A stretch of DNA of 64,000 nt, from the NCBI GenBank assembly GCA_038867615.1, contig JAWBYA010000002.1, positions 320,001 to 384,000 on the forward strand, written 5' to 3'. Made by a program: the position numbers and the translations under genes. This document shows, piece after piece, positions 1 to 64,000 of the stretch; the stretch's first letter is position 1, and every line of letters begins with the position of its first letter. Origin of the DNA: Sulfolobales archaeon. Lineage in GTDB: Archaea > Thermoproteota > Thermoprotei_A > Sulfolobales > AG1. The notes below the pieces were generated by a model. It was not told the origin of the DNA and searched no databases. It saw only the letters and a list, made by a program, of their open reading frames with translations.

Positions 1-1
1 C

Positions 2-172
2 TCAGAGCTCCAGGAGAGAGAGGCCTGGGAGATGTTCGGGATAGTTTTTGAGGGTCATCCAGACCTTAGGAGGCTCCTACTACCCGAGGAGTTTGAGGGC
101 CTATGGCCCGGTAGGAGGGATTTTGCGATAGTAACGAGAAAAGCAGGGGAGGTTGAGGAGCCGTGGAAGTAG
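2..172 (+). CDS. nuoC: NADH-quinone oxidoreductase subunit C, 3' fragment (5' end outside window)
   Basis: Manual translation of frame 2: [41 protein letters not shown]...*, the NuoC ERE[19 protein letters not shown] motif; stop overlaps nuoD start. Confidence 0.92.
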
Positions 173-1416
173 ATAGCAAGAGTATCTCGACACAGGCTAT
201 TGAGGAGCTTAGCAAAGAGCTGATCCAGCAGAGGGAGCTCGGGGTAACCGAGGAGGGTGAGAGACTAATAGAACTCCAGATCGGGCCCACCCACCCAGGA
301 TCTGGACACATGAGGATAAGGGTTTGGGTTGATGGTGATATAATAGTTAGATGCGACCCTGACATAGGCTTTGTATTCAGAACCATTGAGAAGCTCAGTG
401 AGAACAGGATCTATATGAAAACCATACCACTTGTTGAGAGACCAAGCCTCCTCGACACAACACCCATGACTATAGGCTATATAAACGCCCTTGAGAAGCT
501 CATGGGAATAGAGCCTCCCCCCAGGGCTAAATATCTGCGAACAATACTTGCTGAACTAACAAGGATAGCCAGCCACCTCTACGGAATAGGGATCTTCGCA
601 ATATTCCTTGGACACTCAACAGGGTTCATGTGGGGCTTCGGGGATAGAGAGCTCTTTGTAGAGCTTGCTAACCAGCTTAGCGGGGCTAGAATCACATATG
701 CATATGTAATCCCAGGGGGTGTTAGAAGGGATATGCCACAAAGCTTCCCCGATAACGTTGAGAAAGCCCTGAGATATTTTGAGAAAAGACTTCCAGACTG
801 GTATAAGATGTTCTTGAACAACCCGGTTGTGGAGAAAAGACTACGCGAGGTAGGCATTCTAAGGAAAAACGATGCTGCAAAGCTAGGGATTACTGGGCCT
901 AATCTAAGAGCGTCAGGGATCGAGTATGACGTGAGGATCGCCGATCCCTATGAGGCTTACGATGAACTGGATTTCATGGTGCCTGTAGCTGATGAGGGTG
1001 ACGCTTATGCCAGGGCTTTAGTAAGGTTCGAGGAGATCAAACAGAGTATAAATATAATAAGAGACGCTCTCAGGAAGATGCCTGGAGGAGATATAATACA
1101 CCCACAGATAGCCAGAATGTTCAACCCGCTTATGAAGAAGATCTATGAGGAGAGCAGGAGAGTCAAATTCCCAGGGGTTTTCGCAAGCCTCAAACCACCA
1201 AAGGGAGAGGCTACAGCAAGGGTTGAGGCTGGAAGGGGAGAAGCTCTCTTCTACCTTGTTAGCGACGGCTCGCCCAAACCTTATAGATTTAGGTGGACAA
1301 CACCATCATATAGAAATGCCATTCTGTTTAAATACCTAGTACCCGGGCACAGGCTAGCGGATCTCCCAGCTATATATGGTTCTATAGACTACTTCCCACC
1401 GGAGGCTGATAGGTAA
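163..1416 (+). CDS. nuoD: NADH-quinone oxidoreductase subunit D
   Basis: [41 protein letters not shown]-terminal [11 protein letters not shown]; no NiFe CxxC motifs; operon context. Confidence 0.95.
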
Positions 1417-2474
1417 TGATCCAAGAGACATTGTTGCTCAAAGAACTCTTGGGAAACAACGAGATGATCTATAGAACCGTGATAGGGTTAGGATACATGC
1501 TAATATACCCAGGCCTTATAATGATAGTCATAGCAGCAGCACTGCTCCTCTGGGCAGAAAGGAAGATCGTGGCACTAGTCCAGCTAAGATACGGCCCCCT
1601 ATGGATTTCAAGGAGAATCGGAGGCGCTCTCCAAGGTTTCGCGGATCTCATTAGGTTCTCTTTCCAAGAGGTAATAATACCAAGGAGGAGCGACGTGATC
1701 CCGTTCCTCCTATCCCCAGGACTTGCTATTCTATTCTCAGTATTGCCGATAGCCTTCATGCCTGTATCGCCTTATATAAAGCCTCCGATACATAGCGATA
1801 TAGGCCTCCTAGCAGCGATTGCGGTCATATCTGTGGCGCCAATCTTTATAGTACTCATGGGATGGGCCTCTGATAATAAATTTGCATTCGTGGGCTCTCT
1901 TAGAGAGGCTCTCCTCATAGTATCTTATGAGATACCCTTCATAATATCGATCCTATCGATGGGGGTCATGTACAGCAGCCTCGACTTCTACGAGATCGTT
2001 GAGAGACAGTCACTCCTACCAGGAATGCTTCTAAACCCATTCGCCTTCCTGGCATCGTTCATAGCTATGCTCAGGGTAACATCTAGATTCCCCTTCGAGA
2101 TATCAGAAGCAGAGACAGAGATCGTTGCAGGCCCCTATACGGAATACAGCGGGCTGATGTTCGGACTATCAATGGGGCTGGCTTATATAAAACTCTATGT
2201 ATATGCTCTGATGGTCTCTCTCGTCTTTCTAGGCGGGTGGCTCCCAATAGTGTCGGGGGAAGGTGTCATAAGTGGTTTCCTAATACCAAGCCTTATAGTG
2301 ATTATCAAACTAACTGTTGTATGCCTCGTAGCTGTTTTTCTGAGAGCTGTCTATGGGAGATATAGGATAGACCAGGCCATAAGGATCGGTTGGATCCATG
2401 TTTTCGCACTTTCTATAGTTTCCTTAGTCTGGTCGATAATCCTCGTATATGGGGGGTGGATTAGATGGGTTTAG
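1416..2474 (+). CDS. nuoH: NADH-quinone oxidoreductase subunit H
   Basis: ERKIVALVQLRYGP, SYEIP, RFPFEISEAETEIVAGPYTEYSG; multiple TM helices. Confidence 0.95.
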   Translation: MIQETLLLKELLGNNEMIYRTVIGLGYMLIYPGLIMIVIAAALLLWAERKIVALVQLRYGPLWISRRIGGALQGFADLIRFSFQEVIIPRRSDVIPFLLSPGLAILFSVLPIAFMPVSPYIKPPIHSDIGLLAAIAVISVAPIFIVLMGWASDNKFAFVGSLREALLIVSYEIPFIISILSMGVMYSSLDFYEIVERQSLLPGMLLNPFAFLASFIAMLRVTSRFPFEISEAETEIVAGPYTEYSGLMFGLSMGLAYIKLYVYALMVSLVFLGGWLPIVSGEGVISGFLIPSLIVIIKLTVVCLVAVFLRAVYGRYRIDQAIRIGWIHVFALSIVSLVWSIILVYGGWIRWV

Positions 2475-3055
2475 AAGTAGATTTTGAAAAAATATCGGAA
2501 GAGATCTCGACATCTGTAGAGAACCTTGCACCCGAGAAGAAGAGGTTCTACAGGGTTACAACACCAAGTCTAGGTCCTAGTGTTGTGAGAAACATCGAGG
2601 CCATCACAACAGGCCTTAAATATGTTATAAGACCCATGAGGATCACCATTGACTACCCGAGACAGGTTCTCGAACAGCCTCCCTGGTATAGAGGTATGTT
2701 CAGGCTCCTTGAGAATGTCTGTATAGGGTGCTCTCTATGTGATATAATATGCCCCTCCGATGCTATAAGAATGGTACTTAATCCTGAGAAGAAAAAGAGA
2801 CCAGTTATAAACTGGGGTAGGTGTATCTTCTGCTACTACTGCGTAGATATATGCCCTGTCGAGGCTTTCGATACAACAACAATCCATGACATGGCTTTTG
2901 ATAAATATGAGGATATGCTAACAAATCTCGAGGAGTTCACAAAGGATCCGAGGGAGAGGAATCCCAGCAAGGATGCCATGAGGATGAGGATCAAGTTTGA
3001 TGAGAAGAGAGGGTTTGTATACGAGCCTACGGATAAGAAGAACGGGGGTGGTTAG
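2465..3055 (+). CDS. nuoI: NADH-quinone oxidoreductase subunit I (2x[4Fe-4S])
   Basis: TIDYP, CIGCSLCDIICP and CIFCYYCVDICP. Confidence 0.95.
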   Translation: MGLEVDFEKISEEISTSVENLAPEKKRFYRVTTPSLGPSVVRNIEAITTGLKYVIRPMRITIDYPRQVLEQPPWYRGMFRLLENVCIGCSLCDIICPSDAIRMVLNPEKKKRPVINWGRCIFCYYCVDICPVEAFDTTTIHDMAFDKYEDMLTNLEEFTKDPRERNPSKDAMRMRIKFDEKRGFVYEPTDKKNGGG

Positions 3056-3545
3056 GTTCCTCGACATATCGTTGATCATATCCCTCCTAGCGGGGTTGTT
3101 GGCACTCACATTCTCAGTATTTGTGATCATATCGAAGAATATAGTATATGGAGCTATACATCTCTCCCTCCTAGGGCTGGTTGTAGCGGCATTAATAGCT
3201 ATGCTTGGCTACCCTATAGTGGCTATCCTCCACATAATAATCTATGTAGGAGCCGGTGTTCTCTTCATAATAATGAGCGTCTCGATGATAAGAGAGGTTG
3301 TTGAGAGAAGGGTTAACAAACCCCTAAGCCTCCTAGTAGCCCTCATAGTATCATCACCACTATTCTACCTAGCAGCTGTCACAGAGAACCAAGGGCTACC
3401 ACAGCCTGCTTATTCGGATTACGCCATAATTAGCAGATATATAGCGCAGAACTACTGGATGCCAGCCCTGTTGGTTTTCCTCTCACTCTCAGCCTCGCTA
3501 ATGGCTGCTGTTAGTATAACGAGGGCGAGGGGTGGGAGGAAATGA
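3048..3545 (+). CDS. nuoJ: NADH-quinone oxidoreductase subunit J
   Basis: Hydrophobic, IIIYVGAGVLFII motif; GTG start at 3048 overlapping the nuoI stop preferred over the ORF-track ATG at 2997. Confidence 0.88.
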   Translation: MVRFLDISLIISLLAGLLALTFSVFVIISKNIVYGAIHLSLLGLVVAALIAMLGYPIVAILHIIIYVGAGVLFIIMSVSMIREVVERRVNKPLSLLVALIVSSPLFYLAAVTENQGLPQPAYSDYAIISRYIAQNYWMPALLVFLSLSASLMAAVSITRARGGRK

Positions 3546-3862
3546 ATATATATCTATTGATCTCGGCACTCTTATTCCTAGTATCCATCTACGGGATCCT
3601 TAGTAGCAGGAACATGGTTAGAATGCTGATATCAGTGGAGGTTATGTTCAACGCCGTGGTGTTAGCTGTGCTCTCTATAGGCAATATCATGGCTGCCTCG
3701 GGCTATCAGAACGCTATCCCTACAATGGTATCTATAGTGGTGTTTGCAATAACCCTTGCAGTCTCTGAGATAGTGCTGATGTTCTCCATAATGATCGGTA
3801 TTCTTAGGTTCAGGGTTGTGAGGAACATAGATACGGAGGAGCTTGTAACAAGGGAGAGGTGA
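3542..3862 (+). CDS. nuoK: NADH-quinone oxidoreductase subunit K
   Basis: RNMVRMLISVEVMFNA, LAVSE; 3 TM. Confidence 0.92.
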   Translation: MNIYLLISALLFLVSIYGILSSRNMVRMLISVEVMFNAVVLAVLSIGNIMAASGYQNAIPTMVSIVVFAITLAVSEIVLMFSIMIGILRFRVVRNIDTEELVTRER

Positions 3863-5397
3863 TCTTGTTGAGCCTGCTCCTAAGCTCGGTAATAATCCCG
3901 TCCATAGCCTCCCTCATAATACTCGCACTCTCGAGAAAAGCATCCCCAGGCGCTCTTGCAGCAATATCAACACTCTCGCTAGTCTATTCAGGCGTCGCGA
4001 TCTCTGCGGCAATCGCGATCTATGGATTACCATACCACGATACACCCATATATCTAGGCCCGCCCATAGGCTTCATAGGCTTCATAATAGACCAGTTCAA
4101 CCTACCAATCGTGGCGGGCGTTTTAATAGTCTCAGTAATGGTTGCAATATACTCAAGACCATACATGGAGCATAGGTTCGAAGAGCTGGGAGGAGGGTCC
4201 TGGGGCGTTTATTACATGAACTACACACTGTTCTCCGCATCAATGCTCGGGGTTGCTCTATCAACCAATATGATTGAGTTCTACCTATTCCTAGAAATAT
4301 CCCTGCTAACATCATTCATTCTAATACTCCTCTATGGCTATGGCGATAGGGTGAGGATCGCCTTCCTCTATTTCATATGGACCCACGCAGGAGCCTTCCT
4401 CTTCCTCGCAGGAGCCTTTATCTATGGACTCTCGGTTGGTAATTTCGACTACATCACCTTCAGGGAAGCCTCGCTATACCCGATCGGCGGATCAGGATCT
4501 ATAGCTGATATAGCTATGAAGTGGGTATCATTCCTACTAATACTAATAGGCCTTCTTGTCAAGCTCCCAGCCTTTGGATTCCACATATGGCTCCCATACG
4601 CCCATGCAGAGGCCCCAACGCCTGTTTCAGCCCTCCTAAGCCCTAACCTAATAGGCCTTGCTGGGCTTGGTATCTATAGAATATTAGTAATACTATATCC
4701 CGACACTATGATCTCCTACCAATGGGTGATCATAGCGTGGGCCTTGATCACAATAATATATGGCGGCATACTAGCACTCCACCAAAGTGATTTCAAGCGG
4801 CTTCTAGCGTATAGCAGCATATCACAGATGGGCTACATGCTCTTAGGACTAGCAACAATGACGCCTGCAGGTATAGCTGGAGCCCTCCTCCACTACCTAA
4901 GCCACGCACTCGGCAAAGCATCCCTCTTCATGACAGCTGGAAACATAATTGTCGGGGCTGGGGGGCTGAGGGATGTGAATAAGATGGGAGGTCTTGCCTC
5001 AACTATGCCCTACACAGCAGCATCCTCCCTCATAGGCTTTCTCACCATATCGGGGCTACCTCCAACTATAGGGATAGTTTCGAAATTCCTGATCCTTATG
5101 GGGTTCTCAAGCATGCTCTTCGCAGGTTCAACGTTACCAGCAACGATCATAGCAGTGCTCATCATAGCCGCCATTATAGGTTTCGGTCTCACAATAGCCT
5201 ATAGCTTCATAACAATGAGAAAGATCTTCTTTGGCCCTGCTAAAAAAGACATAAAATCGGGAGAACCCCATATGAGAGCCACCATAGCCTTGATCGTCGT
5301 AAGTGTGGCAAGCATAGCAGTGCTCATCGCAGGATCCTATATAGTTAATCCATTATCAACAGCTGTCACAACCTTAAGCATTATTTTCCAGAGGTGA
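3859..5397 (+). CDS. nuoM: NADH-quinone oxidoreductase subunit M (antiporter-like)
   Basis: FYLFLE, VKLPAFGFHIWLPYAHAEAPTPVSALLS, DFKRLLAYSSISQMG. Confidence 0.92.
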   Translation: MILLSLLLSSVIIPSIASLIILALSRKASPGALAAISTLSLVYSGVAISAAIAIYGLPYHDTPIYLGPPIGFIGFIIDQFNLPIVAGVLIVSVMVAIYSRPYMEHRFEELGGGSWGVYYMNYTLFSASMLGVALSTNMIEFYLFLEISLLTSFILILLYGYGDRVRIAFLYFIWTHAGAFLFLAGAFIYGLSVGNFDYITFREASLYPIGGSGSIADIAMKWVSFLLILIGLLVKLPAFGFHIWLPYAHAEAPTPVSALLSPNLIGLAGLGIYRILVILYPDTMISYQWVIIAWALITIIYGGILALHQSDFKRLLAYSSISQMGYMLLGLATMTPAGIAGALLHYLSHALGKASLFMTAGNIIVGAGGLRDVNKMGGLASTMPYTAASSLIGFLTISGLPPTIGIVSKFLILMGFSSMLFAGSTLPATIIAVLIIAAIIGFGLTIAYSFITMRKIFFGPAKKDIKSGEPHMRATIALIVVSVASIAVLIAGSYIVNPLSTAVTTLSIIFQR

Positions 5398-7436
5398 TTC
5401 TCATGCCTGTCGAGATCTGGTGGGCTCCTCTCGTGTGGGGTATCCCGTTCCTAGGATCCCTAGTAGCAGGGCTAACAGGGATTTTTAATAAGAGACTCGC
5501 AGCCATACTCGGCTCTATATCCCTCGGGATCAGTGCTCTGCTGACAATACCTCTCATAATGGTCTATGTGGGGAGTGGCGATGTGATAGTCAGCCCTAGA
5601 TATACATGGCTAACAATACCTCTGGGCAAAGGTGTGGTTGATGTAGGGTTAGGGGTATTCCTGGACGGCATATCGCTTGTATTAACAGCAATGGTTGCTT
5701 GGATCTCATTCTTAATTGGTGTCTATAGCCTGAGCTATATGAAAGGGGATTATGGTGAGCATAGATACTGGATCTTCTTCTCATTCTTCGTCGGGTCTAT
5801 GCTTCTCCTGGTGATGACAGACAACCTCCTACTCCTGATAATAGGGTGGGAGGGAACGTCACTAGCATCTTACGCCCTAATAGGACACTGGTACAGAGAT
5901 GAGGAGCACGCATGGGTGGGAGACCCTGGCAGAAGCGCCCTTAAGAAACCAATGTGGTTCACACCAAGCCATGCAGGGGTGAGGGCAATTATAATGACAG
6001 GAGTACCCGACATAGGCTTCATGTTGGGGGCAACGGCTATGATATTGGTGAGCGGTACAGCATATATACCGGATCTCTATAAAGGCCTCGCACCACTAAT
6101 GGGGGATCTCGCCTCAAAAGGGCTTCTCACAGGATTCCTCCTCCTCTTCACACTAGGAGCCCTTGCAAAGAGCGCCCAGTTCCCCTTACACGAATGGCTT
6201 GTAACTGCGATGACAGGCCCGGCAAGCGTGTCAGCGCTAATACATGCCGCGACAATGGTTAAGGCTGGGGTGTACTTTATGCTCAGATTCGTCCCCATAT
6301 TCATAGCCGCATCCAGCATGGTGGGTGATGCGGCTATAGCCCAGACTAGGGATTACCTGGCAATTATTGGGGGAATAGGTGTTTTCACAGCATTTATGAT
6401 GGCGACAATGGCTGTAGTTGCGAGGGAGCTTAAACTAATCCTAGCATTCTCAACAGCATCGCAGATAGGCTATATGTTCATGGCAGCCTCCTATGCCGGG
6501 ATGCTCAAAGAACCAGGTCTCGGGATTGTCGCAGGACTCTCACACCTATTAAGCCATGCTGTGTTCAAAGCCTCGCTCTTCCTAGGAGCAGGGATCTTGA
6601 TACACGAGCTTGGAAGCAGATATATAGATGGGATCGGTATTAAGGCGAGGAGCCTTAGGATCACCATGCTATCAATGATCCTAGCCTCCCTAGGATTAGC
6701 AGCACTACCCCCGTTCTCCGGCTATTGGAGCAAAGACCTTGTCGTAGATACATCGCTAGAAGCCGGTTTTCTCCAAGCATCTGTGTTAGCGATCATAACA
6801 TCATTCCTAACAGCTGCTTACACGTTCAGAATGATCTCGATACTCTACCTATATAGAGAAAAGGAATCTTTAGAGGCCTTGTCCGAGCATGGCAAGGCCC
6901 ATGGGGAAGATCCTGTAGCTTTCATACCATACCTCCTACTTGCAATAGCAACCCCGATTATTGGTGTAGCATGGGCCCTCTGGATCAACTATTTCTCAGA
7001 GATCTCGTTACGAGGAACATACTTACATATACCAGAGATTCACTATAACCCACAAGTGGCCGTGGTTTCGGCGTTAGTATCGATCCTAGGTGCTGCACTA
7101 GCCCTCGCGATCTACGGGCCTTTCGGGTACAGCATCCTTCCAAAGATCAGGAGCGAGAGATTCCTGGCAGCCATAAACAGATTTCTATATGATAGATGGT
7201 ATTTCAACCCGCTTCTATATATAGTATTCGTGGATGGCGGCTCAAAAATGATTAGGGCTATTGGTAGGAGTTTCGAGGGGGCTGTTATAGATAATATCTA
7301 CCACAAAGCATTGCCAAGAATCATGGAGTCCCTGAGCAGGATTCTCAGAAACTACCAGCCTAGTGTTATAAACAGCTATCTCTTTCTAATGCTGCTAGGG
7401 ATAGCGATCCTTGTGATCCTTCAGATGATGGGGTGA
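5394..7436 (+). CDS. nuoL: NADH-quinone oxidoreductase subunit L (antiporter-like)
   Basis: GWEG, KSAQFPLHEWLVTAMTGPASVSALIHAATMVKAGVY, HAVFKASLFL, SGYWSKD; long C-terminal transverse helix. Confidence 0.94.
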   Translation: MILMPVEIWWAPLVWGIPFLGSLVAGLTGIFNKRLAAILGSISLGISALLTIPLIMVYVGSGDVIVSPRYTWLTIPLGKGVVDVGLGVFLDGISLVLTAMVAWISFLIGVYSLSYMKGDYGEHRYWIFFSFFVGSMLLLVMTDNLLLLIIGWEGTSLASYALIGHWYRDEEHAWVGDPGRSALKKPMWFTPSHAGVRAIIMTGVPDIGFMLGATAMILVSGTAYIPDLYKGLAPLMGDLASKGLLTGFLLLFTLGALAKSAQFPLHEWLVTAMTGPASVSALIHAATMVKAGVYFMLRFVPIFIAASSMVGDAAIAQTRDYLAIIGGIGVFTAFMMATMAVVARELKLILAFSTASQIGYMFMAASYAGMLKEPGLGIVAGLSHLLSHAVFKASLFLGAGILIHELGSRYIDGIGIKARSLRITMLSMILASLGLAALPPFSGYWSKDLVVDTSLEAGFLQASVLAIITSFLTAAYTFRMISILYLYREKESLEALSEHGKAHGEDPVAFIPYLLLAIATPIIGVAWALWINYFSEISLRGTYLHIPEIHYNPQVAVVSALVSILGAALALAIYGPFGYSILPKIRSERFLAAINRFLYDRWYFNPLLYIVFVDGGSKMIRAIGRSFEGAVIDNIYHKALPRIMESLSRILRNYQPSVINSYLFLMLLGIAILVILQMMG

Positions 7437-8857
7437 TGATCATGGCACTACTTCCAGTGGATCAGGTTCTCCTAATCTTCTCAATCCTAATGGGGTTCTC
7501 TCTGTCAATACCCCTAGCAGAGATGCTAGGAGTAGATAAGAGGACATCTAAATATATCTCTATAGCAGGGCTCGTCATAGCCCTTGCAACAGTGCTCATA
7601 TCACCACCAAGCGGGAGTGTTAGTATAATCTCGGGCTTTCTATCTAATGTGGATGCAATATCATATCCAATAGCTATAGCAATACTGCTAGGAGGGATCA
7701 TAGGTATTGTGAGCCTCCCTGTAGAGGCCACCGATAGCGCGCATCCATATCTATCAATGATCCTCATGGGTGTTCTGGCATCCATAATGCTGGTAATGGC
7801 TAGAGATCCCGTAGCTATTATAGCCTCATGGACCCTTCTCTCAGTAACCACTTTCGCAGCAGTAGCCCTTGCCAGGGATCGTGAGTCCCTCGAAGCGTCT
7901 GTTAGGTACTCAATAGTTGGTGCTATAGCATCACAGCTCCTCATAATAGGCGTTGCATTCTCAACACCCTATATGTTCCCAGCAGTATTAGCACAACAGC
8001 AGAGCCTGTTATATGTTGTTGGGCTGATCGCTATAGCTTTTACCATGATAGCGATCGGCTTTAAACTGGGAGCTGCACCATCACATTCATGGGTTCCAGA
8101 TGTTTATGGAAAAGCCTCGCCCTATGTAGTGTCAGTAATCTCGGGGTCTCTAAAGCTGGGTGTTGTAGGCCTAGCAGTATATGTTCTCAGCTACCTAGGC
8201 CCTATCTCCCCAGGCATGTTATCAGTGGTTATATTCATGTCAGTTGCCAGCATGCTTATAGGCAGCATACTCCCCCTTACCCAGACAAACGCCCAGAGGA
8301 TCCTCGCATACAGCTCTATAGCCCATATGGGCTTTATATTCATAGGCCTATCCGTGCTAGCAGTATCCCACGATAACCCACATGCCTACAGGCTAGCCTT
8401 GCTCGGGGTAGTTTTCCACACACTCGCCTATGCGTTGGGTAAATCGGGAGTCTTTGCAGCCCTTAACTATATAAGAAGATATAGCGGTGGATTGGAACTT
8501 GATGTTATAAGGAGCTCCACAGCCAAGGATCCCAAGCTAACATTCTCCCTCTCAGTGCATCTACTCAACCTAATAGGAGTACCGCCTCTACCTGGCTTCT
8601 GGGGCAAGCTATTCCTATTCATGGCTGCTGCCCAGAACCTCAGGGGGCTATATATAGGGCAGATCCCATGGCTAGTAATACTTGGCATAGCTGCCAGCGT
8701 CATATCTGTATACTATTACCTAAACATACTGCGAGCATCGGTTGCTGGTAGTAGTGTTGGCGGAAATAGAGACCCAGATCTATGGGCTTCCTACGCATCA
8801 GCCACTATAAGCATAATACTGGGCGTGTTCATGTATATACTCTCATACTATGTATAA
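7433..8857 (+). CDS. nuoN: NADH-quinone oxidoreductase subunit N (antiporter-like)
   Basis: EASVRY, GFKLGAAPSHSWVPDVY, RILAYSSIAHMG, GVPPLPGFWGK. Confidence 0.92.
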   Translation: MMIMALLPVDQVLLIFSILMGFSLSIPLAEMLGVDKRTSKYISIAGLVIALATVLISPPSGSVSIISGFLSNVDAISYPIAIAILLGGIIGIVSLPVEATDSAHPYLSMILMGVLASIMLVMARDPVAIIASWTLLSVTTFAAVALARDRESLEASVRYSIVGAIASQLLIIGVAFSTPYMFPAVLAQQQSLLYVVGLIAIAFTMIAIGFKLGAAPSHSWVPDVYGKASPYVVSVISGSLKLGVVGLAVYVLSYLGPISPGMLSVVIFMSVASMLIGSILPLTQTNAQRILAYSSIAHMGFIFIGLSVLAVSHDNPHAYRLALLGVVFHTLAYALGKSGVFAALNYIRRYSGGLELDVIRSSTAKDPKLTFSLSVHLLNLIGVPPLPGFWGKLFLFMAAAQNLRGLYIGQIPWLVILGIAASVISVYYYLNILRASVAGSSVGGNRDPDLWASYASATISIILGVFMYILSYYV

Positions 8858-8897
8858 TGCTAAAGCCTCTAAACCGGATGATGGCTAGAACCAACGC

Positions 8898-9374
8898 CTA
8901 GTATTTTGGTACAATATCCATGCAGAGTTTCTCCTTAACTACATTGAAAACCACACTAGTCACTGTTCTCTTTATATATGGCATCTTCAATATGGTTTTT
9001 ATAAAGTTGTTGAGCTCATCCATATTTCTGAACTTAGCTATCAATGCCACGTCGAACTCGCCAGTTATGTCATAAACAGCAATTACCTGGTCATATGTCG
9101 AAAGGGTCTTCTCAACATCGGTTATATGTGCACCATCGACAGACACTAGGATCAGTGCTGTTATATCTAAACCCAGGAGTTTTAGATCCAGCTCTGCCGT
9201 GAATCTCCTTATCACCCCGAGCTTGACAAGCCTCTTAACCCTCTCATGCACTGTTGATGTCGGTGTTCCCAGCTCTTTTGCTATGCTTCTTAGACTCTTT
9301 CTCGAGTCTTTCAACAGCCTCTCAATGATCTTCATATCAAGCTCGTCCATATCCCCCCTCAATTTTCCAGCCAT
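8898..9374 (-). CDS. Lrp/AsnC family transcriptional regulator
   Basis: N-terminal HTH (DELDMKIIERLLKDSR...STVHERVKRLVKLGVI) plus RAM domain (YDITGEFD); divergent from glnA. Confidence 0.93.
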   Translation of the reverse strand: MAGKLRGDMDELDMKIIERLLKDSRKSLRSIAKELGTPTSTVHERVKRLVKLGVIRRFTAELDLKLLGLDITALILVSVDGAHITDVEKTLSTYDQVIAVYDITGEFDVALIAKFRNMDELNNFIKTILKMPYIKRTVTSVVFNVVKEKLCMDIVPKY

Positions 9375-9502
9375 TTTTTATAGTTCACCGGGGTATTAAT
9401 GTTAGTTTTACAGATCTCCTAGAGGCTGGTTAAGACTATCCTGTAAACATGATAGCAAGTACGGGGTGCATATTTAAATACCAATTATAGTCAAATCCTT
9501 CC

Positions 9503-10855
9503 GTGATAAAAATGCCAGGCAAGGTATGGCTCGACATAATGTTCACAGACCTCCTGGGGGTTCTGAGGAGTGTTAGCTATAGGGTTAATGAGGAGGATGT
9601 GTCAAAAGTAACAGGAATAGTTGGCAAGACCGATGGAAGCTCTGTATACGGCTTTACCGGTATAGAGGATAGCGATCTATTCCTCTACCCGATAGAGAGC
9701 ACGCTATCGAAAACCCCCTGGGATGTTGGGAGATACATGGTACTATCAAAAGTATACTATAGAGATTCGAGGTTTACCAGGGATCCCAGGCTAGTTGCTG
9801 AAAAAGCAGAAGAAGTACTTGGTGCGGACGGCTTCGAAGCTTATGTCTCGGTAGAGCCTGAGTTCTTCATAGTTGAGAAAGTGGATGTTAGTGTTGATAA
9901 GAGCATGGGTACCTATAAACAGAGGCTAAAGATATACTCACACGAAGGCTCCCTAGAACACCTGTTTCCAGTAAAAAGAAGCTACCAGCTACCTCTAGAG
10001 AATAGATACGAACACGCTATTACAGAGATTATCAGAGGGCTTGAAGCGATAGGAATCGGGGCAGAGGTTATACACCACGAAGTAGCCACATCGCAGTTCG
10101 AGCTAAACTTTGCTGGAGGCTCACTGACAGCAGTATCAGACTCACTCCAAATGATAAAGCTCACTATGAGGAAGATTCTAGGTAAGCTTGGTCTCCAACC
10201 ACTCTTCATGCCAAAACCATTCTGGGGTGATAATGGCTCTGGGCTTCATATACATGTTAGCCTGTGGAAGAACAGGATTAATGCTTTCTATGATGAGAGT
10301 GATAGCTATGCCAAGATTAGCCAGCTATGCAGATACTTCATAGGAGGCTTAATAGAACATGGAAGAAGCCTCTCAGCCATAGTGTCGCCTACAGTTAATA
10401 GCTATAAAAGGCTTGTCCCAGGCTATGAGGCTCCGGTCTACCTCACATGGGGTAGGTCTAATAGGAGCGCCGCGATAAGGGTACCCGCAGCACTCTCAAG
10501 CAACAAGGTTAGAATAGAATACAGACCCCCTGACCCAACCTCTAATCCCTACTTAGCAGCCTCGGCAATAACCCTCGCAGGTCTCGACGGGATAGCCAAG
10601 AAGATAGATCCTGGAGACCCTGTAGATGAGAACGTATATAGAATGACTCCCGAGAGGAAAAGACAGCTAGGGATAAAAAGTCTTCCAAGAAGCCTTGAAG
10701 AGGCTCTAGACGAGCTAGAGAGCGATAACCAATACCTCTTAAAGGCATTTCCAAAAGATCTCCTAGAAACATACATAGAAGTCAAGAGAGATGAAGCGAG
10801 AAGAGTCTCGTCAATGCCATCACCAATAGATTATATAGAATATCTACACCTCTAG
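9503..10855 (+). CDS. glnA: Glutamine synthetase type I
   Basis: DGSS, EPEFF, HHEVAT, FMPKP..GDNGSGLHIHVSL, NSYKRLVPGYEAP, NRSAAIRVP, RIEYRPPDP. Confidence 0.96.
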   Translation: MIKMPGKVWLDIMFTDLLGVLRSVSYRVNEEDVSKVTGIVGKTDGSSVYGFTGIEDSDLFLYPIESTLSKTPWDVGRYMVLSKVYYRDSRFTRDPRLVAEKAEEVLGADGFEAYVSVEPEFFIVEKVDVSVDKSMGTYKQRLKIYSHEGSLEHLFPVKRSYQLPLENRYEHAITEIIRGLEAIGIGAEVIHHEVATSQFELNFAGGSLTAVSDSLQMIKLTMRKILGKLGLQPLFMPKPFWGDNGSGLHIHVSLWKNRINAFYDESDSYAKISQLCRYFIGGLIEHGRSLSAIVSPTVNSYKRLVPGYEAPVYLTWGRSNRSAAIRVPAALSSNKVRIEYRPPDPTSNPYLAASAITLAGLDGIAKKIDPGDPVDENVYRMTPERKRQLGIKSLPRSLEEALDELESDNQYLLKAFPKDLLETYIEVKRDEARRVSSMPSPIDYIEYLHL

Positions 10856-10934
10856 CCACCCCAGCCCGTCCATACCTGCTTTATAACAATAGACTAGCTA
10901 GACTAGAACGAATCGTTCCCTTTAACCCTGAGGA

Positions 10935-11873
10935 CTATGTGGTTCTCCTAGACAAGTTGCTCGGAATTACCCTGTTATATAGATATAGTAGGTAGGGGAT
11001 AGCATTGCCTATTATTATTACCTGTGCAGCTATCAAGTGGAGCGGTAGATAGATCCCTGGGGCCCATGCATAGTGGGAGGCTCTGTAGAGCAGGGCTAAG
11101 CCTAGCAGGGGTTGGAATAGCGATGCTATTAGAGCCGCTGTCGACCATGCATCTCTGGATCTCCTTAAAGCATATGCCGCTAGTGTTAGCAGCACCGCAG
11201 CTAGGCCTGATAATACGTGTACCTTAACCACAATATCTATTACCGAGCCTGTAGATAGGGAAAATAGATCGCTTGGTAGTGGTTTCTGTGTTGTCTTTGT
11301 ATAGCCAAGCATATACGCTCCTAGAAAAGCTGCTATCAAGCCCCATGCCGAGGCTCCTCTATGCAGGATCACAGCTATTCTTCTCTCTTCCGAGATTTTA
11401 ACCCGTAATCCGTGATCCAGAATCCCTACCACCATAGCAACAGAACCTATTGTGAGCATTGCTAGGAGATTGTTGAGAGAATATATGAGAGAGGCCATGG
11501 GTTGCTCAATATATCCACCCAATGCCAAGAGGATCATCCTCCCAGTTATAGCGGTTAGAGTAAGGAATAGAACGGATAGCAAGGCTGAAAAGAAGATATA
11601 CGGATAGCTCCTCCTAATCCTTGAGGCTATGATGGCGAGGATAATGAGAAAAGGCGCTGATAATACTGTGAGTATCCTATGTAGAGGCTCTAGACTCCCC
11701 TGTAGAAGAATTCTGATCAGCTTAACAGGCTCGGAGGGCCACTCAATACCTAGATCAAAGCCCTGGCCAAGCCCGCTGACCAAGCCCCCCACAAAGCTCA
11801 GGATCAACAACTCTGCCAACGAGACAAAAGCCACCAGACGGGCGGCTTGGAGCCTATCCAGCATAAGCCTCAC
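10935..11873 (-). CDS. Heme A synthase (COX15/CtaA)-like integral membrane protein
   Basis: About 8 TM; EWP loop followed by EPLHR; further TM histidines (KVHVLSG, PLHLIAA); lacks the usual Cys pair. Confidence 0.55.
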   Translation of the reverse strand: MRLMLDRLQAARLVAFVSLAELLILSFVGGLVSGLGQGFDLGIEWPSEPVKLIRILLQGSLEPLHRILTVLSAPFLIILAIIASRIRRSYPYIFFSALLSVLFLTLTAITGRMILLALGGYIEQPMASLIYSLNNLLAMLTIGSVAMVVGILDHGLRVKISEERRIAVILHRGASAWGLIAAFLGAYMLGYTKTTQKPLPSDLFSLSTGSVIDIVVKVHVLSGLAAVLLTLAAYALRRSRDAWSTAALIASLFQPLLGLALLYRASHYAWAPGIYLPLHLIAAQVIIIGNAIPYLLYLYNRVIPSNLSRRTT

Positions 11874-11900
11874 ATATAACTAGCTCTTCCTAAAGATATA

Positions 11901-12710
11901 TCATAGGATCTCGATCTTAAAGCCATTGGGATCGATTATAATACCCCTAGCCCCGCATAGAGATTCACTGATAAGCTGAACATTTTCTAGCTTAACACCC
12001 ATATCATTAAGATTGACTGCATAGCTCTTAAGCCCAGAGCCAGGGCTTGGCGTAGGTATAGGCCAATTATTAATAGCAACGTGGTGATGGTAATCACCAT
12101 AGGCTAGGAACCTTGCACCGAACCAGACTCCCGTGAGTCTCATGCCAAGCACATCTGAATAGAAACCGCCGGCGAGACCGGGGTTCGTGCCTCTTAAATG
12201 AATATGCCCAAAGAGGGTACCGCTGGGGATATAGTCCCTTCCACCGAATCTCCTCCCATAGAGTACGAGATCATCTATATCTAGAGGTAGTGTGTCCATC
12301 ACTACATGGCCTTTAGAATCCCTAGCCCATCTAGTCTTATCCCTATCGCTGTAGATCTCGATCCCTATGTTATCCGGATCCCTTATATACACAGCCTCCG
12401 AGACCAGATGATCAGCGTATCCCTCGATATTATCCCATCTATCCAGCACCTTCTCCAAGAGTGCTCCTAGATCGGCTCTGCTTGGTAATAATAACGCGAA
12501 GTGATATATATAGTTCTCCTTGTTATATGGTAGTCGATCCTCCTCTAGATACACAATACACCTATCAGCACCTCTGGGTGTAAGGCACACATAGCTCTCG
12601 AGGCTCTTAACCTCAAAACCCAACACCTCTTTATAGAAGGTGATAGAGCTATCTATGCTCCTCACAGCTAAGTGCAGATGATCCATGGGCCATGTCATCA
12701 GCAACACCAC
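11901..12710 (-). CDS. VOC/glyoxalase family protein, CatE (catechol 2,3-dioxygenase)-like
   Basis: HLHLAV, YHFALLLPSR, ADHLVSEAVYIRDPDNIGIEIY, GHIHL, YHHHVAIN. Confidence 0.85.
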   Translation of the reverse strand: MVLLMTWPMDHLHLAVRSIDSSITFYKEVLGFEVKSLESYVCLTPRGADRCIVYLEEDRLPYNKENYIYHFALLLPSRADLGALLEKVLDRWDNIEGYADHLVSEAVYIRDPDNIGIEIYSDRDKTRWARDSKGHVVMDTLPLDIDDLVLYGRRFGGRDYIPSGTLFGHIHLRGTNPGLAGGFYSDVLGMRLTGVWFGARFLAYGDYHHHVAINNWPIPTPSPGSGLKSYAVNLNDMGVKLENVQLISESLCGARGIIIDPNGFKIEIL

Positions 12711-12723
12711 TACTATCTACTAA

Positions 12724-13152
12724 CTAAATATATGGCGAGGGTGTTTTTCCAAGCCTCCTTAGGATCAGATCCCTTGGGTCTGCAAGCATCTCAGCTATCC
12801 TAGAGGCCCTGCTACCCTTTCCAAAAACCCTCTCCACAATCTCCATCGATATCCTTCTAACCTCCCTCTCATCAAGTATCCCCATTATGTGGAGATACTC
12901 GTGAAGCATAACAACAAAGAGATACTCTGTTGAGGCATCAACGCCCTCAGCATCTATAAAGCTTCGATAAGCGTCAGCATTTATCTTTATAATTCTAGAG
13001 CCTAGCTCAACATATCCCAGAACACCCCGCCCTGCCTTAACAAAAGCAACACCAGCTTCACCAGGATCTCTCCCAAAATAATCCCTTATAGCCTTCCTAA
13101 CACTCAATAGAATCATCCTCACATCCAGCGGTCTAGAGATAGAAGGTGGCAT
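12724..13152 (-). CDS. Small zincin-like (HExxH) metallopeptidase-fold protein
   Basis: VMLHEYLHIMG..DEREVR; start placed at MPPSIS (13152) because the ORF-track extension overlaps the divergent promoter region. Confidence 0.6.
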   Translation of the reverse strand: MPPSISRPLDVRMILLSVRKAIRDYFGRDPGEAGVAFVKAGRGVLGYVELGSRIIKINADAYRSFIDAEGVDASTEYLFVVMLHEYLHIMGILDEREVRRISMEIVERVFGKGSRASRIAEMLADPRDLILRRLGKTPSPYI

Positions 13153-13307
13153 TAGGAAACACCTAACTATTATTCTGGTAACACGCTTTATAAGTAGACA
13201 ATATAGAGAACTATAGCAAGGCAGAATAGTAGAAGAGTTCCGTGTGTATTCTAGCTTGATAGTGTGGATATTATTTGCCATAGGCTCTAAGTACTTTTGG
13301 TGGGGGC

Positions 13308-14009
13308 ATGGTTTCTCAACACATACTCGATGACATAGCCAGGAGGATAGCTGGTGATATTATCTGGAGCAATGACATATCGCTCGGGCTTAGAAAGTGG
13401 AGAGAGATCTTTGGTGCGGCTAGAAGCGATATAGCCAAGCTCATGGGGGTTTCTCAGAGCGTTATTAGCGATTATGAGAAGGGTAGGAGGATCCCTGGTG
13501 CAAAGTTTGTTAGGAGATATGTGGAGAGTCTCTTAAAATTCGATGCTGCTAGGGGTTACCAGTCTGTGAAAAGCCTAGCGAGGTCTTTTAATCTTAACAT
13601 AGAGGCTGTGATAGATTCGAGAGAGTTCGAGGTCCCTATGTCAATCGATACCCTTATAACCAGGGTAAAGGGTGTTCTTTTGAACGCCACCTATAAGGAT
13701 AGAGAGCTGTATGGCTATACAGTGATAGACTCGATCAAAGCCATATCAACCCTCTCGGGCAACGAGTTCTGGAACATAATGGGAATGACATCCGAGAGGG
13801 CACTTATATTCACCAGCGTAACAACCGGTAGGTCTCCAATGATAGCAATAAGAGTAGCGCCTGTAAAGCCCGCATCTGTAGTTCTACACGGGACTAAGAG
13901 GGTAGATCCTCTGGCTATCTATCTAGCAGAGTCAGAGGGGATCCCGCTTATATTATCAACAGCTGAGAGTGTTGATGAGATTATAAGCAGTTTGAGGAGC
14001 TATCAATAA
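13308..14009 (+). CDS. Archaeal XRE-type HTH transcriptional regulator (COG1709-like)
   Basis: RIAGDI, LRKWREIFG..SVISDYEKGRR.PG, GYTVIDSIKAI, TGRSPMIAIRV. Confidence 0.85.
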   Translation: MVSQHILDDIARRIAGDIIWSNDISLGLRKWREIFGAARSDIAKLMGVSQSVISDYEKGRRIPGAKFVRRYVESLLKFDAARGYQSVKSLARSFNLNIEAVIDSREFEVPMSIDTLITRVKGVLLNATYKDRELYGYTVIDSIKAISTLSGNEFWNIMGMTSERALIFTSVTTGRSPMIAIRVAPVKPASVVLHGTKRVDPLAIYLAESEGIPLILSTAESVDEIISSLRSYQ

Positions 14010-14046
14010 GAGCAAGATTCTGAGGAAAAGCAAAAGACCATGGCAA

Positions 14047-15180
14047 CTATAGCTGCACGAGTTCAACCATTCTTTGAACAACCTTTAAACCGGATCCTGT
14101 GAGGATCACCATAGCTCTCTCGAAGGCAGATCCCGACTCAACGGATCTAAGCAACCCTGCCAGAGACACAGCTGAGGTAGGCTCTACAATCACCCCCCTG
14201 GATATAAGCTCTTTCAACGCCCCCTTGATCTCCTGGTTGCTCACAACAACAACATCGCCTTTACTATCATTCACAGCATCAACGATCTCTCTAAGCCTCG
14301 GCGGTCTCTTTATAGATATACCGTCAGCCAGGTTCTCCTCATCCGGCTCTAGCTCTCCACCCTTCATGGCAGTATATATTGGGTGGAAGCTTCTGGTCTG
14401 AACTGCTATGAGTCTTGGGATCCTATCCCTATACCCCAGCCTAACGAGATCTTTAAAACCCCTGTATAGTCCCAATAGAAGCGTCCCACTCGATGTTGGT
14501 ACAAAGATAGCTTCTGGTAGTTCATCGACTTGATAGTGTATCTCAAAGGCTATTGTTTTCATAGCCTCTATATGGTGGGGTAACCACGTGTGGGGTAAAT
14601 ATGCACCCGACCTCTCAATAGCTATTCTAGGAGCAAGAGCAGCGGCGTGTTCCCTATCCCTTGCGATCACGACATCGGCGCCACACAGCCTGATAAGATC
14701 CAGCTTACCTTTAGGAGCAGTTGATGGTGCTACTATTATTGGTGAAACGCCATGTGTTTTTGAATAACACGCAGTAGCTATCCCAGCATTTCCCGACGAA
14801 TCCTCGACTACAGCCTTAGCATCCATCGAGAGAGCCATCGATACTGCTAGTGCTGCTCCACGATCCTTAAAACTACCCGTGGGATTCTGGCTCTCCATCT
14901 TGGCCATAATCTTCATATTATTTACCCTCAAATCAACGATCCTTGTTAACCCCTCGCCAAGGGTTGCCCTATACCTATATCTCGGTAAAAGCTGCTGGAA
15001 GCACCATATACCGTCTCTACATCTAATAATATCCCTTAGCTCTGGGAGTATATCGCCTCTCCTATACTCCAAATCCAGTGGAGAACCACACTTAGGACAC
15101 ATATATATATTGAGCTCTTCGCTTAAACTCCAGCCACAGGATCTACATTTAAGAACGTTACCACTAGCCAAGCTCTCCAA
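14047..15180 (-). CDS. Threonine synthase-like PLP-dependent enzyme (fold type II)
   Basis: N-terminal CxxC...CPxC, TLGEGLT, NPTGSFKDRG, DSSGNAG, VEPTSA, LTGSGLK. Confidence 0.85.
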   Translation of the reverse strand: MESLASGNVLKCRSCGWSLSEELNIYMCPKCGSPLDLEYRRGDILPELRDIIRCRDGIWCFQQLLPRYRYRATLGEGLTRIVDLRVNNMKIMAKMESQNPTGSFKDRGAALAVSMALSMDAKAVVEDSSGNAGIATACYSKTHGVSPIIVAPSTAPKGKLDLIRLCGADVVIARDREHAAALAPRIAIERSGAYLPHTWLPHHIEAMKTIAFEIHYQVDELPEAIFVPTSSGTLLLGLYRGFKDLVRLGYRDRIPRLIAVQTRSFHPIYTAMKGGELEPDEENLADGISIKRPPRLREIVDAVNDSKGDVVVVSNQEIKGALKELISRGVIVEPTSAVSLAGLLRSVESGSAFERAMVILTGSGLKVVQRMVELVQL

Positions 15181-15291
15181 ACACTTCCCAGGATAAAGTC
15201 TATCCTGGGGATTTATTACCGTGTTTTATTTGCAGATGATCTATAGGGTTACTATAGGTCATAACAGACAATCCCGGTTTTGAAGCCTGAC

Positions 15292-15918
15292 TTATATAGA
15301 GATCTCTGTTGATCTCCCAGTAGGATCGTCTATTATGAGTGTGAAGCTTTCCTCACCCTTCATAGCCCTCTTCATCCACTCAACCACCTCTCTACATTTA
15401 ACAGGATTCTCGGTGTCGCCGCACAGAGGCTCTAGATGATCTATGTATTTTTCTAGAATACCATCCACGGTAAGTATCTCGTCAACAGCAGCAGATCTAG
15501 GAGTGCTTATAAGCCCGATCTCAGGGATCATTATCGTAGCACTTCTAGACCTCATAATAACCCTGGAGAGATCCTCATACCCCTTGACTCTGATCACGAG
15601 CATCCTCTCGCCACCTATGTTTTCTGGTATCTCGTCAAAATATCTATATCCTTTCCCTGGGCATATCACTATTACAGAGATCTGCGGACCCGCTACAGGA
15701 TCAGTCCGTTTCACGATCCTCATAAAGCCACCTGAGCCACACTCAGGATCATCCACAGGCATCTCAACCATAGGTTCTATAGCAATGCTATCAAAGCCTT
15801 CCGATCCTGTCTCGTTCACAACTACATACCCATTAAATATATACATCACGAGGCTAGTTAAGCATGAGACAGATCTGATAGGTCTATATAGCGGGTAGAT
15901 ATATAGCATAAATAGCAA
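15292..15918 (-). CDS. ZPR1-related protein (true start probably downstream of ORF-track start)
   Basis: DLSRVIMRSRSATIMIPEIGL, TVDGILE, FTLIIDDPTGRS; zinc-finger positions degenerate (DPECG...CPGKGYR). Confidence 0.8.
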   Translation of the reverse strand: MLFMLYIYPLYRPIRSVSCLTSLVMYIFNGYVVVNETGSEGFDSIAIEPMVEMPVDDPECGSGGFMRIVKRTDPVAGPQISVIVICPGKGYRYFDEIPENIGGERMLVIRVKGYEDLSRVIMRSRSATIMIPEIGLISTPRSAAVDEILTVDGILEKYIDHLEPLCGDTENPVKCREVVEWMKRAMKGEESFTLIIDDPTGRSTEISI

Positions 15919-16025
15919 TATATATTCTTACTTACGTATTATAAAATTATAAGGATCTAGTAGGGGAGCCAATACAGGCTACGTAGATCTTCGTGGAATC
16001 CATAACCGTTTGTAGATGCTATGGG

Positions 16026-16469
16026 TTAGTTTTCTGCCGTTGTTCCGCTCTCTTCGATGATCCCGAGTCTTCTGAGCCTTGAGGCCATAGAACCCCATCT
16101 AGCCTTGAACTTGCGAGGAGCAAGCGGTCTTACCCTCTTTACATCAGATCTCGGGATATATCCTTTCTCCATCCCTGGTAGTGCAAATGTACCGTCTGGC
16201 ATCTCTATGATCTCGTCGTTCTCTATAAGCTTTATCAGAACCTTCCTAAGTCTATCCTCACCAGCAAGACCGCTGAAGTATGTCCTAAGCTCTTTCCATG
16301 ATATGGGTTTCCCGTTTTCCGCGATCTTCTTCTTAACAAGATCTATGAGCTCTTCATCGTCCGGAGCTCTCATAACCACTATATCCTCGTCTTCATACAC
16401 AACATTCCTCGATCCCTCCTCTTTCTTGCCTTTACCCTCCCTCCTCTTTTCAGGCACAGTTCCTCCCAT
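16026..16469 (-). CDS. Hypothetical protein, probable winged-helix DNA-binding fold
   Basis: KPISWKELRTYFS..GEDRLRKVLIKLIENDEIIEMPDGTF resembles wHTH helices plus wing; basic C-terminus; codon-like composition. Confidence 0.6.
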   Translation of the reverse strand: MGGTVPEKRREGKGKKEEGSRNVVYEDEDIVVMRAPDDEELIDLVKKKIAENGKPISWKELRTYFSGLAGEDRLRKVLIKLIENDEIIEMPDGTFALPGMEKGYIPRSDVKRVRPLAPRKFKARWGSMASRLRRLGIIEESGTTAEN

Positions 16470-17156
16470 ATTATATTATCCCCCGCATTTTATAAATTTA
16501 TTATATCAGTTATCCCTTCCAAGCGGAGATCGATAAACTGGACAGACGTATAATTACATGGTGTCCGTTAAACCTTTTAAAACCAAGATATTCATATACA
16601 TTATTATTAATATATTATTTAAAATATATCAATAGACACTGTATTCAACCTTGCCACCCAGAACCGTTGTACATCATTATCGACGAACCATCTAGAAAAC
16701 CTGTGAATATGTTCTGAACTACACACATCAAAACCCCTTAAACGACTCGCACGGCCTTCTCCCTCTCTGCTAGCCTAAATGAGGGCCTTTAGGAAATTTG
16801 ATCTATAGCCACGGAGTTATTACCAGGAGCTTGGAAGCTGTTTTTGTAGTAGTTGTTCTTGGTACACTTCGCTCCTCCTCCGGTTCCCTAGCCTTAGAGT
16901 CCCTCTTTCACCAGAGCCCTTATCCTCAGCCCGCACCAACCCAGGATAGCCTTATCATAGTAGATCGTCTCTTCTCAATCCTATAGTAGATCGACACAAT
17001 AGGCCATGACATGCTTCGAACCAGGCACCATGTTGCCTGGGTAGAAGCCCCTGTTATAGAAGAGAAACAAATAATACCACAAAAAGGGCTGTAAAGCAAA
17101 TAATAGAGTGCAGAATATATATTTCTGCCATTTAGCTTATTATTAGGCTACCAACT

Positions 17157-19895
17157 ATGGTTAAACTTGGAGAGCCGTCTGAGTATAGGCTTAGGTATTT
17201 TATAGACAGTGGATTTAGACGAGCCATATGTAGATCCTGTAATACGCCTTTCTGGAGCAGAGGGTCTCATGAAACCTGTAACGACACACCATGTAGTGAA
17301 TACAGGTTCTTCGACATAGATCTCAAACTAACCGGGCTTAGCTATGAGAAAGCACTCGAAACATTCCTCAAATTTTTTGAGAAGGAAGGTCACAGGGTTA
17401 TAGAGCCTGCACCTGTTGTTGCGAGGTGGAGAGAGGATCTGTATCTCACCATAGCATCTATAGTAGTGTTTCAACCCCATGTAACATCTGGAAAAGTACC
17501 TCCACCAGCCAATCCCCTGGTTATAGCCCAGCCGTGTATAAGGCTTGAGGATATAGATAACGTTGGCAGAACCTTTGGAAGGCATATGACTAACTTCACC
17601 ATGGGGGGCCACCACGCATTTAACTATAAGGATAAGCATCTCTACTGGAAAGACGAGACTGTAGAATATGCAAGGAGATTCTTTGTAGACCTAATGGGCG
17701 TACCAGACGAGGAGCTCACATTCAAGGAGAGCTGGTGGGAGGGTGGAGGCAACGCAGGGCCAAGCCTAGAGGTAACGGTGGGAGGGCTCGAGGTTGCTAC
17801 ACTGGTATTCATGCAGTACGAGGTGAGGGAAGACGGAACCCTGGTGGAGCTCCCCCTAAAGATAGTTGATACCGGCTACGGTATCGAGAGGATCGCGTGG
17901 CTCTCTCAAAAATCACCAACAGCCTTCCATGCTGTCTATGGAAGAGATCTTGTCTCTGAGTTTCACCGAATACTCGGTATCCCAGAGGCCAGAGGGGATC
18001 TCCTGATCCTAGCTTCTAGGAAAGCTGGTAGGATAGACCCCGACGACCCCTCATCGATCAAGCGCCTATTTTCCGAAATAGCCAGAGAGACTGGGTATAG
18101 TGAGAAAACAGTTGAAGAGGAGCTGGGCGGAGCTATCAATGTCTATTCCGTGATAGACCATACCAAAACGATCGCATTGATGCTAAGCGACGGGATAGTG
18201 CCATCCAACAGTGGTGAGGGTTACCTTGCAAGACTTGTTGCGAGAAGAACTATGAGGACGCTTAGAAGGCTTGGGATCGATGTGTCCTTAGCAAAGCTAG
18301 TGGATCTCCAGGTAAGAAGATGGGGAGATCTATACCCCAGGCTAAGAAGATCCAGATCGTATGTCTTAGAAGCCACAGAACTAGAGGAAGAAAGGTTCAG
18401 GGATATTATTAGGAAAGCGCCAGCCATTATTGCTAGATACCAGAGAGGAGGTCTCTCCACCGAAGACCTGGTAGAGATCTATGACAGCCACGGAGTGCCT
18501 CCCGAGATAATAGAGGAAGAGATGAGGAGCAGAGGAGTAGAGATCTCATTGCCGCATAACTTCTACTCAATAGTAGCCTCAAGACATATGAGAGCACCTG
18601 TTAAAAAGAAAGAGGAGATCGAAAAAGAGATTGCTGAGTGGGCATCAAGATTCAACCCAACCAGAAGACTCTTCCACGAAGACCCATATATGAAGAGCTT
18701 CTCAGCAGAGATTCATGGGATCAGAGGGGATCTTGTGATCCTCGACGCAACCTGCTTCTACCCAACAGGAGGAGGACAGAGAAACGATACAGGGCTCTTA
18801 GTCATAGGAGATCTCAGGGTACGTGTTACAGATGTATTCAAAATAGGTGATGTAGTCATACATAGGGTCGATAGAAAGCTACCAGAAGATCTTGTCGGCT
18901 CTAATGCTGAAGGGATTATTGACTGGGAGAGAAGATACAGGATAATGAGACACCACACAGCAACACACGCGCTACTAGGAGCCCTCAGAAAGATCTATGG
19001 GGATCATGTGTGGCAAGCAGGAGCCGAGAAGACGGAGGAGAAGGGCAGGCTTGACATAACCCATCATCTATCCATAGGAAGGGATGATGTAAAGAAGATA
19101 GAAGCTGCTGTCAACAAGATCATCGATGAAAGGAGACCTGTGAGAGTCAAGTATATGGATAGATATGAGGCTGAGAATAAGTATGGGTACTCGATATACC
19201 AAGGAGGAGTCCCCCAAGAGAAGATCCTCAGGATAGTTGAGATCGATGACTGGGATGCTGAAGCATGCTTTGGAACCCATCTAGCCAACACAGGTGAAAT
19301 AGGGGGTTTCAAGATAGTTAATGTCGAGAGAATCGCCGACGGTGTGCTTAGGTTCGAATACGTAGCTGGCACCAGATCTGCTGAGCAGATGTCCCTATAC
19401 GAGGATATACTGGATAGAATATCTAGAATAACCGGCGGGGGTGTTCGCGACGATCTAGTGAGGAGGGTTGAGGCTCTCAACACACAGCTAGAGAAGGCTA
19501 AGGGTACTCTCTCAGCATATAGAACTGAGTGGATTAGGAGCAAGATAGCGGAGGCTAGAAGTGCTGCTGAGAACATAGGTATGGCGAAGCTATATGTCAT
19601 AACAAACCCACCAGAGGTCGAGGGTGGAAGAGAGATCCTGAAGATCCTGAGCCAGGATGAGGGTTACATAGCCCTTATGATAGTACAGTCGGGCGATGAA
19701 AGCAACATAGAGGTCTCTGTATCAAGGGATATATTGGGTAAAATTGCTGCCAACAGTCTTGTAGATAGGATCTCGAGGATCCTTGGTGGTAGGGGAGGGG
19801 GCAGCAGCTCCCATGCTACTGGGAGGATCAGGGCTGATGCCGATACAATACTAAGGGTTCTTAGAAATGTCGCTAGAGAAATGCAGCAATCTTGA
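17157..19895 (+). CDS. alaS: Alanine--tRNA ligase
   Basis: ARWREDLYLTIASI, QPCIR, VDTGYGIER, HTATH and CFGTH editing motifs, C-terminal GGRGGG. Confidence 0.97.
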   Translation: MVKLGEPSEYRLRYFIDSGFRRAICRSCNTPFWSRGSHETCNDTPCSEYRFFDIDLKLTGLSYEKALETFLKFFEKEGHRVIEPAPVVARWREDLYLTIASIVVFQPHVTSGKVPPPANPLVIAQPCIRLEDIDNVGRTFGRHMTNFTMGGHHAFNYKDKHLYWKDETVEYARRFFVDLMGVPDEELTFKESWWEGGGNAGPSLEVTVGGLEVATLVFMQYEVREDGTLVELPLKIVDTGYGIERIAWLSQKSPTAFHAVYGRDLVSEFHRILGIPEARGDLLILASRKAGRIDPDDPSSIKRLFSEIARETGYSEKTVEEELGGAINVYSVIDHTKTIALMLSDGIVPSNSGEGYLARLVARRTMRTLRRLGIDVSLAKLVDLQVRRWGDLYPRLRRSRSYVLEATELEEERFRDIIRKAPAIIARYQRGGLSTEDLVEIYDSHGVPPEIIEEEMRSRGVEISLPHNFYSIVASRHMRAPVKKKEEIEKEIAEWASRFNPTRRLFHEDPYMKSFSAEIHGIRGDLVILDATCFYPTGGGQRNDTGLLVIGDLRVRVTDVFKIGDVVIHRVDRKLPEDLVGSNAEGIIDWERRYRIMRHHTATHALLGALRKIYGDHVWQAGAEKTEEKGRLDITHHLSIGRDDVKKIEAAVNKIIDERRPVRVKYMDRYEAENKYGYSIYQGGVPQEKILRIVEIDDWDAEACFGTHLANTGEIGGFKIVNVERIADGVLRFEYVAGTRSAEQMSLYEDILDRISRITGGGVRDDLVRRVEALNTQLEKAKGTLSAYRTEWIRSKIAEARSAAENIGMAKLYVITNPPEVEGGREILKILSQDEGYIALMIVQSGDESNIEVSVSRDILGKIAANSLVDRISRILGGRGGGSSSHATGRIRADADTILRVLRNVAREMQQS

Positions 19896-20589
19896 CCATA
19901 GAGTGCTCGAGGCTGCCAGAGATTATAGATACCTATTAGACAGAGGATATCCTAGAAAACCCTCGCTGGATCTTGTGGTATCTAGATATATTCTCAGTAG
20001 GGTTGAGAGATCGCTTCTCCTAAGATGTGTCCATGATAGTGCGTACTCATTAAAGATCCTCAGGAGCTCTATCTCAAGCAATGAGATCCGTGGAATCCCC
20101 CTCATAATAGATCTTCTCAACGTGTGCACAACAATAATAGCATTCCTAGAGGGCGAATGCCTATACCTATGCGACGATGGCTTCGTGAGGGATCTCGGAG
20201 GCTCTAGATATTGGAGGGGGAAGAAGGGGAGGGTTGCAGAGGCCCTGAGACTCATTACGGATCATTTAACGTTGCTTATGCCTAGAAAGATATATCTAGT
20301 TATAGATAGAAAAGCTCCAATGAGTCTCAGCATACTCGCACATGCGGAAGATATGATGAAGAAAACACTCTCAGCAGATGTGAACGGTGTAGTTGATAAT
20401 AAGGCCGACAGGAGGATCATAGATCTCGAGAGATCCGTGGTTAGCGAAGGAGGAGCTGTGGCGACAAGCGATGCAGTGATCCTTGAAAGAGTTAGCCGGG
20501 CATACGATCTCGCTGGGAAGATAGTGACCGACAAGGATCAGCCTAGAGTCAACAGATCCATATATGATCTTTTTCACCGCAACCCATAA
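19867..20589 (+). CDS. DUF434 domain-containing protein (PIN-like C-terminus)
   Basis: EAARDYRYLLDRGYPRK.SLDLV..RY, DDGFVRDL, ATSDAVIL. Confidence 0.8.
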   Translation: MSLEKCSNLDHRVLEAARDYRYLLDRGYPRKPSLDLVVSRYILSRVERSLLLRCVHDSAYSLKILRSSISSNEIRGIPLIIDLLNVCTTIIAFLEGECLYLCDDGFVRDLGGSRYWRGKKGRVAEALRLITDHLTLLMPRKIYLVIDRKAPMSLSILAHAEDMMKKTLSADVNGVVDNKADRRIIDLERSVVSEGGAVATSDAVILERVSRAYDLAGKIVTDKDQPRVNRSIYDLFHRNP

Positions 20590-20729
20590 ACCTAGACATA
20601 TCCTCTTTAACAGAGACCAAGAGCCGCTGGGAGACGGTGTAGGGAAGGGGGAGCATCGCCAGCCTTCTAGACCCGTGATCTATCGCTTATAAGCCGGAGA
20701 GGAGAGATATTAAGAGGTGTAGCAGTAGG

Positions 20730-21503
20730 ATGGCAGTATTTTACGGGTTTAAGACGGATTTCGATGAATATGAGAGACAGGCTCTCAGAGAAGCCCTAAG
20801 CGATATGAAAGGAACAGTCACACTCATGCTATTCCTAAGCGATAGATGTGATTTTTGTAAACAGACAAGGCAGATGCTCGAGACAATAAGAGACGAGGCG
20901 CCGGAGGTTGGTGGAAAGAAACTAATCGATCTCAAGATCTATGAGGAGGAGGTTGATACCGATGAGGTAAAGAAATACAATGTGAATAGATATCCAACCA
21001 TACTGCTTCTAGATGGTGCTATAAGGTACTATGGGATCCCTGCTGGAGAGGAGATCAGGGCATTCGTCGAGACCGTGATAAGGATAAGCCAGGGTGAGAG
21101 CGGACTTAGTAGAGAAACGATAGAGGGGATAAAGAAGATCCCTGGAGACGTTGTGATCGAAACAATCGTGACGCCATCATGCCCCTACTGCCCATACGCA
21201 GTTCTCATGGCCAACATGTTTGCATTCGAATCGTATAGAGCTGGTCTTAATAACGTTGTGTCAATAGTTGTTGAGGCCTATGAGAACATGGATATAGCGC
21301 AGAGATATGCCGTGAGCTCGGTTCCCTCTATGGCCATTAATGGTAGAGTTGAATTTATAGGCGTCCCGTACGAGGATCAATTGCTAGAGGTTCTTATCAG
21401 AAGGGCTAGGCCTAGGCAGAAGATCAAAAGCGATGCAAAGCTAAAGGATATTATAAGGGACGTCATAAAAGAGATCGATAAGGAAGAAGAGAAGAGAAGC
21501 TAG
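20730..21503 (+). CDS. Protein disulfide oxidoreductase (two thioredoxin folds)
   Basis: CDFC and CPYC active sites, YYGIPAGEE, VSSVP cis-Pro loop. Confidence 0.92.
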   Translation: MAVFYGFKTDFDEYERQALREALSDMKGTVTLMLFLSDRCDFCKQTRQMLETIRDEAPEVGGKKLIDLKIYEEEVDTDEVKKYNVNRYPTILLLDGAIRYYGIPAGEEIRAFVETVIRISQGESGLSRETIEGIKKIPGDVVIETIVTPSCPYCPYAVLMANMFAFESYRAGLNNVVSIVVEAYENMDIAQRYAVSSVPSMAINGRVEFIGVPYEDQLLEVLIRRARPRQKIKSDAKLKDIIRDVIKEIDKEEEKRS

Positions 21504-21525
21504 CTATTATTATTGTTTTGTTTTA

Positions 21526-22779
21526 TTATATAGATGATTTAACAACCCCACCATACTCCACGTCTTTAGAGACAACAACCCCTGGATATATTATTGCGTA
21601 GGCACCAATCTTAACCCCGGGCAGTATTGATGAATTCACACCTGTCTTCACATAACCCCCTATAAACGCTCCCAGCTTAACCCTCCCGCTACTTATCCTA
21701 GAACCCTTAACCCATACTTTAACAGGCTGCTCGTCGAATCTAAAGTTGGCTATTATCGTGCCAGCACCTAGGTTGACTTTCTCACATATAACAGAATCCC
21801 CCACATAGCTCAGATGGGGTATTTTAGCGCCTTCGAATACAACGCTAGCCTTAACCTCTACAGAGAAACCCACCACAGCGTTTTTACCAATATAGGTGAA
21901 CGGCCTGATATAGGCGTTGGGACCCACTTGGGCTCCTTCGTCTATATATACAGGGCCCTCTATGTAGGTGTGCCCCTTTACCCTTGCTCCCCTACCTATG
22001 TAGACAGGACCTTTTATAGTAACGCTACCCTCAACTTCTCCTAGGACTGTTCTCTCGGGTGTTTTCTCTATAACCCTCTTGTTAGCCTCTAAAACATCCC
22101 AGGGTCTCCCTATATCCATCCATTCACTGCTATCTATGCTTATCACTCTCAAGCCTCTGCCCTCTCTATGGAGTATCTCGACCAGATCTGTCAGCTCTAT
22201 CTCGCCTCTCGGCGATTCTTGGATTTTCTCAACATGTCTAACCATATCAGGGCTTAGCACATAGATACCAGCGTTGATAAGAGTCTCACCTTTTACTTCA
22301 GAGGGGTCTGGTTTCTCGATTACCCTCACCGCTTCTCCGGATCTCTCAACTATAACACCGTAGTTCCAGGGTTCTCTATGGCGAACACCAACTATTAGTG
22401 GGGCTCTTAAGCTTACCACCTTCTTTATAACGCTATCGTCTATCAATAGATCTCCATAGACTACAAGGCTCTCTTCAGAGATACTGCTTGAGGCTGTTAG
22501 AAGAGCATCACCGCTCCCCTTCTCCTCTTTCTGCCTTACAGTCTCAACCTCTACCCCCAGTCTATCGGCTACCTCTCCCACATGCTTTGATAGAAGATCT
22601 GACATATAGCCTGTGACAACAACAAACCTCCTAATCCCCTCCCTATAACCAGCCTCGATAAGTCTTTCCACGATAGTCTTGCCAGCAACAATGATCATCG
22701 GCTTGGGTCTTGTATCTGTTATTGGCTTAAGTCTTTCACCCTTCCCCCCAGCTAGTATGACCATCTGCATGCTATACAC
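21526..22779 (-). CDS. glmU: Bifunctional sugar-1-phosphate nucleotidylyltransferase/acetyltransferase (archaeal GlmU-like)
   Basis: LAGGKGERLKPIT..RPKPM, EKP, DIGRPWD; hexapeptide left-handed beta-helix; HLSYVGDS, KLGAFIG. Confidence 0.88.
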   Translation of the reverse strand: MYSMQMVILAGGKGERLKPITDTRPKPMIIVAGKTIVERLIEAGYREGIRRFVVVTGYMSDLLSKHVGEVADRLGVEVETVRQKEEKGSGDALLTASSSISEESLVVYGDLLIDDSVIKKVVSLRAPLIVGVRHREPWNYGVIVERSGEAVRVIEKPDPSEVKGETLINAGIYVLSPDMVRHVEKIQESPRGEIELTDLVEILHREGRGLRVISIDSSEWMDIGRPWDVLEANKRVIEKTPERTVLGEVEGSVTIKGPVYIGRGARVKGHTYIEGPVYIDEGAQVGPNAYIRPFTYIGKNAVVGFSVEVKASVVFEGAKIPHLSYVGDSVICEKVNLGAGTIIANFRFDEQPVKVWVKGSRISSGRVKLGAFIGGYVKTGVNSSILPGVKIGAYAIIYPGVVVSKDVEYGGVVKSSI

Positions 22780-25267
22780 CGGCCCCTTTTGCCTCGTACC
22801 TCTCTATCCTCTCAATAATCCTCTTGCTCTCCTCCCTTAGCTTCTCAACCTCTTCTCTTAGCTGTTTATACTCTGTACCCTTCTCCATATGATCTCTTAT
22901 CTTTTTCACAGCCTCTCTAGCCCTTCTCCTAACAAAACCCACAGGATCTTTTTCCGCAGCCTCCCCAAGCACTTCTAGGAACTCTGGGTTCTTTAGCTCC
23001 TCCATAGATGATATGGCTGCTATCCTAACCCTATGGCTCGGATCTGTTCTAAGGATCTCCATGAGCTTCTCAACAACCTCCCTCCTCCCCGGGAACTTCC
23101 CGAGAGATGATGCTGCTGCTACCCTAACCATTGTGTGTTTATCACGCTCAAGGTATCTCAGGATCACTTTGAGACTATCATCCCCACCAATATTGCCAAG
23201 TCCTTGAAGAACACCTCTTGTAATGATCTCTGCGTGGCTCGGCGTATCTAGGTATTTCACTAGCTCGTTGAACGCCCAGCCGATCCTAGTCTTACCGAGG
23301 GATAATGCCGCCGAAGCCCTAACATAGTATGTCTCGTTAGGATTGCTCAAGATCCCTAGAAGTGTTTTCGCAACCTCCTCATCACCTCTAAAGCTGCCCA
23401 GGGCTTCCACAATAGCTCTCCTGGATCTCGGGTTATCGATCTTCTTCAGAGCATCGATCAATGCTTTCTTCGCATCCTCCCCACCCACTTTTCCAAGAGC
23501 CCTAGCTATCTCTGCCTGAACACCCCAGAAGCTCTCCCTCTCAAGGGCTTTGGCAAGGATCTCGACTACCCTCGAGCCTGTCTTTTTCGATAGCCCCTCT
23601 ATTGCTAGCAATTTGCAGAAGACATGGGGATCTTCTAACATGTTCCCAAGGATCTCCACATCTTCTTCAACCTCGTAGACAGCGAATGCGTCGAAATCAG
23701 GGTTGGGGCATATATATTTGGGAGGCTCCTCCGCCTCTAAGAAGATCGTTCTCTCCCTCTCCTCAAGCATCATTTTTCTCTCAATAACACTGTTGGGGAA
23801 TCTTATCAGCAGTCTTAGGGGTATCCTGTAGATTTCAAGGCTATCCTGGCTCTGAACCTGTTTTATAGAGATCTTGAGAACCCTATCCCTAGGCTCATAC
23901 TCTGTCTTCACACTTATGACCGGGTGTCCGGAGCTATAGACATATTGGTCGAAAAACCACTCGAGATCCTTTCCACTTACCTCCTCAAAAACCTTTCTAA
24001 GATCCTCTGTATCTGTATTCCCAAAACCATATCTAGAGAGATAGCTCTTCAAAGCCTCCCTAAACTTAGATTCACCAACGATATTCCTCAGCGTGTGTAG
24101 AACCAGGGCTCCCTTTGGATATGAGTGTGAATCGAAGAGCTCGTCTGGATCTCTATATATCCTCATAACTATAGGTCTAGAATACCTCCTGCTATACTCC
24201 TCGAGATATGATTTCAGATCACCATAAAGCTCATATATAAATTCATCCTCACCCTTATCCTTCCTCGTATAAAGGGCCTCGAGATATGTTGCAAAGCTCT
24301 CGTTAAGCCATATATTGCTCCAATCCTTACACGTGACAAGATCCCCGAACCACTGGTGGACTAGCTCGTGGGCAACCAGAGGATCTGATGAGAACTCCTT
24401 ATGGGCTATGTCATCGTGGAGTGTTAAGTCCGTTAGAAAGGTTGCTGTCACGTTCTCCATACCGCCTACTATGAACTCTTTAACACACACCTGTGTATAG
24501 GATCTATATGGGTACCTAACCCCCAGGTATTCGTTGAAGAATCTAATCATATCGGGGGTTTTTGAGAAGGAGTTCTTAATAAACCCACCCATTCCTTTGG
24601 GAACGAGGTATCGGAGCCTTATACCATCGACAACCTCTTCAGCCTCGTCGAAAACACCTACCGCTAGTGCTATTAAGTAGGAGGGCATCGGATGATCCAT
24701 CCTATATCTCCATCTCTTATAACCATCACCGATATCCTCAACGGACAAGAGATCCCCGTTACTCACAACACTATAGATGCTTGGAACCTCGGCCGTAAGG
24801 GTCCAGGTTAGCCTCATGTTGGGATAGTCATATATAGGGATCCAGTATCTAGTATCCTCAGCCTCACCCTGGCTCCACATCTGTGGGTAATCGTCGTTAC
24901 TCTTAGGCAGTACAAAATGGAGCCCCTTGATCGGTTTTGATTCATATAGGATCTCCACCTGGAAATTGTTCCCAGAACCCCTCGGGATCATTATAGTTAA
25001 CTTTGAACCATCATAGCTGTACTTAGCCTCGGATCCATTGATCCTAACAGCCTTCAGTGACATGTCAACAGCATCCAGCTCTATATAGCCCCTATCATCG
25101 ATCACCTCTATATCGTGGACAACCCTACCCCTAATGCTTCTGGAAATAACATCAGTTCTTATATATATATCGGCATGTCTTATCCTAAACCAATACTCCC
25201 TAGCATACCTAGCCCTATACCCAGGGAAAATGAAATCCCTTCCAGTCTTGAGGGGCAGCCCCTTCAA
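22772..25267 (-). CDS. M1 family aminopeptidase with C-terminal HEAT repeats and coiled coil
   Basis: GGMEN, HELVHQWFG-x18-E (WLNESFATY), YPKG; repeated HEAT-like units; terminal heptad stretch. Confidence 0.92.
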   Translation of the reverse strand: MKGLPLKTGRDFIFPGYRARYAREYWFRIRHADIYIRTDVISRSIRGRVVHDIEVIDDRGYIELDAVDMSLKAVRINGSEAKYSYDGSKLTIMIPRGSGNNFQVEILYESKPIKGLHFVLPKSNDDYPQMWSQGEAEDTRYWIPIYDYPNMRLTWTLTAEVPSIYSVVSNGDLLSVEDIGDGYKRWRYRMDHPMPSYLIALAVGVFDEAEEVVDGIRLRYLVPKGMGGFIKNSFSKTPDMIRFFNEYLGVRYPYRSYTQVCVKEFIVGGMENVTATFLTDLTLHDDIAHKEFSSDPLVAHELVHQWFGDLVTCKDWSNIWLNESFATYLEALYTRKDKGEDEFIYELYGDLKSYLEEYSRRYSRPIVMRIYRDPDELFDSHSYPKGALVLHTLRNIVGESKFREALKSYLSRYGFGNTDTEDLRKVFEEVSGKDLEWFFDQYVYSSGHPVISVKTEYEPRDRVLKISIKQVQSQDSLEIYRIPLRLLIRFPNSVIERKMMLEERERTIFLEAEEPPKYICPNPDFDAFAVYEVEEDVEILGNMLEDPHVFCKLLAIEGLSKKTGSRVVEILAKALERESFWGVQAEIARALGKVGGEDAKKALIDALKKIDNPRSRRAIVEALGSFRGDEEVAKTLLGILSNPNETYYVRASAALSLGKTRIGWAFNELVKYLDTPSHAEIITRGVLQGLGNIGGDDSLKVILRYLERDKHTMVRVAAASSLGKFPGRREVVEKLMEILRTDPSHRVRIAAISSMEELKNPEFLEVLGEAAEKDPVGFVRRRAREAVKKIRDHMEKGTEYKQLREEVEKLREESKRIIERIERYEAKGAGV

Positions 25268-25381
25268 TATCTCCCCCCATGATATCCTATCAGCTTTTTT
25301 ATCATTTTATTCAGATACTGGGGAAAAGAATATCCCAGCCTGCTTTTAATAGGAGACCCGTCTTATTAGATCTGGTTAGCA

Positions 25382-26290
25382 ATGGTGAAGAGACCTGGCG
25401 GTAGGGCCTTAACACTAGCAATCCTCTCTATAGTAGCATTGATCTCGATATCCTCTGCATCTATATTGATAAAAGCCACTACATCTCCTCCTAGCATCGT
25501 TTCTTTCTGGCGGTTATTCATATCAGTGTTAATACTGCTTCTCTACTCGATCATTACCAACAGACTTGGTCTTATAGCTAGATCTATGGAGAGGAACCTA
25601 CTCCTCACAGTCCTATCAGGATTCTTTCTAGCAATTCATTTCTACTCATGGATATGGAGTCTCAGACTACTCCCGGTTATTGTGAGCACAACGCTTGTCG
25701 ATCTCCACCCAGTATTTACTGGGATATTATCACACGCTATCCTTAAAGAGAGGCTGGAGAAGAAGCAGTGGGTATTGATAATAATATCCCTTTCAGGGGG
25801 CTTGTTAGCATCGTATAGAGAGCCTAGCTCTCTTGCTGGCGAGTGGGTGCTAGGCTCGATCCTGTCTATAATAGGCGCCCTAGCAGCCTCTGGGTATTTC
25901 GTGATAGGAAGGATTGTTAGGAAAAGCGCTGGTCTCTATGAATACGTGATCCCTACCTACTTATGGTCCTCAGTATTCCTAGCAGTAATATCTATTCTAG
26001 AGGGTCGCTATAATCTCCTCACCACTGATCCTAGGGAGTTCGCGCTATTCATAGCGATCGCGATAGGCCCTATGATAGGCGGGCATACAGTGCTTAACTA
26101 TATGCTTAGATATGTGGAAGCGCCTATAGTATCCACCATAGCTGTTCTAGAACCTGTTGGTGCCGGGATCCTTGCATACATATTCCTAGGAGAGCTAGTA
26201 GAGCCCATAAATATCCTCGGAATATCGCTAGCAGTATCCGGCATAGTGATCCTTGGGATCACCTTGCTGAACAGATCCCAACAAGCTTGA
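25382..26290 (+). CDS. DMT/EamA family transporter
   Basis: About 10 TM with duplicated EamA halves; LKERL, LEPV..ILAYIFLGE. Confidence 0.9.
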   Translation: MVKRPGGRALTLAILSIVALISISSASILIKATTSPPSIVSFWRLFISVLILLLYSIITNRLGLIARSMERNLLLTVLSGFFLAIHFYSWIWSLRLLPVIVSTTLVDLHPVFTGILSHAILKERLEKKQWVLIIISLSGGLLASYREPSSLAGEWVLGSILSIIGALAASGYFVIGRIVRKSAGLYEYVIPTYLWSSVFLAVISILEGRYNLLTTDPREFALFIAIAIGPMIGGHTVLNYMLRYVEAPIVSTIAVLEPVGAGILAYIFLGELVEPINILGISLAVSGIVILGITLLNRSQQA

Positions 26291-26296
26291 GAGATC

Positions 26297-27031
26297 TTGA
26301 AAAGCAATATAAAATCCTCTATAGCGAACCATACTGGGAGAGATAGAGTGTCCAGCGATATTTTTAAGAGCAAGGGATCTGGGATCAAACGTTTAGCAGC
26401 AATCGGGGTAGTGTTATTCGTAGTATCAGCAATAATAGGCTCGCTCTCACCAGAAGAGGTCAAAAAAACACTCTACGGATCTCTTAGTGAGAAGGTTAGG
26501 GAGATAGAACAGGCCATCTCAGGCTCTGGCGTTTATGGGTTACTCCTACTACCCCTCATTATTTTCGGCAATAACCTTATGGTGTCTTTGATAATGCTCG
26601 CACTATTCCCAACAATAGCTGGTCCATGGCTCTTCATAGCTTTTCAAGGTTTTGCAACCGGAGCGATCATAGGTTACACGGGAATTGACGAGAGTATCGA
26701 ACAGGCTTTATCAACGATCTCTAGCTGCACGCTCAGCCCCTCTGATATATCTATACTCAAAGCAGCCCTACTAATACCCCACGGGATCTTCGAGATACCT
26801 GGGATAAGCGTGTTCATGGCAACATCTGCTAGGCTCTCATTCACATTGATCGACTATGTGTCGTGGAAAAAGGGGAAGAGAGCCGAGAAGCCCATCTTTA
26901 CCCAGACGCTTAGAAGCCTCTTACCAGCAATACTCATTGGCGCCGCCCTCTTGCTAGTAGCCGCCTTTGTTGAATCATTCATAACCCCCCTAGTAGGTTT
27001 TATAACAGCTATCGCATTGTGTTCTAAATAG
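26297..27031 (+). CDS. SpoIIM (DUF95) family membrane protein
   Basis: IFGNN, LIPHGIFEIP, AAFVESFITP. Confidence 0.88.
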   Translation: MKSNIKSSIANHTGRDRVSSDIFKSKGSGIKRLAAIGVVLFVVSAIIGSLSPEEVKKTLYGSLSEKVREIEQAISGSGVYGLLLLPLIIFGNNLMVSLIMLALFPTIAGPWLFIAFQGFATGAIIGYTGIDESIEQALSTISSCTLSPSDISILKAALLIPHGIFEIPGISVFMATSARLSFTLIDYVSWKKGKRAEKPIFTQTLRSLLPAILIGAALLLVAAFVESFITPLVGFITAIALCSK

Positions 27032-27244
27032 CTAGAGCTCTATACCAGCCTTTTTGGAGAAATTATTAATAGTTATTGATACTAGCCTCCCACCCTTGAT
27101 CCTCACAACTATATCTTCCCCAACCAATAGTGCCTCGTCTATATCCTCAACATCATCTCCAAAGTTTATGTAAAGTATATCGCTCGACCTATCATACTCC
27201 AGCCACATATCTTCCAGATCCGACACTATGAACTCCCTACCCAC
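27032..27244 (-). CDS. DUF2283 domain-containing small protein
   Basis: YDRSSDILYINF...IVVRI..GRLVSITI pattern. Confidence 0.75.
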   Translation of the reverse strand: MGREFIVSDLEDMWLEYDRSSDILYINFGDDVEDIDEALLVGEDIVVRIKGGRLVSITINNFSKKAGIEL

Positions 27245-27383
27245 CTATAGCACCGACTAACCACCCACTACACAGCTAATATTGCGAACAGCTTACAATG
27301 ATCGCTTGGCATTACCAGCTAGACCGTGCTAGGCGCTTAATAAGCATAAATAGCAAGCGGCTTAATATTACCGGTGGCGATGC

Positions 27384-28616
27384 GTGGTTGAAGGTTTAAG
27401 GATAGATCCCGACAGGTTTCTCAGAACATTCGATCTATTCTCATCTATAGGCTGGGATAGTGAGAAGGGTATGCAGAGACTATCCCTTGACGAGAACGAT
27501 TTAAGGGCTAGAAGACTTTTGATAGAAATGCTTGGAAGCCTGGGCGCTTCGATAAAATACGATGAGGCTGGGAACATTATAGCCGAGATAGGTGATGGGA
27601 GAGAGACAATAGCCGTAGGATCACACCTAGACGCAGTACCAGGTGGCGGAAAATATGACGGAGCCCTAGGGGTTGTGACCGGCCTAGAAGTTCTTAGGAT
27701 AGTTAGAGAATCCGGTATAAAGCTTAAGCATAAGCTCTCATTGATAGACTTCACCAACGAGGAGGGGTCTAGGTGGACGCCCTCTTTAATGGGCTCAGGA
27801 TTATCAACAGGAGTCTATGATCCCGGCTACATATACAATAGAAAGGATCGGGATGGTATTAGCTTTGGAGAAGCCCTCGAAAGATCAGGGTTTAAGGGTG
27901 AGAGAACAAACAACCTAGCAAACAATCCTCCCAAGTACTACTTAGAACTCCACATAGAACAAGGACCAGAGCTCGACACAGAAGGTATTAAAATAGGGAT
28001 ACCTATGGGCATAGTAGCTATAACAGTATGGGAAGCCTCCTTCAAGGGTGAAAGCAACCATGCAGGGACAACACCGATGAGTGTTAGGAGAGATGCATTA
28101 GCAGGATTCGCAAAATTCGCCACAAGGGCTCGTGAATATGCCCTCAAAAACCAAGGCATCATTAGGATCACTATAGGTAAGATCAACATATATCCAGGCG
28201 TTCATAACGTTGTACCAGGGTTTGCTAGCTTCACAATAGAGGCCAGAAGCCCCGACCCCAAAGCCATAGAGAGGGCTGAGAAGTTCTTAAAAATAATCGG
28301 AGAAACGATAGCCGAGGAAGAAGGGCTCGAATTCGAGATTAAGAGAAGCTTCACACTAGATAGGATACATTTCAACGAAGAAGTAGTATCAACAATAGAA
28401 TCAGTATGCAGGGATCTGGGGCTGAGTTATAAGAAGATGTGGAGCTGGGCGGGTCATGATGCCCAAAACATGGCGAGGATCTCAAAGACTGGCATGATAT
28501 TCGTCCCATCTGTTGGTGGGAAGAGCCACTCTAAGGATGAATATACAAAAGACGAAGATCTGGTGAATGGTTTAAAAGTACTGCTAGAAACCGTGATCAG
28601 GCTTGATAGGATGTGA
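27384..28616 (+). CDS. M20 Zn amidohydrolase (N-carbamoyl-L-amino acid/allantoate amidohydrolase family)
   Basis: GSHLDAVPGGGKYDGALGV, NEEG.R, ELHIEQGP, NHAGTTPM, GHDA. Confidence 0.92.
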   Translation: MVEGLRIDPDRFLRTFDLFSSIGWDSEKGMQRLSLDENDLRARRLLIEMLGSLGASIKYDEAGNIIAEIGDGRETIAVGSHLDAVPGGGKYDGALGVVTGLEVLRIVRESGIKLKHKLSLIDFTNEEGSRWTPSLMGSGLSTGVYDPGYIYNRKDRDGISFGEALERSGFKGERTNNLANNPPKYYLELHIEQGPELDTEGIKIGIPMGIVAITVWEASFKGESNHAGTTPMSVRRDALAGFAKFATRAREYALKNQGIIRITIGKINIYPGVHNVVPGFASFTIEARSPDPKAIERAEKFLKIIGETIAEEEGLEFEIKRSFTLDRIHFNEEVVSTIESVCRDLGLSYKKMWSWAGHDAQNMARISKTGMIFVPSVGGKSHSKDEYTKDEDLVNGLKVLLETVIRLDRM

Positions 28617-28622
28617 TAGACG

Positions 28623-29882
28623 CTATGAGCCTTTGCTTGAGAGAATCAGCGGTAATAACGCGTAGATCTTGGAAGCAGATACCACATCCTCGATCTCTAT
28701 ATACTCATCCGGCGTGTGTGCTGCTCCAAGCACCCCTGGACCGTAGGTAGCCGCCTCGTAGCCTGCTGCGACATAGTATCTCATGTCAAGCCCCCCTATA
28801 CATACTATCTTTCTAGGTCTTGCCCCAAGAACAGTCTCAGACGCTTTTTCTATCGCGCCAAAGATCCTTGAGCCTGGATCTACCACTACAGGCTCCATTT
28901 TGTGAACAAGCCTAAGCTCCACATCAGCCCCTACCTTTCTAGCGGTATCCTCTATGAACTCCTTTATCTCTCTCCACGCATCCTCAATGCTCTCCTCAAC
29001 TATAAGCCTCCTATCAAAGCTGAACACAACCTCACCAGGGATCTGGTTTATCTTCTCGCCCCCCTTTAGATACCCACCAATCATGATTGTAGCCCTATTA
29101 CCCTCCTCAAGATCATATGTATACTTACTCCTCTTAGCCTCTATCCTTGGAACAAGCTCGTCAAACATCTTCCTAGCTATAAGGGTTGCCTTGTCAAAAG
29201 CATTCACACCAAGCCACGGAGTTGATCCATGGCCAGTCCTTCCCTTAACAACAACCTCACCCCATACAGCCCCCTTATGCCCTATATATATCTGCCCCAG
29301 ACCGCTGGGCTCTGCTATAACAACATATCTACTCCTAACCATGCCCTTCTCAACCACGTATCCCGTACCAGTTGATCCCCCGATCTCCTCGTCTGGGACG
29401 AATACGGCTTCAACACCTATGCCTAGGCGATCAGCGTTCTTAGATAATGATGCCATAGCAGTCGCTATAGCAGCTATGCCTCCCTTCATGTCTGTGGATC
29501 CTCTACCGTATAGTTTTCCATCAACGATCCTTGGCTTGAATGGTTCCGTAACACTCCAGCCAGGTCCTCCTGGGACTACATCGTAATGCCCATTGAAGTG
29601 GATAGCCACATTATCTCTGCTACCGATCCTCGCCAGCACTATATATCTAGCCCTCCCCCTACCCTCTTGAGGAACCCTAGGATCTACGTATTCCTGGGGA
29701 ACCTTGTGGATCTCTACAGAGACGCCCATGCTCTCTAGAAGCTCTTTAGAGACTCTTGCAAACTCCTCATAACCCTCACCCCAAGGAGAAACGGTAGGGA
29801 TCGACACTATCTCCCTTAGAAACCTCACTGCAAAATCCCTATAACTCTCAACATTCCCCACAACCAGGCCTGGATCTATCAT
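28623..29882 (-). CDS. M20 metallopeptidase, ArgE/DapE family
   Basis: FNGHYDVVP, YGRGSTDMKGG, DEE, IAEP, GHKG, AHTPDE. Confidence 0.92.
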   Translation of the reverse strand: MIDPGLVVGNVESYRDFAVRFLREIVSIPTVSPWGEGYEEFARVSKELLESMGVSVEIHKVPQEYVDPRVPQEGRGRARYIVLARIGSRDNVAIHFNGHYDVVPGGPGWSVTEPFKPRIVDGKLYGRGSTDMKGGIAAIATAMASLSKNADRLGIGVEAVFVPDEEIGGSTGTGYVVEKGMVRSRYVVIAEPSGLGQIYIGHKGAVWGEVVVKGRTGHGSTPWLGVNAFDKATLIARKMFDELVPRIEAKRSKYTYDLEEGNRATIMIGGYLKGGEKINQIPGEVVFSFDRRLIVEESIEDAWREIKEFIEDTARKVGADVELRLVHKMEPVVVDPGSRIFGAIEKASETVLGARPRKIVCIGGLDMRYYVAAGYEAATYGPGVLGAAHTPDEYIEIEDVVSASKIYALLPLILSSKGS

Positions 29883-30162
29883 CCGCCAAACACACCAAGA
29901 TACAATTCTATAGAGGGCTTAATAGCTAGTAAAGATCCCTATCCATGGGTTCATGGCCTGTTTGCTTAAAGTTTTCCAGCTATTGAGAACTAATCAGTAT
30001 GGGCTTTATGAATCCTACCATGTGGAGAGCCCCCTAAACATGACTGTTCTAGGCTAAGAAAACATTGTAGTATCAATACAACCCATCAACCCTTCGGATC
30101 TCTATTAGCAATGTCTCTGTGTCTTTTAATATCTTCTCTAACGTATAGTCCTTGGGACTAGT

Positions 30163-31554
30163 ATGGAGCATGATCTTGATGTGCTATATAGACTGGTTAA
30201 ACATGCTGAATCCCTCGGCGCTAGTTATGCTGAGGCTAGGTTTCATAGATACTTATACGAGCTTGTGAGAGCAGATAATGGTTCCTTGAAAGACTACTCA
30301 GTGACAAGCAGGGCTGGGTTTGGCGTGAGGGTTCTCTACAACAATAGGGTTGGTTTCTCAGCAACCAATTCAACCAACATAGAGGATCTTACGTCAGCTG
30401 TCCAAAATGCTGTTGCTGCTGCAAAGGCTTCGAAGAAACAAGTCACCCTAGCCGAGAGACCCTATGTGAAAGGGAAGCGGATTCCCAACATACGTATAGA
30501 CCCATTCTCAGTACCTCCTGAGGAGAAGATCAGAATTGCTTTAGAGACTAACAGAGCTGGTCTAGAGGTTGAGGGGATAAGATCCTCTATAACTATGCTC
30601 GGGATCCAGAGGGATTTTAGATCGGTAGTTTCTAGCGATGCCGAGGTAACATGGGAGGTGGTGCTCGTAGGCATATCCCATACCAGCGTTGCTGGAGAGG
30701 CTGGCTCTATGGAGAGGCTCCATGATAGCCGCTCAATGGCGTCTGGATGGGAGTTCATTCAAAACAACGATTGGAAAAGCTTTGCTAGGGATATAAGCAT
30801 GACCGTTAAAAAAGCTCTGAAAGCCCCAACCCCTCCTCCTGGAAAGACGAGGGTTGTTATGGATCCAGACCTCGTAGGGCTATTGCTCCACGAAGCTTTT
30901 GGACATGCGTCGGAAGGGGATCTCGTCGCTTCAGGTACATCTATACTTAAGGATAAGGTTGGGGTGAGTGTCGCTTCTGAGATCGTTACCATAGTTGACG
31001 ACGGACTAGTCATGGGGGGATACCCAGTACCCTATGACGATGAGGGTAATCCTAAAGAGAGAACAGTGATTGTTGAGAAGGGCATGCTTAGGGGATATCT
31101 AACTGACAGAACCTCAGCATCGCTTCTAGGAGTAGGGGTCACTGGCAATGGACGGGCTCAGGACTTTGAGAGTGCTCCCATTGTTAGACAGACCAATATA
31201 TACATGGAACCTGGTGGGTGGAGCGTGGAGGAACAGATAAAAGAAGTAAGGAACGGGCTCTACCTATTAGGACGAGGGGCCGGCGGGGGTCAAGTTGATA
31301 CAGGGGCTGGTACGTTCACATTCTCTGCAGGGCCCTCGTACTTCATAAGAAACGGAGAGATCGGGGAGATGGTTAGGGGTGTGGTGATCTCTGGATATAT
31401 TTTGGAGACCTTAAAGAGTGTTGAGGCTGTCGGGAAGGATCTCAGGATCAGGACATCTGTATTCGGGGGTTGTGGAAAGAATGGACAGCTTGTGAGAGTT
31501 GGTGACGGAGGTCCCCACATAATGGTGAGAGAAATAATAGTTGGGGGGAGATAG
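30163..31554 (+). CDS. tldD: TldD metalloprotease subunit
   Basis: HEAFGH zinc motif, DDEG, TGNGRA, RQTN, GCGK.GQ.V.VG.GGP. Confidence 0.93.
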   Translation: MEHDLDVLYRLVKHAESLGASYAEARFHRYLYELVRADNGSLKDYSVTSRAGFGVRVLYNNRVGFSATNSTNIEDLTSAVQNAVAAAKASKKQVTLAERPYVKGKRIPNIRIDPFSVPPEEKIRIALETNRAGLEVEGIRSSITMLGIQRDFRSVVSSDAEVTWEVVLVGISHTSVAGEAGSMERLHDSRSMASGWEFIQNNDWKSFARDISMTVKKALKAPTPPPGKTRVVMDPDLVGLLLHEAFGHASEGDLVASGTSILKDKVGVSVASEIVTIVDDGLVMGGYPVPYDDEGNPKERTVIVEKGMLRGYLTDRTSASLLGVGVTGNGRAQDFESAPIVRQTNIYMEPGGWSVEEQIKEVRNGLYLLGRGAGGGQVDTGAGTFTFSAGPSYFIRNGEIGEMVRGVVISGYILETLKSVEAVGKDLRIRTSVFGGCGKNGQLVRVGDGGPHIMVREIIVGGR

Positions 31555-31555
31555 G

Positions 31556-32902
31556 ATGACGAACCGTGTCGATATAGATATAGAGAAGATCTATAGGAGA
31601 GCGTTGGATCTCGGGGCTTCAGAAGCAGAAATCTATTACTCTGTCTCTAGAGATCTATCGCTTGACTTCTCGGAGGATATAGAGAGGGCCGAGGTTGTGG
31701 AATCGAAATCACTAGGGATACGAGTCTCTATCGGTAAGAAGGTTGCAGTAGTGGGGACACAGGATCTGAGCCTAGGATGTATAGAGAATACCGTGATAAA
31801 GGCCATATCTATAGCTAGGGCAGCACCCGAAGATCCTGGTTGGAGGGGCTTTAACGAGAAACTAGGCTCGGTTTCTAGTGAGGGTTTTGCTGATAAGGCT
31901 ACAGTTGGCATAGGTCTTGAAGAGCTTGCTGAGATCGCTGTAAGCACGATAGAGGGTGTTATGAGCTCGTCACCATCGACAAAGCCTGTTAGAGGATCCT
32001 GTGGCGCGAGCTACCACCGCGTAGAGATAATTAATCCATATGGCGGTCCAGTGAGCAGAGAGGAGACGGGCTCGTGGGTCTATGTATATGCTAAGGCTTC
32101 TAGCGATAAAGGCGAGGGTACTTATGGCGATTACCATGCATCTAGATCTATAAGGGATCTCAGACCACGCGACCTAGGAGTTAAGGTTGGATCTATGGCT
32201 AGAAGCTTTATAGGGGGTAGGGCTCCTGAGAACGGTATATACGATCTAATATTAGCCCCCAGGATCTTTGCATCCTTCATAGGCACTATGCTCTCCCCAG
32301 CCATATCAGCTTTATCGGTCCAGCGCGGAAGATCCCCGCTTATAGGTAAGATAAACAGCAGAATAGCTGTTGATGATCTATCTATAGTTGATGAGGGGTC
32401 GGATCCGAGATACCTGGGTGCTAGATCCTTTGATGATGAGGGGCACCCAACATCTAGGAATGTCATTATCGAGAAAGGGGTTCTTAAGAGCTATATCTAT
32501 GATAGCTATACAGCAAAAATAGAGGGGAGAGCCTCTACAGGGAATGCGTGGAGGAGCTATTCATCACCACCAACACCCGGTCCAAACCATCTATCAATAC
32601 AGCCAGGAGCCTCCAGCATAGACGAGATGATCAGAAGCACGAAGAAAGGCATATATGTTCTAAGCACTATAGGCGAGTGGCTCTCAAACCCCGTGAGCGG
32701 AAATCTAAATGCAACAATAACAAACGCCTATCTCATTGAGAATGGAGAGATAGTAGCCCCTATAAATGGTGGTGTTATCTCCGTCGACTTCTATGAAATG
32801 CTCATCAACAAAATACATATGATCGGAAAAGAGATAGAGCATAGGGAGAGAATCTCGGCCCCACCAGTGTTTCTGAAAAGCATACGGGTTGCTGGAAAAT
32901 AA
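31556..32902 (+). CDS. pmbA: PmbA/TldE subunit
   Basis: TldD paralogue without HExxH, FDDEG, STGNA, NPVSG; ATG at 31556 just after the tldD stop. Confidence 0.9.
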   Translation: MTNRVDIDIEKIYRRALDLGASEAEIYYSVSRDLSLDFSEDIERAEVVESKSLGIRVSIGKKVAVVGTQDLSLGCIENTVIKAISIARAAPEDPGWRGFNEKLGSVSSEGFADKATVGIGLEELAEIAVSTIEGVMSSSPSTKPVRGSCGASYHRVEIINPYGGPVSREETGSWVYVYAKASSDKGEGTYGDYHASRSIRDLRPRDLGVKVGSMARSFIGGRAPENGIYDLILAPRIFASFIGTMLSPAISALSVQRGRSPLIGKINSRIAVDDLSIVDEGSDPRYLGARSFDDEGHPTSRNVIIEKGVLKSYIYDSYTAKIEGRASTGNAWRSYSSPPTPGPNHLSIQPGASSIDEMIRSTKKGIYVLSTIGEWLSNPVSGNLNATITNAYLIENGEIVAPINGGVISVDFYEMLINKIHMIGKEIEHRERISAPPVFLKSIRVAGK

Positions 32903-33101
32903 TGACTAAACCGCTATACTGAATCCCCAATAGCCTCTTGGCTGTCTAAAAGTTTGAGAAGAGCTTTCCATCTAGAGATAAAGATCCTAGGAATATTTTC
33001 TATCTTCTACAGGATCGCGTTTGCGATCAGATCTACACGGTGATCCGGGTTATTATGAATTGATCTCTAGTATATGGTCACGAGAAGTATGTACCAAGTA
33101 G

Positions 33102-34115
33102 TCACACTATCCTGACAATCTCGCTAACCCTATAGATCTCATCAGCTACATGCATCGGGATCTTCATCCTGGTGCCGTCCTTTTTAACCAGCATAACATC
33201 TGAACCACTTGGGAGAACCCTCCCTATTACGCTGGCCCCTACACCCCTCATCCTTAGGATCTTAATCGCTTCCTCCACACGATCCCTAGGTATTGTTGCT
33301 ATAAGAGAACCACTGCTTATAAGCCTTAGGGGATCTATCCCGACAGCCTGAACAATCTCTCGGGTCTCTGGTGCTATGGGTATCGATTCCTCCCAGATCT
33401 CTACCCCTTTACCTGATGCATATGCTATTTCGGCAACACCCCCAACGATCCCTCCTTCCGTTGGATCGTGCATTGAGGTTGCTAGATCACTCTTAGCCAG
33501 TATCAGTGCTTCGTCAACCACACTGATCATGTCATAGAAACTCGACGCGCGATCCAGTACTTCTTGAGGTACTCCTTTTCGTAATAATATGTCTCTATAA
33601 TCAGTCGCTATTATAGCTGTCCCCTCTATGCCAGCGGTCTTTGTCATTATAACCATATCGCCAGCACCCGCACCTCCCGTAGATATAGGTCTCCCAATTA
33701 CAGGCCCTATCACAGTTGACACTATAACCAGTCTACTAACCACATCTGTAACCTCGGTATGACCCCCAACGATCATGATGCCGAGTCTTCTTGCAGCCCT
33801 ATCTATCTGCCCCGTGATCTCGTCGAGATCTTCTATAGATGCTGAGTGGGGGAGCAGTATTGTGTTGAGCGCCCATCTAGGCATAGCGCCCCTAACAGCA
33901 ACATCGTTCGAGGCAACATTTATGGCAAGCCACCCAGCGTTCTTAACAGCTGCTGTTATCGGGTCGCTGTGGGCTGCTATATAGGACTCTCCAATCTTCA
34001 TTATAGCAGCGTCCTCTCCATATTTAGGGCCTACCAGAACTTCAGGATCTATAACCCCAATCCTGCTCATAACGAATCTCTCGAGAAGCTCGGCTGGGAG
34101 TTTCCCGACTTTCAC
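33102..34115 (-). CDS. AIR synthase-related (HypE/ThiL-like) protein
   Basis: (M)KVGKLP, GEDAA, HSDPIT, VASND, GGHTE, MHDPTEGG, SSGSL; GTG at 34115 preferred. Confidence 0.88.
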   Translation of the reverse strand: MKVGKLPAELLERFVMSRIGVIDPEVLVGPKYGEDAAIMKIGESYIAAHSDPITAAVKNAGWLAINVASNDVAVRGAMPRWALNTILLPHSASIEDLDEITGQIDRAARRLGIMIVGGHTEVTDVVSRLVIVSTVIGPVIGRPISTGGAGAGDMVIMTKTAGIEGTAIIATDYRDILLRKGVPQEVLDRASSFYDMISVVDEALILAKSDLATSMHDPTEGGIVGGVAEIAYASGKGVEIWEESIPIAPETREIVQAVGIDPLRLISSGSLIATIPRDRVEEAIKILRMRGVGASVIGRVLPSGSDVMLVKKDGTRMKIPMHVADEIYRVSEIVRIV

Positions 34116-34164
34116 ATAGATCCCCAGAGAGACTTTGCTGGATATGTAATAACTACTAATGTAT

Positions 34165-34896
34165 TTATGGGACTGTATAGTAGATCCTCTTTTTATTCTT
34201 CCCCCTGTTCTCAACCTTCAAGAGCTTTATCTCGCCTATCTCGTTTGTATTCCTAACGTGGGGTCCTCCGTCGGCCTGCATATCTACCCCGGGGATCTCC
34301 ACGATCCTTAGGATTTCATATCCCGGGGGCATTTTTTCTGCGAGCTTAACGATCCCGGGGATCTTCATCGCCTCCTCCCTCTTCAAATAATAGATCTTAA
34401 CCTCAAGCCCGGCTCTGACAACATCGTTAGCCTTTCTAATAGCATCTTCAAATACCTGTCTATCGAACCTCTCTATAGAGAAATCATCCCTAGCATATTC
34501 AGGCTCAACCTGTCCTCCTGTTATCATAGCACCATAATCCCTATACATTATAGCCGATATTATGTGGGCTGCTGTGTGGAGCCTCATGAGCCTATACCTC
34601 CTATCCCAATCTATCACGCCAACAACCTCCATGCCCGGGGAGATCCCCTCATAGCTATCAAGCACGTGGTATACCTCATCGCTCTCCCTATCGTGGATGG
34701 CTTTAAGTACTCTATAGTTTTTACCACCTATGACCAGGTATCCAGTATCGCTGGAGACACCACCACTATCTGGGTGGAATGCTGTCTTGTCGAGAACAAG
34801 GCCCCGATCTGTGATGCTAACAACCCTAGCTCTAAATTCTTTCAAATATGAGTCATCCCTATAGAGGTGGATCGTTGCCAAGCAAGGCCCCATCAT
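34165..34896 (-). CDS. alaX: Alanyl-tRNA editing protein AlaX-M
   Basis: DWDRRYRLMRLHTAAH, ADGGPHV.NT.EIG; stand-alone editing domain. Confidence 0.92.
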   Translation of the reverse strand: MMGPCLATIHLYRDDSYLKEFRARVVSITDRGLVLDKTAFHPDSGGVSSDTGYLVIGGKNYRVLKAIHDRESDEVYHVLDSYEGISPGMEVVGVIDWDRRYRLMRLHTAAHIISAIMYRDYGAMITGGQVEPEYARDDFSIERFDRQVFEDAIRKANDVVRAGLEVKIYYLKREEAMKIPGIVKLAEKMPPGYEILRIVEIPGVDMQADGGPHVRNTNEIGEIKLLKVENRGKNKKRIYYTVP

Positions 34897-34948
34897 TCAT
34901 AGCGATAGGAGTATATAAAGCGTGGGATACATATGCCGTTAGAGAACT

Positions 34949-35857
34949 CTAGAAAAGACGTTTCTGAGACCCTTCACTTCTTCCTATATACCCAGCTTTT
35001 CTAATACTAGGCCAGCTGTTGGTCTCGAATGGATCGCTGAGGTGGAAGTCAATACACATGACCCCGTGCTTTGCACATAGTCTGAGCACAAGACTCTTTA
35101 TCCTAGACCAGTAACCCTTGCTCCCGTACCGCACAACCCTATAGATCTTCGTAACCTCATCCCGATCCAGCTTCTCCTTCATATAGCTCCAGGTTCTATC
35201 ATATATGTTCAAAAGATCAAATATTACTAGGCTGTTGCTCTCGCTAGCAGCACCTATGACGCCCTCGATATGTTCCTCACTATCGTTAAGCCCTGGAATT
35301 ATTGGTCCGAGGAAGATCCATGTGTAGATCAGAGAGTCGGAGATCTTCTTAAGAGCCCTAGCCCTTGCAAGCGGGTGGGAAGCCCCAGGCTCTATAACCC
35401 TCGCGAGAGAAGGATCCATGGTTGTTATTGTCATACCAACATCAACCCTATCCCTATGGGTTCTCAGCACATCGAGATCCCTAAGGACTAGAGGCGACTT
35501 GGTCTGTATAGATACCCTGAATCTATATGCAAGCAGAAGCTCTATAGATCTTCTAGTAAGGCTATATCTAGCCTCGATAGGCATATAGGGATCCGTTATC
35601 GTTGAAACTCCAACAACCCCTTTCTTAGTAGTATGCATAACCTCCCTCCTGAGAACCTCGACCAGGTTCACCTTAACAGCTACAACCTCGCCCCAATTAT
35701 TAGCAGCCTCCTCGATTCCTGTGAAGTGAATAGCATAGCAGTAGACACACCCGAATGAGCAGCCCTGATACGGGTTGAGGCTATAATCAAGATCAGGCAG
35801 TTTGGATCTATAGAGGGCCTTGGAAACCCTTATCTCTATGATCTTCTTGGGGAGCAA
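34949..35857 (-). CDS. Radical SAM protein, spore photoproduct lyase-like (SplB/Rv2578c family)
   Basis: LNPYQGCSFGCVYCYA, TDPY.P.E, QTKS, PIIPGLND. Confidence 0.88.
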   Translation of the reverse strand: MLPKKIIEIRVSKALYRSKLPDLDYSLNPYQGCSFGCVYCYAIHFTGIEEAANNWGEVVAVKVNLVEVLRREVMHTTKKGVVGVSTITDPYMPIEARYSLTRRSIELLLAYRFRVSIQTKSPLVLRDLDVLRTHRDRVDVGMTITTMDPSLARVIEPGASHPLARARALKKISDSLIYTWIFLGPIIPGLNDSEEHIEGVIGAASESNSLVIFDLLNIYDRTWSYMKEKLDRDEVTKIYRVVRYGSKGYWSRIKSLVLRLCAKHGVMCIDFHLSDPFETNSWPSIRKAGYIGRSEGSQKRLF

Positions 35858-35860
35858 GGC

Positions 35861-37096
35861 TCAACCCATATAGCTTGTTATCCTCTTGCTTCTAAGAATC
35901 CTGAATACACCTGACCTCTCTAGAAAGCTCCTTATAGGCGTCCTGAGGAGTTCGGCAATCCTCTTGATAACATCCTCTAATCTGTCGAAAACCTCAGGCT
36001 CTGATCTATACATAGCCCTCATATTCTCCCTAACAAACCACACACCAACAGGAAGGTTGAAACCCTCATAAATCTCCCTCCAGCTTACCACCGCGGCTTG
36101 TCTCCTCATAGCATTTAGAGCTTCTAGAGAGGCTAGTCTTGATGCATAATAACAACCCCCTATACCTGGATAGCTATCCCTACCCCTATACCCTTCATAA
36201 TCAACCTCTACCCATGGCTCCGAGCCCCACATATTCCACGTACTCCCAGGATACCACGCTTCACCCCATTCGAAAGCCCATGCGTGGGGTGCTAGTATGG
36301 ATATGAAGAGATTCCTATCAACTTTTCTCTTATAAAGCATATAGCGATCTATAATGCTATAACTCTTAACCTGTTCGAGAAGCCTGTCGGAAACGATCTT
36401 ATCGACAGCTGTTATAGCCCATCTGGTTGGAACAAGCCTTCTCTTCTTACCAATAGCACCAACGCTAAGGATCCTCGAGATCCTGTGTACCTCTACACCA
36501 CCGGAATATAGCATAAACACACCCTCCCTAGCTGTAAGATCACGATCGTTATAGACTTTCTCAACAACCCTCTCAAGCGGCTTGATAGAGCTTATATTAA
36601 CCCTCTTGAGGGGAGCCGAAGGACCCATTGGCGGTGTGGTTTCGCTTACAAGAACGCCTCCCTTTGGTTTCCTCTCAAAAAGCATCTCAACATCAGCCGG
36701 TCCAGGGCTGAGGGACAGTTCTATGATCTCTCCAAGCTCTCGGGATGGCTGCATAGCATCACCTACTCTATATACCCTATACCCCCTCACGAGAGAGATT
36801 CTGAGTGAGAGGAACTCCTCTAGATCCATGAGCACCCATCTAGACGGATCCTCGTGGATCGAGGTATCACCCTTGATCGGGGGCGATGAGGGGTATACCC
36901 TCACCCACGGATAACCCTCCCTGCCAACAAACACGCTGGGGGGAGAGGATCCGTCGAGCCTTTCTCCCTCTACTCTATCTAGAACCTTGAATGAGATAGA
37001 GTTAACTATTATAGGACAGTATGGAAGTCCACAAAGATATCGAGAACCCCTACACCTAACACATAGCTGCGGGGGTATCCTCGCTACTCCTAGCAC
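35861..37096 (-). CDS. Nre family DNA repair protein
   Basis: CVRCRG..YLCG..YCP, GSSPPSVFVG..GYP, RLVPTRWAITAVD, GGCYYA, PVGVWFVRE; C-terminal PIP-like KRITSY. Confidence 0.92.
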   Translation of the reverse strand: MLGVARIPPQLCVRCRGSRYLCGLPYCPIIVNSISFKVLDRVEGERLDGSSPPSVFVGREGYPWVRVYPSSPPIKGDTSIHEDPSRWVLMDLEEFLSLRISLVRGYRVYRVGDAMQPSRELGEIIELSLSPGPADVEMLFERKPKGGVLVSETTPPMGPSAPLKRVNISSIKPLERVVEKVYNDRDLTAREGVFMLYSGGVEVHRISRILSVGAIGKKRRLVPTRWAITAVDKIVSDRLLEQVKSYSIIDRYMLYKRKVDRNLFISILAPHAWAFEWGEAWYPGSTWNMWGSEPWVEVDYEGYRGRDSYPGIGGCYYASRLASLEALNAMRRQAAVVSWREIYEGFNLPVGVWFVRENMRAMYRSEPEVFDRLEDVIKRIAELLRTPIRSFLERSGVFRILRSKRITSYMG

Positions 37097-37627
37097 CTAT
37101 GGACTACCTCTTCCCGCAGCCCTCCCGATAGCGTCAGAGATCTTTTTCCTAGCCTCCTCAGCACCCCTCCAACCCCTTATCTTAACCCACTTGCCTGGCT
37201 CTAACTCTTTATAGTGTTGGAAGAAATGCTCTATTCTTCTCTTTATTATATCAGGCAGGTCCTTTAGATCCCTTATGCTAGAGTATCTCGGTTCAACCTT
37301 ATCATCAGGGACAGCGACGATCTTAGCGTCAATCCCCTCCTCATCCTCCATCTCTAGAATAGCTATTGGTCTCACTCTAACCACAGATCCTGGGAGGAAT
37401 TGATGGTCGCTTATAACCAGCACATCAACCGGGTCTCCATCCTCCTCTAGTGTTCCTGGTACGAAGCCATAGTTGAATGGATACACCATTGCTGTATATA
37501 GCACACGATCAACGCTTATCACGCCCAACTCCTCATCATACTCATACTTCACAGAAGAGTTGGCAGGGATCTCTATGACCACGTTAACAACATTTGGAGC
37601 CTTATCACCAGGGCCTAGCCTTCTCAA
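37097..37627 (-). CDS. ppa: Inorganic pyrophosphatase (family I)
   Basis: [40 protein letters not shown]. Confidence 0.97.
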
Positions 37628-37648
37628 CCAGGGTCCCGAGATAGTATA

Positions 37649-38851
37649 GTGGAGGGGCTAAATAATACACAAGCCCGGTCTTTAAATATTAGTTGGGATA
37701 TCCATATCACTAGATGGGGAGAGCTGATCACAGAAGTACTAGCGCTTATAGAACGCAGATTCATAGTGCTTGATCATCATAAGGAGAGCTCTATGGGTGA
37801 TGACGAGGATAGAATCGAGATTGATATATATAGAGTAGCACCCCAAGATCCTTCCAGCATTGAGAGGAGCTTCAAAGAACTATATAGAGAAGTCATAAGC
37901 ATGGGTTATTATCCACAGCTGATAAGCATAGATGGCAATTACTATCTAAGAATATATAATATTGGGAAGAGAAGAAGCTATAACCCCCTAACAATAGTCA
38001 TACTATTGCTAGCATCCATAGCAACGGTCACCATAACCTCCTATATGTGGTATTCTCAAGATCTCGAGATAGCGAGAAGATTCGGCATAGAGACCGAATC
38101 CCTAAGACTCGGAACCATATATGTAGCAATACTAGCACTATCAATACTAGGACCTCTAGCTATACACGAGCTGGGGCATTTCCTAACCTCAAGGATCCTG
38201 AGACTACCAGCAACACCCCCCTACTTCATACCAGGCCCCCCTGGGATAGGGTTAGGTACTTTTGGTGCTGTGATACTCATGAGATTTCTACCAGCAACAG
38301 CCGATGATCTTGCCATGGTTGCTATAGCAGGACCCCTCGCCGGCTTCGCAGCAATCCTTATAGTGACGATCTATGGGATCTCGACCTCATATATGATTCC
38401 AAGCAGTATGGCTGCAAGCTTTCAGGAGATAAGCTTCTCACCACTGCTCTTCACGCTTATGGTTAACACGCTAGTAAATCCTGGGCAAGACGAGGTGGTG
38501 ATCCTAAACCCAGTCGCATATGCCGGCTACTTCCTCATGTTAATACATTTCCTAAACCTTCTTCCCGTGGCACAGCTTGATGGGGGTCAGGTTCTCAGAT
38601 CTCTTGTTAGCATGAGAACCCACATGATGATTGGCGTGACCATCTCCATAGCCATGATCGTTGCTGCAATGTTCCTCAGAGCCGAGATCCTCATAACCAT
38701 AGCGTTCTTCCTACTCATAATATTCCTAGCAACCGGGATGAGATCCCATCCAGGCCCCGCCTATAGGGAGGCTAAGCCGGGGTTGGGTGCTGCTATAGCG
38801 GCTATACTGTGGATCATAATGTTAGCCATGACAATCCCCCTGCCCCTGTGA
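37649..38851 (+). CDS. Site-2 protease (M50) family; true start may be somewhat downstream
   Basis: [23 protein letters not shown]; multi-TM. Confidence 0.9.
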
Positions 38852-38861
38852 GGGTAGGGTA

Positions 38862-40871
38862 ATGAGCAAGATCTGTAATGATTGTATAGCTATAGTAGCT
38901 GAGAAGCCGAGAGCCGCTGCTAAGATAGCCAGCGCTATTTCCCAGGGAAGGGCTAAAAAGATCCTCTATAAAGGTGTACCCATATGGATCTTCAGAATAG
39001 ATGGTGAGGAGTATGTAGTGATCCCCTCAGCAGGGCATCTATTCTCAATAGATACTAATAAGGGCGGGATACCTGTTTTCGAGTATAAATGGATCCCTAG
39101 GCATGTGGTTAACAATGATTATAAGCATCTCGAGAGATTCTATAAAGCATTCTCAGAGATCCTTCCAAGGGCTAAGGCCTATATAAATGCCTGCGACTAC
39201 GACATAGAAGGATCACTGATCGGCTATATGATCGTAAAACACTGGGGAGACGTGAGAAAAATGAAGAGGATGAAGTTCTCCTCCCTCGTTGAGGATGAGC
39301 TGAGAAGGAGTTTTAGGAACCTGGGACCCCTTGATATAGATATGATCGAGGCTGGGTTGGCGAGACATGAGATGGACTGGATATGGGGTATAAATGTCTC
39401 GAGGGCTCTTATGATGCTTTTCAACAAGATCTCGGGAGAGCGCAGGGTTCTAAGCGCTGGCAGGGTCCAGACACCAACCCTCTTCGAGGTTGTTAGAAAT
39501 ACTATTGAGAGAAACACGTTTGTCCCCACACCCCTCTATAGTGTTAACATCTACATAGAGGTAGCGGGTAAGAGGTATAAGCTAGAGAACGCCGAAGAAC
39601 CCTTCAAAAGAAAACAACTAGCCGAGGAATATGCCAAGATGGCTAAAAGCTCTGGATACGCTATCGTGAAAAATGTTAGGAGAGAGGTTATCTCATACAA
39701 GCCCCCATACCCCTTTAACCTAGGAGATCTGCAGGAAGAGGCTCATAGAATATATAGAATCTCCCCAGCGAGAACCCTCAAGATCCTTGAGGATCTATAC
39801 CTCGACTCGCTCATAAGCTATCCGAGAACAAATAGCCAGAAGCTCCCCGCATCGATAGGGCATAGGGATATTATCCAGAGCATGGGGAGACTGGGTGATT
39901 ATAGATCTATAGCATTGAAGATCCTTAGGAAAGAGACCCTCACACCAAATAACGGACCCATGGATGATCCAGCACATCCGGCTATATACCCTACGGGAGA
40001 GATTCCTAGGAGGCTTGAAAGAGAACATGCAAAGATCTACGATCTTGTTGTTAGAAGGTATCTAGCAACCTTCATGGACCCCGCCACAATAGATCGAGTA
40101 AGCATAGACATAGAGGTTGCCGGTAGAGCCTACAAGCTCCACGGAACCAGGGTAACTTATAAAGGGTGGTTAGAAGCATATCCATTTTATAAAATAGAAG
40201 AGAAAACCGTACCGAATGTTAAGCCAGGCGATAGGATAAAGATAGCCCTGGTAAGGATAGCCATATCCTACACAAGACCCGAGGCTCCGCATAACAAAGC
40301 AACACTGCTTAAATGGATGGAGAGCCAGGGTATAGGGACAGAATCCACCAGGGCCGAAATTATAGAGACCCTGTTTAGAAGGAAATACGTCGACGGATCC
40401 GGGGCAACAGATCTAGGGCTTATGGTTTACTCAGCTATAGAGAAATACTTCCCAGACCTCTCGAGAATAGATCTTACAAGGTCTTTTGAGGAAATGATGG
40501 AGAAGATAAGGAGAGGAGAGCTTAGAAGAGAGCACGTTGTCGAGAAGACAAAGATCGTGGTTGGAACAGCCATCGAGAGGTTCCTCAAAAACATAGAGAA
40601 CATCGATCCTTCGGAAACAAGGCTCCTCGGAATAAAAACCGGGGGATGCCCCATATGTGGCTATGCATCCAGCAACAATGAACACGGCTTCTGCCCCATA
40701 CACGAGAAAGCTTATGAAAAGCTGGTCGAGGTTTATAAAGAATGGGCTAAAGATGGGTATGGGTGGGAGGATTATCTGGAAAAGCTATCGAAGCTAGAAA
40801 TAACAGGGATAGCTGCTAAGGATGTAATAAGTTTCCTCAGAAAAAGCCGGAGAAAAGGATCAGTTGGCTAG
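38862..40871 (+). CDS. topA: DNA topoisomerase IA
   Basis: AEKP, GHL, ACDYDIEG TOPRIM, SAGRVQTP, ISYPRT catalytic Tyr, AHPAI.PTG, GIGTESTR; C-terminal CxxC...CxxH. Confidence 0.95.
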   Translation: MSKICNDCIAIVAEKPRAAAKIASAISQGRAKKILYKGVPIWIFRIDGEEYVVIPSAGHLFSIDTNKGGIPVFEYKWIPRHVVNNDYKHLERFYKAFSEILPRAKAYINACDYDIEGSLIGYMIVKHWGDVRKMKRMKFSSLVEDELRRSFRNLGPLDIDMIEAGLARHEMDWIWGINVSRALMMLFNKISGERRVLSAGRVQTPTLFEVVRNTIERNTFVPTPLYSVNIYIEVAGKRYKLENAEEPFKRKQLAEEYAKMAKSSGYAIVKNVRREVISYKPPYPFNLGDLQEEAHRIYRISPARTLKILEDLYLDSLISYPRTNSQKLPASIGHRDIIQSMGRLGDYRSIALKILRKETLTPNNGPMDDPAHPAIYPTGEIPRRLEREHAKIYDLVVRRYLATFMDPATIDRVSIDIEVAGRAYKLHGTRVTYKGWLEAYPFYKIEEKTVPNVKPGDRIKIALVRIAISYTRPEAPHNKATLLKWMESQGIGTESTRAEIIETLFRRKYVDGSGATDLGLMVYSAIEKYFPDLSRIDLTRSFEEMMEKIRRGELRREHVVEKTKIVVGTAIERFLKNIENIDPSETRLLGIKTGGCPICGYASSNNEHGFCPIHEKAYEKLVEVYKEWAKDGYGWEDYLEKLSKLEITGIAAKDVISFLRKSRRKGSVG

Positions 40872-40969
40872 GGGGTTAAAAACTTCTCGGGGATCGTTAT
40901 GCCTAGCCAGGGATCCTGGTAACCGTTACGTTATTATCCAGCCCTAGTCTTTTTATATTAGGAGTCCCT

Positions 40970-42160
40970 ATGTATCTGTCGAGAGAGGAGGAAAGGATCT
41001 ATGAGGGAGAAGCGGGCTGGGTTCTTGAGAAGGCTATAAAGGTGGTTGTAAAGGTTGGAGAGGCTATGGGGGCTGATAGGCTTATACCCATATCCCATGC
41101 CCATATCTCGGGTGTTGGTTATGGCAACATAGGTGAGGCAGGGCTCTCGCTCTTAAGAGACCTGCGCGACGGTGGTGCTAGGTTTAACGTATACACAACA
41201 GCTAATCCGGGATCTGTTGATGACGATAGTAGCTATTACTTCAACTATGGTGCCCCCTTTATACAGGGGCAGAGAGAGATACTGAGCATATTTAAAGAGA
41301 TGGGAATCAATGCATTCACATGCACCCCCTACTATTATAGAGAGCCGAGAGCTGGTGAGATCCTTGCATGGGCTGAGAGCAACGCTGTTCTGATCGCTAA
41401 CAGCATCTATGGTGCTAGGAGCAATAGAGAAAGCGGGCTCCTAGCCCTATTCGAAGCAATATTGGGTAAGGCTTATAGAGCAGGGCTCCTGGTTGATGAG
41501 AATAGAAAGCCCCAGATCCTGGTTAATATAGAGGCAAGGGTGAGAAGCATCATTGATTACGGTCTTGTAGGATTACTAGTCGGCGAAATGGTTGGAGAAA
41601 GAATCCCATATGTAGTCGGCTTAAAACCCCAAAGTCATGAAGAGGTGAAAGCATTCCTAGCAGCTGCAGGTTCTAGTGGAGGTATGGGTTTGGTAATGAT
41701 CGATAGGCTATCCCCCGACGCAATAGGGATCGAGGGATCTCTTAATAATATCGAGAGGATCTCCATAGACGATAAGGATCTCAGAAGAGTCTCGGAGGAC
41801 GCTATATGCAACGAGGTCGATGCAGCACTAATAGGCTGTCCACATGCCTCTGTAGAGCTTATAGAGGATCTAGCCAGGCTTATTGTTGAGAAAAATGTCA
41901 GTGCAACCAAGCCCGTATGGGTGTTCACATCGCACCACGTGTATGAAGAGCTATCTAGAAAGGGCTTAATAGATCTTCTGATATCAAGGGGAGTAAAGGT
42001 GTTCACCGGAATCTGTGGTGTCATCTCGCCTCTCAATACCTTGGGATATAGATGTATAGCAACACCATCAGCAAAAGCCGCCTTTTATCTCCCAAGACTG
42101 GCTAGGGTTAGATACGTATATATGGACCTCCCAGGTATAGTCGCCTCTATGTTTAAGTAA
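40970..42160 (+). CDS. Aconitase X large subunit (candidate phosphomevalonate dehydratase large subunit)
   Basis: HISGV, TCTPY, WAESNA..ANS..GAR.NRE, IGCPH, third Cys in TGIC, SAKAAFY. Confidence 0.85.
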   Translation: MYLSREEERIYEGEAGWVLEKAIKVVVKVGEAMGADRLIPISHAHISGVGYGNIGEAGLSLLRDLRDGGARFNVYTTANPGSVDDDSSYYFNYGAPFIQGQREILSIFKEMGINAFTCTPYYYREPRAGEILAWAESNAVLIANSIYGARSNRESGLLALFEAILGKAYRAGLLVDENRKPQILVNIEARVRSIIDYGLVGLLVGEMVGERIPYVVGLKPQSHEEVKAFLAAAGSSGGMGLVMIDRLSPDAIGIEGSLNNIERISIDDKDLRRVSEDAICNEVDAALIGCPHASVELIEDLARLIVEKNVSATKPVWVFTSHHVYEELSRKGLIDLLISRGVKVFTGICGVISPLNTLGYRCIATPSAKAAFYLPRLARVRYVYMDLPGIVASMFK

Positions 42161-42183
42161 TACCATATTAACTAATTATATTA

Positions 42184-42317
42184 CTGTTTATCCTTGAATA
42201 TTCATTGAGCTTTCCTTTATAATATCTTATCTAGAACTTCTATCTAACCCGTAGGAGTTTCCCTCACTCCTGCGGGTTATAGATCGCGTTGAACTCAACG
42301 TTACAGAGCGTTCCCAT
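42184..42317 (-). mobile_element. Degenerate IS200/IS605-like right end (omega-RNA-like remnant), copy A
   Basis: Minus strand ATGGG...AACCCGCAGGAG-loop-CTCCTACGGGTT...GAAGTTCTAG...GGATAAACAG follows the layout of copies at 49.5 and 63.7 kb; 14-bp hairpin at 42245-42279. Confidence 0.55.
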
Positions 42318-42412
42318 AAGGTTTACTCTATTTCACTGACACAGTGTTTCATGAGAGATCGCGTATTGACAGCTACATATCGAAGAGAGACTTGGTAGAA
42401 TTAAAGGGGTTT

Positions 42413-42499
42413 TAGAGTTAAAGGGGGTCAGGATATATAATATGGATTGGGAGGGTGCTTGCTAGAGTTAAAGGGGGTCAGGATATATAATATGGATTG
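42413..42499 (+). repeat. Exact 37-bp direct repeat (period 50 bp) at the methyltransferase 5' end
   Basis: tagagttaaagggggtcaggatatataatatggattg at 42413-42449 and 42463-42499; partial third copy tagaattaaaggggt at 42396-42410. Confidence 0.95.
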
Positions 42500-43310
42500 T
42501 TTAGAGGGTATGAGAAGTATTCTTAAACCTAGAGAGGTAGATGTTGTTGTTACCTCCCCTCCATACAATATTGGGGTGAAATACGGTAAATACAATGACA
42601 CTATTTCTAGAGATAAATATCTTGACTGGATCGAGCAGGTTGGTGTGGAGATTAAGCGTGTTTTGAAAGATGACGGTTCATTCTTCCTAAACATGGGCTA
42701 TAAGCCTACTGACCCCTGGGTGGCTTGGGAGGTTGCTTTTAGACTTAGGAAGCATTTTGTTCTTCAAAATGTGATAATATGGGTCAAATCAATAGCAATT
42801 CAAAAAGAGGATGTAGGAGACTACCCTAATATCAGAGGAGATATAGCTGTTGGACACTATAAACCAATTCCAGGAAATCGTTTTCTGAACAACAATTTCG
42901 AGTATATTTTCCATTTCACAAAAAACGGCGATGTCGAGCTCGACAGACTGGCTATAGGAGTTCCATACCAGGATAAAACCAATATTGGGAGGTGGAAAAG
43001 TGCAAAACAAGATCTAAGATGTAGAGGGAACACATGGTTCATACCATATGAGACTATAATGTCAAGAGAGAAACAACGCCCCCACCCAGCAACTTTCCCA
43101 GTCAAACTCCCAATGATGTGTATCAAACTACACGGGCTGAAGAAGACTAAGCTTGTCTTAGACCCATTCATGGGAATAGGAAACACAGCTATAGCCAGCA
43201 TAAGGCTTGGAGTAGGCTTCATAGGTTTTGAAATAGACGAAAACTATATAAAAATAGCTGAAAAAAGGATTAAACAGGAGCTACTATACTATGTTAAGGA
43301 AACTCTCTGA
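42459..43310 (+). CDS. Type II beta-class amino-DNA methyltransferase (N4-cytosine), M.MjaV-like
   Basis: TSPPY motif IV at N-terminus, [14 protein letters not shown] motif I at C-terminus; closely resembles the recalled M.MjaV sequence ([26 protein letters not shown]); TTG start at 42459 with GGAGGGTG SD. Confidence 0.9.
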
Positions 43311-43884
43311 TGATATTCTCCTTTTTGTAGAGATTTGGATTATTAGTGTTAAATTCGTTTTTCAATGTTACCCTAACTTTAGACAGGTCGACTATCTTAA
43401 AACCTAACACTTTTTTATCTCTATGAATAAAGCTTACCAGAACATGACTAGCATCTTTAGTAATCTTAGCATGCTCTGTAGGTTCATAGTAAAAGGATCT
43501 AAGGTTACTGCTCAGTTCTTCTACGCTAACAAACTTTACTTCAATGTAATAGGATTTACCGCTCCTCTCTATCAATATATCAGGATAACCGGCTATCTTC
43601 GATTCTGGTATAACTCCGTGTAGTCTATTTCTAAGTTCTTTCTCTAATTTATTACTTATCTCGTTTGGTCTCAACTTAGAAAAATTCTGGGTCTTAGCCC
43701 ATTCTAAAACTTCTTTAGAAGCGTTAAAAATCTCATCTATAACATTCTTATCAGCTTCTGAAATTGGATACACTTTACAGCCTGTAGTGACCTCGATTAC
43801 TTTTGAAAACGGTATATTTCTTAGCTTCTTTTTAAGAAACTCTGCATATTTCTCGATATCTTCCTGAGGCACGCGGCGTGTCAT
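43294..43884 (-). CDS. Putative type II restriction endonuclease (PD-(D/E)xK)
   Basis: RPNE, GYPD...YIEVK catalytic motif, RSFYYEP; convergent with and overlapping the MTase; AT-rich. Confidence 0.8.
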
Positions 43885-43962
43885 ATTTCAACACCTTACT
43901 TAAAAGTACAAAGACATGGTTTAATGTTTAATAGCCTCCAAGACTAACAATATCCTGGCTAT

Positions 43963-44922
43963 ATGGTGAACAAACATATGCCGACTTCAGGGAAAACGCC
44001 TCTCGTCTTTCTAGCATCTGTTCTTCTGAATGCCGCCCAAGCAGCTGTTAAGCTGGCAGCCTTTATCATAGTAGGTTCTCTAGCAATCTATGCCGAGACA
44101 CTCCACTCGGTGAGCGATGTTATTAACAGCTTTATACTATACCTAGCATCATATATAATTGTTAATAAGAAACCCTCGCCAAAATACCCCTTCGGCTTTG
44201 GTAGGTTTCCCTATATAGCTAGCATAATCTCGATCTCGATCCTGGTAGGAGCTATAGCGAACAACATACTAACCCAGGCTTATGAGGCGCTCCATGAGGG
44301 AGGAAGGCTATATGGAGATGTGATCAGCGGAGCTTATCTACTAGCTATAGCGACATTCATGGATGTAGGTATACTACTCTTCATATTTATGGCGAGAGAT
44401 GCCTGGAGGAACCCATCGTCTAAGATGAGACCCTTATTCATGGCACTCATCCTTGAGGACTTATTCTCGTTTAGCGGGAACGCCATTGCTCTTGCCTCAC
44501 TATATATGATTGGGATAACTAGTATAGCAGATGTTATAGCATCTATAGTGATCGTCGCTATAATAATCATGGCATCTGCATATGTTATCTACAAAAACAT
44601 AGAGATCCTTATCGGAAGATCCGCTCCCAGAGATGTGATGCTCAAGATACTCAACAGAATATCAAAGATCTCTGATGTTGTCGATATAGACGACCTTAAG
44701 AGCTATGTATTAACCCCAGATAACATTGTGATAATGGCAACAATAGGTGTCGACCCGAGGAAGAGCATAGGCGATCTCGAAGCACTGAGGGAGAGAATAA
44801 TAAGGGAGATAACCAGCATCGACCCGAGAATCAAGAACGTGATTATCCAGTTCTCAAGCGAGCCTATAGATGACCGTGATAGGGATAAGATATACAGGGA
44901 AGTAAGCTCAATGGATGAATAG
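43963..44922 (+). CDS. Cation diffusion facilitator family transporter
   Basis: AETLHSVSD, YPFGFGR, LED, AD; about 6 TM plus cytoplasmic domain. Confidence 0.9.
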   Translation: MVNKHMPTSGKTPLVFLASVLLNAAQAAVKLAAFIIVGSLAIYAETLHSVSDVINSFILYLASYIIVNKKPSPKYPFGFGRFPYIASIISISILVGAIANNILTQAYEALHEGGRLYGDVISGAYLLAIATFMDVGILLFIFMARDAWRNPSSKMRPLFMALILEDLFSFSGNAIALASLYMIGITSIADVIASIVIVAIIIMASAYVIYKNIEILIGRSAPRDVMLKILNRISKISDVVDIDDLKSYVLTPDNIVIMATIGVDPRKSIGDLEALRERIIREITSIDPRIKNVIIQFSSEPIDDRDRDKIYREVSSMDE

Positions 44923-45245
44923 ATCTTAATTTATTTCAAGCGCCTCTAAAACAAACAGTGTAATAGCTATTTAGGATCTGTAAATAGATAATGGAGACCA
45001 TTAGATCCGAAGACTTATGTGCTATACCGTAATCAAAATAACCACCGCCCCGCCTATAGTAGCTTGATACACAAAACTTACAATAGCCTGTAGTAGTTTT
45101 TAAATATTTTATCTTATAATACCCTAATATAATAGCCTAAGGGAAAAATACTTTGATCTATGAAATCTTAATGACTCTATGACGCAAAACCAAGATCCAT
45201 GGTTAGAGGTTTTTATTACTAGGCATAACTATATTTAGATAAGCC

Positions 45246-45881
45246 ATGTTCTTAAAACCACATGAGGGTTTAGTCAAGATCTATGGGTCTAGAAAGCTTT
45301 TCCTAATATGGTGGCCTTTCACAATAGTTAATTTTAATACGTGTGAAAACAACTACCTCGTAGATCTTTTGGTGGCCTCTGAGATCACGGACCCCCTACC
45401 CCTGATCCTCACCATGAGGAGGTATAGGGATAAGCGTCCTATTGAACCCTCGCCATCTGTAGAGGCACCAATACTGATCCCAAGATCTGTTGGGCCTAAC
45501 ACCATAATGGAGCTGATCTATAAGATCAAGAAAGGAATCGAGATGACAAAGGATAAGGATACCTCTCAGAGTTCTCGGCCTGTTAGGAGTTATAGGTATC
45601 AGATGTTTTCTAAGAGACCAAGTACGCTTGAAGAGGCTATAGCTAACCCTGTCTCCAGAGGAATCCTCTCTGAGATCTTGTCATCAATATGCATTAGTAG
45701 CAATAACGTTAGGATCACATCATATAATCCGATACACGTTTTAGTAGGTATCAGTAAAGACATGAAAGAATTTAGCCTTTTCATGGATAAGAAGATCAGG
45801 AGTATTAACCACGAAATATACGTGTTAACCAACGAACATGTTAAAGACCTTATAGAGAAATATATGAAGTTGAACATCTAA
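45246..45881 (+). CDS. Hypothetical protein
   Basis: 211-aa ORF with upstream TATA-like sequence; no recognisable motif. Confidence 0.55.
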   Translation: MFLKPHEGLVKIYGSRKLFLIWWPFTIVNFNTCENNYLVDLLVASEITDPLPLILTMRRYRDKRPIEPSPSVEAPILIPRSVGPNTIMELIYKIKKGIEMTKDKDTSQSSRPVRSYRYQMFSKRPSTLEEAIANPVSRGILSEILSSICISSNNVRITSYNPIHVLVGISKDMKEFSLFMDKKIRSINHEIYVLTNEHVKDLIEKYMKLNI

Positions 45882-45929
45882 AACCAGTTGTGTTGTAAAT
45901 AAGAAGCCCAGCAACCGCAAACTCAAAGA

Positions 45930-45985
45930 GGATCAGCACTCAAGACCATGCTCATCACTCACATCTCCCGAGCTCATCACTCACC
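45930..45985 (-). ncRNA. Candidate C/D-box guide sRNA
   Basis: Minus strand GTGATGA-gctcgggagat-GTGA-GTGATGA-gcatggtcttgagtg-CTGA = C, guide, D'-like, C', guide, D; intergenic; AT-rich TATA-like sequence just upstream. Confidence 0.6.
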
Positions 45986-46232
45986 ATATATAATAATCTG
46001 CTCCCTTAAATCCAGGGGTTTAGGGTGCTTATTATAGCACTTACCAGGACTGGGCAGCAATAAGCAGATCTCTAGGATATAGAGGAGAGTTAACCACTAA
46101 AAACGATAATAGCCTCTTTCCCATTTTAAATGAAAGAGAATAGTAAGCTATAAGCGATCATGGTAGATGACTAGGATCTCTTTCCACACGGCCCCAAGAA
46201 TAGGGATTTAAGCGTTGGCTAGGAAAGGATCT

Positions 46233-46983
46233 ATGGTGAAATCCTTGCCCAGGTTCTTTACCGATCGTTTTATTCTCACACCCGGTCCTACAGAGATCCC
46301 TGTAAGGATAAGGATGGCCATGATACGCGAGGAGACCAACCCGGATCTCGACCCTGGTTTTCTGGAATTCTCTAGGAGGGTCTCTGACAAGCTGAAAACT
46401 GCTAGGGATAGGTAGGAGCAGCCTCTATATAATGGTTGGCGAAGCCATGTTGGGATTAGAGGCCGCTATAGCCAACATAGTTAGGCGTGGTGATAAAGTG
46501 CTTGTAGTCTCTAACGGTGTTTTTGGTGAGGGTTTCGCTGACCTTGTGAGGATGTATGGGGGTATTCCAGAGATTATTGAGTGTGATTGGAGGAGAAGCA
46601 TCGATGTTGGGAGTGTTGAGAATGTCTATGAGAGGCATAGAAAGGCTAGAGAGGCATCGTGGAGAGCCCTCGAAGCAGCAGGGTTAAAACCATACCCAGA
46701 ATCTAAGTAGTACTCTTCACCAACAGTCACAGCGATCGAGGTTCCTACAGGTGTCGATGAAGCTATGTTGAGAGAGATCATGTGGAGCAAATATGGCGTA
46801 ATGATAGCAGGGAGCTGGGGCAGACTTGCAGGAAGAGTTATAAGGATAGGGCATATGGGTGTCCAAGCATCAAGAAACCACTTGATCGTAGCCTTCACAG
46901 CGCTAGCGAGAGCACTAAGTGATATGGGATATAGGGTTAACATAGGAGGCGTTATAGAAGCTATAGAGAACACCTACACATAG
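46233..46983 (+). pseudogene. Class V PLP aminotransferase (serine-pyruvate/alanine-glyoxylate type) pseudogene
   Basis: ILTPGPTEIP; stop at 46413 plus frameshift; GEAMLGLEAAIAN, NGVFGE; large internal deletion removing the PLP-Lys region; in-frame TAG at 46708; SPTVTAI and IRIGHMG C-terminus. Confidence 0.9.
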
Positions 46984-46992
46984 CCTTCAACA

Positions 46993-47108
46993 CCGTCTAT
47001 TCTTTGATCCTTTCCTATGCTTTGCTACTATCTCGCTCTTTAGAAACCTCTACTATTATTTTTTATTATTCCATCCTAAGCTGAAACCAACAATATAGAG
47101 CTCCTTAT
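46993..47108 (-). mobile_element. Highly decayed IS200/IS605-like right-end remnant, copy B
   Basis: Minus strand ATAAGGAGCTCTATATTGTTGGTTTCAGC...GTAGAGGTTTCTA...GAATAGACGG follows the same layout, differing mostly by transitions. Confidence 0.3.
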
Positions 47109-47323
47109 ATATGGTTGTGCTCTCTCACCATATTTTCCTAATCGATGGATTCTCTAATTGCGACTCTACTTTAGCATCCCCTCTATAATTGATATCCATG
47201 ACTCCTAAGGTTTTCAGAGAGCAAGAACTGGTTCAATCCATAAACACATGCCCAGCTATATAGCATTGGTGACTATAGGATATAAGTGTATGTCTCAATA
47301 ACTACTAGGAGAGGTTTAGGTTT

Positions 47324-48214
47324 ATGGTTTTATATGAGCTTATTAAGGATCTAAAGGTTTCTGACGCATTAGTTGATGTTCCTTCATGCTATGTTGATGA
47401 CCCGCTAGCTATAGCTTTAGATATACTGGCTGCAAAGAGATCTCCCAGGAGGATTGTTATAATAGATAGGGAGAGGAAGGTTAGAGGTGTGATCACCTCC
47501 CTCAGGATCCTTGAGATCCTCTTAGGCTTCAGGGGTTCTGTGATGGTTAAGCTGAGAGGCTTGACCAGGGTTCTCAGGGAGAAGGTGATCCTTTTCTCCG
47601 ACGAGGCACCCTATACAATGGTTCGGGACACACCCCTAATATCGGTTATAAAACATATGGGTGAGAATAGCATACCAATGATACCGATAGTAGATGATCT
47701 GGGCACATATATGGGTGTAATCGACGAGACCCGCGTGCTAAAACTCCTCAAGGGGAGAACATTCGGAGAAGAAGTGTCAATAGCCATTGAGGCCGTATTC
47801 CCATCAGTATTTATGAGAGACACTGCTTTGAAGGCTGCCGAGGCTATGATAAAAGAGGTGAAGGGCAAGGCTGTGGTTCTTAACGATAAGAACCTGCCAG
47901 CCGGTGTTGTTACTGCGAAAGATATACTCAAACTACCCCTCGTGACTGAGGAGATAATAGAGCTTCTGAGAACAGATGTTGAGGTTGGTTTCGCAGATAT
48001 ACTTGGCAAGGTGGGTGTTACTAAAGTGATGAGCTCGCCAGCGATCATAGCTAGAGAGGGTGAAGATATAGGCAGAGCCATAGACACCATGATCGATAGC
48101 GATGTGGGGCTCTTACCGATTGTAAGCGAGAAGGAGGGAAGATTCACCGGGGTTTTAACAAGGATGAGTGTGATAAGAGCGATAGTGAGAGAACATATAA
48201 ATCCCCTGGGGTAA
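47324..48214 (+). CDS. CBS domain-containing protein (4 CBS)
   Basis: Repeated GVIT/GVID/GVVTAKD/GVLT and xPIVD motifs. Confidence 0.85.
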   Translation: MVLYELIKDLKVSDALVDVPSCYVDDPLAIALDILAAKRSPRRIVIIDRERKVRGVITSLRILEILLGFRGSVMVKLRGLTRVLREKVILFSDEAPYTMVRDTPLISVIKHMGENSIPMIPIVDDLGTYMGVIDETRVLKLLKGRTFGEEVSIAIEAVFPSVFMRDTALKAAEAMIKEVKGKAVVLNDKNLPAGVVTAKDILKLPLVTEEIIELLRTDVEVGFADILGKVGVTKVMSSPAIIAREGEDIGRAIDTMIDSDVGLLPIVSEKEGRFTGVLTRMSVIRAIVREHINPLG

Positions 48215-48219
48215 GGAGT

Positions 48220-49437
48220 GTGGATATAACAAGAAGGATCGAGGATTATATTGGGATCGTTGATAGAGATGAGATCGAGTATATCAAGGAGTTGGCAGAG
48301 AACGTAAAGGGAGCCAGGGTTCTCCATATAAACTCAACAAAGAAAGGTGGAGGAGTTGCCGAGATCCTTAGGAGTGTCGTTCCACTAGCAAACTCTCTAG
48401 GGCTTAAGGTTAGGTGGGAGGTGATAAGCGGGGATAGAGAGTTCTTTGAAGTAACTAAGAGTTTCCACAATGCTCTCCAGGGCAATAAGGTGCTAAAGCT
48501 TGGAGGAGACATGATTAGAAAGTATCTAGAAACTAACGAGATAAATGCTGGGAAAATCGATACTGATGCCGATGTTATCGTGATCCACGATCCACAGCCT
48601 GCAGCCCTGATATCTTATAAGAATAAAGGGAGCTCGAAGTGGATTTGGAGGTGCCATATAGACCTCTCGGATCCCAATGAGCAGTTCTGGAGCTTTCTAA
48701 GGGGCTTTGTGACCATGTATGATGCAGCTATATTCTCCCACGGTATATATGTGCCCAGGGATCTCAGAGGGATCAAGATCTATATATCCCACCCATCAAT
48801 AGACCCTCTGACCGATAAGAATAAGCCGCTAAGCCAGACAGAGATTGAGAGAACTATATCTAAATACGGAATAGATCCTGAGAAACCCTTGGTAGGACAA
48901 GTAGCCAGGTTCGACCCTTGGAAGGATCACCAATCAGTGGTTAGGGTTTATAAGGCTTTGAGACAGAAGGTGGAGAATCTACAGCTAGTGCTCCTAGGAT
49001 CCTTTGCCGACGACGATCCAGAGGGGGAAAGGATCTATAAAGAGGTTCTTAAAGAAACCGAGGGTCTTAGTGATGTGTATGTTATAAACGAGCACAACGA
49101 TTTTCTGGTAAACGCTATCCAGAGATCCATGGTTTTCGCATTCCAACTATCAATAAGAGAAGGTTTCGGACTAACAGTAAGCGAAGCTCTCTGGAAATAC
49201 ACACCAGTTATAGGGAGAAGAGCCGGAGGAATACCACTACAGGTAATAGATGGTGTGACAGGCTATTTAGTCAATAATATAGAAGAGGCATACGAAAAAG
49301 CCCTCATGCTCACAAAGAAGCCATGGCTAGCAAGAATGCTTGGTGCCAATGGACACCAACATGTTAAGAGGAACTTCCTGATCACAAGAGACCTAAGAGA
49401 CTATCTAAGAATACACATAGATCTCGTTGCCAGATAA
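48220..49437 (+). CDS. treT: Trehalose glycosyltransferring synthase (GT4)
   Basis: HINST..GGGVAEIL, TKSFHNALQG, IHDPQP, WRCHID, SIDPL, RFDPWK, DDPEG, EGFGLTVSEALWK. Confidence 0.9.
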   Translation: MDITRRIEDYIGIVDRDEIEYIKELAENVKGARVLHINSTKKGGGVAEILRSVVPLANSLGLKVRWEVISGDREFFEVTKSFHNALQGNKVLKLGGDMIRKYLETNEINAGKIDTDADVIVIHDPQPAALISYKNKGSSKWIWRCHIDLSDPNEQFWSFLRGFVTMYDAAIFSHGIYVPRDLRGIKIYISHPSIDPLTDKNKPLSQTEIERTISKYGIDPEKPLVGQVARFDPWKDHQSVVRVYKALRQKVENLQLVLLGSFADDDPEGERIYKEVLKETEGLSDVYVINEHNDFLVNAIQRSMVFAFQLSIREGFGLTVSEALWKYTPVIGRRAGGIPLQVIDGVTGYLVNNIEEAYEKALMLTKKPWLARMLGANGHQHVKRNFLITRDLRDYLRIHIDLVAR

Positions 49438-49503
49438 CCTAACCACCACCGCTCTCCACGATCTTGCCACACAGAGATCATCCTATTAACAAGACATTCA
49501 CAA

Positions 49504-49640
49504 CAGTTTGACCCTGGATGCTAATTCTACTCATTTTATTATTCATGGTCACATCCAAGGACTTCCGCCCCAACCCGCAGGATCTCTAACCCTGCGGGGT
49601 CATGGGAGTCTGTCGAGCCAAACAGCACCTGCCTCCCATC
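49504..49640 (-). mobile_element. Best-preserved IS200/IS605-like right end (omega-RNA-like scaffold) without tnpB, copy C
   Basis: Minus strand GATGGGAGGCAGGTGCTGTTTGGCTCGACAGACTCCCATGACCCCGCAGGGTTAGAGATCCTGCGGGTTGGGGCGGAAGTCCTTGGATG...CATCCAGGGTCAAACTG; two intact stems; reads DGRQVLFGSTDSHDP, like recalled crenarchaeal TnpB C-termini. Confidence 0.65.
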
Positions 49641-49826
49641 TACTAAGAGATCATCACCTAGATGGCTTGGAGCTTTGCTTCCATCGCTAGTCAATATGGA
49701 GACAAGTCCTACCAGCAGAGATAGATGTATATAGTTGATAGGGAGAGATCGCAATGATCGGGTTTGCAGAAAACTGCAAACCCAGAATATATAATCTTTC
49801 TACCACCGGGGGAGTTGGTGAATATA

Positions 49827-51329
49827 ATGGCGAGAATCGGTCGTGCCGGAAAGATACTACCCATTATATTGACAGCCATCCTAGTTTCTGGACTGCTATC
49901 CCCAATGATCAGTATAACCACAGCCCAGATTCAGAGGGATATAAATCTAACCATAATGCTTGAGAAAGTAAGATCTTCTGTGGTGCTTATAATAACAATA
50001 GTAAAGGCGGTGATAATATGGGAGGACTTTATACCACAGCTTCGAGAGGTTAGGATGGATCCTGTGGTGGAAGTAAGCACCATAGCCTTTGGCTCGGGGT
50101 TCTTTGTATCTAGCGATGGCTATATAATAACAAACGGGCATGTTGTTAACGACTACCAATCAGAGTTCCAAAGAGTCCTCCCCCTTCTGAAGGACTTTGT
50201 GCAACAGTATCTTGAAGCAAGGACAAAGACCACCGGCCAGCAGCCGAGCCAAGAGGAGATGCAACAACTATTTAGAGAAGTTATTAGGGCGTACTTAACT
50301 AATAGGTTGAAGATCCAAGACTATACTGTAGATGTGCGTGTTGGTGCTGGCAGGGTTGTTTCAGGCTTCGCCAACATAGGTAAGCTCTATACAGCAAGGA
50401 TAGCATATTCCTCCCCCTTTGAAAAGGAAGATCTAGCTTTACTAAAGATAGAGATAAAGAATGCCCCGTCTATCCGAGTGGCTCAGGAGAACATAGCCAG
50501 AGTAGGAGAGAGGGTTTGGGCTTTAGGATACCCAGGTGTTGTTACTTTCCATCAACTGCTGGGTGTGGAAACGCTCTTAGAGCCTACTATAACAGAGGGT
50601 ACCGTGAGTGGTTATAGGACGAAGACAGCTGGTGTGAGTGTTTTGCAATCTGACGTAACAGTTACGCATGGGAATAGCGGTGGGCCTGTTGTTAATTCAA
50701 ACGGTATCGTGGTTGCTGTAACGTCTTTCGGATCAGCGGATCCTTCGGATAGCGGTAGAGAGGTTCCTGGGTTCAATTTCTTCGTTCCGGCATCGTATGT
50801 CTATGATATTATCAGAAGGTTTTCCGTTAATAATGTTGAAAGCGAGACTATAAAGTTCTATGAGGAAGGTCTCAGGCTATTCTATCAGAAACAATACAGA
50901 GCCGCTATAGAGAGGTTCCAGATAGTCAAGAACCTATACCCAGGATTCCCATTCGTGGATGACTACATAACCGATGCCCAGAAAGCCATACTCAGAGGTG
51001 AAGAAGCCTCCCAGTTCCCCATAGACATGACAATGATAGCCATAATAGCGGTTGGAGCAGCTGCTGGTGGGGGAGCGGGGTATATGTTTCTAAGGAGGAG
51101 GAAAGAGGCGGTTGGTAAGGTAAAGGGACAGCAGGGTCAGTGGCAATACGGGCAACAGTGGGGATATCAGCAGCCTCAGCAACCGCCGAGCCCAGCCCAG
51201 ATGCCATTGCAATCGCCAGGGCCTCAGCAACCACCCAGACTTCCTCCGGGCTATAAGTTCTGTATAAACTGTGGTAAGATCATACCTGAGGATAGCACTA
51301 AATGCCCATACTGCAATGCGGATCAGTAG
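49827..51329 (+). CDS. Membrane-anchored trypsin-like (S1/HtrA-type) serine protease with TPR-like helix pair and cytoplasmic zinc ribbon
   Basis: Signal peptide; GSGFFV..DGYIITNGHV, DLALLKI, HGNSGGP triad; TM plus RRRK; Q/P-rich linker; FCINCG..CPYCN; ATG 49827 with GGTGA SD. Confidence 0.9.
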   Translation: MARIGRAGKILPIILTAILVSGLLSPMISITTAQIQRDINLTIMLEKVRSSVVLIITIVKAVIIWEDFIPQLREVRMDPVVEVSTIAFGSGFFVSSDGYIITNGHVVNDYQSEFQRVLPLLKDFVQQYLEARTKTTGQQPSQEEMQQLFREVIRAYLTNRLKIQDYTVDVRVGAGRVVSGFANIGKLYTARIAYSSPFEKEDLALLKIEIKNAPSIRVAQENIARVGERVWALGYPGVVTFHQLLGVETLLEPTITEGTVSGYRTKTAGVSVLQSDVTVTHGNSGGPVVNSNGIVVAVTSFGSADPSDSGREVPGFNFFVPASYVYDIIRRFSVNNVESETIKFYEEGLRLFYQKQYRAAIERFQIVKNLYPGFPFVDDYITDAQKAILRGEEASQFPIDMTMIAIIAVGAAAGGGAGYMFLRRRKEAVGKVKGQQGQWQYGQQWGYQQPQQPPSPAQMPLQSPGPQQPPRLPPGYKFCINCGKIIPEDSTKCPYCNADQ

Positions 51330-51353
51330 CGATAAGATCTAGGGGAGCTTGTT

Positions 51354-54002
51354 ATGAATAGATATAGACAAGGCCGAGCAAAGATCCAGAGGATAGTATT
51401 ATCACTACTCCTACTCCTAGCCCTATTACCAAACATCTCTATGAATATACCCAGCGTGCTGCTTACAAGCGGGGATACACAGCCCAAGATAGGGGATCAG
51501 TGGTTCTTCGAGATCTATAGCAACGAGCGAGTATATAGCCCCCGGGGTCCTGATAACTTCGTCTTAGTAGGCTACACCATAAATACTATTCAGGCAGCTA
51601 GTGGTGGTTACTATACACTCAACCAAACAACATTGAACTCCGATCGTGATGTGATAAACACAGTCCTATATACCCTCTACCCCGACTGGAAGATTAAGGA
51701 GGAGAGACAACCCACGGGATATGGCGAAACAATCGTTTACACCTACAAGCAACCACTACCCTTTGCCTTCATAGTACATCCAAGATCATCACAGGATTCG
51801 GGTAGCATTACCGCGGTGGCTGACAAGTACCAGGAGAGTAGCAGTGGTAGGACTTATCTTGGCAACATAACATATAACCTGAGATACCGTGTTAACGGTA
51901 CCATCCAGGTGGATTTCAAAGGCGTTAAGGTTCCAGCATACATGGTTGTTGAGAGTATAGATTACGAGGAATATGATGTTGAGCAAGGATACTCCAGCGG
52001 CTCTTTAGCGTTAATTTATCTGATCAACAATGACTTCAAACTACCCTTCAGCTACCAGTTCGTGGAAAACATAGAGGGCGTTGATATCGTTAGCAGCAAG
52101 GAAGAGCTGAAGGAATACAGGCTAGATCCTGACCCTATTGCTAAGTATAGAGGAACCACCACATATACCACAACGACTACCACAACCACGACGACCGGGA
52201 CTACCACGACTACATATACGCCGTCAGGGTCTATACAGCCCAAGGTAGGGGATCAGTGGTTTTACAATAGATATAGTAATGAGAGAGTATATAACCCCCA
52301 GGGTCCGGATAACTTCACCTTAACAGCAAACGACATATATACCATCCAGTCAGCAACTGGCGATTATTATATTCTCAACCAAACATCTGTTTTTAATGAG
52401 ACCGGGATCAGGGGAAGAGTTGTGACCATGATCGCCATGTACCCTAACTGGAGCGTTAAAGAGATGGATATATTATTCCTGCTGACTGCTAAAGTCATCT
52501 TCAAGCAACCCATGCCATTCGTGATCCATCCAAGATCGTCCCAGGATTCAGGGAGCATTATCGCAATAGCAGAGACGTATTTGTTTGGCAGCTACACAGG
52601 CAATGTCACATTCTATATAAACTATCGCGTGAATGGCACCACCTGGGTAACGATCAAAGGGGTTAAGGTACCAGCATACATAGTTATCCAAAAAGTCGAT
52701 GTTCAGACGTACACGGTCTCTGAGGGTCAAGAGAGCTATTCCAACGACTCCTACACCGAAGTCTATCTGATTAACAATGATTTCAAACTACCATTCCAAC
52801 GCCAAACTATAAGAACCATCAACGGGGTTGAAGTCGTTACAGAGAAGAGTGAGCTAGTAAGATATAACCTAGACCCAGATCCCATCGCTAAGTATGGAGG
52901 TACAACTACGACTACAACGACAACAACCACGACGATTGCTACGACTACCACAACGACAACAGCTACAACCCCGCCACCGGTTACTACTACAACCACAGCA
53001 ACACCAACGACAACAACTATAGGGCCTGCTCCTAAGAGTTATTATGTGTCTTTCATCCTTAGAAAGGAGGGTAACTATTCGGCTGCAAGTGTTCAGGTGC
53101 CTATAGAGATCACTGATCTTGATTCTGGCGATGTTGTTTCGACGTTCAATCTAACTGGTTCAAGGATTCTGAGGCTTCAGGAGTCTAGCTATGCCATTGC
53201 GGCATTGGTAACCGAGGATGCTACAAGCGATGGTAAGGGTTATTATAGGTTTATCAAGTGGGTTGTTGGTTCAAGGGAGTATACAGACCCTGTATTAGAG
53301 CTAGATCTCAGGCAAAACATAACAATAACAATGGTTATCGAGGTCTATACATTACAAGCCCAGGTACAGCCGGCGCAAACCCAGACAACAACCACAGCGG
53401 CAACGACAACAACACAGACCCCGAGAAACACAACAACCACAAGAACAGAGGTGGTGACGCCGCCTAGAACAACAGCACAGACAATACCAGGGAGTGGGGA
53501 TACAGGCAAAGGCAGTGGAGGCGATATAGGTGCAATACCACCCCCACAGGCAACCCAGACACAGGCCTGGTACTCTAACCCGCTTATAATAGGCTCCATA
53601 GCTGGTGGTGGCGCAGCAGCGATAGCCCTCTTTATACTGAAGAAGAGAAATACACTCAGAAGAGACGGCTATGCTAGGCCGGCTCCACCACCCCCACCAC
53701 CTCCTACTCCCTACGTCCCTCCACCCCAACCCACAACTCAGCAAGCCCAAACACCGCTGCCTCAACAACCACATGTCTCTCAAGCTCCTCCACAGCCATC
53801 AACCCAGCTGGGGATCATATGTCCTGTCTGTGGATATCAGAACCCGCCTTCGGCTAGGTTCTGCAGAAGCTGTGGATCCCAGTTACAACAGCTGCAACAG
53901 GCAGCACAGACTGGAGGGCAGAGGATATGCCCCCACTGTGGAACGCCTATAAGTTCTGCAACTGCCAAGTTCTGTCCTAAATGCGGTTCTAGGCTATCCT
54001 AG
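51354..54002 (+). CDS. Large surface protein: duplicated ~220-aa domain, Thr-rich linkers, TM, Pro/Gln-rich tail, two double-CxxC zinc ribbons
   Basis: Signal peptide; QPK(I/V)GDQWF...DPDPIAKY twice; poly-Thr tracts; TM then KKR; CPVCG..CRSCG and CPHCG..CPKCG. Confidence 0.88.
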   Translation: MNRYRQGRAKIQRIVLSLLLLLALLPNISMNIPSVLLTSGDTQPKIGDQWFFEIYSNERVYSPRGPDNFVLVGYTINTIQAASGGYYTLNQTTLNSDRDVINTVLYTLYPDWKIKEERQPTGYGETIVYTYKQPLPFAFIVHPRSSQDSGSITAVADKYQESSSGRTYLGNITYNLRYRVNGTIQVDFKGVKVPAYMVVESIDYEEYDVEQGYSSGSLALIYLINNDFKLPFSYQFVENIEGVDIVSSKEELKEYRLDPDPIAKYRGTTTYTTTTTTTTTTGTTTTTYTPSGSIQPKVGDQWFYNRYSNERVYNPQGPDNFTLTANDIYTIQSATGDYYILNQTSVFNETGIRGRVVTMIAMYPNWSVKEMDILFLLTAKVIFKQPMPFVIHPRSSQDSGSIIAIAETYLFGSYTGNVTFYINYRVNGTTWVTIKGVKVPAYIVIQKVDVQTYTVSEGQESYSNDSYTEVYLINNDFKLPFQRQTIRTINGVEVVTEKSELVRYNLDPDPIAKYGGTTTTTTTTTTTIATTTTTTTATTPPPVTTTTTATPTTTTIGPAPKSYYVSFILRKEGNYSAASVQVPIEITDLDSGDVVSTFNLTGSRILRLQESSYAIAALVTEDATSDGKGYYRFIKWVVGSREYTDPVLELDLRQNITITMVIEVYTLQAQVQPAQTQTTTTAATTTTQTPRNTTTTRTEVVTPPRTTAQTIPGSGDTGKGSGGDIGAIPPPQATQTQAWYSNPLIIGSIAGGGAAAIALFILKKRNTLRRDGYARPAPPPPPPPTPYVPPPQPTTQQAQTPLPQQPHVSQAPPQPSTQLGIICPVCGYQNPPSARFCRSCGSQLQQLQQAAQTGGQRICPHCGTPISSATAKFCPKCGSRLS
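51480..52895 (+). repeat. Internal tandem duplication (~665 bp x2) within the surface protein gene
   Basis: 51480-52147 vs 52236-52895 share blocks such as cagcccaag.taggggatcagtggtt, catccaagatc.tc.caggattc.gg.agcatta and aacaatga.ttcaaactacc.ttc. Confidence 0.9.
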
Positions 54003-56500
54003 AGGTTTTTATCCCTCCTGATACTTGATATTTGTTTTTTCAGCCTCTCTATGAATAGGCGTGCTTCTTCTTCTCTCCCCTTTGCAGCGTTTTCAAGCAT
54101 ATCTAGTGTTTGGGCTAGTATATCCTCGCCCCTCTTTTTCATACTATCTATACTCCATAGGATGGCTCCACAGATAGCCATCACATAGATCTTTCTATAA
54201 AAGCTACATCTATGGATATTACCAAGGCTCCATGCAACATCTTCCGAAGGATCTTCGCCTCTTAGATACTTAACCAACGCCCTACCAGTTCTAGCAAGCA
54301 CTAATGGTTCGCCCATCTTGATCTTGTTATTAGTCATGATCTCCTCGGCCTTGTCTAGATCTCTCTCGCCAGCCTCTAGATCTCCTAAGAGGAGCTTTGA
54401 TATTGACATATCTATATATATGCTAGCCTCTAAATATGGGTAGCCGGGCCCTAGGATTGTTGCTGCTTTTTCAAGCATCTCCACAGAGCCCTTAAGATCC
54501 GCTAACATGAAGAGGGTGCTAGCCAACTCTTTATACCCTATCGCCAGGCTATGCTTCGCACCGAGATCCTCAAAGATCTTCATGGCCGTTTTAAGGGAAT
54601 CGATGGAATCCCCATACCTAAGCATAAGCCTATAAGCCATGCTAAGCCATCCCCTAGCCAGTGCTTCTCCAAACCTATTCCCAAAGACCATGTATCTCTT
54701 CACAATATGCTCAAGAATCTCTACAGCCTTCTCTAGATCCCCCATCTGCTGGTAAGTAGCTGCAATGTTATAGAGAGCACTATCACGGGCCTCACGATCC
54801 CTGAGTTCCATTGACATCCTTAAAGCTTGGTTGAGCTCTCTAAGCGATTCTTCATATCTATCCAAATGTCTGTATATAATACCCATCTCGATCTTAACTC
54901 GGAGCAAGAGTCTCTTGGAATAAGCCTCACCTATCTCCCTAGCCCTTTCAAGATGATCCAGGCTGCTCCACGGATCTCCTCTAAGCTTCTCAACAATAGC
55001 CAGAGCAAGCTCAAACCAGCCGAGGTTTGTGGGGCTTTTCCACCTAACCGTATTTCTCGAAATCTTGTTGAGCACCTCGCCATATAGATGCAGACCGATC
55101 TTTCCTTGACTGATCGACTCAACAAGTTTGGGGAGCATCTCAGCAGCCTCTTCATACATGCCAGCATCTACATAGTGTTTCATAGCTACTAGATAGTCCT
55201 CGACGTATCCTCTAGATCTATGGTATGAGGCTATAATAGCGTGAAGCTCCTCGGGATCCTCTGTAACCCGTGCACATGTCTCTCTGATAAGCTCGTTAGC
55301 AGTATATCCTTCCCCTAACCTCTTGACCAGAAACATTCTCTCAAGCGTGCGGACAGCCTGTTTCGGATCGCTGATCCTGAGAAGCTTGATCATTGAGAAA
55401 GGCACTGGCCTCTCCGCTATCGAGATCAGCTCCAATACTCTACGCTCATCAGGAGATAATGCATCTATAACCTCGCTTACTATATATTCCATGGTTTTTG
55501 AGATCGCCTCGGAGCCTCTATGGCTCTTTAGTAATGATGAGTATAGCAATAACAGGTGGGGATGCCCACCAAATACGCTATAGAACCTCTCGAAATCCTC
55601 CAGCGATAAGCCTACCCTTTCAGCAAGGTCTCTAGCCTCTCCATACCCCATACCCCTCACCTCTATTGATGCACATCTTCCCAGGCAGTCTCTAGGCATC
55701 GTTCTCGATATTATGATCAGTTTGCTCTTGATCCTCCCAAGCTCTGATACGGACTTAACAAGATCGTGTATAACGGGATCGGTGTTTAGGTGATAGTCAT
55801 CAATAACTATAACCAGCTCCCTTGTCGAAAGCTCCTCAAGCAATAGGTTCATTAAGAGCCTCTCATCAGTAACACCACTATCAAGGGCTTCTAGTAGTCT
55901 TGGATATCCCAGTAAGTTGAGGAAGAGCGAGATCCTTCTAAGAAGCTGTATGAACGTGATCCCCCTATAGATCTGGTTCCAAAGCACAGGGATCTTAGAG
56001 TCGCTCAGAGCCCTAGCCACTAGAGAGGTTTTCCCTATCCCTGCAATGCCTACTACAAAAACAGGGTTTCCAACAGCCTTTTTCAAAGCATCTATATAGC
56101 TATCTCTACCCACGAAAACAGGTGTAGGGGGTGGGAGGAAATACATGTCATGCGCGGCTTTCCCGCCAGGCCTGCCAAGATCTATGCTAACGCCCCCAGC
56201 ACCTACCCTGATCAAGATCTCAGGGGATCTAGCATAGTAGAGCTTAACATTAACACCCTCCCTTCTAACCCACCTACCCTCTACCAAACCGAGCTTCTCT
56301 AGCTTAGAGAGCCTTCTAGATACTGCTGTCTCATCAGCACCTAAAACTGTGCTGAGCTTCCTGGGGTTAGATGGCATTGAGGAGAGCACAATTAAGATCT
56401 TTAGCGATAAATCATCGGCTAGCGTGGAAAGGATCTCACCGGATCTCTCACGCCCCTCCTCGCTCCTGGGATTGTCGCTAATCATCTCGTTCGGAGCCAC
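53999..56500 (-). CDS. ArsR-type HTH + STAND P-loop ATPase + TPR repeat protein (MalT/NB-ARC-like architecture)
   Basis: N-terminal wHTH; FVGR; Walker A GIAGIGKT; Walker B LVIVIDDYH; IIISR sensor; GGHP GxP motif; long C-terminal TPR array. Confidence 0.88.
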   Translation of the reverse strand: MAPNEMISDNPRSEEGRERSGEILSTLADDLSLKILIVLSSMPSNPRKLSTVLGADETAVSRRLSKLEKLGLVEGRWVRREGVNVKLYYARSPEILIRVGAGGVSIDLGRPGGKAAHDMYFLPPPTPVFVGRDSYIDALKKAVGNPVFVVGIAGIGKTSLVARALSDSKIPVLWNQIYRGITFIQLLRRISLFLNLLGYPRLLEALDSGVTDERLLMNLLLEELSTRELVIVIDDYHLNTDPVIHDLVKSVSELGRIKSKLIIISRTMPRDCLGRCASIEVRGMGYGEARDLAERVGLSLEDFERFYSVFGGHPHLLLLYSSLLKSHRGSEAISKTMEYIVSEVIDALSPDERRVLELISIAERPVPFSMIKLLRISDPKQAVRTLERMFLVKRLGEGYTANELIRETCARVTEDPEELHAIIASYHRSRGYVEDYLVAMKHYVDAGMYEEAAEMLPKLVESISQGKIGLHLYGEVLNKISRNTVRWKSPTNLGWFELALAIVEKLRGDPWSSLDHLERAREIGEAYSKRLLLRVKIEMGIIYRHLDRYEESLRELNQALRMSMELRDREARDSALYNIAATYQQMGDLEKAVEILEHIVKRYMVFGNRFGEALARGWLSMAYRLMLRYGDSIDSLKTAMKIFEDLGAKHSLAIGYKELASTLFMLADLKGSVEMLEKAATILGPGYPYLEASIYIDMSISKLLLGDLEAGERDLDKAEEIMTNNKIKMGEPLVLARTGRALVKYLRGEDPSEDVAWSLGNIHRCSFYRKIYVMAICGAILWSIDSMKKRGEDILAQTLDMLENAAKGREEEARLFIERLKKQISSIRRDKNL

Positions 56501-56614
56501 CGCCTGACTCTTTAATAACTAACCTTCTATATATATAACGAGATAATATATGATAACATCACTTGCTCGAAAGCGGGTTATAACTGTCCTAGCGATAGAT
56601 ATACCAGAGGGTAT

Positions 56615-57745
56615 ATGAAGCAAGCAGAACTATATAGAAAGCTTGAAGATAAGCGGGTTGAGTGCCTAGCCTGTGCGAGGAGGTGCAGGCTAGCCCCGGG
56701 ACAGATAGGTTTCTGTGGGGTTAGGGGTAACAAGGAGGGGGAGTTATATTTATTGGTATATGGTAAGGTTATAGCGATGCATGTAGATCCTATTGAGAAG
56801 AAGCCTTTAAGCCACTTCCACCCAGGATCGATGGTTCTCTCGATAGCCACTACAGGTTGTAGCTGGGCATGTATGTATTGCCAGAACTTCGATATATCCC
56901 AAAGGAGGGTTGTAGAGGGTTTCGAGGTATCGCCAGAGGAGATTGTCGACATAGCTTTGAAGGTGGGCGCACAGGGGATAACGTATACCTATAACGAGCC
57001 AAGCATCTTCGCCGAGTTTGCCCACGATGTTGGGGTTGCTGCTCACAAGAGGGGTCTTTTCAACAATTTCGTCTCTAACGGCTATCTAACGGATGAGGCT
57101 GTTGACTATTTATCAAAATTCCTCGATGCTATTACAGTTGATTTTAAAGGGAATGCCGATGATACCTTCGCAAGGAAATTCATACTTATACCAAGCTATA
57201 AACCTGTTTTCGATGCTCTCTTGGAGCTTAAGAGGAAGAAGATCCACATAGAGATCACAGATCTAGTGATTCCGAAGGTTGGAGACGATCTGGAGAAGGC
57301 CAGAAAGCTTGTGAAATGGATCCACGATAACCTTGGTCCCGAGACACCTATCCATTTCCTAAGATTCCACCCCGACTACAAGATGATGGATTACCCCTGG
57401 ACCCCTATAGAGACTCTTGAGAAGCATATCAAAATAGCTAGGGAGGAGGGGATGAAATATGTCTATATAGGCAACGTACCAGGCCATCCAGATGAGCACA
57501 CATACTGTCCAAAATGCGGTAATGTAGTGATAGAGAGATACGGCTTCGAGATAGTGAGTTGGAGACTTACGAAAGATAATAGGTGTAGATTCTGTGGCGA
57601 GAAAATACCAATAGTAGGAACGCTCCACGAGACATATAGGGATAACAGGTTTTTCCCAATACCGATCTATAGGCTTAAGAGATTCGAAAGAGTAGATGCC
57701 AAAAAGATCTTGACATCGTCGAAGGAGCAGAGCAAGCGCAACTGA
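56615..57745 (+). CDS. amrS: AmmeMemoRadiSam system radical SAM enzyme
   Basis: [63 protein letters not shown]. Confidence 0.9.
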
Positions 57746-57788
57746 TCTATAAAAGCTTATAATCAAGCTAACACTATCACACATTGTG

Positions 57789-58127
57789 ATGAGCTTGGTG
57801 AAAGTTTTGCTCTTAATCATGTCAGGCGACGAAAAAGCAGATCTTGGAGTTAGGTTCGCCTATAGATCAATAGAGAATCAGAGGTTCGAAGACCTGAAAG
57901 TCATATTCTTCGGCCCTAGCCAGAAGAGGATCCTAGAGTACAGTGGTGAGATGAAGAAAATGCTGGATGAACTAAAGAAAAGAGGAGCTGTCGATGCTGC
58001 ATGTATAGGCGTAGCCAAGGATCTAGGGATCGAAAAGCCTCTGGAAGATCTCGGGCTCGCCTTAGTACCTGTGGGCAATAGAATCAAGTATTTCTTAGAA
58101 AAAGGATACCAGGTTATATCTTTCTAG
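57789..58127 (+). CDS. DsrE-like small protein
   Basis: KVIFFGPS, AACIGVA, GYQVISF pattern. Confidence 0.75.
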   Translation: MSLVKVLLLIMSGDEKADLGVRFAYRSIENQRFEDLKVIFFGPSQKRILEYSGEMKKMLDELKKRGAVDAACIGVAKDLGIEKPLEDLGLALVPVGNRIKYFLEKGYQVISF

Positions 58128-58129
58128 CA

Positions 58130-58420
58130 CTATTTAGTAGCAAGCTCCTGCTCGGTTTTTCTCCTCTTAACGGCGGCGTCAAACACTATCCAGTTTCTAT
58201 ACCACTCCTCGTTTTCCCTCCTCAAGAGCTCTAGAACCATTCTAGTAAGATCTTTTGCAGATACCTCCTTAACACCTTGATCTAGAAGCCTTCCCTCAAT
58301 TATTTTAGCGATCTTTCTAGCGGCATCAAGCGTAGCCCCTGCCTTCATACAGCTCACAACGATTTTTTCGAACACGAATTCCTCCTTACTACCATCTCTT
58401 TTTACAACATATATGGTCAA
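58130..58420 (-). CDS. Stand-alone ATP-cone domain protein
   Basis: VVKRDGSKEEFVFEKI..SC..AG. Confidence 0.88.
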   Translation of the reverse strand: MTIYVVKRDGSKEEFVFEKIVVSCMKAGATLDAARKIAKIIEGRLLDQGVKEVSAKDLTRMVLELLRRENEEWYRNWIVFDAAVKRRKTEQELATK

Positions 58421-58599
58421 GACCCGATCACCATAACAATATCTTCAATTAAAAATATATCTATCATACTAATGTATCATAGATCCTTGACAATAATAAG
58501 ACACACATGCCATAGCCCCGCGCTCTGCCCTAATAAGCTGATTTCTATGTCAACCCTTGATTGGTTGAAGAATACCACTTAGGCGGAAAGAGCTTATCC

Positions 58600-58743
58600 T
58601 AGAGATCTTCATATCGCTTGGCTCAGCGTTAGCATCACGAACGTGTGATAGAGCTTCCTTAGAGTATGTAAGAGTTTTTAGATGGGATGTAGAAGTATGT
58701 AGAAGAAAACAAATAATATCAACAAATATCAAGAGACAAACAG
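58600..58743 (+). mobile_element. Highly decayed IS200/IS605-like right-end remnant, copy D
   Basis: CATATCGCTTGGCTCAGC...GATGTAGAAGTATGTAGAAG...A-rich...AAGAGACAAACAG follows the layout of copies C and E. Confidence 0.3.
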
Positions 58744-58809
58744 ATAACAACATATATCTGACTAGTATGAACTATATACTGGTGGTTTGAAATACTGGTA
58801 TTCGCACTC

Positions 58810-59985
58810 GTGAAAGGAGTTCCAGCGAACACAGCAAGGGTTGTGACTGTAGGCGGTATCCTGAGGAGGGAGGAGATGGATATAGTTCTGAATCCTTATG
58901 ATAGGAAAACAATCGAGGCTGCTGATTATATGAGGAGAAGGGTTGGGGGAAAGCTTGTGGCAATGTCTATGGGTCCCCACCCAAAGATCATACCTATAAT
59001 GAGAGAGATCTTCGATGCAGAGGTTTCTGGAATAGATGAGGCATATATATTAAGCGACAAGAGAATGGCTGGTGCTGATACATGGGCTACATCATATACG
59101 CTCTCTAGAGGGATCTTAAAAGTATTATCTATACATAGAGAAGCGGTTGAGATGCTGGCTAACGCCATAGAATCTGGCGAGGCTATAGATAAGGTTGAGG
59201 CCCTAGCAACAGATCTATATAGGAGGAACCTTATACCCAACAAGATCTATAGTGATAAGCCATCAATAAGGGATACCCTTATTAATATGCTTAGAGAGGG
59301 AAAGATCTCTAGGAGCGATGCTGTAGAGCTCCTCAAGGAGGAGGCGAAGAGAGTTACAACGAACTTCGTTATTTTCTGTGGGATGAAAGCAGCTGATGGA
59401 GAGACTGGTAACGTTGGCCCCCAGGTTGCTGAGGCCCTTTCACAGGAGCTTGGGCTCACAATACCCCATGCGTCCTTTGTGGTTGATTATGAGTATATCG
59501 GTGAGAGGAACTCTCTCCTAGTTAAGAGGAGGCTCATAAACGTCATGCAGATCATAGAGTTAGATCTCCCGTCTGTTCTAACAATACATGTAGACTACTC
59601 AGCACCGCCTGTACCTCTCTCTGGCAGGAGAGCTTCTCTTATGAATTCATATAGGGGCAAAAACACCAATATAACTATATGGTCTGCTGACGATATAAAG
59701 GCTGATCCAAGATATATAGGACTTGCTGGATCGCCAACCGTGGTTGGCCCAGGTATTGATATTGGTAGACCTCATGTTAGAAAGATTGTTGGATTATCTA
59801 TCATAGCTGCCAAGGATATCGATAAGATCAGCTATGGTGATAAGACCTATGGTCCCTTCAAAAAAGGAGATCTTCTTGACAGCCTGCCCGAGGATCTTAA
59901 GAGGGATCTAGCAGCAAAGGGGCTGGCTAAGACCTTTGATTACGAGGATCTTGCTGAAGAGATCATAAACATATTGAGGGGGTAG
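58810..59985 (+). CDS. fixA: Electron transfer flavoprotein beta subunit (FixA/EtfB), enlarged; start probably slightly upstream
   Basis: VKGVP, LNPYD, SMGP, GADTWATS..L, DGETGNVGPQVA, GLAGSPTVV. Confidence 0.9.
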   Translation: MKGVPANTARVVTVGGILRREEMDIVLNPYDRKTIEAADYMRRRVGGKLVAMSMGPHPKIIPIMREIFDAEVSGIDEAYILSDKRMAGADTWATSYTLSRGILKVLSIHREAVEMLANAIESGEAIDKVEALATDLYRRNLIPNKIYSDKPSIRDTLINMLREGKISRSDAVELLKEEAKRVTTNFVIFCGMKAADGETGNVGPQVAEALSQELGLTIPHASFVVDYEYIGERNSLLVKRRLINVMQIIELDLPSVLTIHVDYSAPPVPLSGRRASLMNSYRGKNTNITIWSADDIKADPRYIGLAGSPTVVGPGIDIGRPHVRKIVGLSIIAAKDIDKISYGDKTYGPFKKGDLLDSLPEDLKRDLAAKGLAKTFDYEDLAEEIINILRG

Positions 59986-59993
59986 ATGGTTCT

Positions 59994-61145
59994 ATGCAGC
60001 CGCAAAACCGGCAGGCACCGACTCTCAACATGCTTCCATCAACTCCAGATATAGAGAGCTATAGGGATGTCTGGACATTCGTCGAGATCTTTAGAGGAGA
60101 ACTGATAAGCTATAGCCTTGAGGGGATAGCTGCTGCTAAAAAGATAGCTTCTAAGGTTGGCATGAAAGTAGGGGCTCTCGTAGCTGGCGATAAAGTTAGC
60201 GATGATATTGCTAAAACACTGATAGAACACGGCGCAGACTATGTAGTTGCTGTAGAACACCAATACCTAGCTGATTACGAGCCCCTCGCCTATACCGAGG
60301 CTTTGGAAGAGATTGTGAGGCTTAGGAAGCCGTGGGCTCTTATATTTATGGCCGATGAGGTGGGCAGAGATCTAGCCCCAAGACTTGCCTACAGGCTTGT
60401 CACAGGGCTTGCTACAGATAATATTGATTTCGATGTCGAGGACTTTTTCCACGGACTCTTGAAAGAGAAGTTCTCAAACATACTGGCTCAGATAAGGCCT
60501 GACTTTGCTACAAGGATAGCTAAGATATATACGCCGAGACATAGACCCCAGATAGCGTCTCTCCGACCGGGCTCTTTCAAACCACTCCAGAGAGATCCAT
60601 CTAGGGTTGGGGATGTATATAGATACACACCAGCACTTAAAAATTACCAGAAGAAAGTAAGGATCGTGGACTACGAGAAGATCGAGGATAGAGGCGCTGA
60701 GCTCCTAAGCGCGAAGTTGATAGTGGGTCTAGGGCTAGGGATCTTGAGGGATGCCGAGGGAAACGCCAAGAACCCTCTAGAGGCTGTCGACATGGCTAAA
60801 AAGATCCTAGATCTTGTCAGAAGAAAACTCGGTGTGGAGACAGCACTGGGAGCTTCTAGAGCACTTATACATGCAGATGTAAAGGAGCTGAGGGAGATCA
60901 TAACACACGATATACAGATCGGACAGACCGGAAAGACAGTATCGCCCAAGGTATATATAGCTGCTGGTATAAGTGGTGCGATACAACATAGAGTAGGGAT
61001 CCTGAGGGCCGGCAGTGTGGTTGCCATAAATATAGACTCCAGAGCACCGATACACGAGATAGCTCACTACTCAATAATAGAAGACCTATATAGAGCCTTA
61101 CCTAAGCTTTACGAGGCGTTGCAGAAAAAGCTTGAGAGTAGGTGA
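59994..61145 (+). CDS. fixB: Electron transfer flavoprotein alpha subunit (FixB/EtfA)
   Basis: GRDLAPRLA..L.TGL, GASRA, QIGQTGKTVSPKVYIAAGISGAIQH, AIN.D..API. Confidence 0.93.
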   Translation: MQPQNRQAPTLNMLPSTPDIESYRDVWTFVEIFRGELISYSLEGIAAAKKIASKVGMKVGALVAGDKVSDDIAKTLIEHGADYVVAVEHQYLADYEPLAYTEALEEIVRLRKPWALIFMADEVGRDLAPRLAYRLVTGLATDNIDFDVEDFFHGLLKEKFSNILAQIRPDFATRIAKIYTPRHRPQIASLRPGSFKPLQRDPSRVGDVYRYTPALKNYQKKVRIVDYEKIEDRGAELLSAKLIVGLGLGILRDAEGNAKNPLEAVDMAKKILDLVRRKLGVETALGASRALIHADVKELREIITHDIQIGQTGKTVSPKVYIAAGISGAIQHRVGILRAGSVVAINIDSRAPIHEIAHYSIIEDLYRALPKLYEALQKKLESR

Positions 61146-62869
61146 GGATAGTGGTAGATAAGCACGATGTAATAGTAGTAGGGGCAGGACTGGCCGGGAG
61201 TGCTGCTGCATATTATCTAGCTAAGAGGGGCTATGATGTACTCTTGGTTGAAAAAGCCAAAGTACCTGGGCAGAGGAACGTTACTGGAGGCATTCTCTAC
61301 GGATCCTTTATCCCGGGGTATGGATTAATAGACCTCATACCGGATTTTGAAAGCGAGGCCCCCCTCGAGAGGAAGGTGGTAAAATACAGGCTTGCAATGA
61401 TATCAAGCCCCACATACCCCGCTGAGTATAGATATAGGGCTGTCGCTCCTAACGAGAGATCATATATGGTTCTAGAGATAGATGAGACGTCAGTGCTCGA
61501 TAGATTTATCCATAGAGGTATATCCACAGGGCATGACTACACAGTGATCAGGGCTAAGTTTGATAGATGGTTCGCAAGAAAAGTTGAAGAAGTTGGGGGA
61601 ATTGTGGTCACAGCAACAGCTGTCGAGGATCTCGTTATCGAGGATGAAAAGGTAGTTGGTATAAGAACAAATAAGGAGGAGATACACGCGGATCTCGTTA
61701 TCGATGCTAGCGGTATTACAAGCAAGCTCGTAATAAAGGCTGGGCTTAGAAAACCCCTAGATCCTAGCCAGGTTTACCATGGTATCAAACAGGTTTACCA
61801 ACTGAGTGAGGATGAAATTAACAAGAGGTTCGGGCTTAAAAACGGTGAGGGGATGGCTATAGCTATAATGGGTGATTTCCTCAGAGGAATGATCGGTGGT
61901 GGCTTCATATATACAAACAGGGATACGATCTCGGTAGGCCTTGTTGTTACAATGAGCAGCATGCTCAAGAGTCTCAGAAAAAACGTCGAAGAGATTGGAA
62001 AGCCGTTGGACGTGCTAGAGGATATGATCTCGCACCCGTATGTGAGCAGATTTATAGATGGTGCAAAGCTTGTTGAGTACTCAGCACACAACATTCCCAA
62101 AGGACCCATGACTTTTCTAGAAAAGCCTTTGAGAAGCGGCTTTCTAGTAGCTGGGGATGCTTTGGGAGCGTTTGTAAAGATAGGAGGTCTTATAGACGGT
62201 ATGAGGAGAGCCATAGCTACAGGGATCATGGCTGCCCAGACCTATATATATGCTAGGAAGAACAACGACTTCAGCGAAAAGACTCTCTCAATATACCTAG
62301 ATCTCCTCCAACCGATCTATAGGGATATCAGGAGGGCTGCTAGAAACAGCACCCTATCCGAGAGCAGGATTCTGTATGGTCCCGGGTATAGGCTTCTCCT
62401 AAGATTTCTCGGGAAAAAGGTCTTGGGAACCATAGGGGAGAGGATAAATAATAAGGATGCCTTACAGAAGATCCAGGAGAGAACAGGGCTCCTAGTATAT
62501 GAGGAGGATAAGAACTACTCACACATAAAGATAGACTACGCCGCAGCTAATAGAGATCCGTATAAGCTCTGGGTCCCAGCATGCCCAACCAACTGCTACA
62601 CATTATCGGTTCCCGGAAAGGGTATATTCGCCTCATATAGGGATCTATATAAACATAACCTAGAGAGGCTTAAAAAAACAGGATCTAGTGGTAAGGATCT
62701 CGAGAAAAAAGCCCTCGAAGAGACATGGAGAGACGTTGCTAGAGCTGAGATCAGGTTTGATCATGTTGCGTGCGTCTCATGCGGAACATGCTGGGTGATC
62801 GGTCCTCCAGATGTCATTTCATTCAACCCAGAGAGAAGCGGACATGGAGTTAAGTTTAGATACGGCTAG
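61142..62869 (+). CDS. fixC: FixC FAD oxidoreductase fused to a FixX-like ferredoxin
   Basis: VVGAGLAG, PLER, RAKFDRW, LVEYSAH.IP, AGDA; C-terminal ACPTNCY and CVSCGTC...GVKFRYG. Confidence 0.9.
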   Translation: MRIVVDKHDVIVVGAGLAGSAAAYYLAKRGYDVLLVEKAKVPGQRNVTGGILYGSFIPGYGLIDLIPDFESEAPLERKVVKYRLAMISSPTYPAEYRYRAVAPNERSYMVLEIDETSVLDRFIHRGISTGHDYTVIRAKFDRWFARKVEEVGGIVVTATAVEDLVIEDEKVVGIRTNKEEIHADLVIDASGITSKLVIKAGLRKPLDPSQVYHGIKQVYQLSEDEINKRFGLKNGEGMAIAIMGDFLRGMIGGGFIYTNRDTISVGLVVTMSSMLKSLRKNVEEIGKPLDVLEDMISHPYVSRFIDGAKLVEYSAHNIPKGPMTFLEKPLRSGFLVAGDALGAFVKIGGLIDGMRRAIATGIMAAQTYIYARKNNDFSEKTLSIYLDLLQPIYRDIRRAARNSTLSESRILYGPGYRLLLRFLGKKVLGTIGERINNKDALQKIQERTGLLVYEEDKNYSHIKIDYAAANRDPYKLWVPACPTNCYTLSVPGKGIFASYRDLYKHNLERLKKTGSSGKDLEKKALEETWRDVARAEIRFDHVACVSCGTCWVIGPPDVISFNPERSGHGVKFRYG

Positions 62870-62908
62870 GCTTTAGTATTTACCGACGCCTGTTTTACCA
62901 CGGTGTTT

Positions 62909-63619
62909 TCAGGACTCCTCCTGGGATTCTTCGTAAACTTTTCTCTCGAGGGGGGGTGTCATAACCCTCTCCCTGAGATAGTTAACTATCTTCCTAGCCT
63001 CATCCTCAGCAACGTGCCTACCTATCTTTTGGGCTTCCAGTATCTTCTGCGCCAGCACGCCCTCAGGCGACTCTCCCTCTTGGATAGGGATTCTTAGTCT
63101 CTCAAACACCATTGGGCTTGGATGCAATATCGCCCCTTTCTTTATAAACAGTTCGTTATCAAGCCGGGTTACAACAAGCGAACCGACCTCTTCATCACCT
63201 AGTTTTAGAGTATATACTAGATCGCCATCCAGGGTCTCGCCAAGCTTTACAACCTGATACTCAACGCCTTTTCCAAAAGCCTCTTGCCAAAGCATTGCAC
63301 CACCAATGGATCTGACTATATTATCGATCTCCTTATCCCTCCTGAATACTTCTATCGATAATCTAGAAGGATCCCATACGATCTTTCCACCCTCTATTTG
63401 ATAGTCTATCCTTATCCTGACTACATCGCCCTTATCAACCTTAAACCTATCAACAAGAATCTTATACAACGTACTGTTGAGCTCACCAATTGCTCTCGCA
63501 ACCTCCTGCGACGAGATAACTCCTCCCCTAATCTCGTCTCTGAGCTGGGCAAACGCTGTTCTCCTAAGCTTATCAGCATACCCACCAGCTATTACATAAC
63601 CAGAGCTTAATGTTGGCAT
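62909..63619 (-). CDS. DUF2258 / ThermoDBP-related ssDNA-binding protein
   Basis: LSSGYVIAGGYADKLRRTAFAQ, ELN..LY..LV, KGDVVRIRIDY; start at MPTL (63619). Confidence 0.88.
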   Translation of the reverse strand: MPTLSSGYVIAGGYADKLRRTAFAQLRDEIRGGVISSQEVARAIGELNSTLYKILVDRFKVDKGDVVRIRIDYQIEGGKIVWDPSRLSIEVFRRDKEIDNIVRSIGGAMLWQEAFGKGVEYQVVKLGETLDGDLVYTLKLGDEEVGSLVVTRLDNELFIKKGAILHPSPMVFERLRIPIQEGESPEGVLAQKILEAQKIGRHVAEDEARKIVNYLRERVMTPPLERKVYEESQEES

Positions 63620-63673
63620 AGTATCACCATAGATCACTTATATATAAGGGGATAATAAATCGAACATACTGTT

Positions 63674-63811
63674 AATAGCAGTTTCATAATAGTAAAGTTG
63701 ATAGTACGCCCATGAATCAACAGGGATAGAGATCCTGCGGGCGGTGGAAACTCCTGGATATAACTATGAATAAAGATAAAGTGATTGAAACTAACACCCA
63801 GGTATAAACAG
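63674..63811 (+). mobile_element. IS200/IS605-like right-end (omega-RNA-like) remnant, copy E
   Basis: Aligns by eye with the reverse complement of 49504-49620 over ~110 bp (CCCATGA..CAGGGATAGAGATCCTGCGGG..GGAA..CCTGGAT..ATGAATAA..CCAGG..AAACAG). Confidence 0.6.
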
Positions 63812-63833
63812 GCTGTGCAGCCAGAACTCTTAA

Positions 63834-64000
63834 CTAGGGGTATGAGACTCTACAGAAGTAGCTGGCTCCCTCGTATAGGGTTACCCTTACAATTATATCT
63901 TTTCTTCCAATCAGCTTGTATATATTCTCGGCTATCATCAATGCCATGTTCTCTAGGGTTGGATTACCTTTATCACATATCGTGATTTTTCTAAATATCG
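63834..64000 (-). CDS. QueD/6-pyruvoyl-tetrahydropterin synthase family, 3' fragment (not in ORF track)
   Basis: Manual translation: IFRKITICDKGNPTLENMALMIAENIYKLIGRKDIIVRVTLYEGASYFCRVSYP*; NPT.EN.A and V.LYEG match the PTPS/QueD C-terminus. Confidence 0.7.
   Translation of the reverse strand, partial: IFRKITICDKGNPTLENMALMIAENIYKLIGRKDIIVRVTLYEGASYFCRVSYP

Follow-up and report, generated by a model that had tools for sequence, protein, structure and literature searches.

Four of the five intergenic elements noted in a 64,000-nt stretch of a Sulfolobales genome (assembly GCA_038867615.1, contig JAWBYA010000002.1, positions 320,001 to 384,000; hereafter the window) are very probably dead right-end fragments of PATE/MITE-type miniature non-autonomous transposons, whose parent was an insertion sequence of about 1.5 kb, of the IS200/IS605 type and carrying tnpB only. 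The original prediction had named five such elements, here A to E in order of position, and had read them as orphan tnpB right ends that survive either as non-autonomous elements or as stand-alone guide-RNA loci, perhaps domesticated. Its recognition of a tnpB right end was correct, as the position of the family at tnpB 3' ends and the covariation of its RNA structure indicate; of domestication we found no sign in the window copies. The window elements are relics of an ordinary, previously described kind (PATE/MITE, standalone omega-RNAs). This reading is built on homology, position at tnpB 3' ends, covariation, copy numbers, missing left ends, sequence divergence, and site occupancy that varies between congeners.

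Right ends in the window and tnpB genes outside it

A, C, D and E correspond to the terminal ~195 nt of an IS200/IS605-type element that is 1.5 kb long and carries tnpB only (Table 1). This right end is the 3' end of tnpB in both copies of the same genome and at all 11 loci from other genomes. It terminates in ...GGGACAAACGG, and conservation drops sharply past ...CAAACGG, with variable DNA 3' of that boundary. The correspondence of the window copies to a crenarchaeal tnpB 3' end with its right-end RNA scaffold is supported by these observations. The earlier remark that the sequence upstream of each copy is not TnpB-like is misleading, because the element is itself tnpB sequence, the final ~195 nt of that reading frame.

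A scan with a covariance model (R1), a kind of search proposed earlier, recovers A, C, D and E and not B. Copy C, noted at 49504-49640(-), is a true homologue by blastn, nhmmer (E 6e-50) and R1, with 35 non-self relatives dispersed in the genome at 70-83% identity (blastn); since its R1 match runs further, C is about 55 nt longer on the 5' side than first reported. The alignment of C with E, described as extending over ~110 bp, was recovered at 72% identity over 100 nt (blastn). The extent of E itself, noted at 63674-63811, holds in part: its homologous portion covers nhmmer profile positions 86-190, so that hairpin, last stem and tail are all that is left and the scaffold's 5' half is gone, and 63674-63706 is non-homologous. 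Copy A, noted at 42184-42317(-), has no blastn relative and a weak nhmmer match (E 6.7e-4), and its R1 score identifies it as a diverged family member. Copy D, noted at 58600-58743(+), is a weak but real relic by R1 and by its orthologues in two congeners. Copy B (46993-47108) found no support: it is none of the 16 R1 matches in the window at E<=10, blastn and nhmmer gave it no relative, and the orthologous place in two congeneric genomes, G002 and G003, holds no element.

Table 1. Coordinates of right-end copies, a guide position and tnpB-linked ends. Plain coordinates are those of the window; C1 and C2 are contigs of the assembly, the window being C2:320001-384000.
Feature	Coordinates	Strand	Description
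Copy A	42184..42359	-	strongly diverged right-end relic; R1 37.2 bits, E 1.3e-10
Copy C	49504..49694	-	right-end (omega-RNA scaffold) relic without left end; R1 136.7 bits, E 1e-43
C 3' flank	49484..49503	-	guide position; unique in genome
Copy D	58551..58743	+	heavily decayed right-end relic; R1 15.9 bits, E 0.0016
Copy E	63707..63811	+	5'-truncated right-end relic; R1 57.9 bits; nhmmer E 3e-18
Right end in tnpB	C1:783-977		within tnpB frame 2175-751
Right end in tnpB	C2:203164-203352		within tnpB frame 204277-203111
Left-end match	C1:2283-2220		86%, upstream of tnpB
Left-end match	C2:204655-204594		82.5%, upstream of tnpB

As predicted, no tnpB or tnpA lies in the window, which holds none of the five genomic PF07282 matches and no PF01797 match. 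Across the genome, the nuclease is not missing: two tnpB genes of the same family, with frames of 474 and 388 aa, are present outside the window. The protein scores above the cut-offs of the TnpB domain models TIGR01766 and PF07282; its match to guided_TnpB (E 5e-24) spans profile positions 43-388 of 389 and stays under the curated cut-off. Residues D, E and D, located by eye, presumably stand where the RuvC motifs are expected. No Y1 transposase TnpA (PF01797) turned up in this assembly, which is 94% complete and comprises 28 contigs. Across the genus it was found in two of six genomes: in G004 it is intact, at a locus without an R1 right end, and in G005 a remnant adjoins an R1 right end.

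RNA scaffold and guide positions

The shared layout described earlier is real. A stem ATGGG/CCCAT and a loop CCGTTTGG are followed by a GC hairpin, after which a long stem, GTCCCTGGAT/ATCCAGGGAC, closes an A-rich loop and leads into the tail CAAACGG; a pseudoknot, CCGTT/AACGG, is proposed. In a cross-species alignment of 21 sequences, with hand-chosen rows (all 13 tnpB-linked copies, seven of 36 fetched miniature or relic loci, and C), 90.5% of cells are paired against 30-50% in slid controls, 23 of 54 pairs have changed on both sides, and none of 500 shuffles reaches any of five covariation measures. Within this one genome, a plain MAFFT alignment of 38 copies gave covariation not above shuffles, and a model-fitted alignment of single-genome copies, which leans towards the structure, gave covariation above them. 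There is strong evidence that the secondary structure is conserved with compensatory changes across species. Rfam 15 gave zero matches at the gathering score in the window, and noise alone at E<=1 for two full copies; the RNA family is not in Rfam. Copy C retains stems 2-4, with 34 of 49 model pairs standard (stems 2 and 4 having 9/10 pairs each); the 5' strand of its stem 1 is partly deleted, and its proposed pseudoknot has one mismatch. With the stems that it keeps, C may still be able to load TnpB in trans.

Each copy was predicted to have a different 3' flank, and all 44 copies have distinct 20-nt flanks. None of the 44 recurs elsewhere in the genome as an ungapped match of >=18 nt, and no guide has a credible viral target. 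For the C flank, 18-mer matches occur in five viral contigs, two of which are duplicates and the rest mutually unrelated; GGGC precedes the match in none of them, and these matches look like chance; the E flank has no 18-mer viral match. At the other end of the elements, GGGC stands 5' of TGTTTTC at 18 of 22 left-end junctions, and the target motif is probably this GC-rich GGGC.

Miniature elements, orthologous sites and rival readings

The genome holds at least 70 R1 right-end matches at E<=0.01, among 150 of 719 candidates scored. There are 43-121 R1 matches per genome in all six genomes of the genus, and 0-8 in 15 other genomes searched. The right-end family continues upstream into a common left end of ~160 nt, which matches DNA just 5' of both family-1 tnpB genes. 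Twenty-two left-end hits start at the first profile position: 19 of them combine with a right end into elements of 289-354 bp, two do so as elements of 1503 and 1495 bp containing tnpB, and one lacks a right end. The term non-autonomous elements, as first applied, therefore holds for the family, which includes 19 complete miniature copies, and fails for the window copies, in which the left end is missing: none of 29 left-end hits falls in the window (nhmmer, E<=0.01). PATE/MITE elements have both ends and no gene; for lack of the left end, A, C, D and E are fragments of such elements, not members themselves, and are not mobilisable units. More right ends than left ends can be recognised (66 vs 29 nhmmer hits), which on its face fits better survival of the RNA part; the excess may instead reflect the lower conservation of the left end (column conservation 0.55-0.79 vs ~0.85) and its AT-richness.

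Comparison of orthologous sites shows that window copies have been gained, lost or overwritten between congeners. C has an orthologue in G003, which scores 107 bits with R1 and is identical at 131 of 191 positions (68.6%). The genes flanking C are 95.1% and 86.3% identical between the same genomes, with third codon positions at 89.6% and 72.8%. C thus appears to diverge no more slowly than third codon positions do, roughly at the neutral rate, a comparison made on one orthologous pair and on two flanking genes that differ widely in divergence. C is absent from G002, where an element of a second family occupies the place, and in a contig from the sequencing run both C flanks are present and 131 other letters replace 137. 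At the site of E, G003 instead carries what is left of an element of the second MITE family, in opposite orientation; A sits at the left margin of a block (42175-43918) missing from both G002 and G003. D has orthologues in G003 (25.1 bits) and G002 (23.6 bits), the latter visibly nearer to consensus. In G002 a fresh miniature element of 189.7 bits is nested in relic D, directly after D's own GTGGGC. This insertion is absent from G003 and from the present genome, no flanking duplication is visible, and the junction measures 18 nt in these two genomes vs 4 nt in G002, which makes the comparison of empty and filled sites imperfect.

Such decay, which the original prediction had linked to ordinary IS scars, argues against its suggestion that selective survival of the RNA part reflects domestication; neither purifying selection at orthologues nor a target beyond a copy's own flank was found. 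It is very unlikely, in our judgement, that at least C has been kept as a domesticated stand-alone guide locus, part of a dispersed guide set loading TnpB in trans. C does retain most of the scaffold core with a high model score and is common to G003, the genome has a tnpB of this family that looks intact, and standalone omega-RNAs acting in trans are reported in the available text of PMC10691335. But the divergence of C at or above the third-position rate, its absence from G002, the loss of the 5' half of the scaffold in E, the bad decay of A and D, the absence of A and E from the orthologous sites of congeners and the missing second targets all speak against it, as does the lack, in every window copy, of the left-end region found 5' of tnpB. 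We would give little credence, too, to the whole family being a dispersed cassette library, each cassette joining the tnpB-upstream region to an omega-RNA and one thermostable TnpB being loaded in trans by dozens of different guides, those of left-end-less copies such as C included. There are 43-121+ right ends per 2-Mb genome of the genus against one or two tnpB genes, and the Y1 transposase was not found in four of six genus assemblies; if the reading were true, TnpB would be held at GGGC-flanked chromosomal sites, forming a scattered pre-CRISPR-like guide array.

The original prediction placed the ends of four of the five elements shortly beyond a convergent gene's stop. This stands for A, C and E, which end 24, 67 and 23 nt past such stops; B and D face gene starts. 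The GC hairpins might accordingly have been co-opted as terminators or RNA-stability elements for convergent genes, but B and D fall outside this pattern, the copies have not been maintained at orthologous gene ends, and there is no such bias genome-wide, where by crude ORF calls a convergent stop lies ahead of 15 of 44 right ends and a co-directional start ahead of 29. We regard this function as extremely improbable. Scarcely any weight attaches, likewise, to the idea that the window copies are complete and still mobilisable, with left ends too diverged to recognise. Left ends are poorly conserved in general and one alignment shows a faint left-end resemblance upstream of C; set against this are the empty left-end search of the window, the truncation of E within the scaffold, the Y1 transposase not found in this assembly, and the identities among complete miniature copies (closest pair 95.7%, median 79%), which make no recent activity visible among them.

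Proposed history and known systems

Under the preferred reading, that of dead right-end fragments, the right end within the tnpB frame would encode the TnpB guide-RNA scaffold (omega-RNA or reRNA), and the 16-20 nt of host DNA beyond it would act as guide. Internal deletion of the parent would have produced the 289-354-bp elements, consisting of the left end (including the region just upstream of tnpB) and the right end, and these would then have multiplied across the genus of this hot-spring archaeon. If intact copies behave like the IS605 elements that have been studied, a Y1 transposase acting in trans would move them, and their RNAs, once transcribed, would be loaded into TnpB made elsewhere. 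TnpB may then cut the vacated site, probably GGGC plus flank, so that recombination restores the copy, a homing role likewise suggested by analogy. The window copies have lost the left end and partly the scaffold, and drift at about the neutral rate.

The significance is modest. To Rfam, a crenarchaeal TnpB/omega-RNA family is new, with a covariation-supported structure, a proposed pseudoknot and a candidate motif, and it may interest searches for thermostable compact editors. A genus-wide burst of omega-RNA-bearing miniature elements far outnumbers the nuclease genes. For annotation, intergenic "orphan omega-RNA-like" hairpins in such genomes are most simply taken as PATE/MITE relics, and a relic can be told from a domesticated guide by whether a left end is present, how orthologue divergence compares with that at synonymous sites, whether congeners have the site occupied, and whether second targets exist.

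Among known systems, one comparison involves ISC1733, which we take to be a member of IS200/IS605. The 320-bp Sulfolobus islandicus element SMN1 is non-autonomous and relies on the transposase of ISC1733 (PMC3718332); compared by description only, it is likewise a crenarchaeal miniature element of ~320 bp served in trans by an IS transposase; the available text of that paper describes no RNA role for it. TldR and other exapted TnpB guide systems, as presented in the available parts of PMC10705468, share the combination of a TnpB-family protein and a guide RNA outside a mobile context, whereas the guide-like loci here lack both conservation and targets. For the standalone omega-RNAs of OMEGA systems, activity in trans has been reported (Altae-Tran 2021, as summarised in the accessible portion of PMC10691335). 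They resemble the window copies in having no adjacent effector or transposase and an effector elsewhere in the genome; the window copies, in contrast, are truncated or decayed, evolve at about the neutral rate and show no sign of function. The closest description is that of PATEs, protein-less miniature IS200/IS605 derivatives (Dyall-Smith 2011, as cited; Meers et al., preprint of 2023, PMC10055086, in the text available). The present host differs in being crenarchaeal and hyperthermophilic, no Y1 TnpA is found in its assembly, the candidate motif is a GC-rich GGGC that we infer from junctions, and the window copies are right-end-only relics, not complete PATEs. Like PATEs as described there, which join the left and right ends of a tnpB-bearing IS, lack an ORF, occur in many copies and are mobilised in trans, the 19 complete copies of 289-354 bp in this genome fit the description.

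A tnpB insertion sequence and its protein-less derivatives

Most of the short intergenic elements of the window belong to a larger insertion sequence, whose extent was defined by lengthening 27 strong copies of the right end (the last ~195 nt of the element, the omega-RNA scaffold region) by 400 nt per side. Among these extended copies there is a sharp 3' conservation edge immediately past ...GGGACAAACGG, and from that edge conservation reaches ~350 nt upstream. Most of them have in common a ~160-nt left part that starts with (GGGC)TGTTTTCTTTTTGATAT; in two copies coding sequence stands upstream instead, namely the two tnpB genes of one family in the source genome, and the DNA directly upstream of both genes matches the shared left part. 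The source genome contains 29 left-end matches, 22 of which reach the start of the profile. Within this set, 19 left ends pair with right ends into complete protein-less elements of 289-354 bp, two pair into tnpB-carrying elements of 1503 and 1495 bp, and one is without a right end. The TnpB protein covers nearly the whole NCBIfam profile guided_TnpB (E 5e-24; 85.3 bits, below the 100-bit cut-off) and exceeds the cut-offs of TIGR01766 and PF07282, and its sole relative of solved structure found by sequence is a Cas12f1 (E 2e-4). The pairing of left and right ends, the shared left part and the TnpB matches together identify the miniature elements as products of internal deletion in a tnpB-only IS200/IS605-type insertion sequence. 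The original prediction, which had recognized tnpB right ends in the window, was correct in this respect, since the part it had seen is the right end of such an insertion sequence.

Coordinates of the elements in the window, the methylase block and the tnpB genes of the source genome
Feature	Location	Strand	Details
Copy A	42184-42359	-	R1 37.2 bits, E 1.3e-10
Copy C	49504-49694	-	R1 136.7 bits, E 1e-43
Copy D	58551-58743	+	R1 15.9 bits, E 0.0016
Copy E	63644-63811	+	R1 57.9 bits
Methylase block	42175-43918		1.74 kb
N6/N4 DNA methylase	42447-43310	+	in methylase block
Unknown 196-aa ORF	43294-43884	opposite to methylase	in methylase block
tnpB gene 1	C1:2175-751		474-aa open frame
tnpB gene 2	C2:204277-203111		388 aa
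Second-family tnpB	C1:11364-12746		
Second-family tnpB	C6:23920-25308		
Second-family tnpB fragment	C1:51250-51747		

In both tnpB genes (C1:751-977 and C2:203111-203352) the frame runs stop-free through the whole scaffold and closes only in the flanking DNA, after 32 and 53 nt, respectively; therefore, the C-terminal tail of TnpB varies between copies.

The family is abundant within the genus. At least 70 matches to R1, the covariance model of the right end, were obtained at E<=0.01 in the source genome from the scoring of 150 out of 719 candidates, and the matches listed do not include copy A. With 121 candidates scored in each, the six genomes of the genus hold at least 61, 43, 104, 49, 49 and 121 matches at E<=1e-5, and a search of 15 further genomes from the same family and order gave 0-8. 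Complete miniature copies have a median identity of 79%, the closest pair being 95.7% identical, and no very recent burst appears to have left a mark in the sequences of the source genome.

The Y1 transposase (PF01797) was not found in the source genome (94% complete, 28 contigs) and occurs in two of the six genus genomes, G004 and G005. In G004 it is intact, and an R1 right end is not present in that locus. On contig C3 of G005, a remnant of the transposase gene with one internal TAG (L076:1092-1590) and an R1 right end of 83.9 bits share a strand, the remnant lying ~200 nt upstream; the two together may represent an autonomous ancestor of the family that has since decayed. A serine recombinase (C23:6616-7053) was also considered as the missing transposase and ruled out, being unlinked to the ends or the tnpB genes of either family. 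The other of these is a second, unrelated tnpB family of the source genome with its own dispersed copies of ~190-310 bp (~60-80 blast matches, none within the window). These comprise 3'-end copies and ~310-bp miniature elements (e.g. C1:12447-12701), and those nearest the window lie at C2:315713-315899 and C2:385643-385847.

Right-end structure, and candidate guides and target motif

In other genomes, including Desulfurococcaceae archaeon AG1 and several Thermoprotei and Sulfolobales MAGs, 11 loci with TnpB relatives were found, and in all 11 the right end lies at the 3' end of tnpB. A structure of four stem regions and a proposed pseudoknot, in which the loop CCGTT would pair with the tail AACGG, was assessed on a cross-species alignment of 21 sequences, made up of the 13 copies linked to tnpB, 7 hand-picked of 36 fetched miniature or relic copies, and copy C. 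In this alignment, 90.5% of cells are paired, double-sided changes occur in 23 of 54 pairs, none of 500 shuffles attains any of five measures, and pairing falls to 30-50% in a control in which the 3' partners are slid. The pseudoknot pairs are nearly invariant, so that covariation neither supports nor contradicts the pseudoknot. When 38 copies from the source genome alone were aligned with MAFFT, a single-sequence fold showed no excess over shuffles. RNAalifold returned 9 pairs only on this alignment, which suffers from truncated rows and a register shift. A model-fitted alignment of 40 matches from the same genome, which leans to the structure, is 84.6% paired with 31 of 49 pairs double-changed (0/500 shuffles). 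Rfam contains no such RNA: nothing in the window reaches a gathering score, and two full copies gave only noise. The 3' flanks are all different among the 44 copies of the source genome that reach the boundary. Because of its location at the 3' end of tnpB, its covariation and these all-different flanks, the right end would qualify as an omega-RNA in position, structure and variable guide position. Two related tnpB loci (L048:2324-2518 and L052:402-600) carry, as the inner hairpin of stem 1, the exact reverse complement of the GGTGATGGGAGCAGCGCTCCAAGCC seen elsewhere, an inversion of a palindromic segment within the tnpB coding region.

Insertion sites point to a short motif next to the target. 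In the congener G002, the orthologue of copy D contains a nested, well-preserved miniature element of 189.7 bits (L071:2323-2511 = G002:C28:123735-123923), which sits directly after the copy D relic's own ...CCCTGTGGGC (GTGGGC). This insertion into the family's own hairpin sequence, whose junction is not clean, would be evidence of recent mobility in that congener. In addition, 18 of 22 left-end junctions have GGGC before TGTTTTC, and these junctions and the nested insertion suggest that GGGC is the target-adjacent motif.

None of the 3' flanks in the source genome has a second ungapped genomic match of >=18 nt, and an apparent second match of 16 of 16 was rejected since its alignment is gapped. 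At C5:12948-12966, GCGGGC is followed by TTGTGCTCTACAGCTA, an 18/19 match to the 3' flank of a decayed copy at C9:25254; there is no homology around this site, the chance expectation for such a match is ~0.04 (rough estimate), and the site could be a chance match or target-like. The flank 18-mer of copy C occurs in five viral contigs, with four unrelated contexts and two contigs alike, and GGGC precedes it in none of the five; these matches were judged, from context rather than a calculated expected count, to be chance. That of copy E has no match in viral contigs. A palindromic motif, CGGGTTTGCAGAAAACTGCAAACCC, is present in the window (49730-49790), upstream of a protease-like gene that starts the listing at 49764, and the congener G003 has it unchanged; the similar GGGTTTGCAG lies near C5 ~12900, by the 12948-12966 site.

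The elements of the window

The original prediction treated five short elements of the window, copies A to E, as one dispersed family. An R1 scan of the window with filters off listed 16 matches at E<=10, of which four fall below E 0.01 (table). By blastn against the whole source genome, in which the window is C2:320001-384000, copy C hits 35 sequences besides itself, ~140 nt long, 70-83% identical and spread over many contigs, and copy E matches many loci also matched by copy C, its true homology running from 63707 onward only (nhmmer profile positions 86-190). In the same search, copies A and B found only themselves, and the sole matches of copy D were two short AT-rich stretches. Copy B (46993-47108) is not among the 16 R1 matches, and the orthologous intergenic regions of G002 and G003 contain no element; copy B was rejected as a family member. 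Copies A, B and D were also compared with the second tnpB family, with chance matches of 8-17 nt as the only result. The single family thus holds for copies A, C and E, is weakly supported by R1 for copy D and fails for copy B.

Are these copies functional RNA loci, retained by selection, or remains of former insertions? The original prediction saw possible domestication in the survival of the RNA part. Copy C has an orthologue at the corresponding site of G003 (R1 107 bits) and keeps stems 2-4, with stem 1 partly lost and one mismatch in the proposed pseudoknot. The two orthologues are 68.6% identical (131/191, a further 10 columns being gaps). Identity is 81.8% in the guide-side spacer, 95.1% and 86.3% over the two flanking genes, and 89.6% and 72.8% at the third codon positions of these genes. 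The contigs of four DNA sequencing runs offered one usable joint: in a contig of run X9, both flanks of copy C match and 137 nt of the element are replaced by 131 other letters; in G002 copy C is absent, synteny being broken and a second-family element lying there. Copy E is without the 5' half of the scaffold. Its spot in G003 is occupied by a second-family remnant in opposite orientation, and G005 has an R1 copy near the orthologous spot on the other strand. At the orthologous place of copy A no element was found in five congeners, and copy D is common to G003 and G002. No left end was detected at copies A, C, D or E. With the divergence of copy C about neutral and copies A and E not conserved in congeners, no sign of domestication was found, and the window copies appear to be partly truncated relics that have no left end and diverge at a roughly neutral rate.

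Copy A lies 10 nt inside the left edge of the methylase block, which is present in the source genome and missing between the same flanking genes in G002 and G003. The block resembles a restriction-modification cassette that was acquired or deleted in one piece. A larger element with the block as cargo and copy A as its right end was considered and rejected, as there is no left-end-like sequence at the other edge. In sequencing run X4, depth over 42464-43791 is low (0.39-0.65 vs ~4-8.6 elsewhere), and none of the contigs listed spans the block. Two identical 37-nt direct repeats (42413-42449 and 42463-42499, 50 nt apart) overlap the TTG start of the methylase at 42447 and may represent an operator or promoter duplication.

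With respect to genes, four of the five elements had been placed just past a convergent stop, which is true of copies A, C and E (24, 67 and 23 nt past the stop, respectively) and not of copies B and D, which face gene starts. Genome-wide, with crude ORF calls of >=120 aa, a convergent stop lies ahead of 15 of 44 right ends and a co-directional gene start ahead of the other 29, at a median distance of 108 nt; the convergent position is therefore not a family property. By eye, 26 of the 44 3' flanks start with T, and the co-directional bias and T-starting flanks may reflect a target-site or orientation preference.

Comparison with described elements

A limited literature search found no description of this particular family, and a 2025 study of archaeal omega-RNAs (PMC12558985) does not refer to copies of the MITE, PATE, orphan or in-trans type. 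Related elements are described. SMN1 of Sulfolobus islandicus is described as a 320-bp element dependent on the ISC1733 transposase (PMC3718332). Standalone omega-RNAs with neither effector nor transposase are reported from genomes that hold an effector, where they work in trans (PMC10691335). Closest in kind are the PATE-like protein-less IS605 derivatives described by Meers et al. (preprint; PMC10055086), which often encode omega-RNAs whose use in trans by the TnpB of other elements is required. Judged by its sequences, the present family would be of this known kind, a PATE/MITE (protein-less miniature derivative of an insertion sequence) with an omega-RNA.

Follow-up and report, generated by a model that had tools for sequence, protein, structure and literature searches.

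A STAND regulator of the PH0952 family probably acts as an activator at a 24-bp palindrome, from which it would switch on an operon for a membrane-anchored protease and its partner surface protein, together with two genes for giant surface proteins. If the regulator binds the palindrome and activates both the operon and the giant genes, then the locus is likely to be one in which a regulator has settled next to an operon that it controls. The three genes lie in a 2.2-Mb genome, within a 64-kb window (the whole stretch of DNA that was analysed). Protease and partner genes are co-oriented with a gap of 24 bp, and the convergent regulator gene overlaps the partner gene by 4 bp, an arrangement for which our coordinates agree with those of an earlier note on this DNA. 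Sequence comparison supports a functional unit of the three genes, and a shared operator explains their linkage.

Table 1. Coordinates of the locus and associated features in the 64-kb window.
Feature	Position	Strand	Evidence
24-bp palindrome GGGTTTGC-N8-GCAAACCC, candidate operator of the STAND regulator	49760..49783	.	11/11 protease operons
TATA-like box, 4 bases past the palindrome	49788..49795	+	sequence; AT-rich box in aligned promoters
Membrane-anchored trypsin-like serine protease, 500 aa	49827..51329	+	ORF, Pfam, alignment
Codon span of catalytic triad His105, Asp202, Ser284	50139..50678	+	invariant columns, 30/30 homologues
Partner surface protein, 882 aa	51354..54002	+	ORF, Pfam, self-alignment
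Partner ectodomain copy 1	51474..52145	+	52-53% identical to copy 2
Partner ectodomain copy 2	52230..52892	+	AlphaFold2 prediction and structure comparison
Partner double zinc ribbon, predicted cytoplasmic tail	53820..53984	+	Pfam Zn_Ribbon_1 and DZR
PH0952-family STAND regulator, 833 aa	53999..56500	-	family profile vs 6MFV, motifs
S2P (Peptidase_M50)	37649-38851		Pfam

The regulator comprises, in this order, an N-terminal winged helix, a STAND NOD, an arm and a TPR sensor. Pfam matches to wHTH, AAA_16 and TPR models (TPR_12, E 4.6e-21) and the conserved motifs confirm the domain assignment made earlier: Walker A (151-158), Walker B (232-235), the sensor Arg266 and GxP (312-314) are all present, and G151-T158, D234, R266 and G312/P314 are invariant or nearly so in a 40-row alignment. 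The N-terminus matches HTH_24 with 23 bits (cutoff 21.9) and HTH_5 with 21 bits (cutoff 22), and the recognition-helix residues of the winged helix are conserved in the family alignment. A profile of the regulator family (119-738) aligns in one stretch with 6MFV (8-595; E 3.6e-125, 422 bits), and the WHD, arm and TPR sensor are collinear with PH0952. Judged by sequence, the regulator is a PH0952-family STAND transcription factor, NLR/MalT-like, in line with the NLR-like transcription factor proposed in the earlier note. PDB 6MFV is the crystal structure of PH0952 of Pyrococcus horikoshii, which the accessible text of PMC6468293 treats as a predicted or putative transcription factor, describing PH0952-type proteins as the sister clade of APAF1 and reporting homologues in Crenarchaeota. 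Thus the suggestion that the system is undescribed is right in part: the regulator family is described there, while that text and our literature searches yielded neither a DNA site nor a target or an inducer of PH0952-type proteins.

The palindrome is found ahead of every one of the 11 protease operons, and in each of their promoters an AT-rich box follows it at a short distance (4-6 bases in the alignment). The BRE is pyrimidine-rich in the promoters of family f10 and near consensus in the protease promoter of the window. At the locus studied here the palindrome falls outside the span covered by the earlier note. A matrix built from the 11 protease promoters and applied to 41 other STAND loci with spacers of 8-10 gives 20 hits (19 sites at 18 loci, 9 of them already viewed by eye before the scan), where about 1.4 sites are expected; ten control spacers yield 5 hits in the test set, and 29 control loci yield none. 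Three of the 19 sites fall within ORFs, and at 23 of the 41 loci no site exceeds the matrix threshold. A first matrix of mixed register gave no clear signal in the own genome and was superseded by fixed-register scans. Loose patterns were likewise discarded as a discriminator between STAND and non-STAND genomes on account of their high background, one matching 183 of 351 genomes and another 31 of 67 STAND genomes vs 76 of 284 others.

In the own genome only three sites with at most one mismatch occur at N8 spacing. They precede the genes for the protease and for two anchored proteins of 2200 and 2058 aa, the two largest membrane-anchored surface proteins of this genome, and a relative (G003) has the same three sites. 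Homologues of both giant genes adjoin the trio in relatives and bear the palindrome there (E 2e-61 for the one in G095; 31% over 2260 columns for those in G004 and L133). Twenty stretches that resemble the consensus closely were picked by eye from the matches to a loose pattern: in STAND genomes all 13 sites (2 from a near relative), which lie far from the STAND gene, precede a gene, which encodes a signal peptide in 11 cases (base rate 7.8%), and 2 of these 13 genes encode something other than a surface protein; in STAND-lacking genomes none of 7 precedes a gene and 5 lie inside ORFs. The family targets include several proteases with a membrane anchor (trypsin-like, clostripain), and many targets carry DUF7619, CARDB, beta-helix or WD40 domains and no protease domain. 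Strand-consistent RNA reads cover the three genes of the locus and the 2058-aa giant gene, at low depth in one of three raw-read runs, below what start-site or co-regulation calls need. An Rfam scan of 44000-60000 finds no RNA family.

The protease consists of a signal peptide, a catalytic domain with an insert of ~70 residues after His105, a predicted helical segment, a C-terminal TM, a Gln/Pro linker and one zinc ribbon. The triad H105/D202/S284 is invariant in all 30 aligned homologues and Pfam assigns Trypsin_2, with no PDZ at E 0.01, which bears out the earlier description of an intact trypsin-like triad without PDZ. HtrA models score at most 79 bits against cutoffs of at least 408. Pattern-seeded locus scans with the protease alignment return mostly distant bacterial trypsins among the matches listed; gene neighbourhoods were drawn from whole-genome searches. 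Protease and partner share an N-terminal hydrophobic segment and, as stated before, the same cytoplasmic design: a Gly-rich C-terminal TM (404-422 and 744-762, respectively), a basic stop, a Gln/Pro linker and the CxxC..CxxC tails, of which the protease has one and the partner has two.

The partner continues from its signal peptide into two all-beta domains of ~220 residues with Thr-rich linkers and a third beta-rich domain (about residues 563-668) ahead of the TM, the Pro/Gln linker and the double zinc ribbon. The reported duplication of the ectodomain is confirmed by self-alignment (52% identity over 237 columns, E 2e-82). From the alignment the duplication is lineage-specific: 7 of 10 aligned partners show a single copy, although contig ends truncate 2 of these rows, of which the G095 row matches a two-copy protein in a separate comparison. 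For copy 2, AlphaFold2 predicts (pLDDT 93.8) a YmcC-like fold, either a curved beta-sheet or an open barrel. Its best structural match is BDI_3050 (4fvs; Z 13.2, rmsd 3.8, 184 aligned, TM about 0.5), and Foldseek returns 3fzx, 4fvs and 2in5 (E 2-6e-4); language-model neighbours include DUF3108-like clusters (0.87-0.89), which serve as a lead only. Only 16 representatives of the ectodomain are found among 1.84 billion proteins; the 10 inspected are surface-type with a C-terminal hydrophobic anchor, 9 of them with a Cys-rich tail end.

Our survey covers 351 genomes of the class, which are related to one another and often incomplete. The protease occurs in 12 of them, once as a pseudogene, and the partner ectodomain in exactly the 11 with an intact protease, always directly downstream. 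The pair is thus a small family whose members always co-occur, and literature searches found no published description of it. All 11 genomes contain the STAND regulator, vs 67 of 351 overall, and it adjoins the pair in 8 (convergent in 5, co-directional in 3). The earlier note had named a lack of linkage in other genomes as grounds for refutation; the trio is instead found linked across three families, in two gene orders. Within genera, one of eight genomes in g30 and one of four in g40 carry protease and STAND, the same genome each time. In G005 the protease gene is broken, and a search for operator, partner and STAND in this genome found none of them. The pair accompanies two regulator subfamilies that are about 21-24% identical, and a tree keeping the pair-associated regulators together is rejected (p-AU 0.02; quick LG+G4 searches, AU group chosen after viewing the first tree). 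Across 54 family loci the neighbours are surface and housekeeping genes.

Taken together, we propose the following mechanism. By analogy with MalT and PH0952, the regulator would rest as an ADP-bound monomer until an inducer binds its TPR/arm; ATP exchange would then drive oligomerisation, and the winged helices would engage the two half-sites of the palindrome beside the TATA box. The site position suggests that the regulator, like TFB-RF1, may activate through recruitment of TFB to the promoter, and this position is also the sole basis on which activation is favoured over repression; the near-consensus BRE of the promoter in the window speaks against it. More tentatively, protease and partner may form one surface unit, in which the partner could hold a substrate or ligand on its Thr-rich stalks for the protease to cut. 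A peptide or other breakdown product might then enter the cell and cause feed-forward induction, as maltotriose does for MalT. Such a product is the most likely inducer, since several family targets are anchored proteases, though a peptide inducer is a guess in view of the many targets that have no protease domain. The zinc-ribbon tails probably serve as general modules for interactions in the cytoplasm, not as the signal.

The earlier note had instead envisaged a relay through these tails, possibly released by the S2P, whose presence at 37.6 kb is borne out by Pfam. In a trans-envelope relay with feedback the partner beta-barrel would sense an outside ligand and the anchored protease would cut the partner; a zinc-ribbon tail that holds or releases the STAND protein at the membrane, or a released peptide, would trigger or free it to act through the palindrome on its own sensor operon and the giant genes. 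We regard this relay as unlikely, and it is similarly doubtful that the locus is a self-contained archaeal envelope-to-promoter pathway with a protease-gated, NLR/APAF1-related switch. An analogue is the DegS/RseA/RseB/RseP proteolytic cascade, which controls sigma-E. The inseparability of protease and partner in 11 genomes is consistent with a relay, as are the conservation of the protease zinc ribbon but not of its linker, and DegP/DegS as the closest solved structures to the protease (E about 1e-20). The partner fold weakly matches LolA-like proteins and MucB (Z 8.7, rmsd 4.5, 148 aligned, rank 31, amid many beta-barrel matches), and family f2 has a soluble PRC-barrel/double-zinc-ribbon gene between the clostripain target and STAND. 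MalK, moreover, holds MalT at the membrane, according to the part of PMC10427625 available. However, bacterial protease relatives with a TM-plus-zinc-ribbon tail have no STAND-sized neighbour within three genes on each side, and others have FHA instead or no tail; about 30 further archaeal genomes give matches to the tail alone, most of them without STAND, and most STAND loci lack a zinc-ribbon neighbour. A relay through the tails is unsupported, because tails of this kind are also present where the regulator is not, and because the pair is served by two distinct regulator subfamilies. The same applies to release by the S2P, for whose gene no operator was found and whose proximity to the locus recurs only in another genome of the same genus. 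A complex prediction of the regulator with the partner double zinc ribbon scored 0.00; run without controls, it counts neither way.

It is quite improbable that another factor recognises the palindrome, or that STAND represses, with the adjacency reflecting co-transfer of a surface-protein cassette. Binding of the regulator to the site is a prediction, many STAND loci have no strong site, and a conserved protein of ~50 residues, encoded in 16 scanned family loci and in several directly behind the operator, could itself act on DNA. Yet a six-frame search of the genome under study finds no such protein (best E about 2) where three clean sites exist, the close-fit sites of STAND-lacking genomes are not at gene starts, and in G005 the site, the pair and STAND are each absent or disrupted. 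The site also precedes the TATA box, the position from which TFB-RF1 activates according to the text seen of PMC5937170. The least credible reading, for which we see hardly any room, is a defence module of the Avs/NLR type, directed against viruses or predators; the earlier note had named defence as one option. Avs proteins do share the STAND-TPR architecture, and the giant targets are variable surface proteins for which a role in conflict is possible. However, PADLOC matches the regulator only to Csa3/CARF/CasR-type HTH models and otherwise gives generic protease matches, with no Avs model; the effector is a DNA-binding winged helix, not a nuclease or similar toxic catalytic domain; the flanking genes are metabolic (CBS, TreT, radical SAM, DsrE, ETF), with no defence-island context; and the GC content matches that of the window.

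With a 24-bp candidate site and named target genes, the function of PH0952-type proteins becomes directly testable, and the site would provide a reporter for an inducer search. The regulon would also illustrate how surface proteins that are very large and costly are controlled in Thermoproteota; the protease-gated pathway, if true, would be a substitute for two-component signalling in these organisms.

Among known systems, the protease shares with HtrA/DegS the trypsin fold and an intact His-Asp-Ser triad and differs in lacking PDZ, in its C-terminal anchor with cytoplasmic zinc ribbon and in the insert after the catalytic His. The single-pass partner with its beta-sheet ectodomain weakly resembles MucB/RseB of the DegS-RseA-RseB-RseP system, whereas partner cleavage and a role of S2P are hypothetical here; the best fold matches, the YmcC-like proteins (BF2203 3fzx, BDI_3050 4fvs, YmcC 2in5; DUF3108-like), are only 7-12% identical. 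TFB-RF1 (PF1088) of Pyrococcus furiosus also uses a palindrome just upstream of BRE/TATA at conserved distance, which is activator geometry in archaea, but its site is TCTG-N5-CAGA, its target an ABC transporter, and the text seen of PMC5937170 mentions no STAND switch. As far as PMC10427625 and PMC6468293 were available, MalT of E. coli is likewise a STAND-TPR transcription factor over envelope genes, with inducer-triggered oligomerisation and membrane tethering by the regulon member MalK. MalT, however, has a C-terminal DNA-binding domain and controls maltose uptake genes, whereas in the PH0952 family the winged helix is N-terminal and the candidate site palindromic, and the predicted targets here are large surface proteins and proteases; the regulator scores 23.6 with the NCBIfam MalT model (cutoff 537). 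The closest likeness is to PH0952 itself, with an ArsR-like N-terminal DNA-binding domain, NOD, arm and TPR sensor in the same order; where the accessible part of PMC6468293 gives no inducer, site or target, the locus described here offers a candidate operator and target genes.

The sequence bears out the three open reading frames proposed in the earlier note, the 24 bp that separate the first two and the 4 bp by which the convergent genes overlap; by tblastn, each of the three occurs only once in the genome. In the protease, H105, D202 and S284 form an intact triad that does not vary in any of 30 aligned homologues. The protein further has a C-terminal TM and a single zinc ribbon but no PDZ domain; a 90% identical homologue from a Sulfolobales archaeon sequence is among the matches listed. 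The partner comprises a ~220-residue domain in two copies (52% identical), Thr-rich linkers, a further β domain, a TM and a double zinc ribbon, while the third gene encodes winged helix, STAND and TPR parts. Coverage in one hot-spring metatranscriptome run is sparse, with 42 of 98 reads over a 14-kb stretch reaching ≥99% identity. In each of the three genes the reads have the strand expected, and similar reads cover the gene of a 2058-aa protein. These reads show transcription only.

A profile of 12 regulator homologues matches PH0952 (PDB 6MFV) at E 3.6e-125, and judged by this match the regulator is a member of the described PH0952 family, which we found in 67 of the 351 genomes of the class. 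The family itself is not new and works on the same principle as MalT; a literature search found no published report of its operator or targets.

The protease is present in 12 of 351 genomes (profile, E 1e-30) and the partner ectodomain in exactly 11 of these, always directly 3' of the protease; the other 31 genomes listed in the partner search match in the tail region only. In the twelfth, G005, the protease gene is frameshifted after the signal peptide and stops before the catalytic serine, and in this 93% complete genome an operator at the decayed gene, the partner and the STAND gene were all not found. A PH0952-type gene is present in 11/11 protease-partner genomes and adjoins the pair in eight, convergently in G000, G002, G003, G004 and G095 (spanning a contig break inside the partner gene in G003 and G095). 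In G131, G132 and G135 it precedes the pair in the same orientation, and in G153, G189 and G191 it is located elsewhere. In genera g30 (one of eight genomes) and g40 (one of four) the sole protease-bearing genome is also the sole STAND-bearing one.

Reading upstream of 27 genes we observed a palindrome, GGTTTG(A/C)-N8..10-(T/G)CAAACC, separated by a few bases from a downstream AT-rich box. This candidate operator precedes all 11 protease operons, matching 12-14 of 14 consensus positions. The genome containing the window (G000) has three sites with at most one mismatch over 16 half-site positions at spacer 8, one of them counted by construction; at eleven control spacers two sites had one mismatch and none was perfect. 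The remaining two of the three lie in front of the genes for the largest two anchored proteins encoded in this genome, of 2200 and 2058 aa, whose homologues adjoin the trio and carry the site in relatives (G095, E 2e-61; G004/L133). The 2200-aa protein has a long helical-looking middle part without assigned function; the 2058-aa protein has no match in Pfam or NCBIfam, and its gene shares the intergenic region with a divergent 524-aa secreted orphan.

Locations of candidate operators, associated genes and neighbouring features
Feature	Location	Strand	Remarks
Candidate operator	window 49760-49783		before protease operon; palindrome consensus
GC-rich short inverted repeat	window 49571-49598		intergenic, upstream of operator; no Rfam match
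2200-aa anchored protein	L304:4512-11114 = G000:C2:419512-426114	+	DUF7619 near C-terminus; carries operator
2058-aa anchored protein	L305:4146-10322 = G000:C1:301146-307322	-	internal hydrophobic segments; carries operator
Decayed protease (G005)	L231:3730-4572		frameshifted, truncated
Single operator (G113)	L308:7133-7175		between two genes; TATA-like boxes on both sides
~50-residue companion protein	L224:1967-2125, L046:4817-5047, L249:9594-9797	-	conserved; 13 more loci

A matrix trained on the 11 protease promoters only gave 20 hits in 41 other STAND loci (19 sites, 16 intergenic, in 18 loci), with five hits over ten control spacers. The control rate within the own genome predicts ~1.4, and 29 control loci gave no hit. 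Nine of the 18 positive loci had already been seen in the upstream reading, and seven intergenic sites are new; a strong site nearby is absent in more than half of STAND loci. Among 20 stretches with close-fit sites, chosen by eye from a genome-wide list, 13/13 sites distant from STAND genes in STAND genomes precede a gene, 11 of them a signal-peptide gene (base rate 7.8%), whereas in STAND-lacking genomes 0/7 precede a gene and five lie within ORFs. Loose palindrome patterns, which have a high background, match 31/67 STAND genomes versus 76/284 others.

Anchored surface proteins predominate among targets and neighbours family-wide: trypsin-like protease with partner, clostripain, transglutaminase-like, DUF7619, CARDB, β-helix and WD40 proteins, with a subtilase adjoining in two STAND loci. 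A glycosyltransferase-like gene and an ion channel are among the exceptions. The L308 operator lies between an ion-channel gene and a 657-aa gene without Pfam match. In family f2 (L253, L256, L257, L259) the operators have a 10-base spacer, an anchored clostripain and a soluble PRC-barrel/double-zinc-ribbon protein lie on one side of the STAND gene, and a transglutaminase-like gene lies on the opposite side in three of four loci. Genus g5 has PH0952-type genes near a sugar-type ABC transporter cluster (L049, L241, L243). Because these loci lack an operator above threshold, one branch of the family may use another site and another regulon. A conserved ~50-residue protein, below ordinary ORF cut-offs, adjoins STAND in 16 PH0952-family Thermoproteota loci, in several directly behind the operator, and is a candidate feedback inhibitor; a six-frame search did not find it in G000.

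The partner domain is confidently predicted (pLDDT 93.8) as a curved β-sheet most similar to the YmcC-type proteins BDI_3050 and BF2203, with weaker structural matches to LolA and MucB, and has just 16 representatives among 1.84 billion proteins. Bacterial relatives of the protease share the extracellular part. Their tail consists of an FHA domain or of zinc ribbons, or is missing, and is thus an exchangeable module. Among the loci L071, L062, L065, L068, L145 and L151, the FHA form (L071) lies upstream of genes that are phosphatase-like and kinase-like by sequence, and zinc-ribbon forms occur in clostridia-type loci. Judged by length and sequence ends, no STAND-sized soluble neighbour is evident in 18 such bacterial loci.

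The earlier note suggested that extracellular recognition or cleavage is relayed via the zinc-ribbon tails to the regulator. Given that MalK tethers MalT and that protease and partner never separate, such a relay might act as an added feedback layer on the STAND regulon, although this is the less likely reading. However, in a tree of 54 rows, from which proteins of ≤690 residues were excluded, the regulators of the 11 pair-bearing genomes form two supported groups, and forcing them into one was rejected (p-AU 0.02, 32 rows; simple model, group defined after the first tree was seen). Thus two different regulators have served the pair, a history more easily reconciled with a link via a DNA site common to the family than with a protein interface that co-evolved. 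The note's further reading of the trio as a defence module is unlikely from domain annotation and a defence-model search.

Most likely the STAND regulator acts as an inducer-gated activator of operator-bearing surface genes; our best guess for the inducer is a peptide or another surface-hydrolysis product. Its switch would follow the logic of MalT (PMC10427625). The candidate operator occupies the position at which TFB-RF1 binds, just upstream of BRE and TATA, and recruits TFB (PMC5937170).
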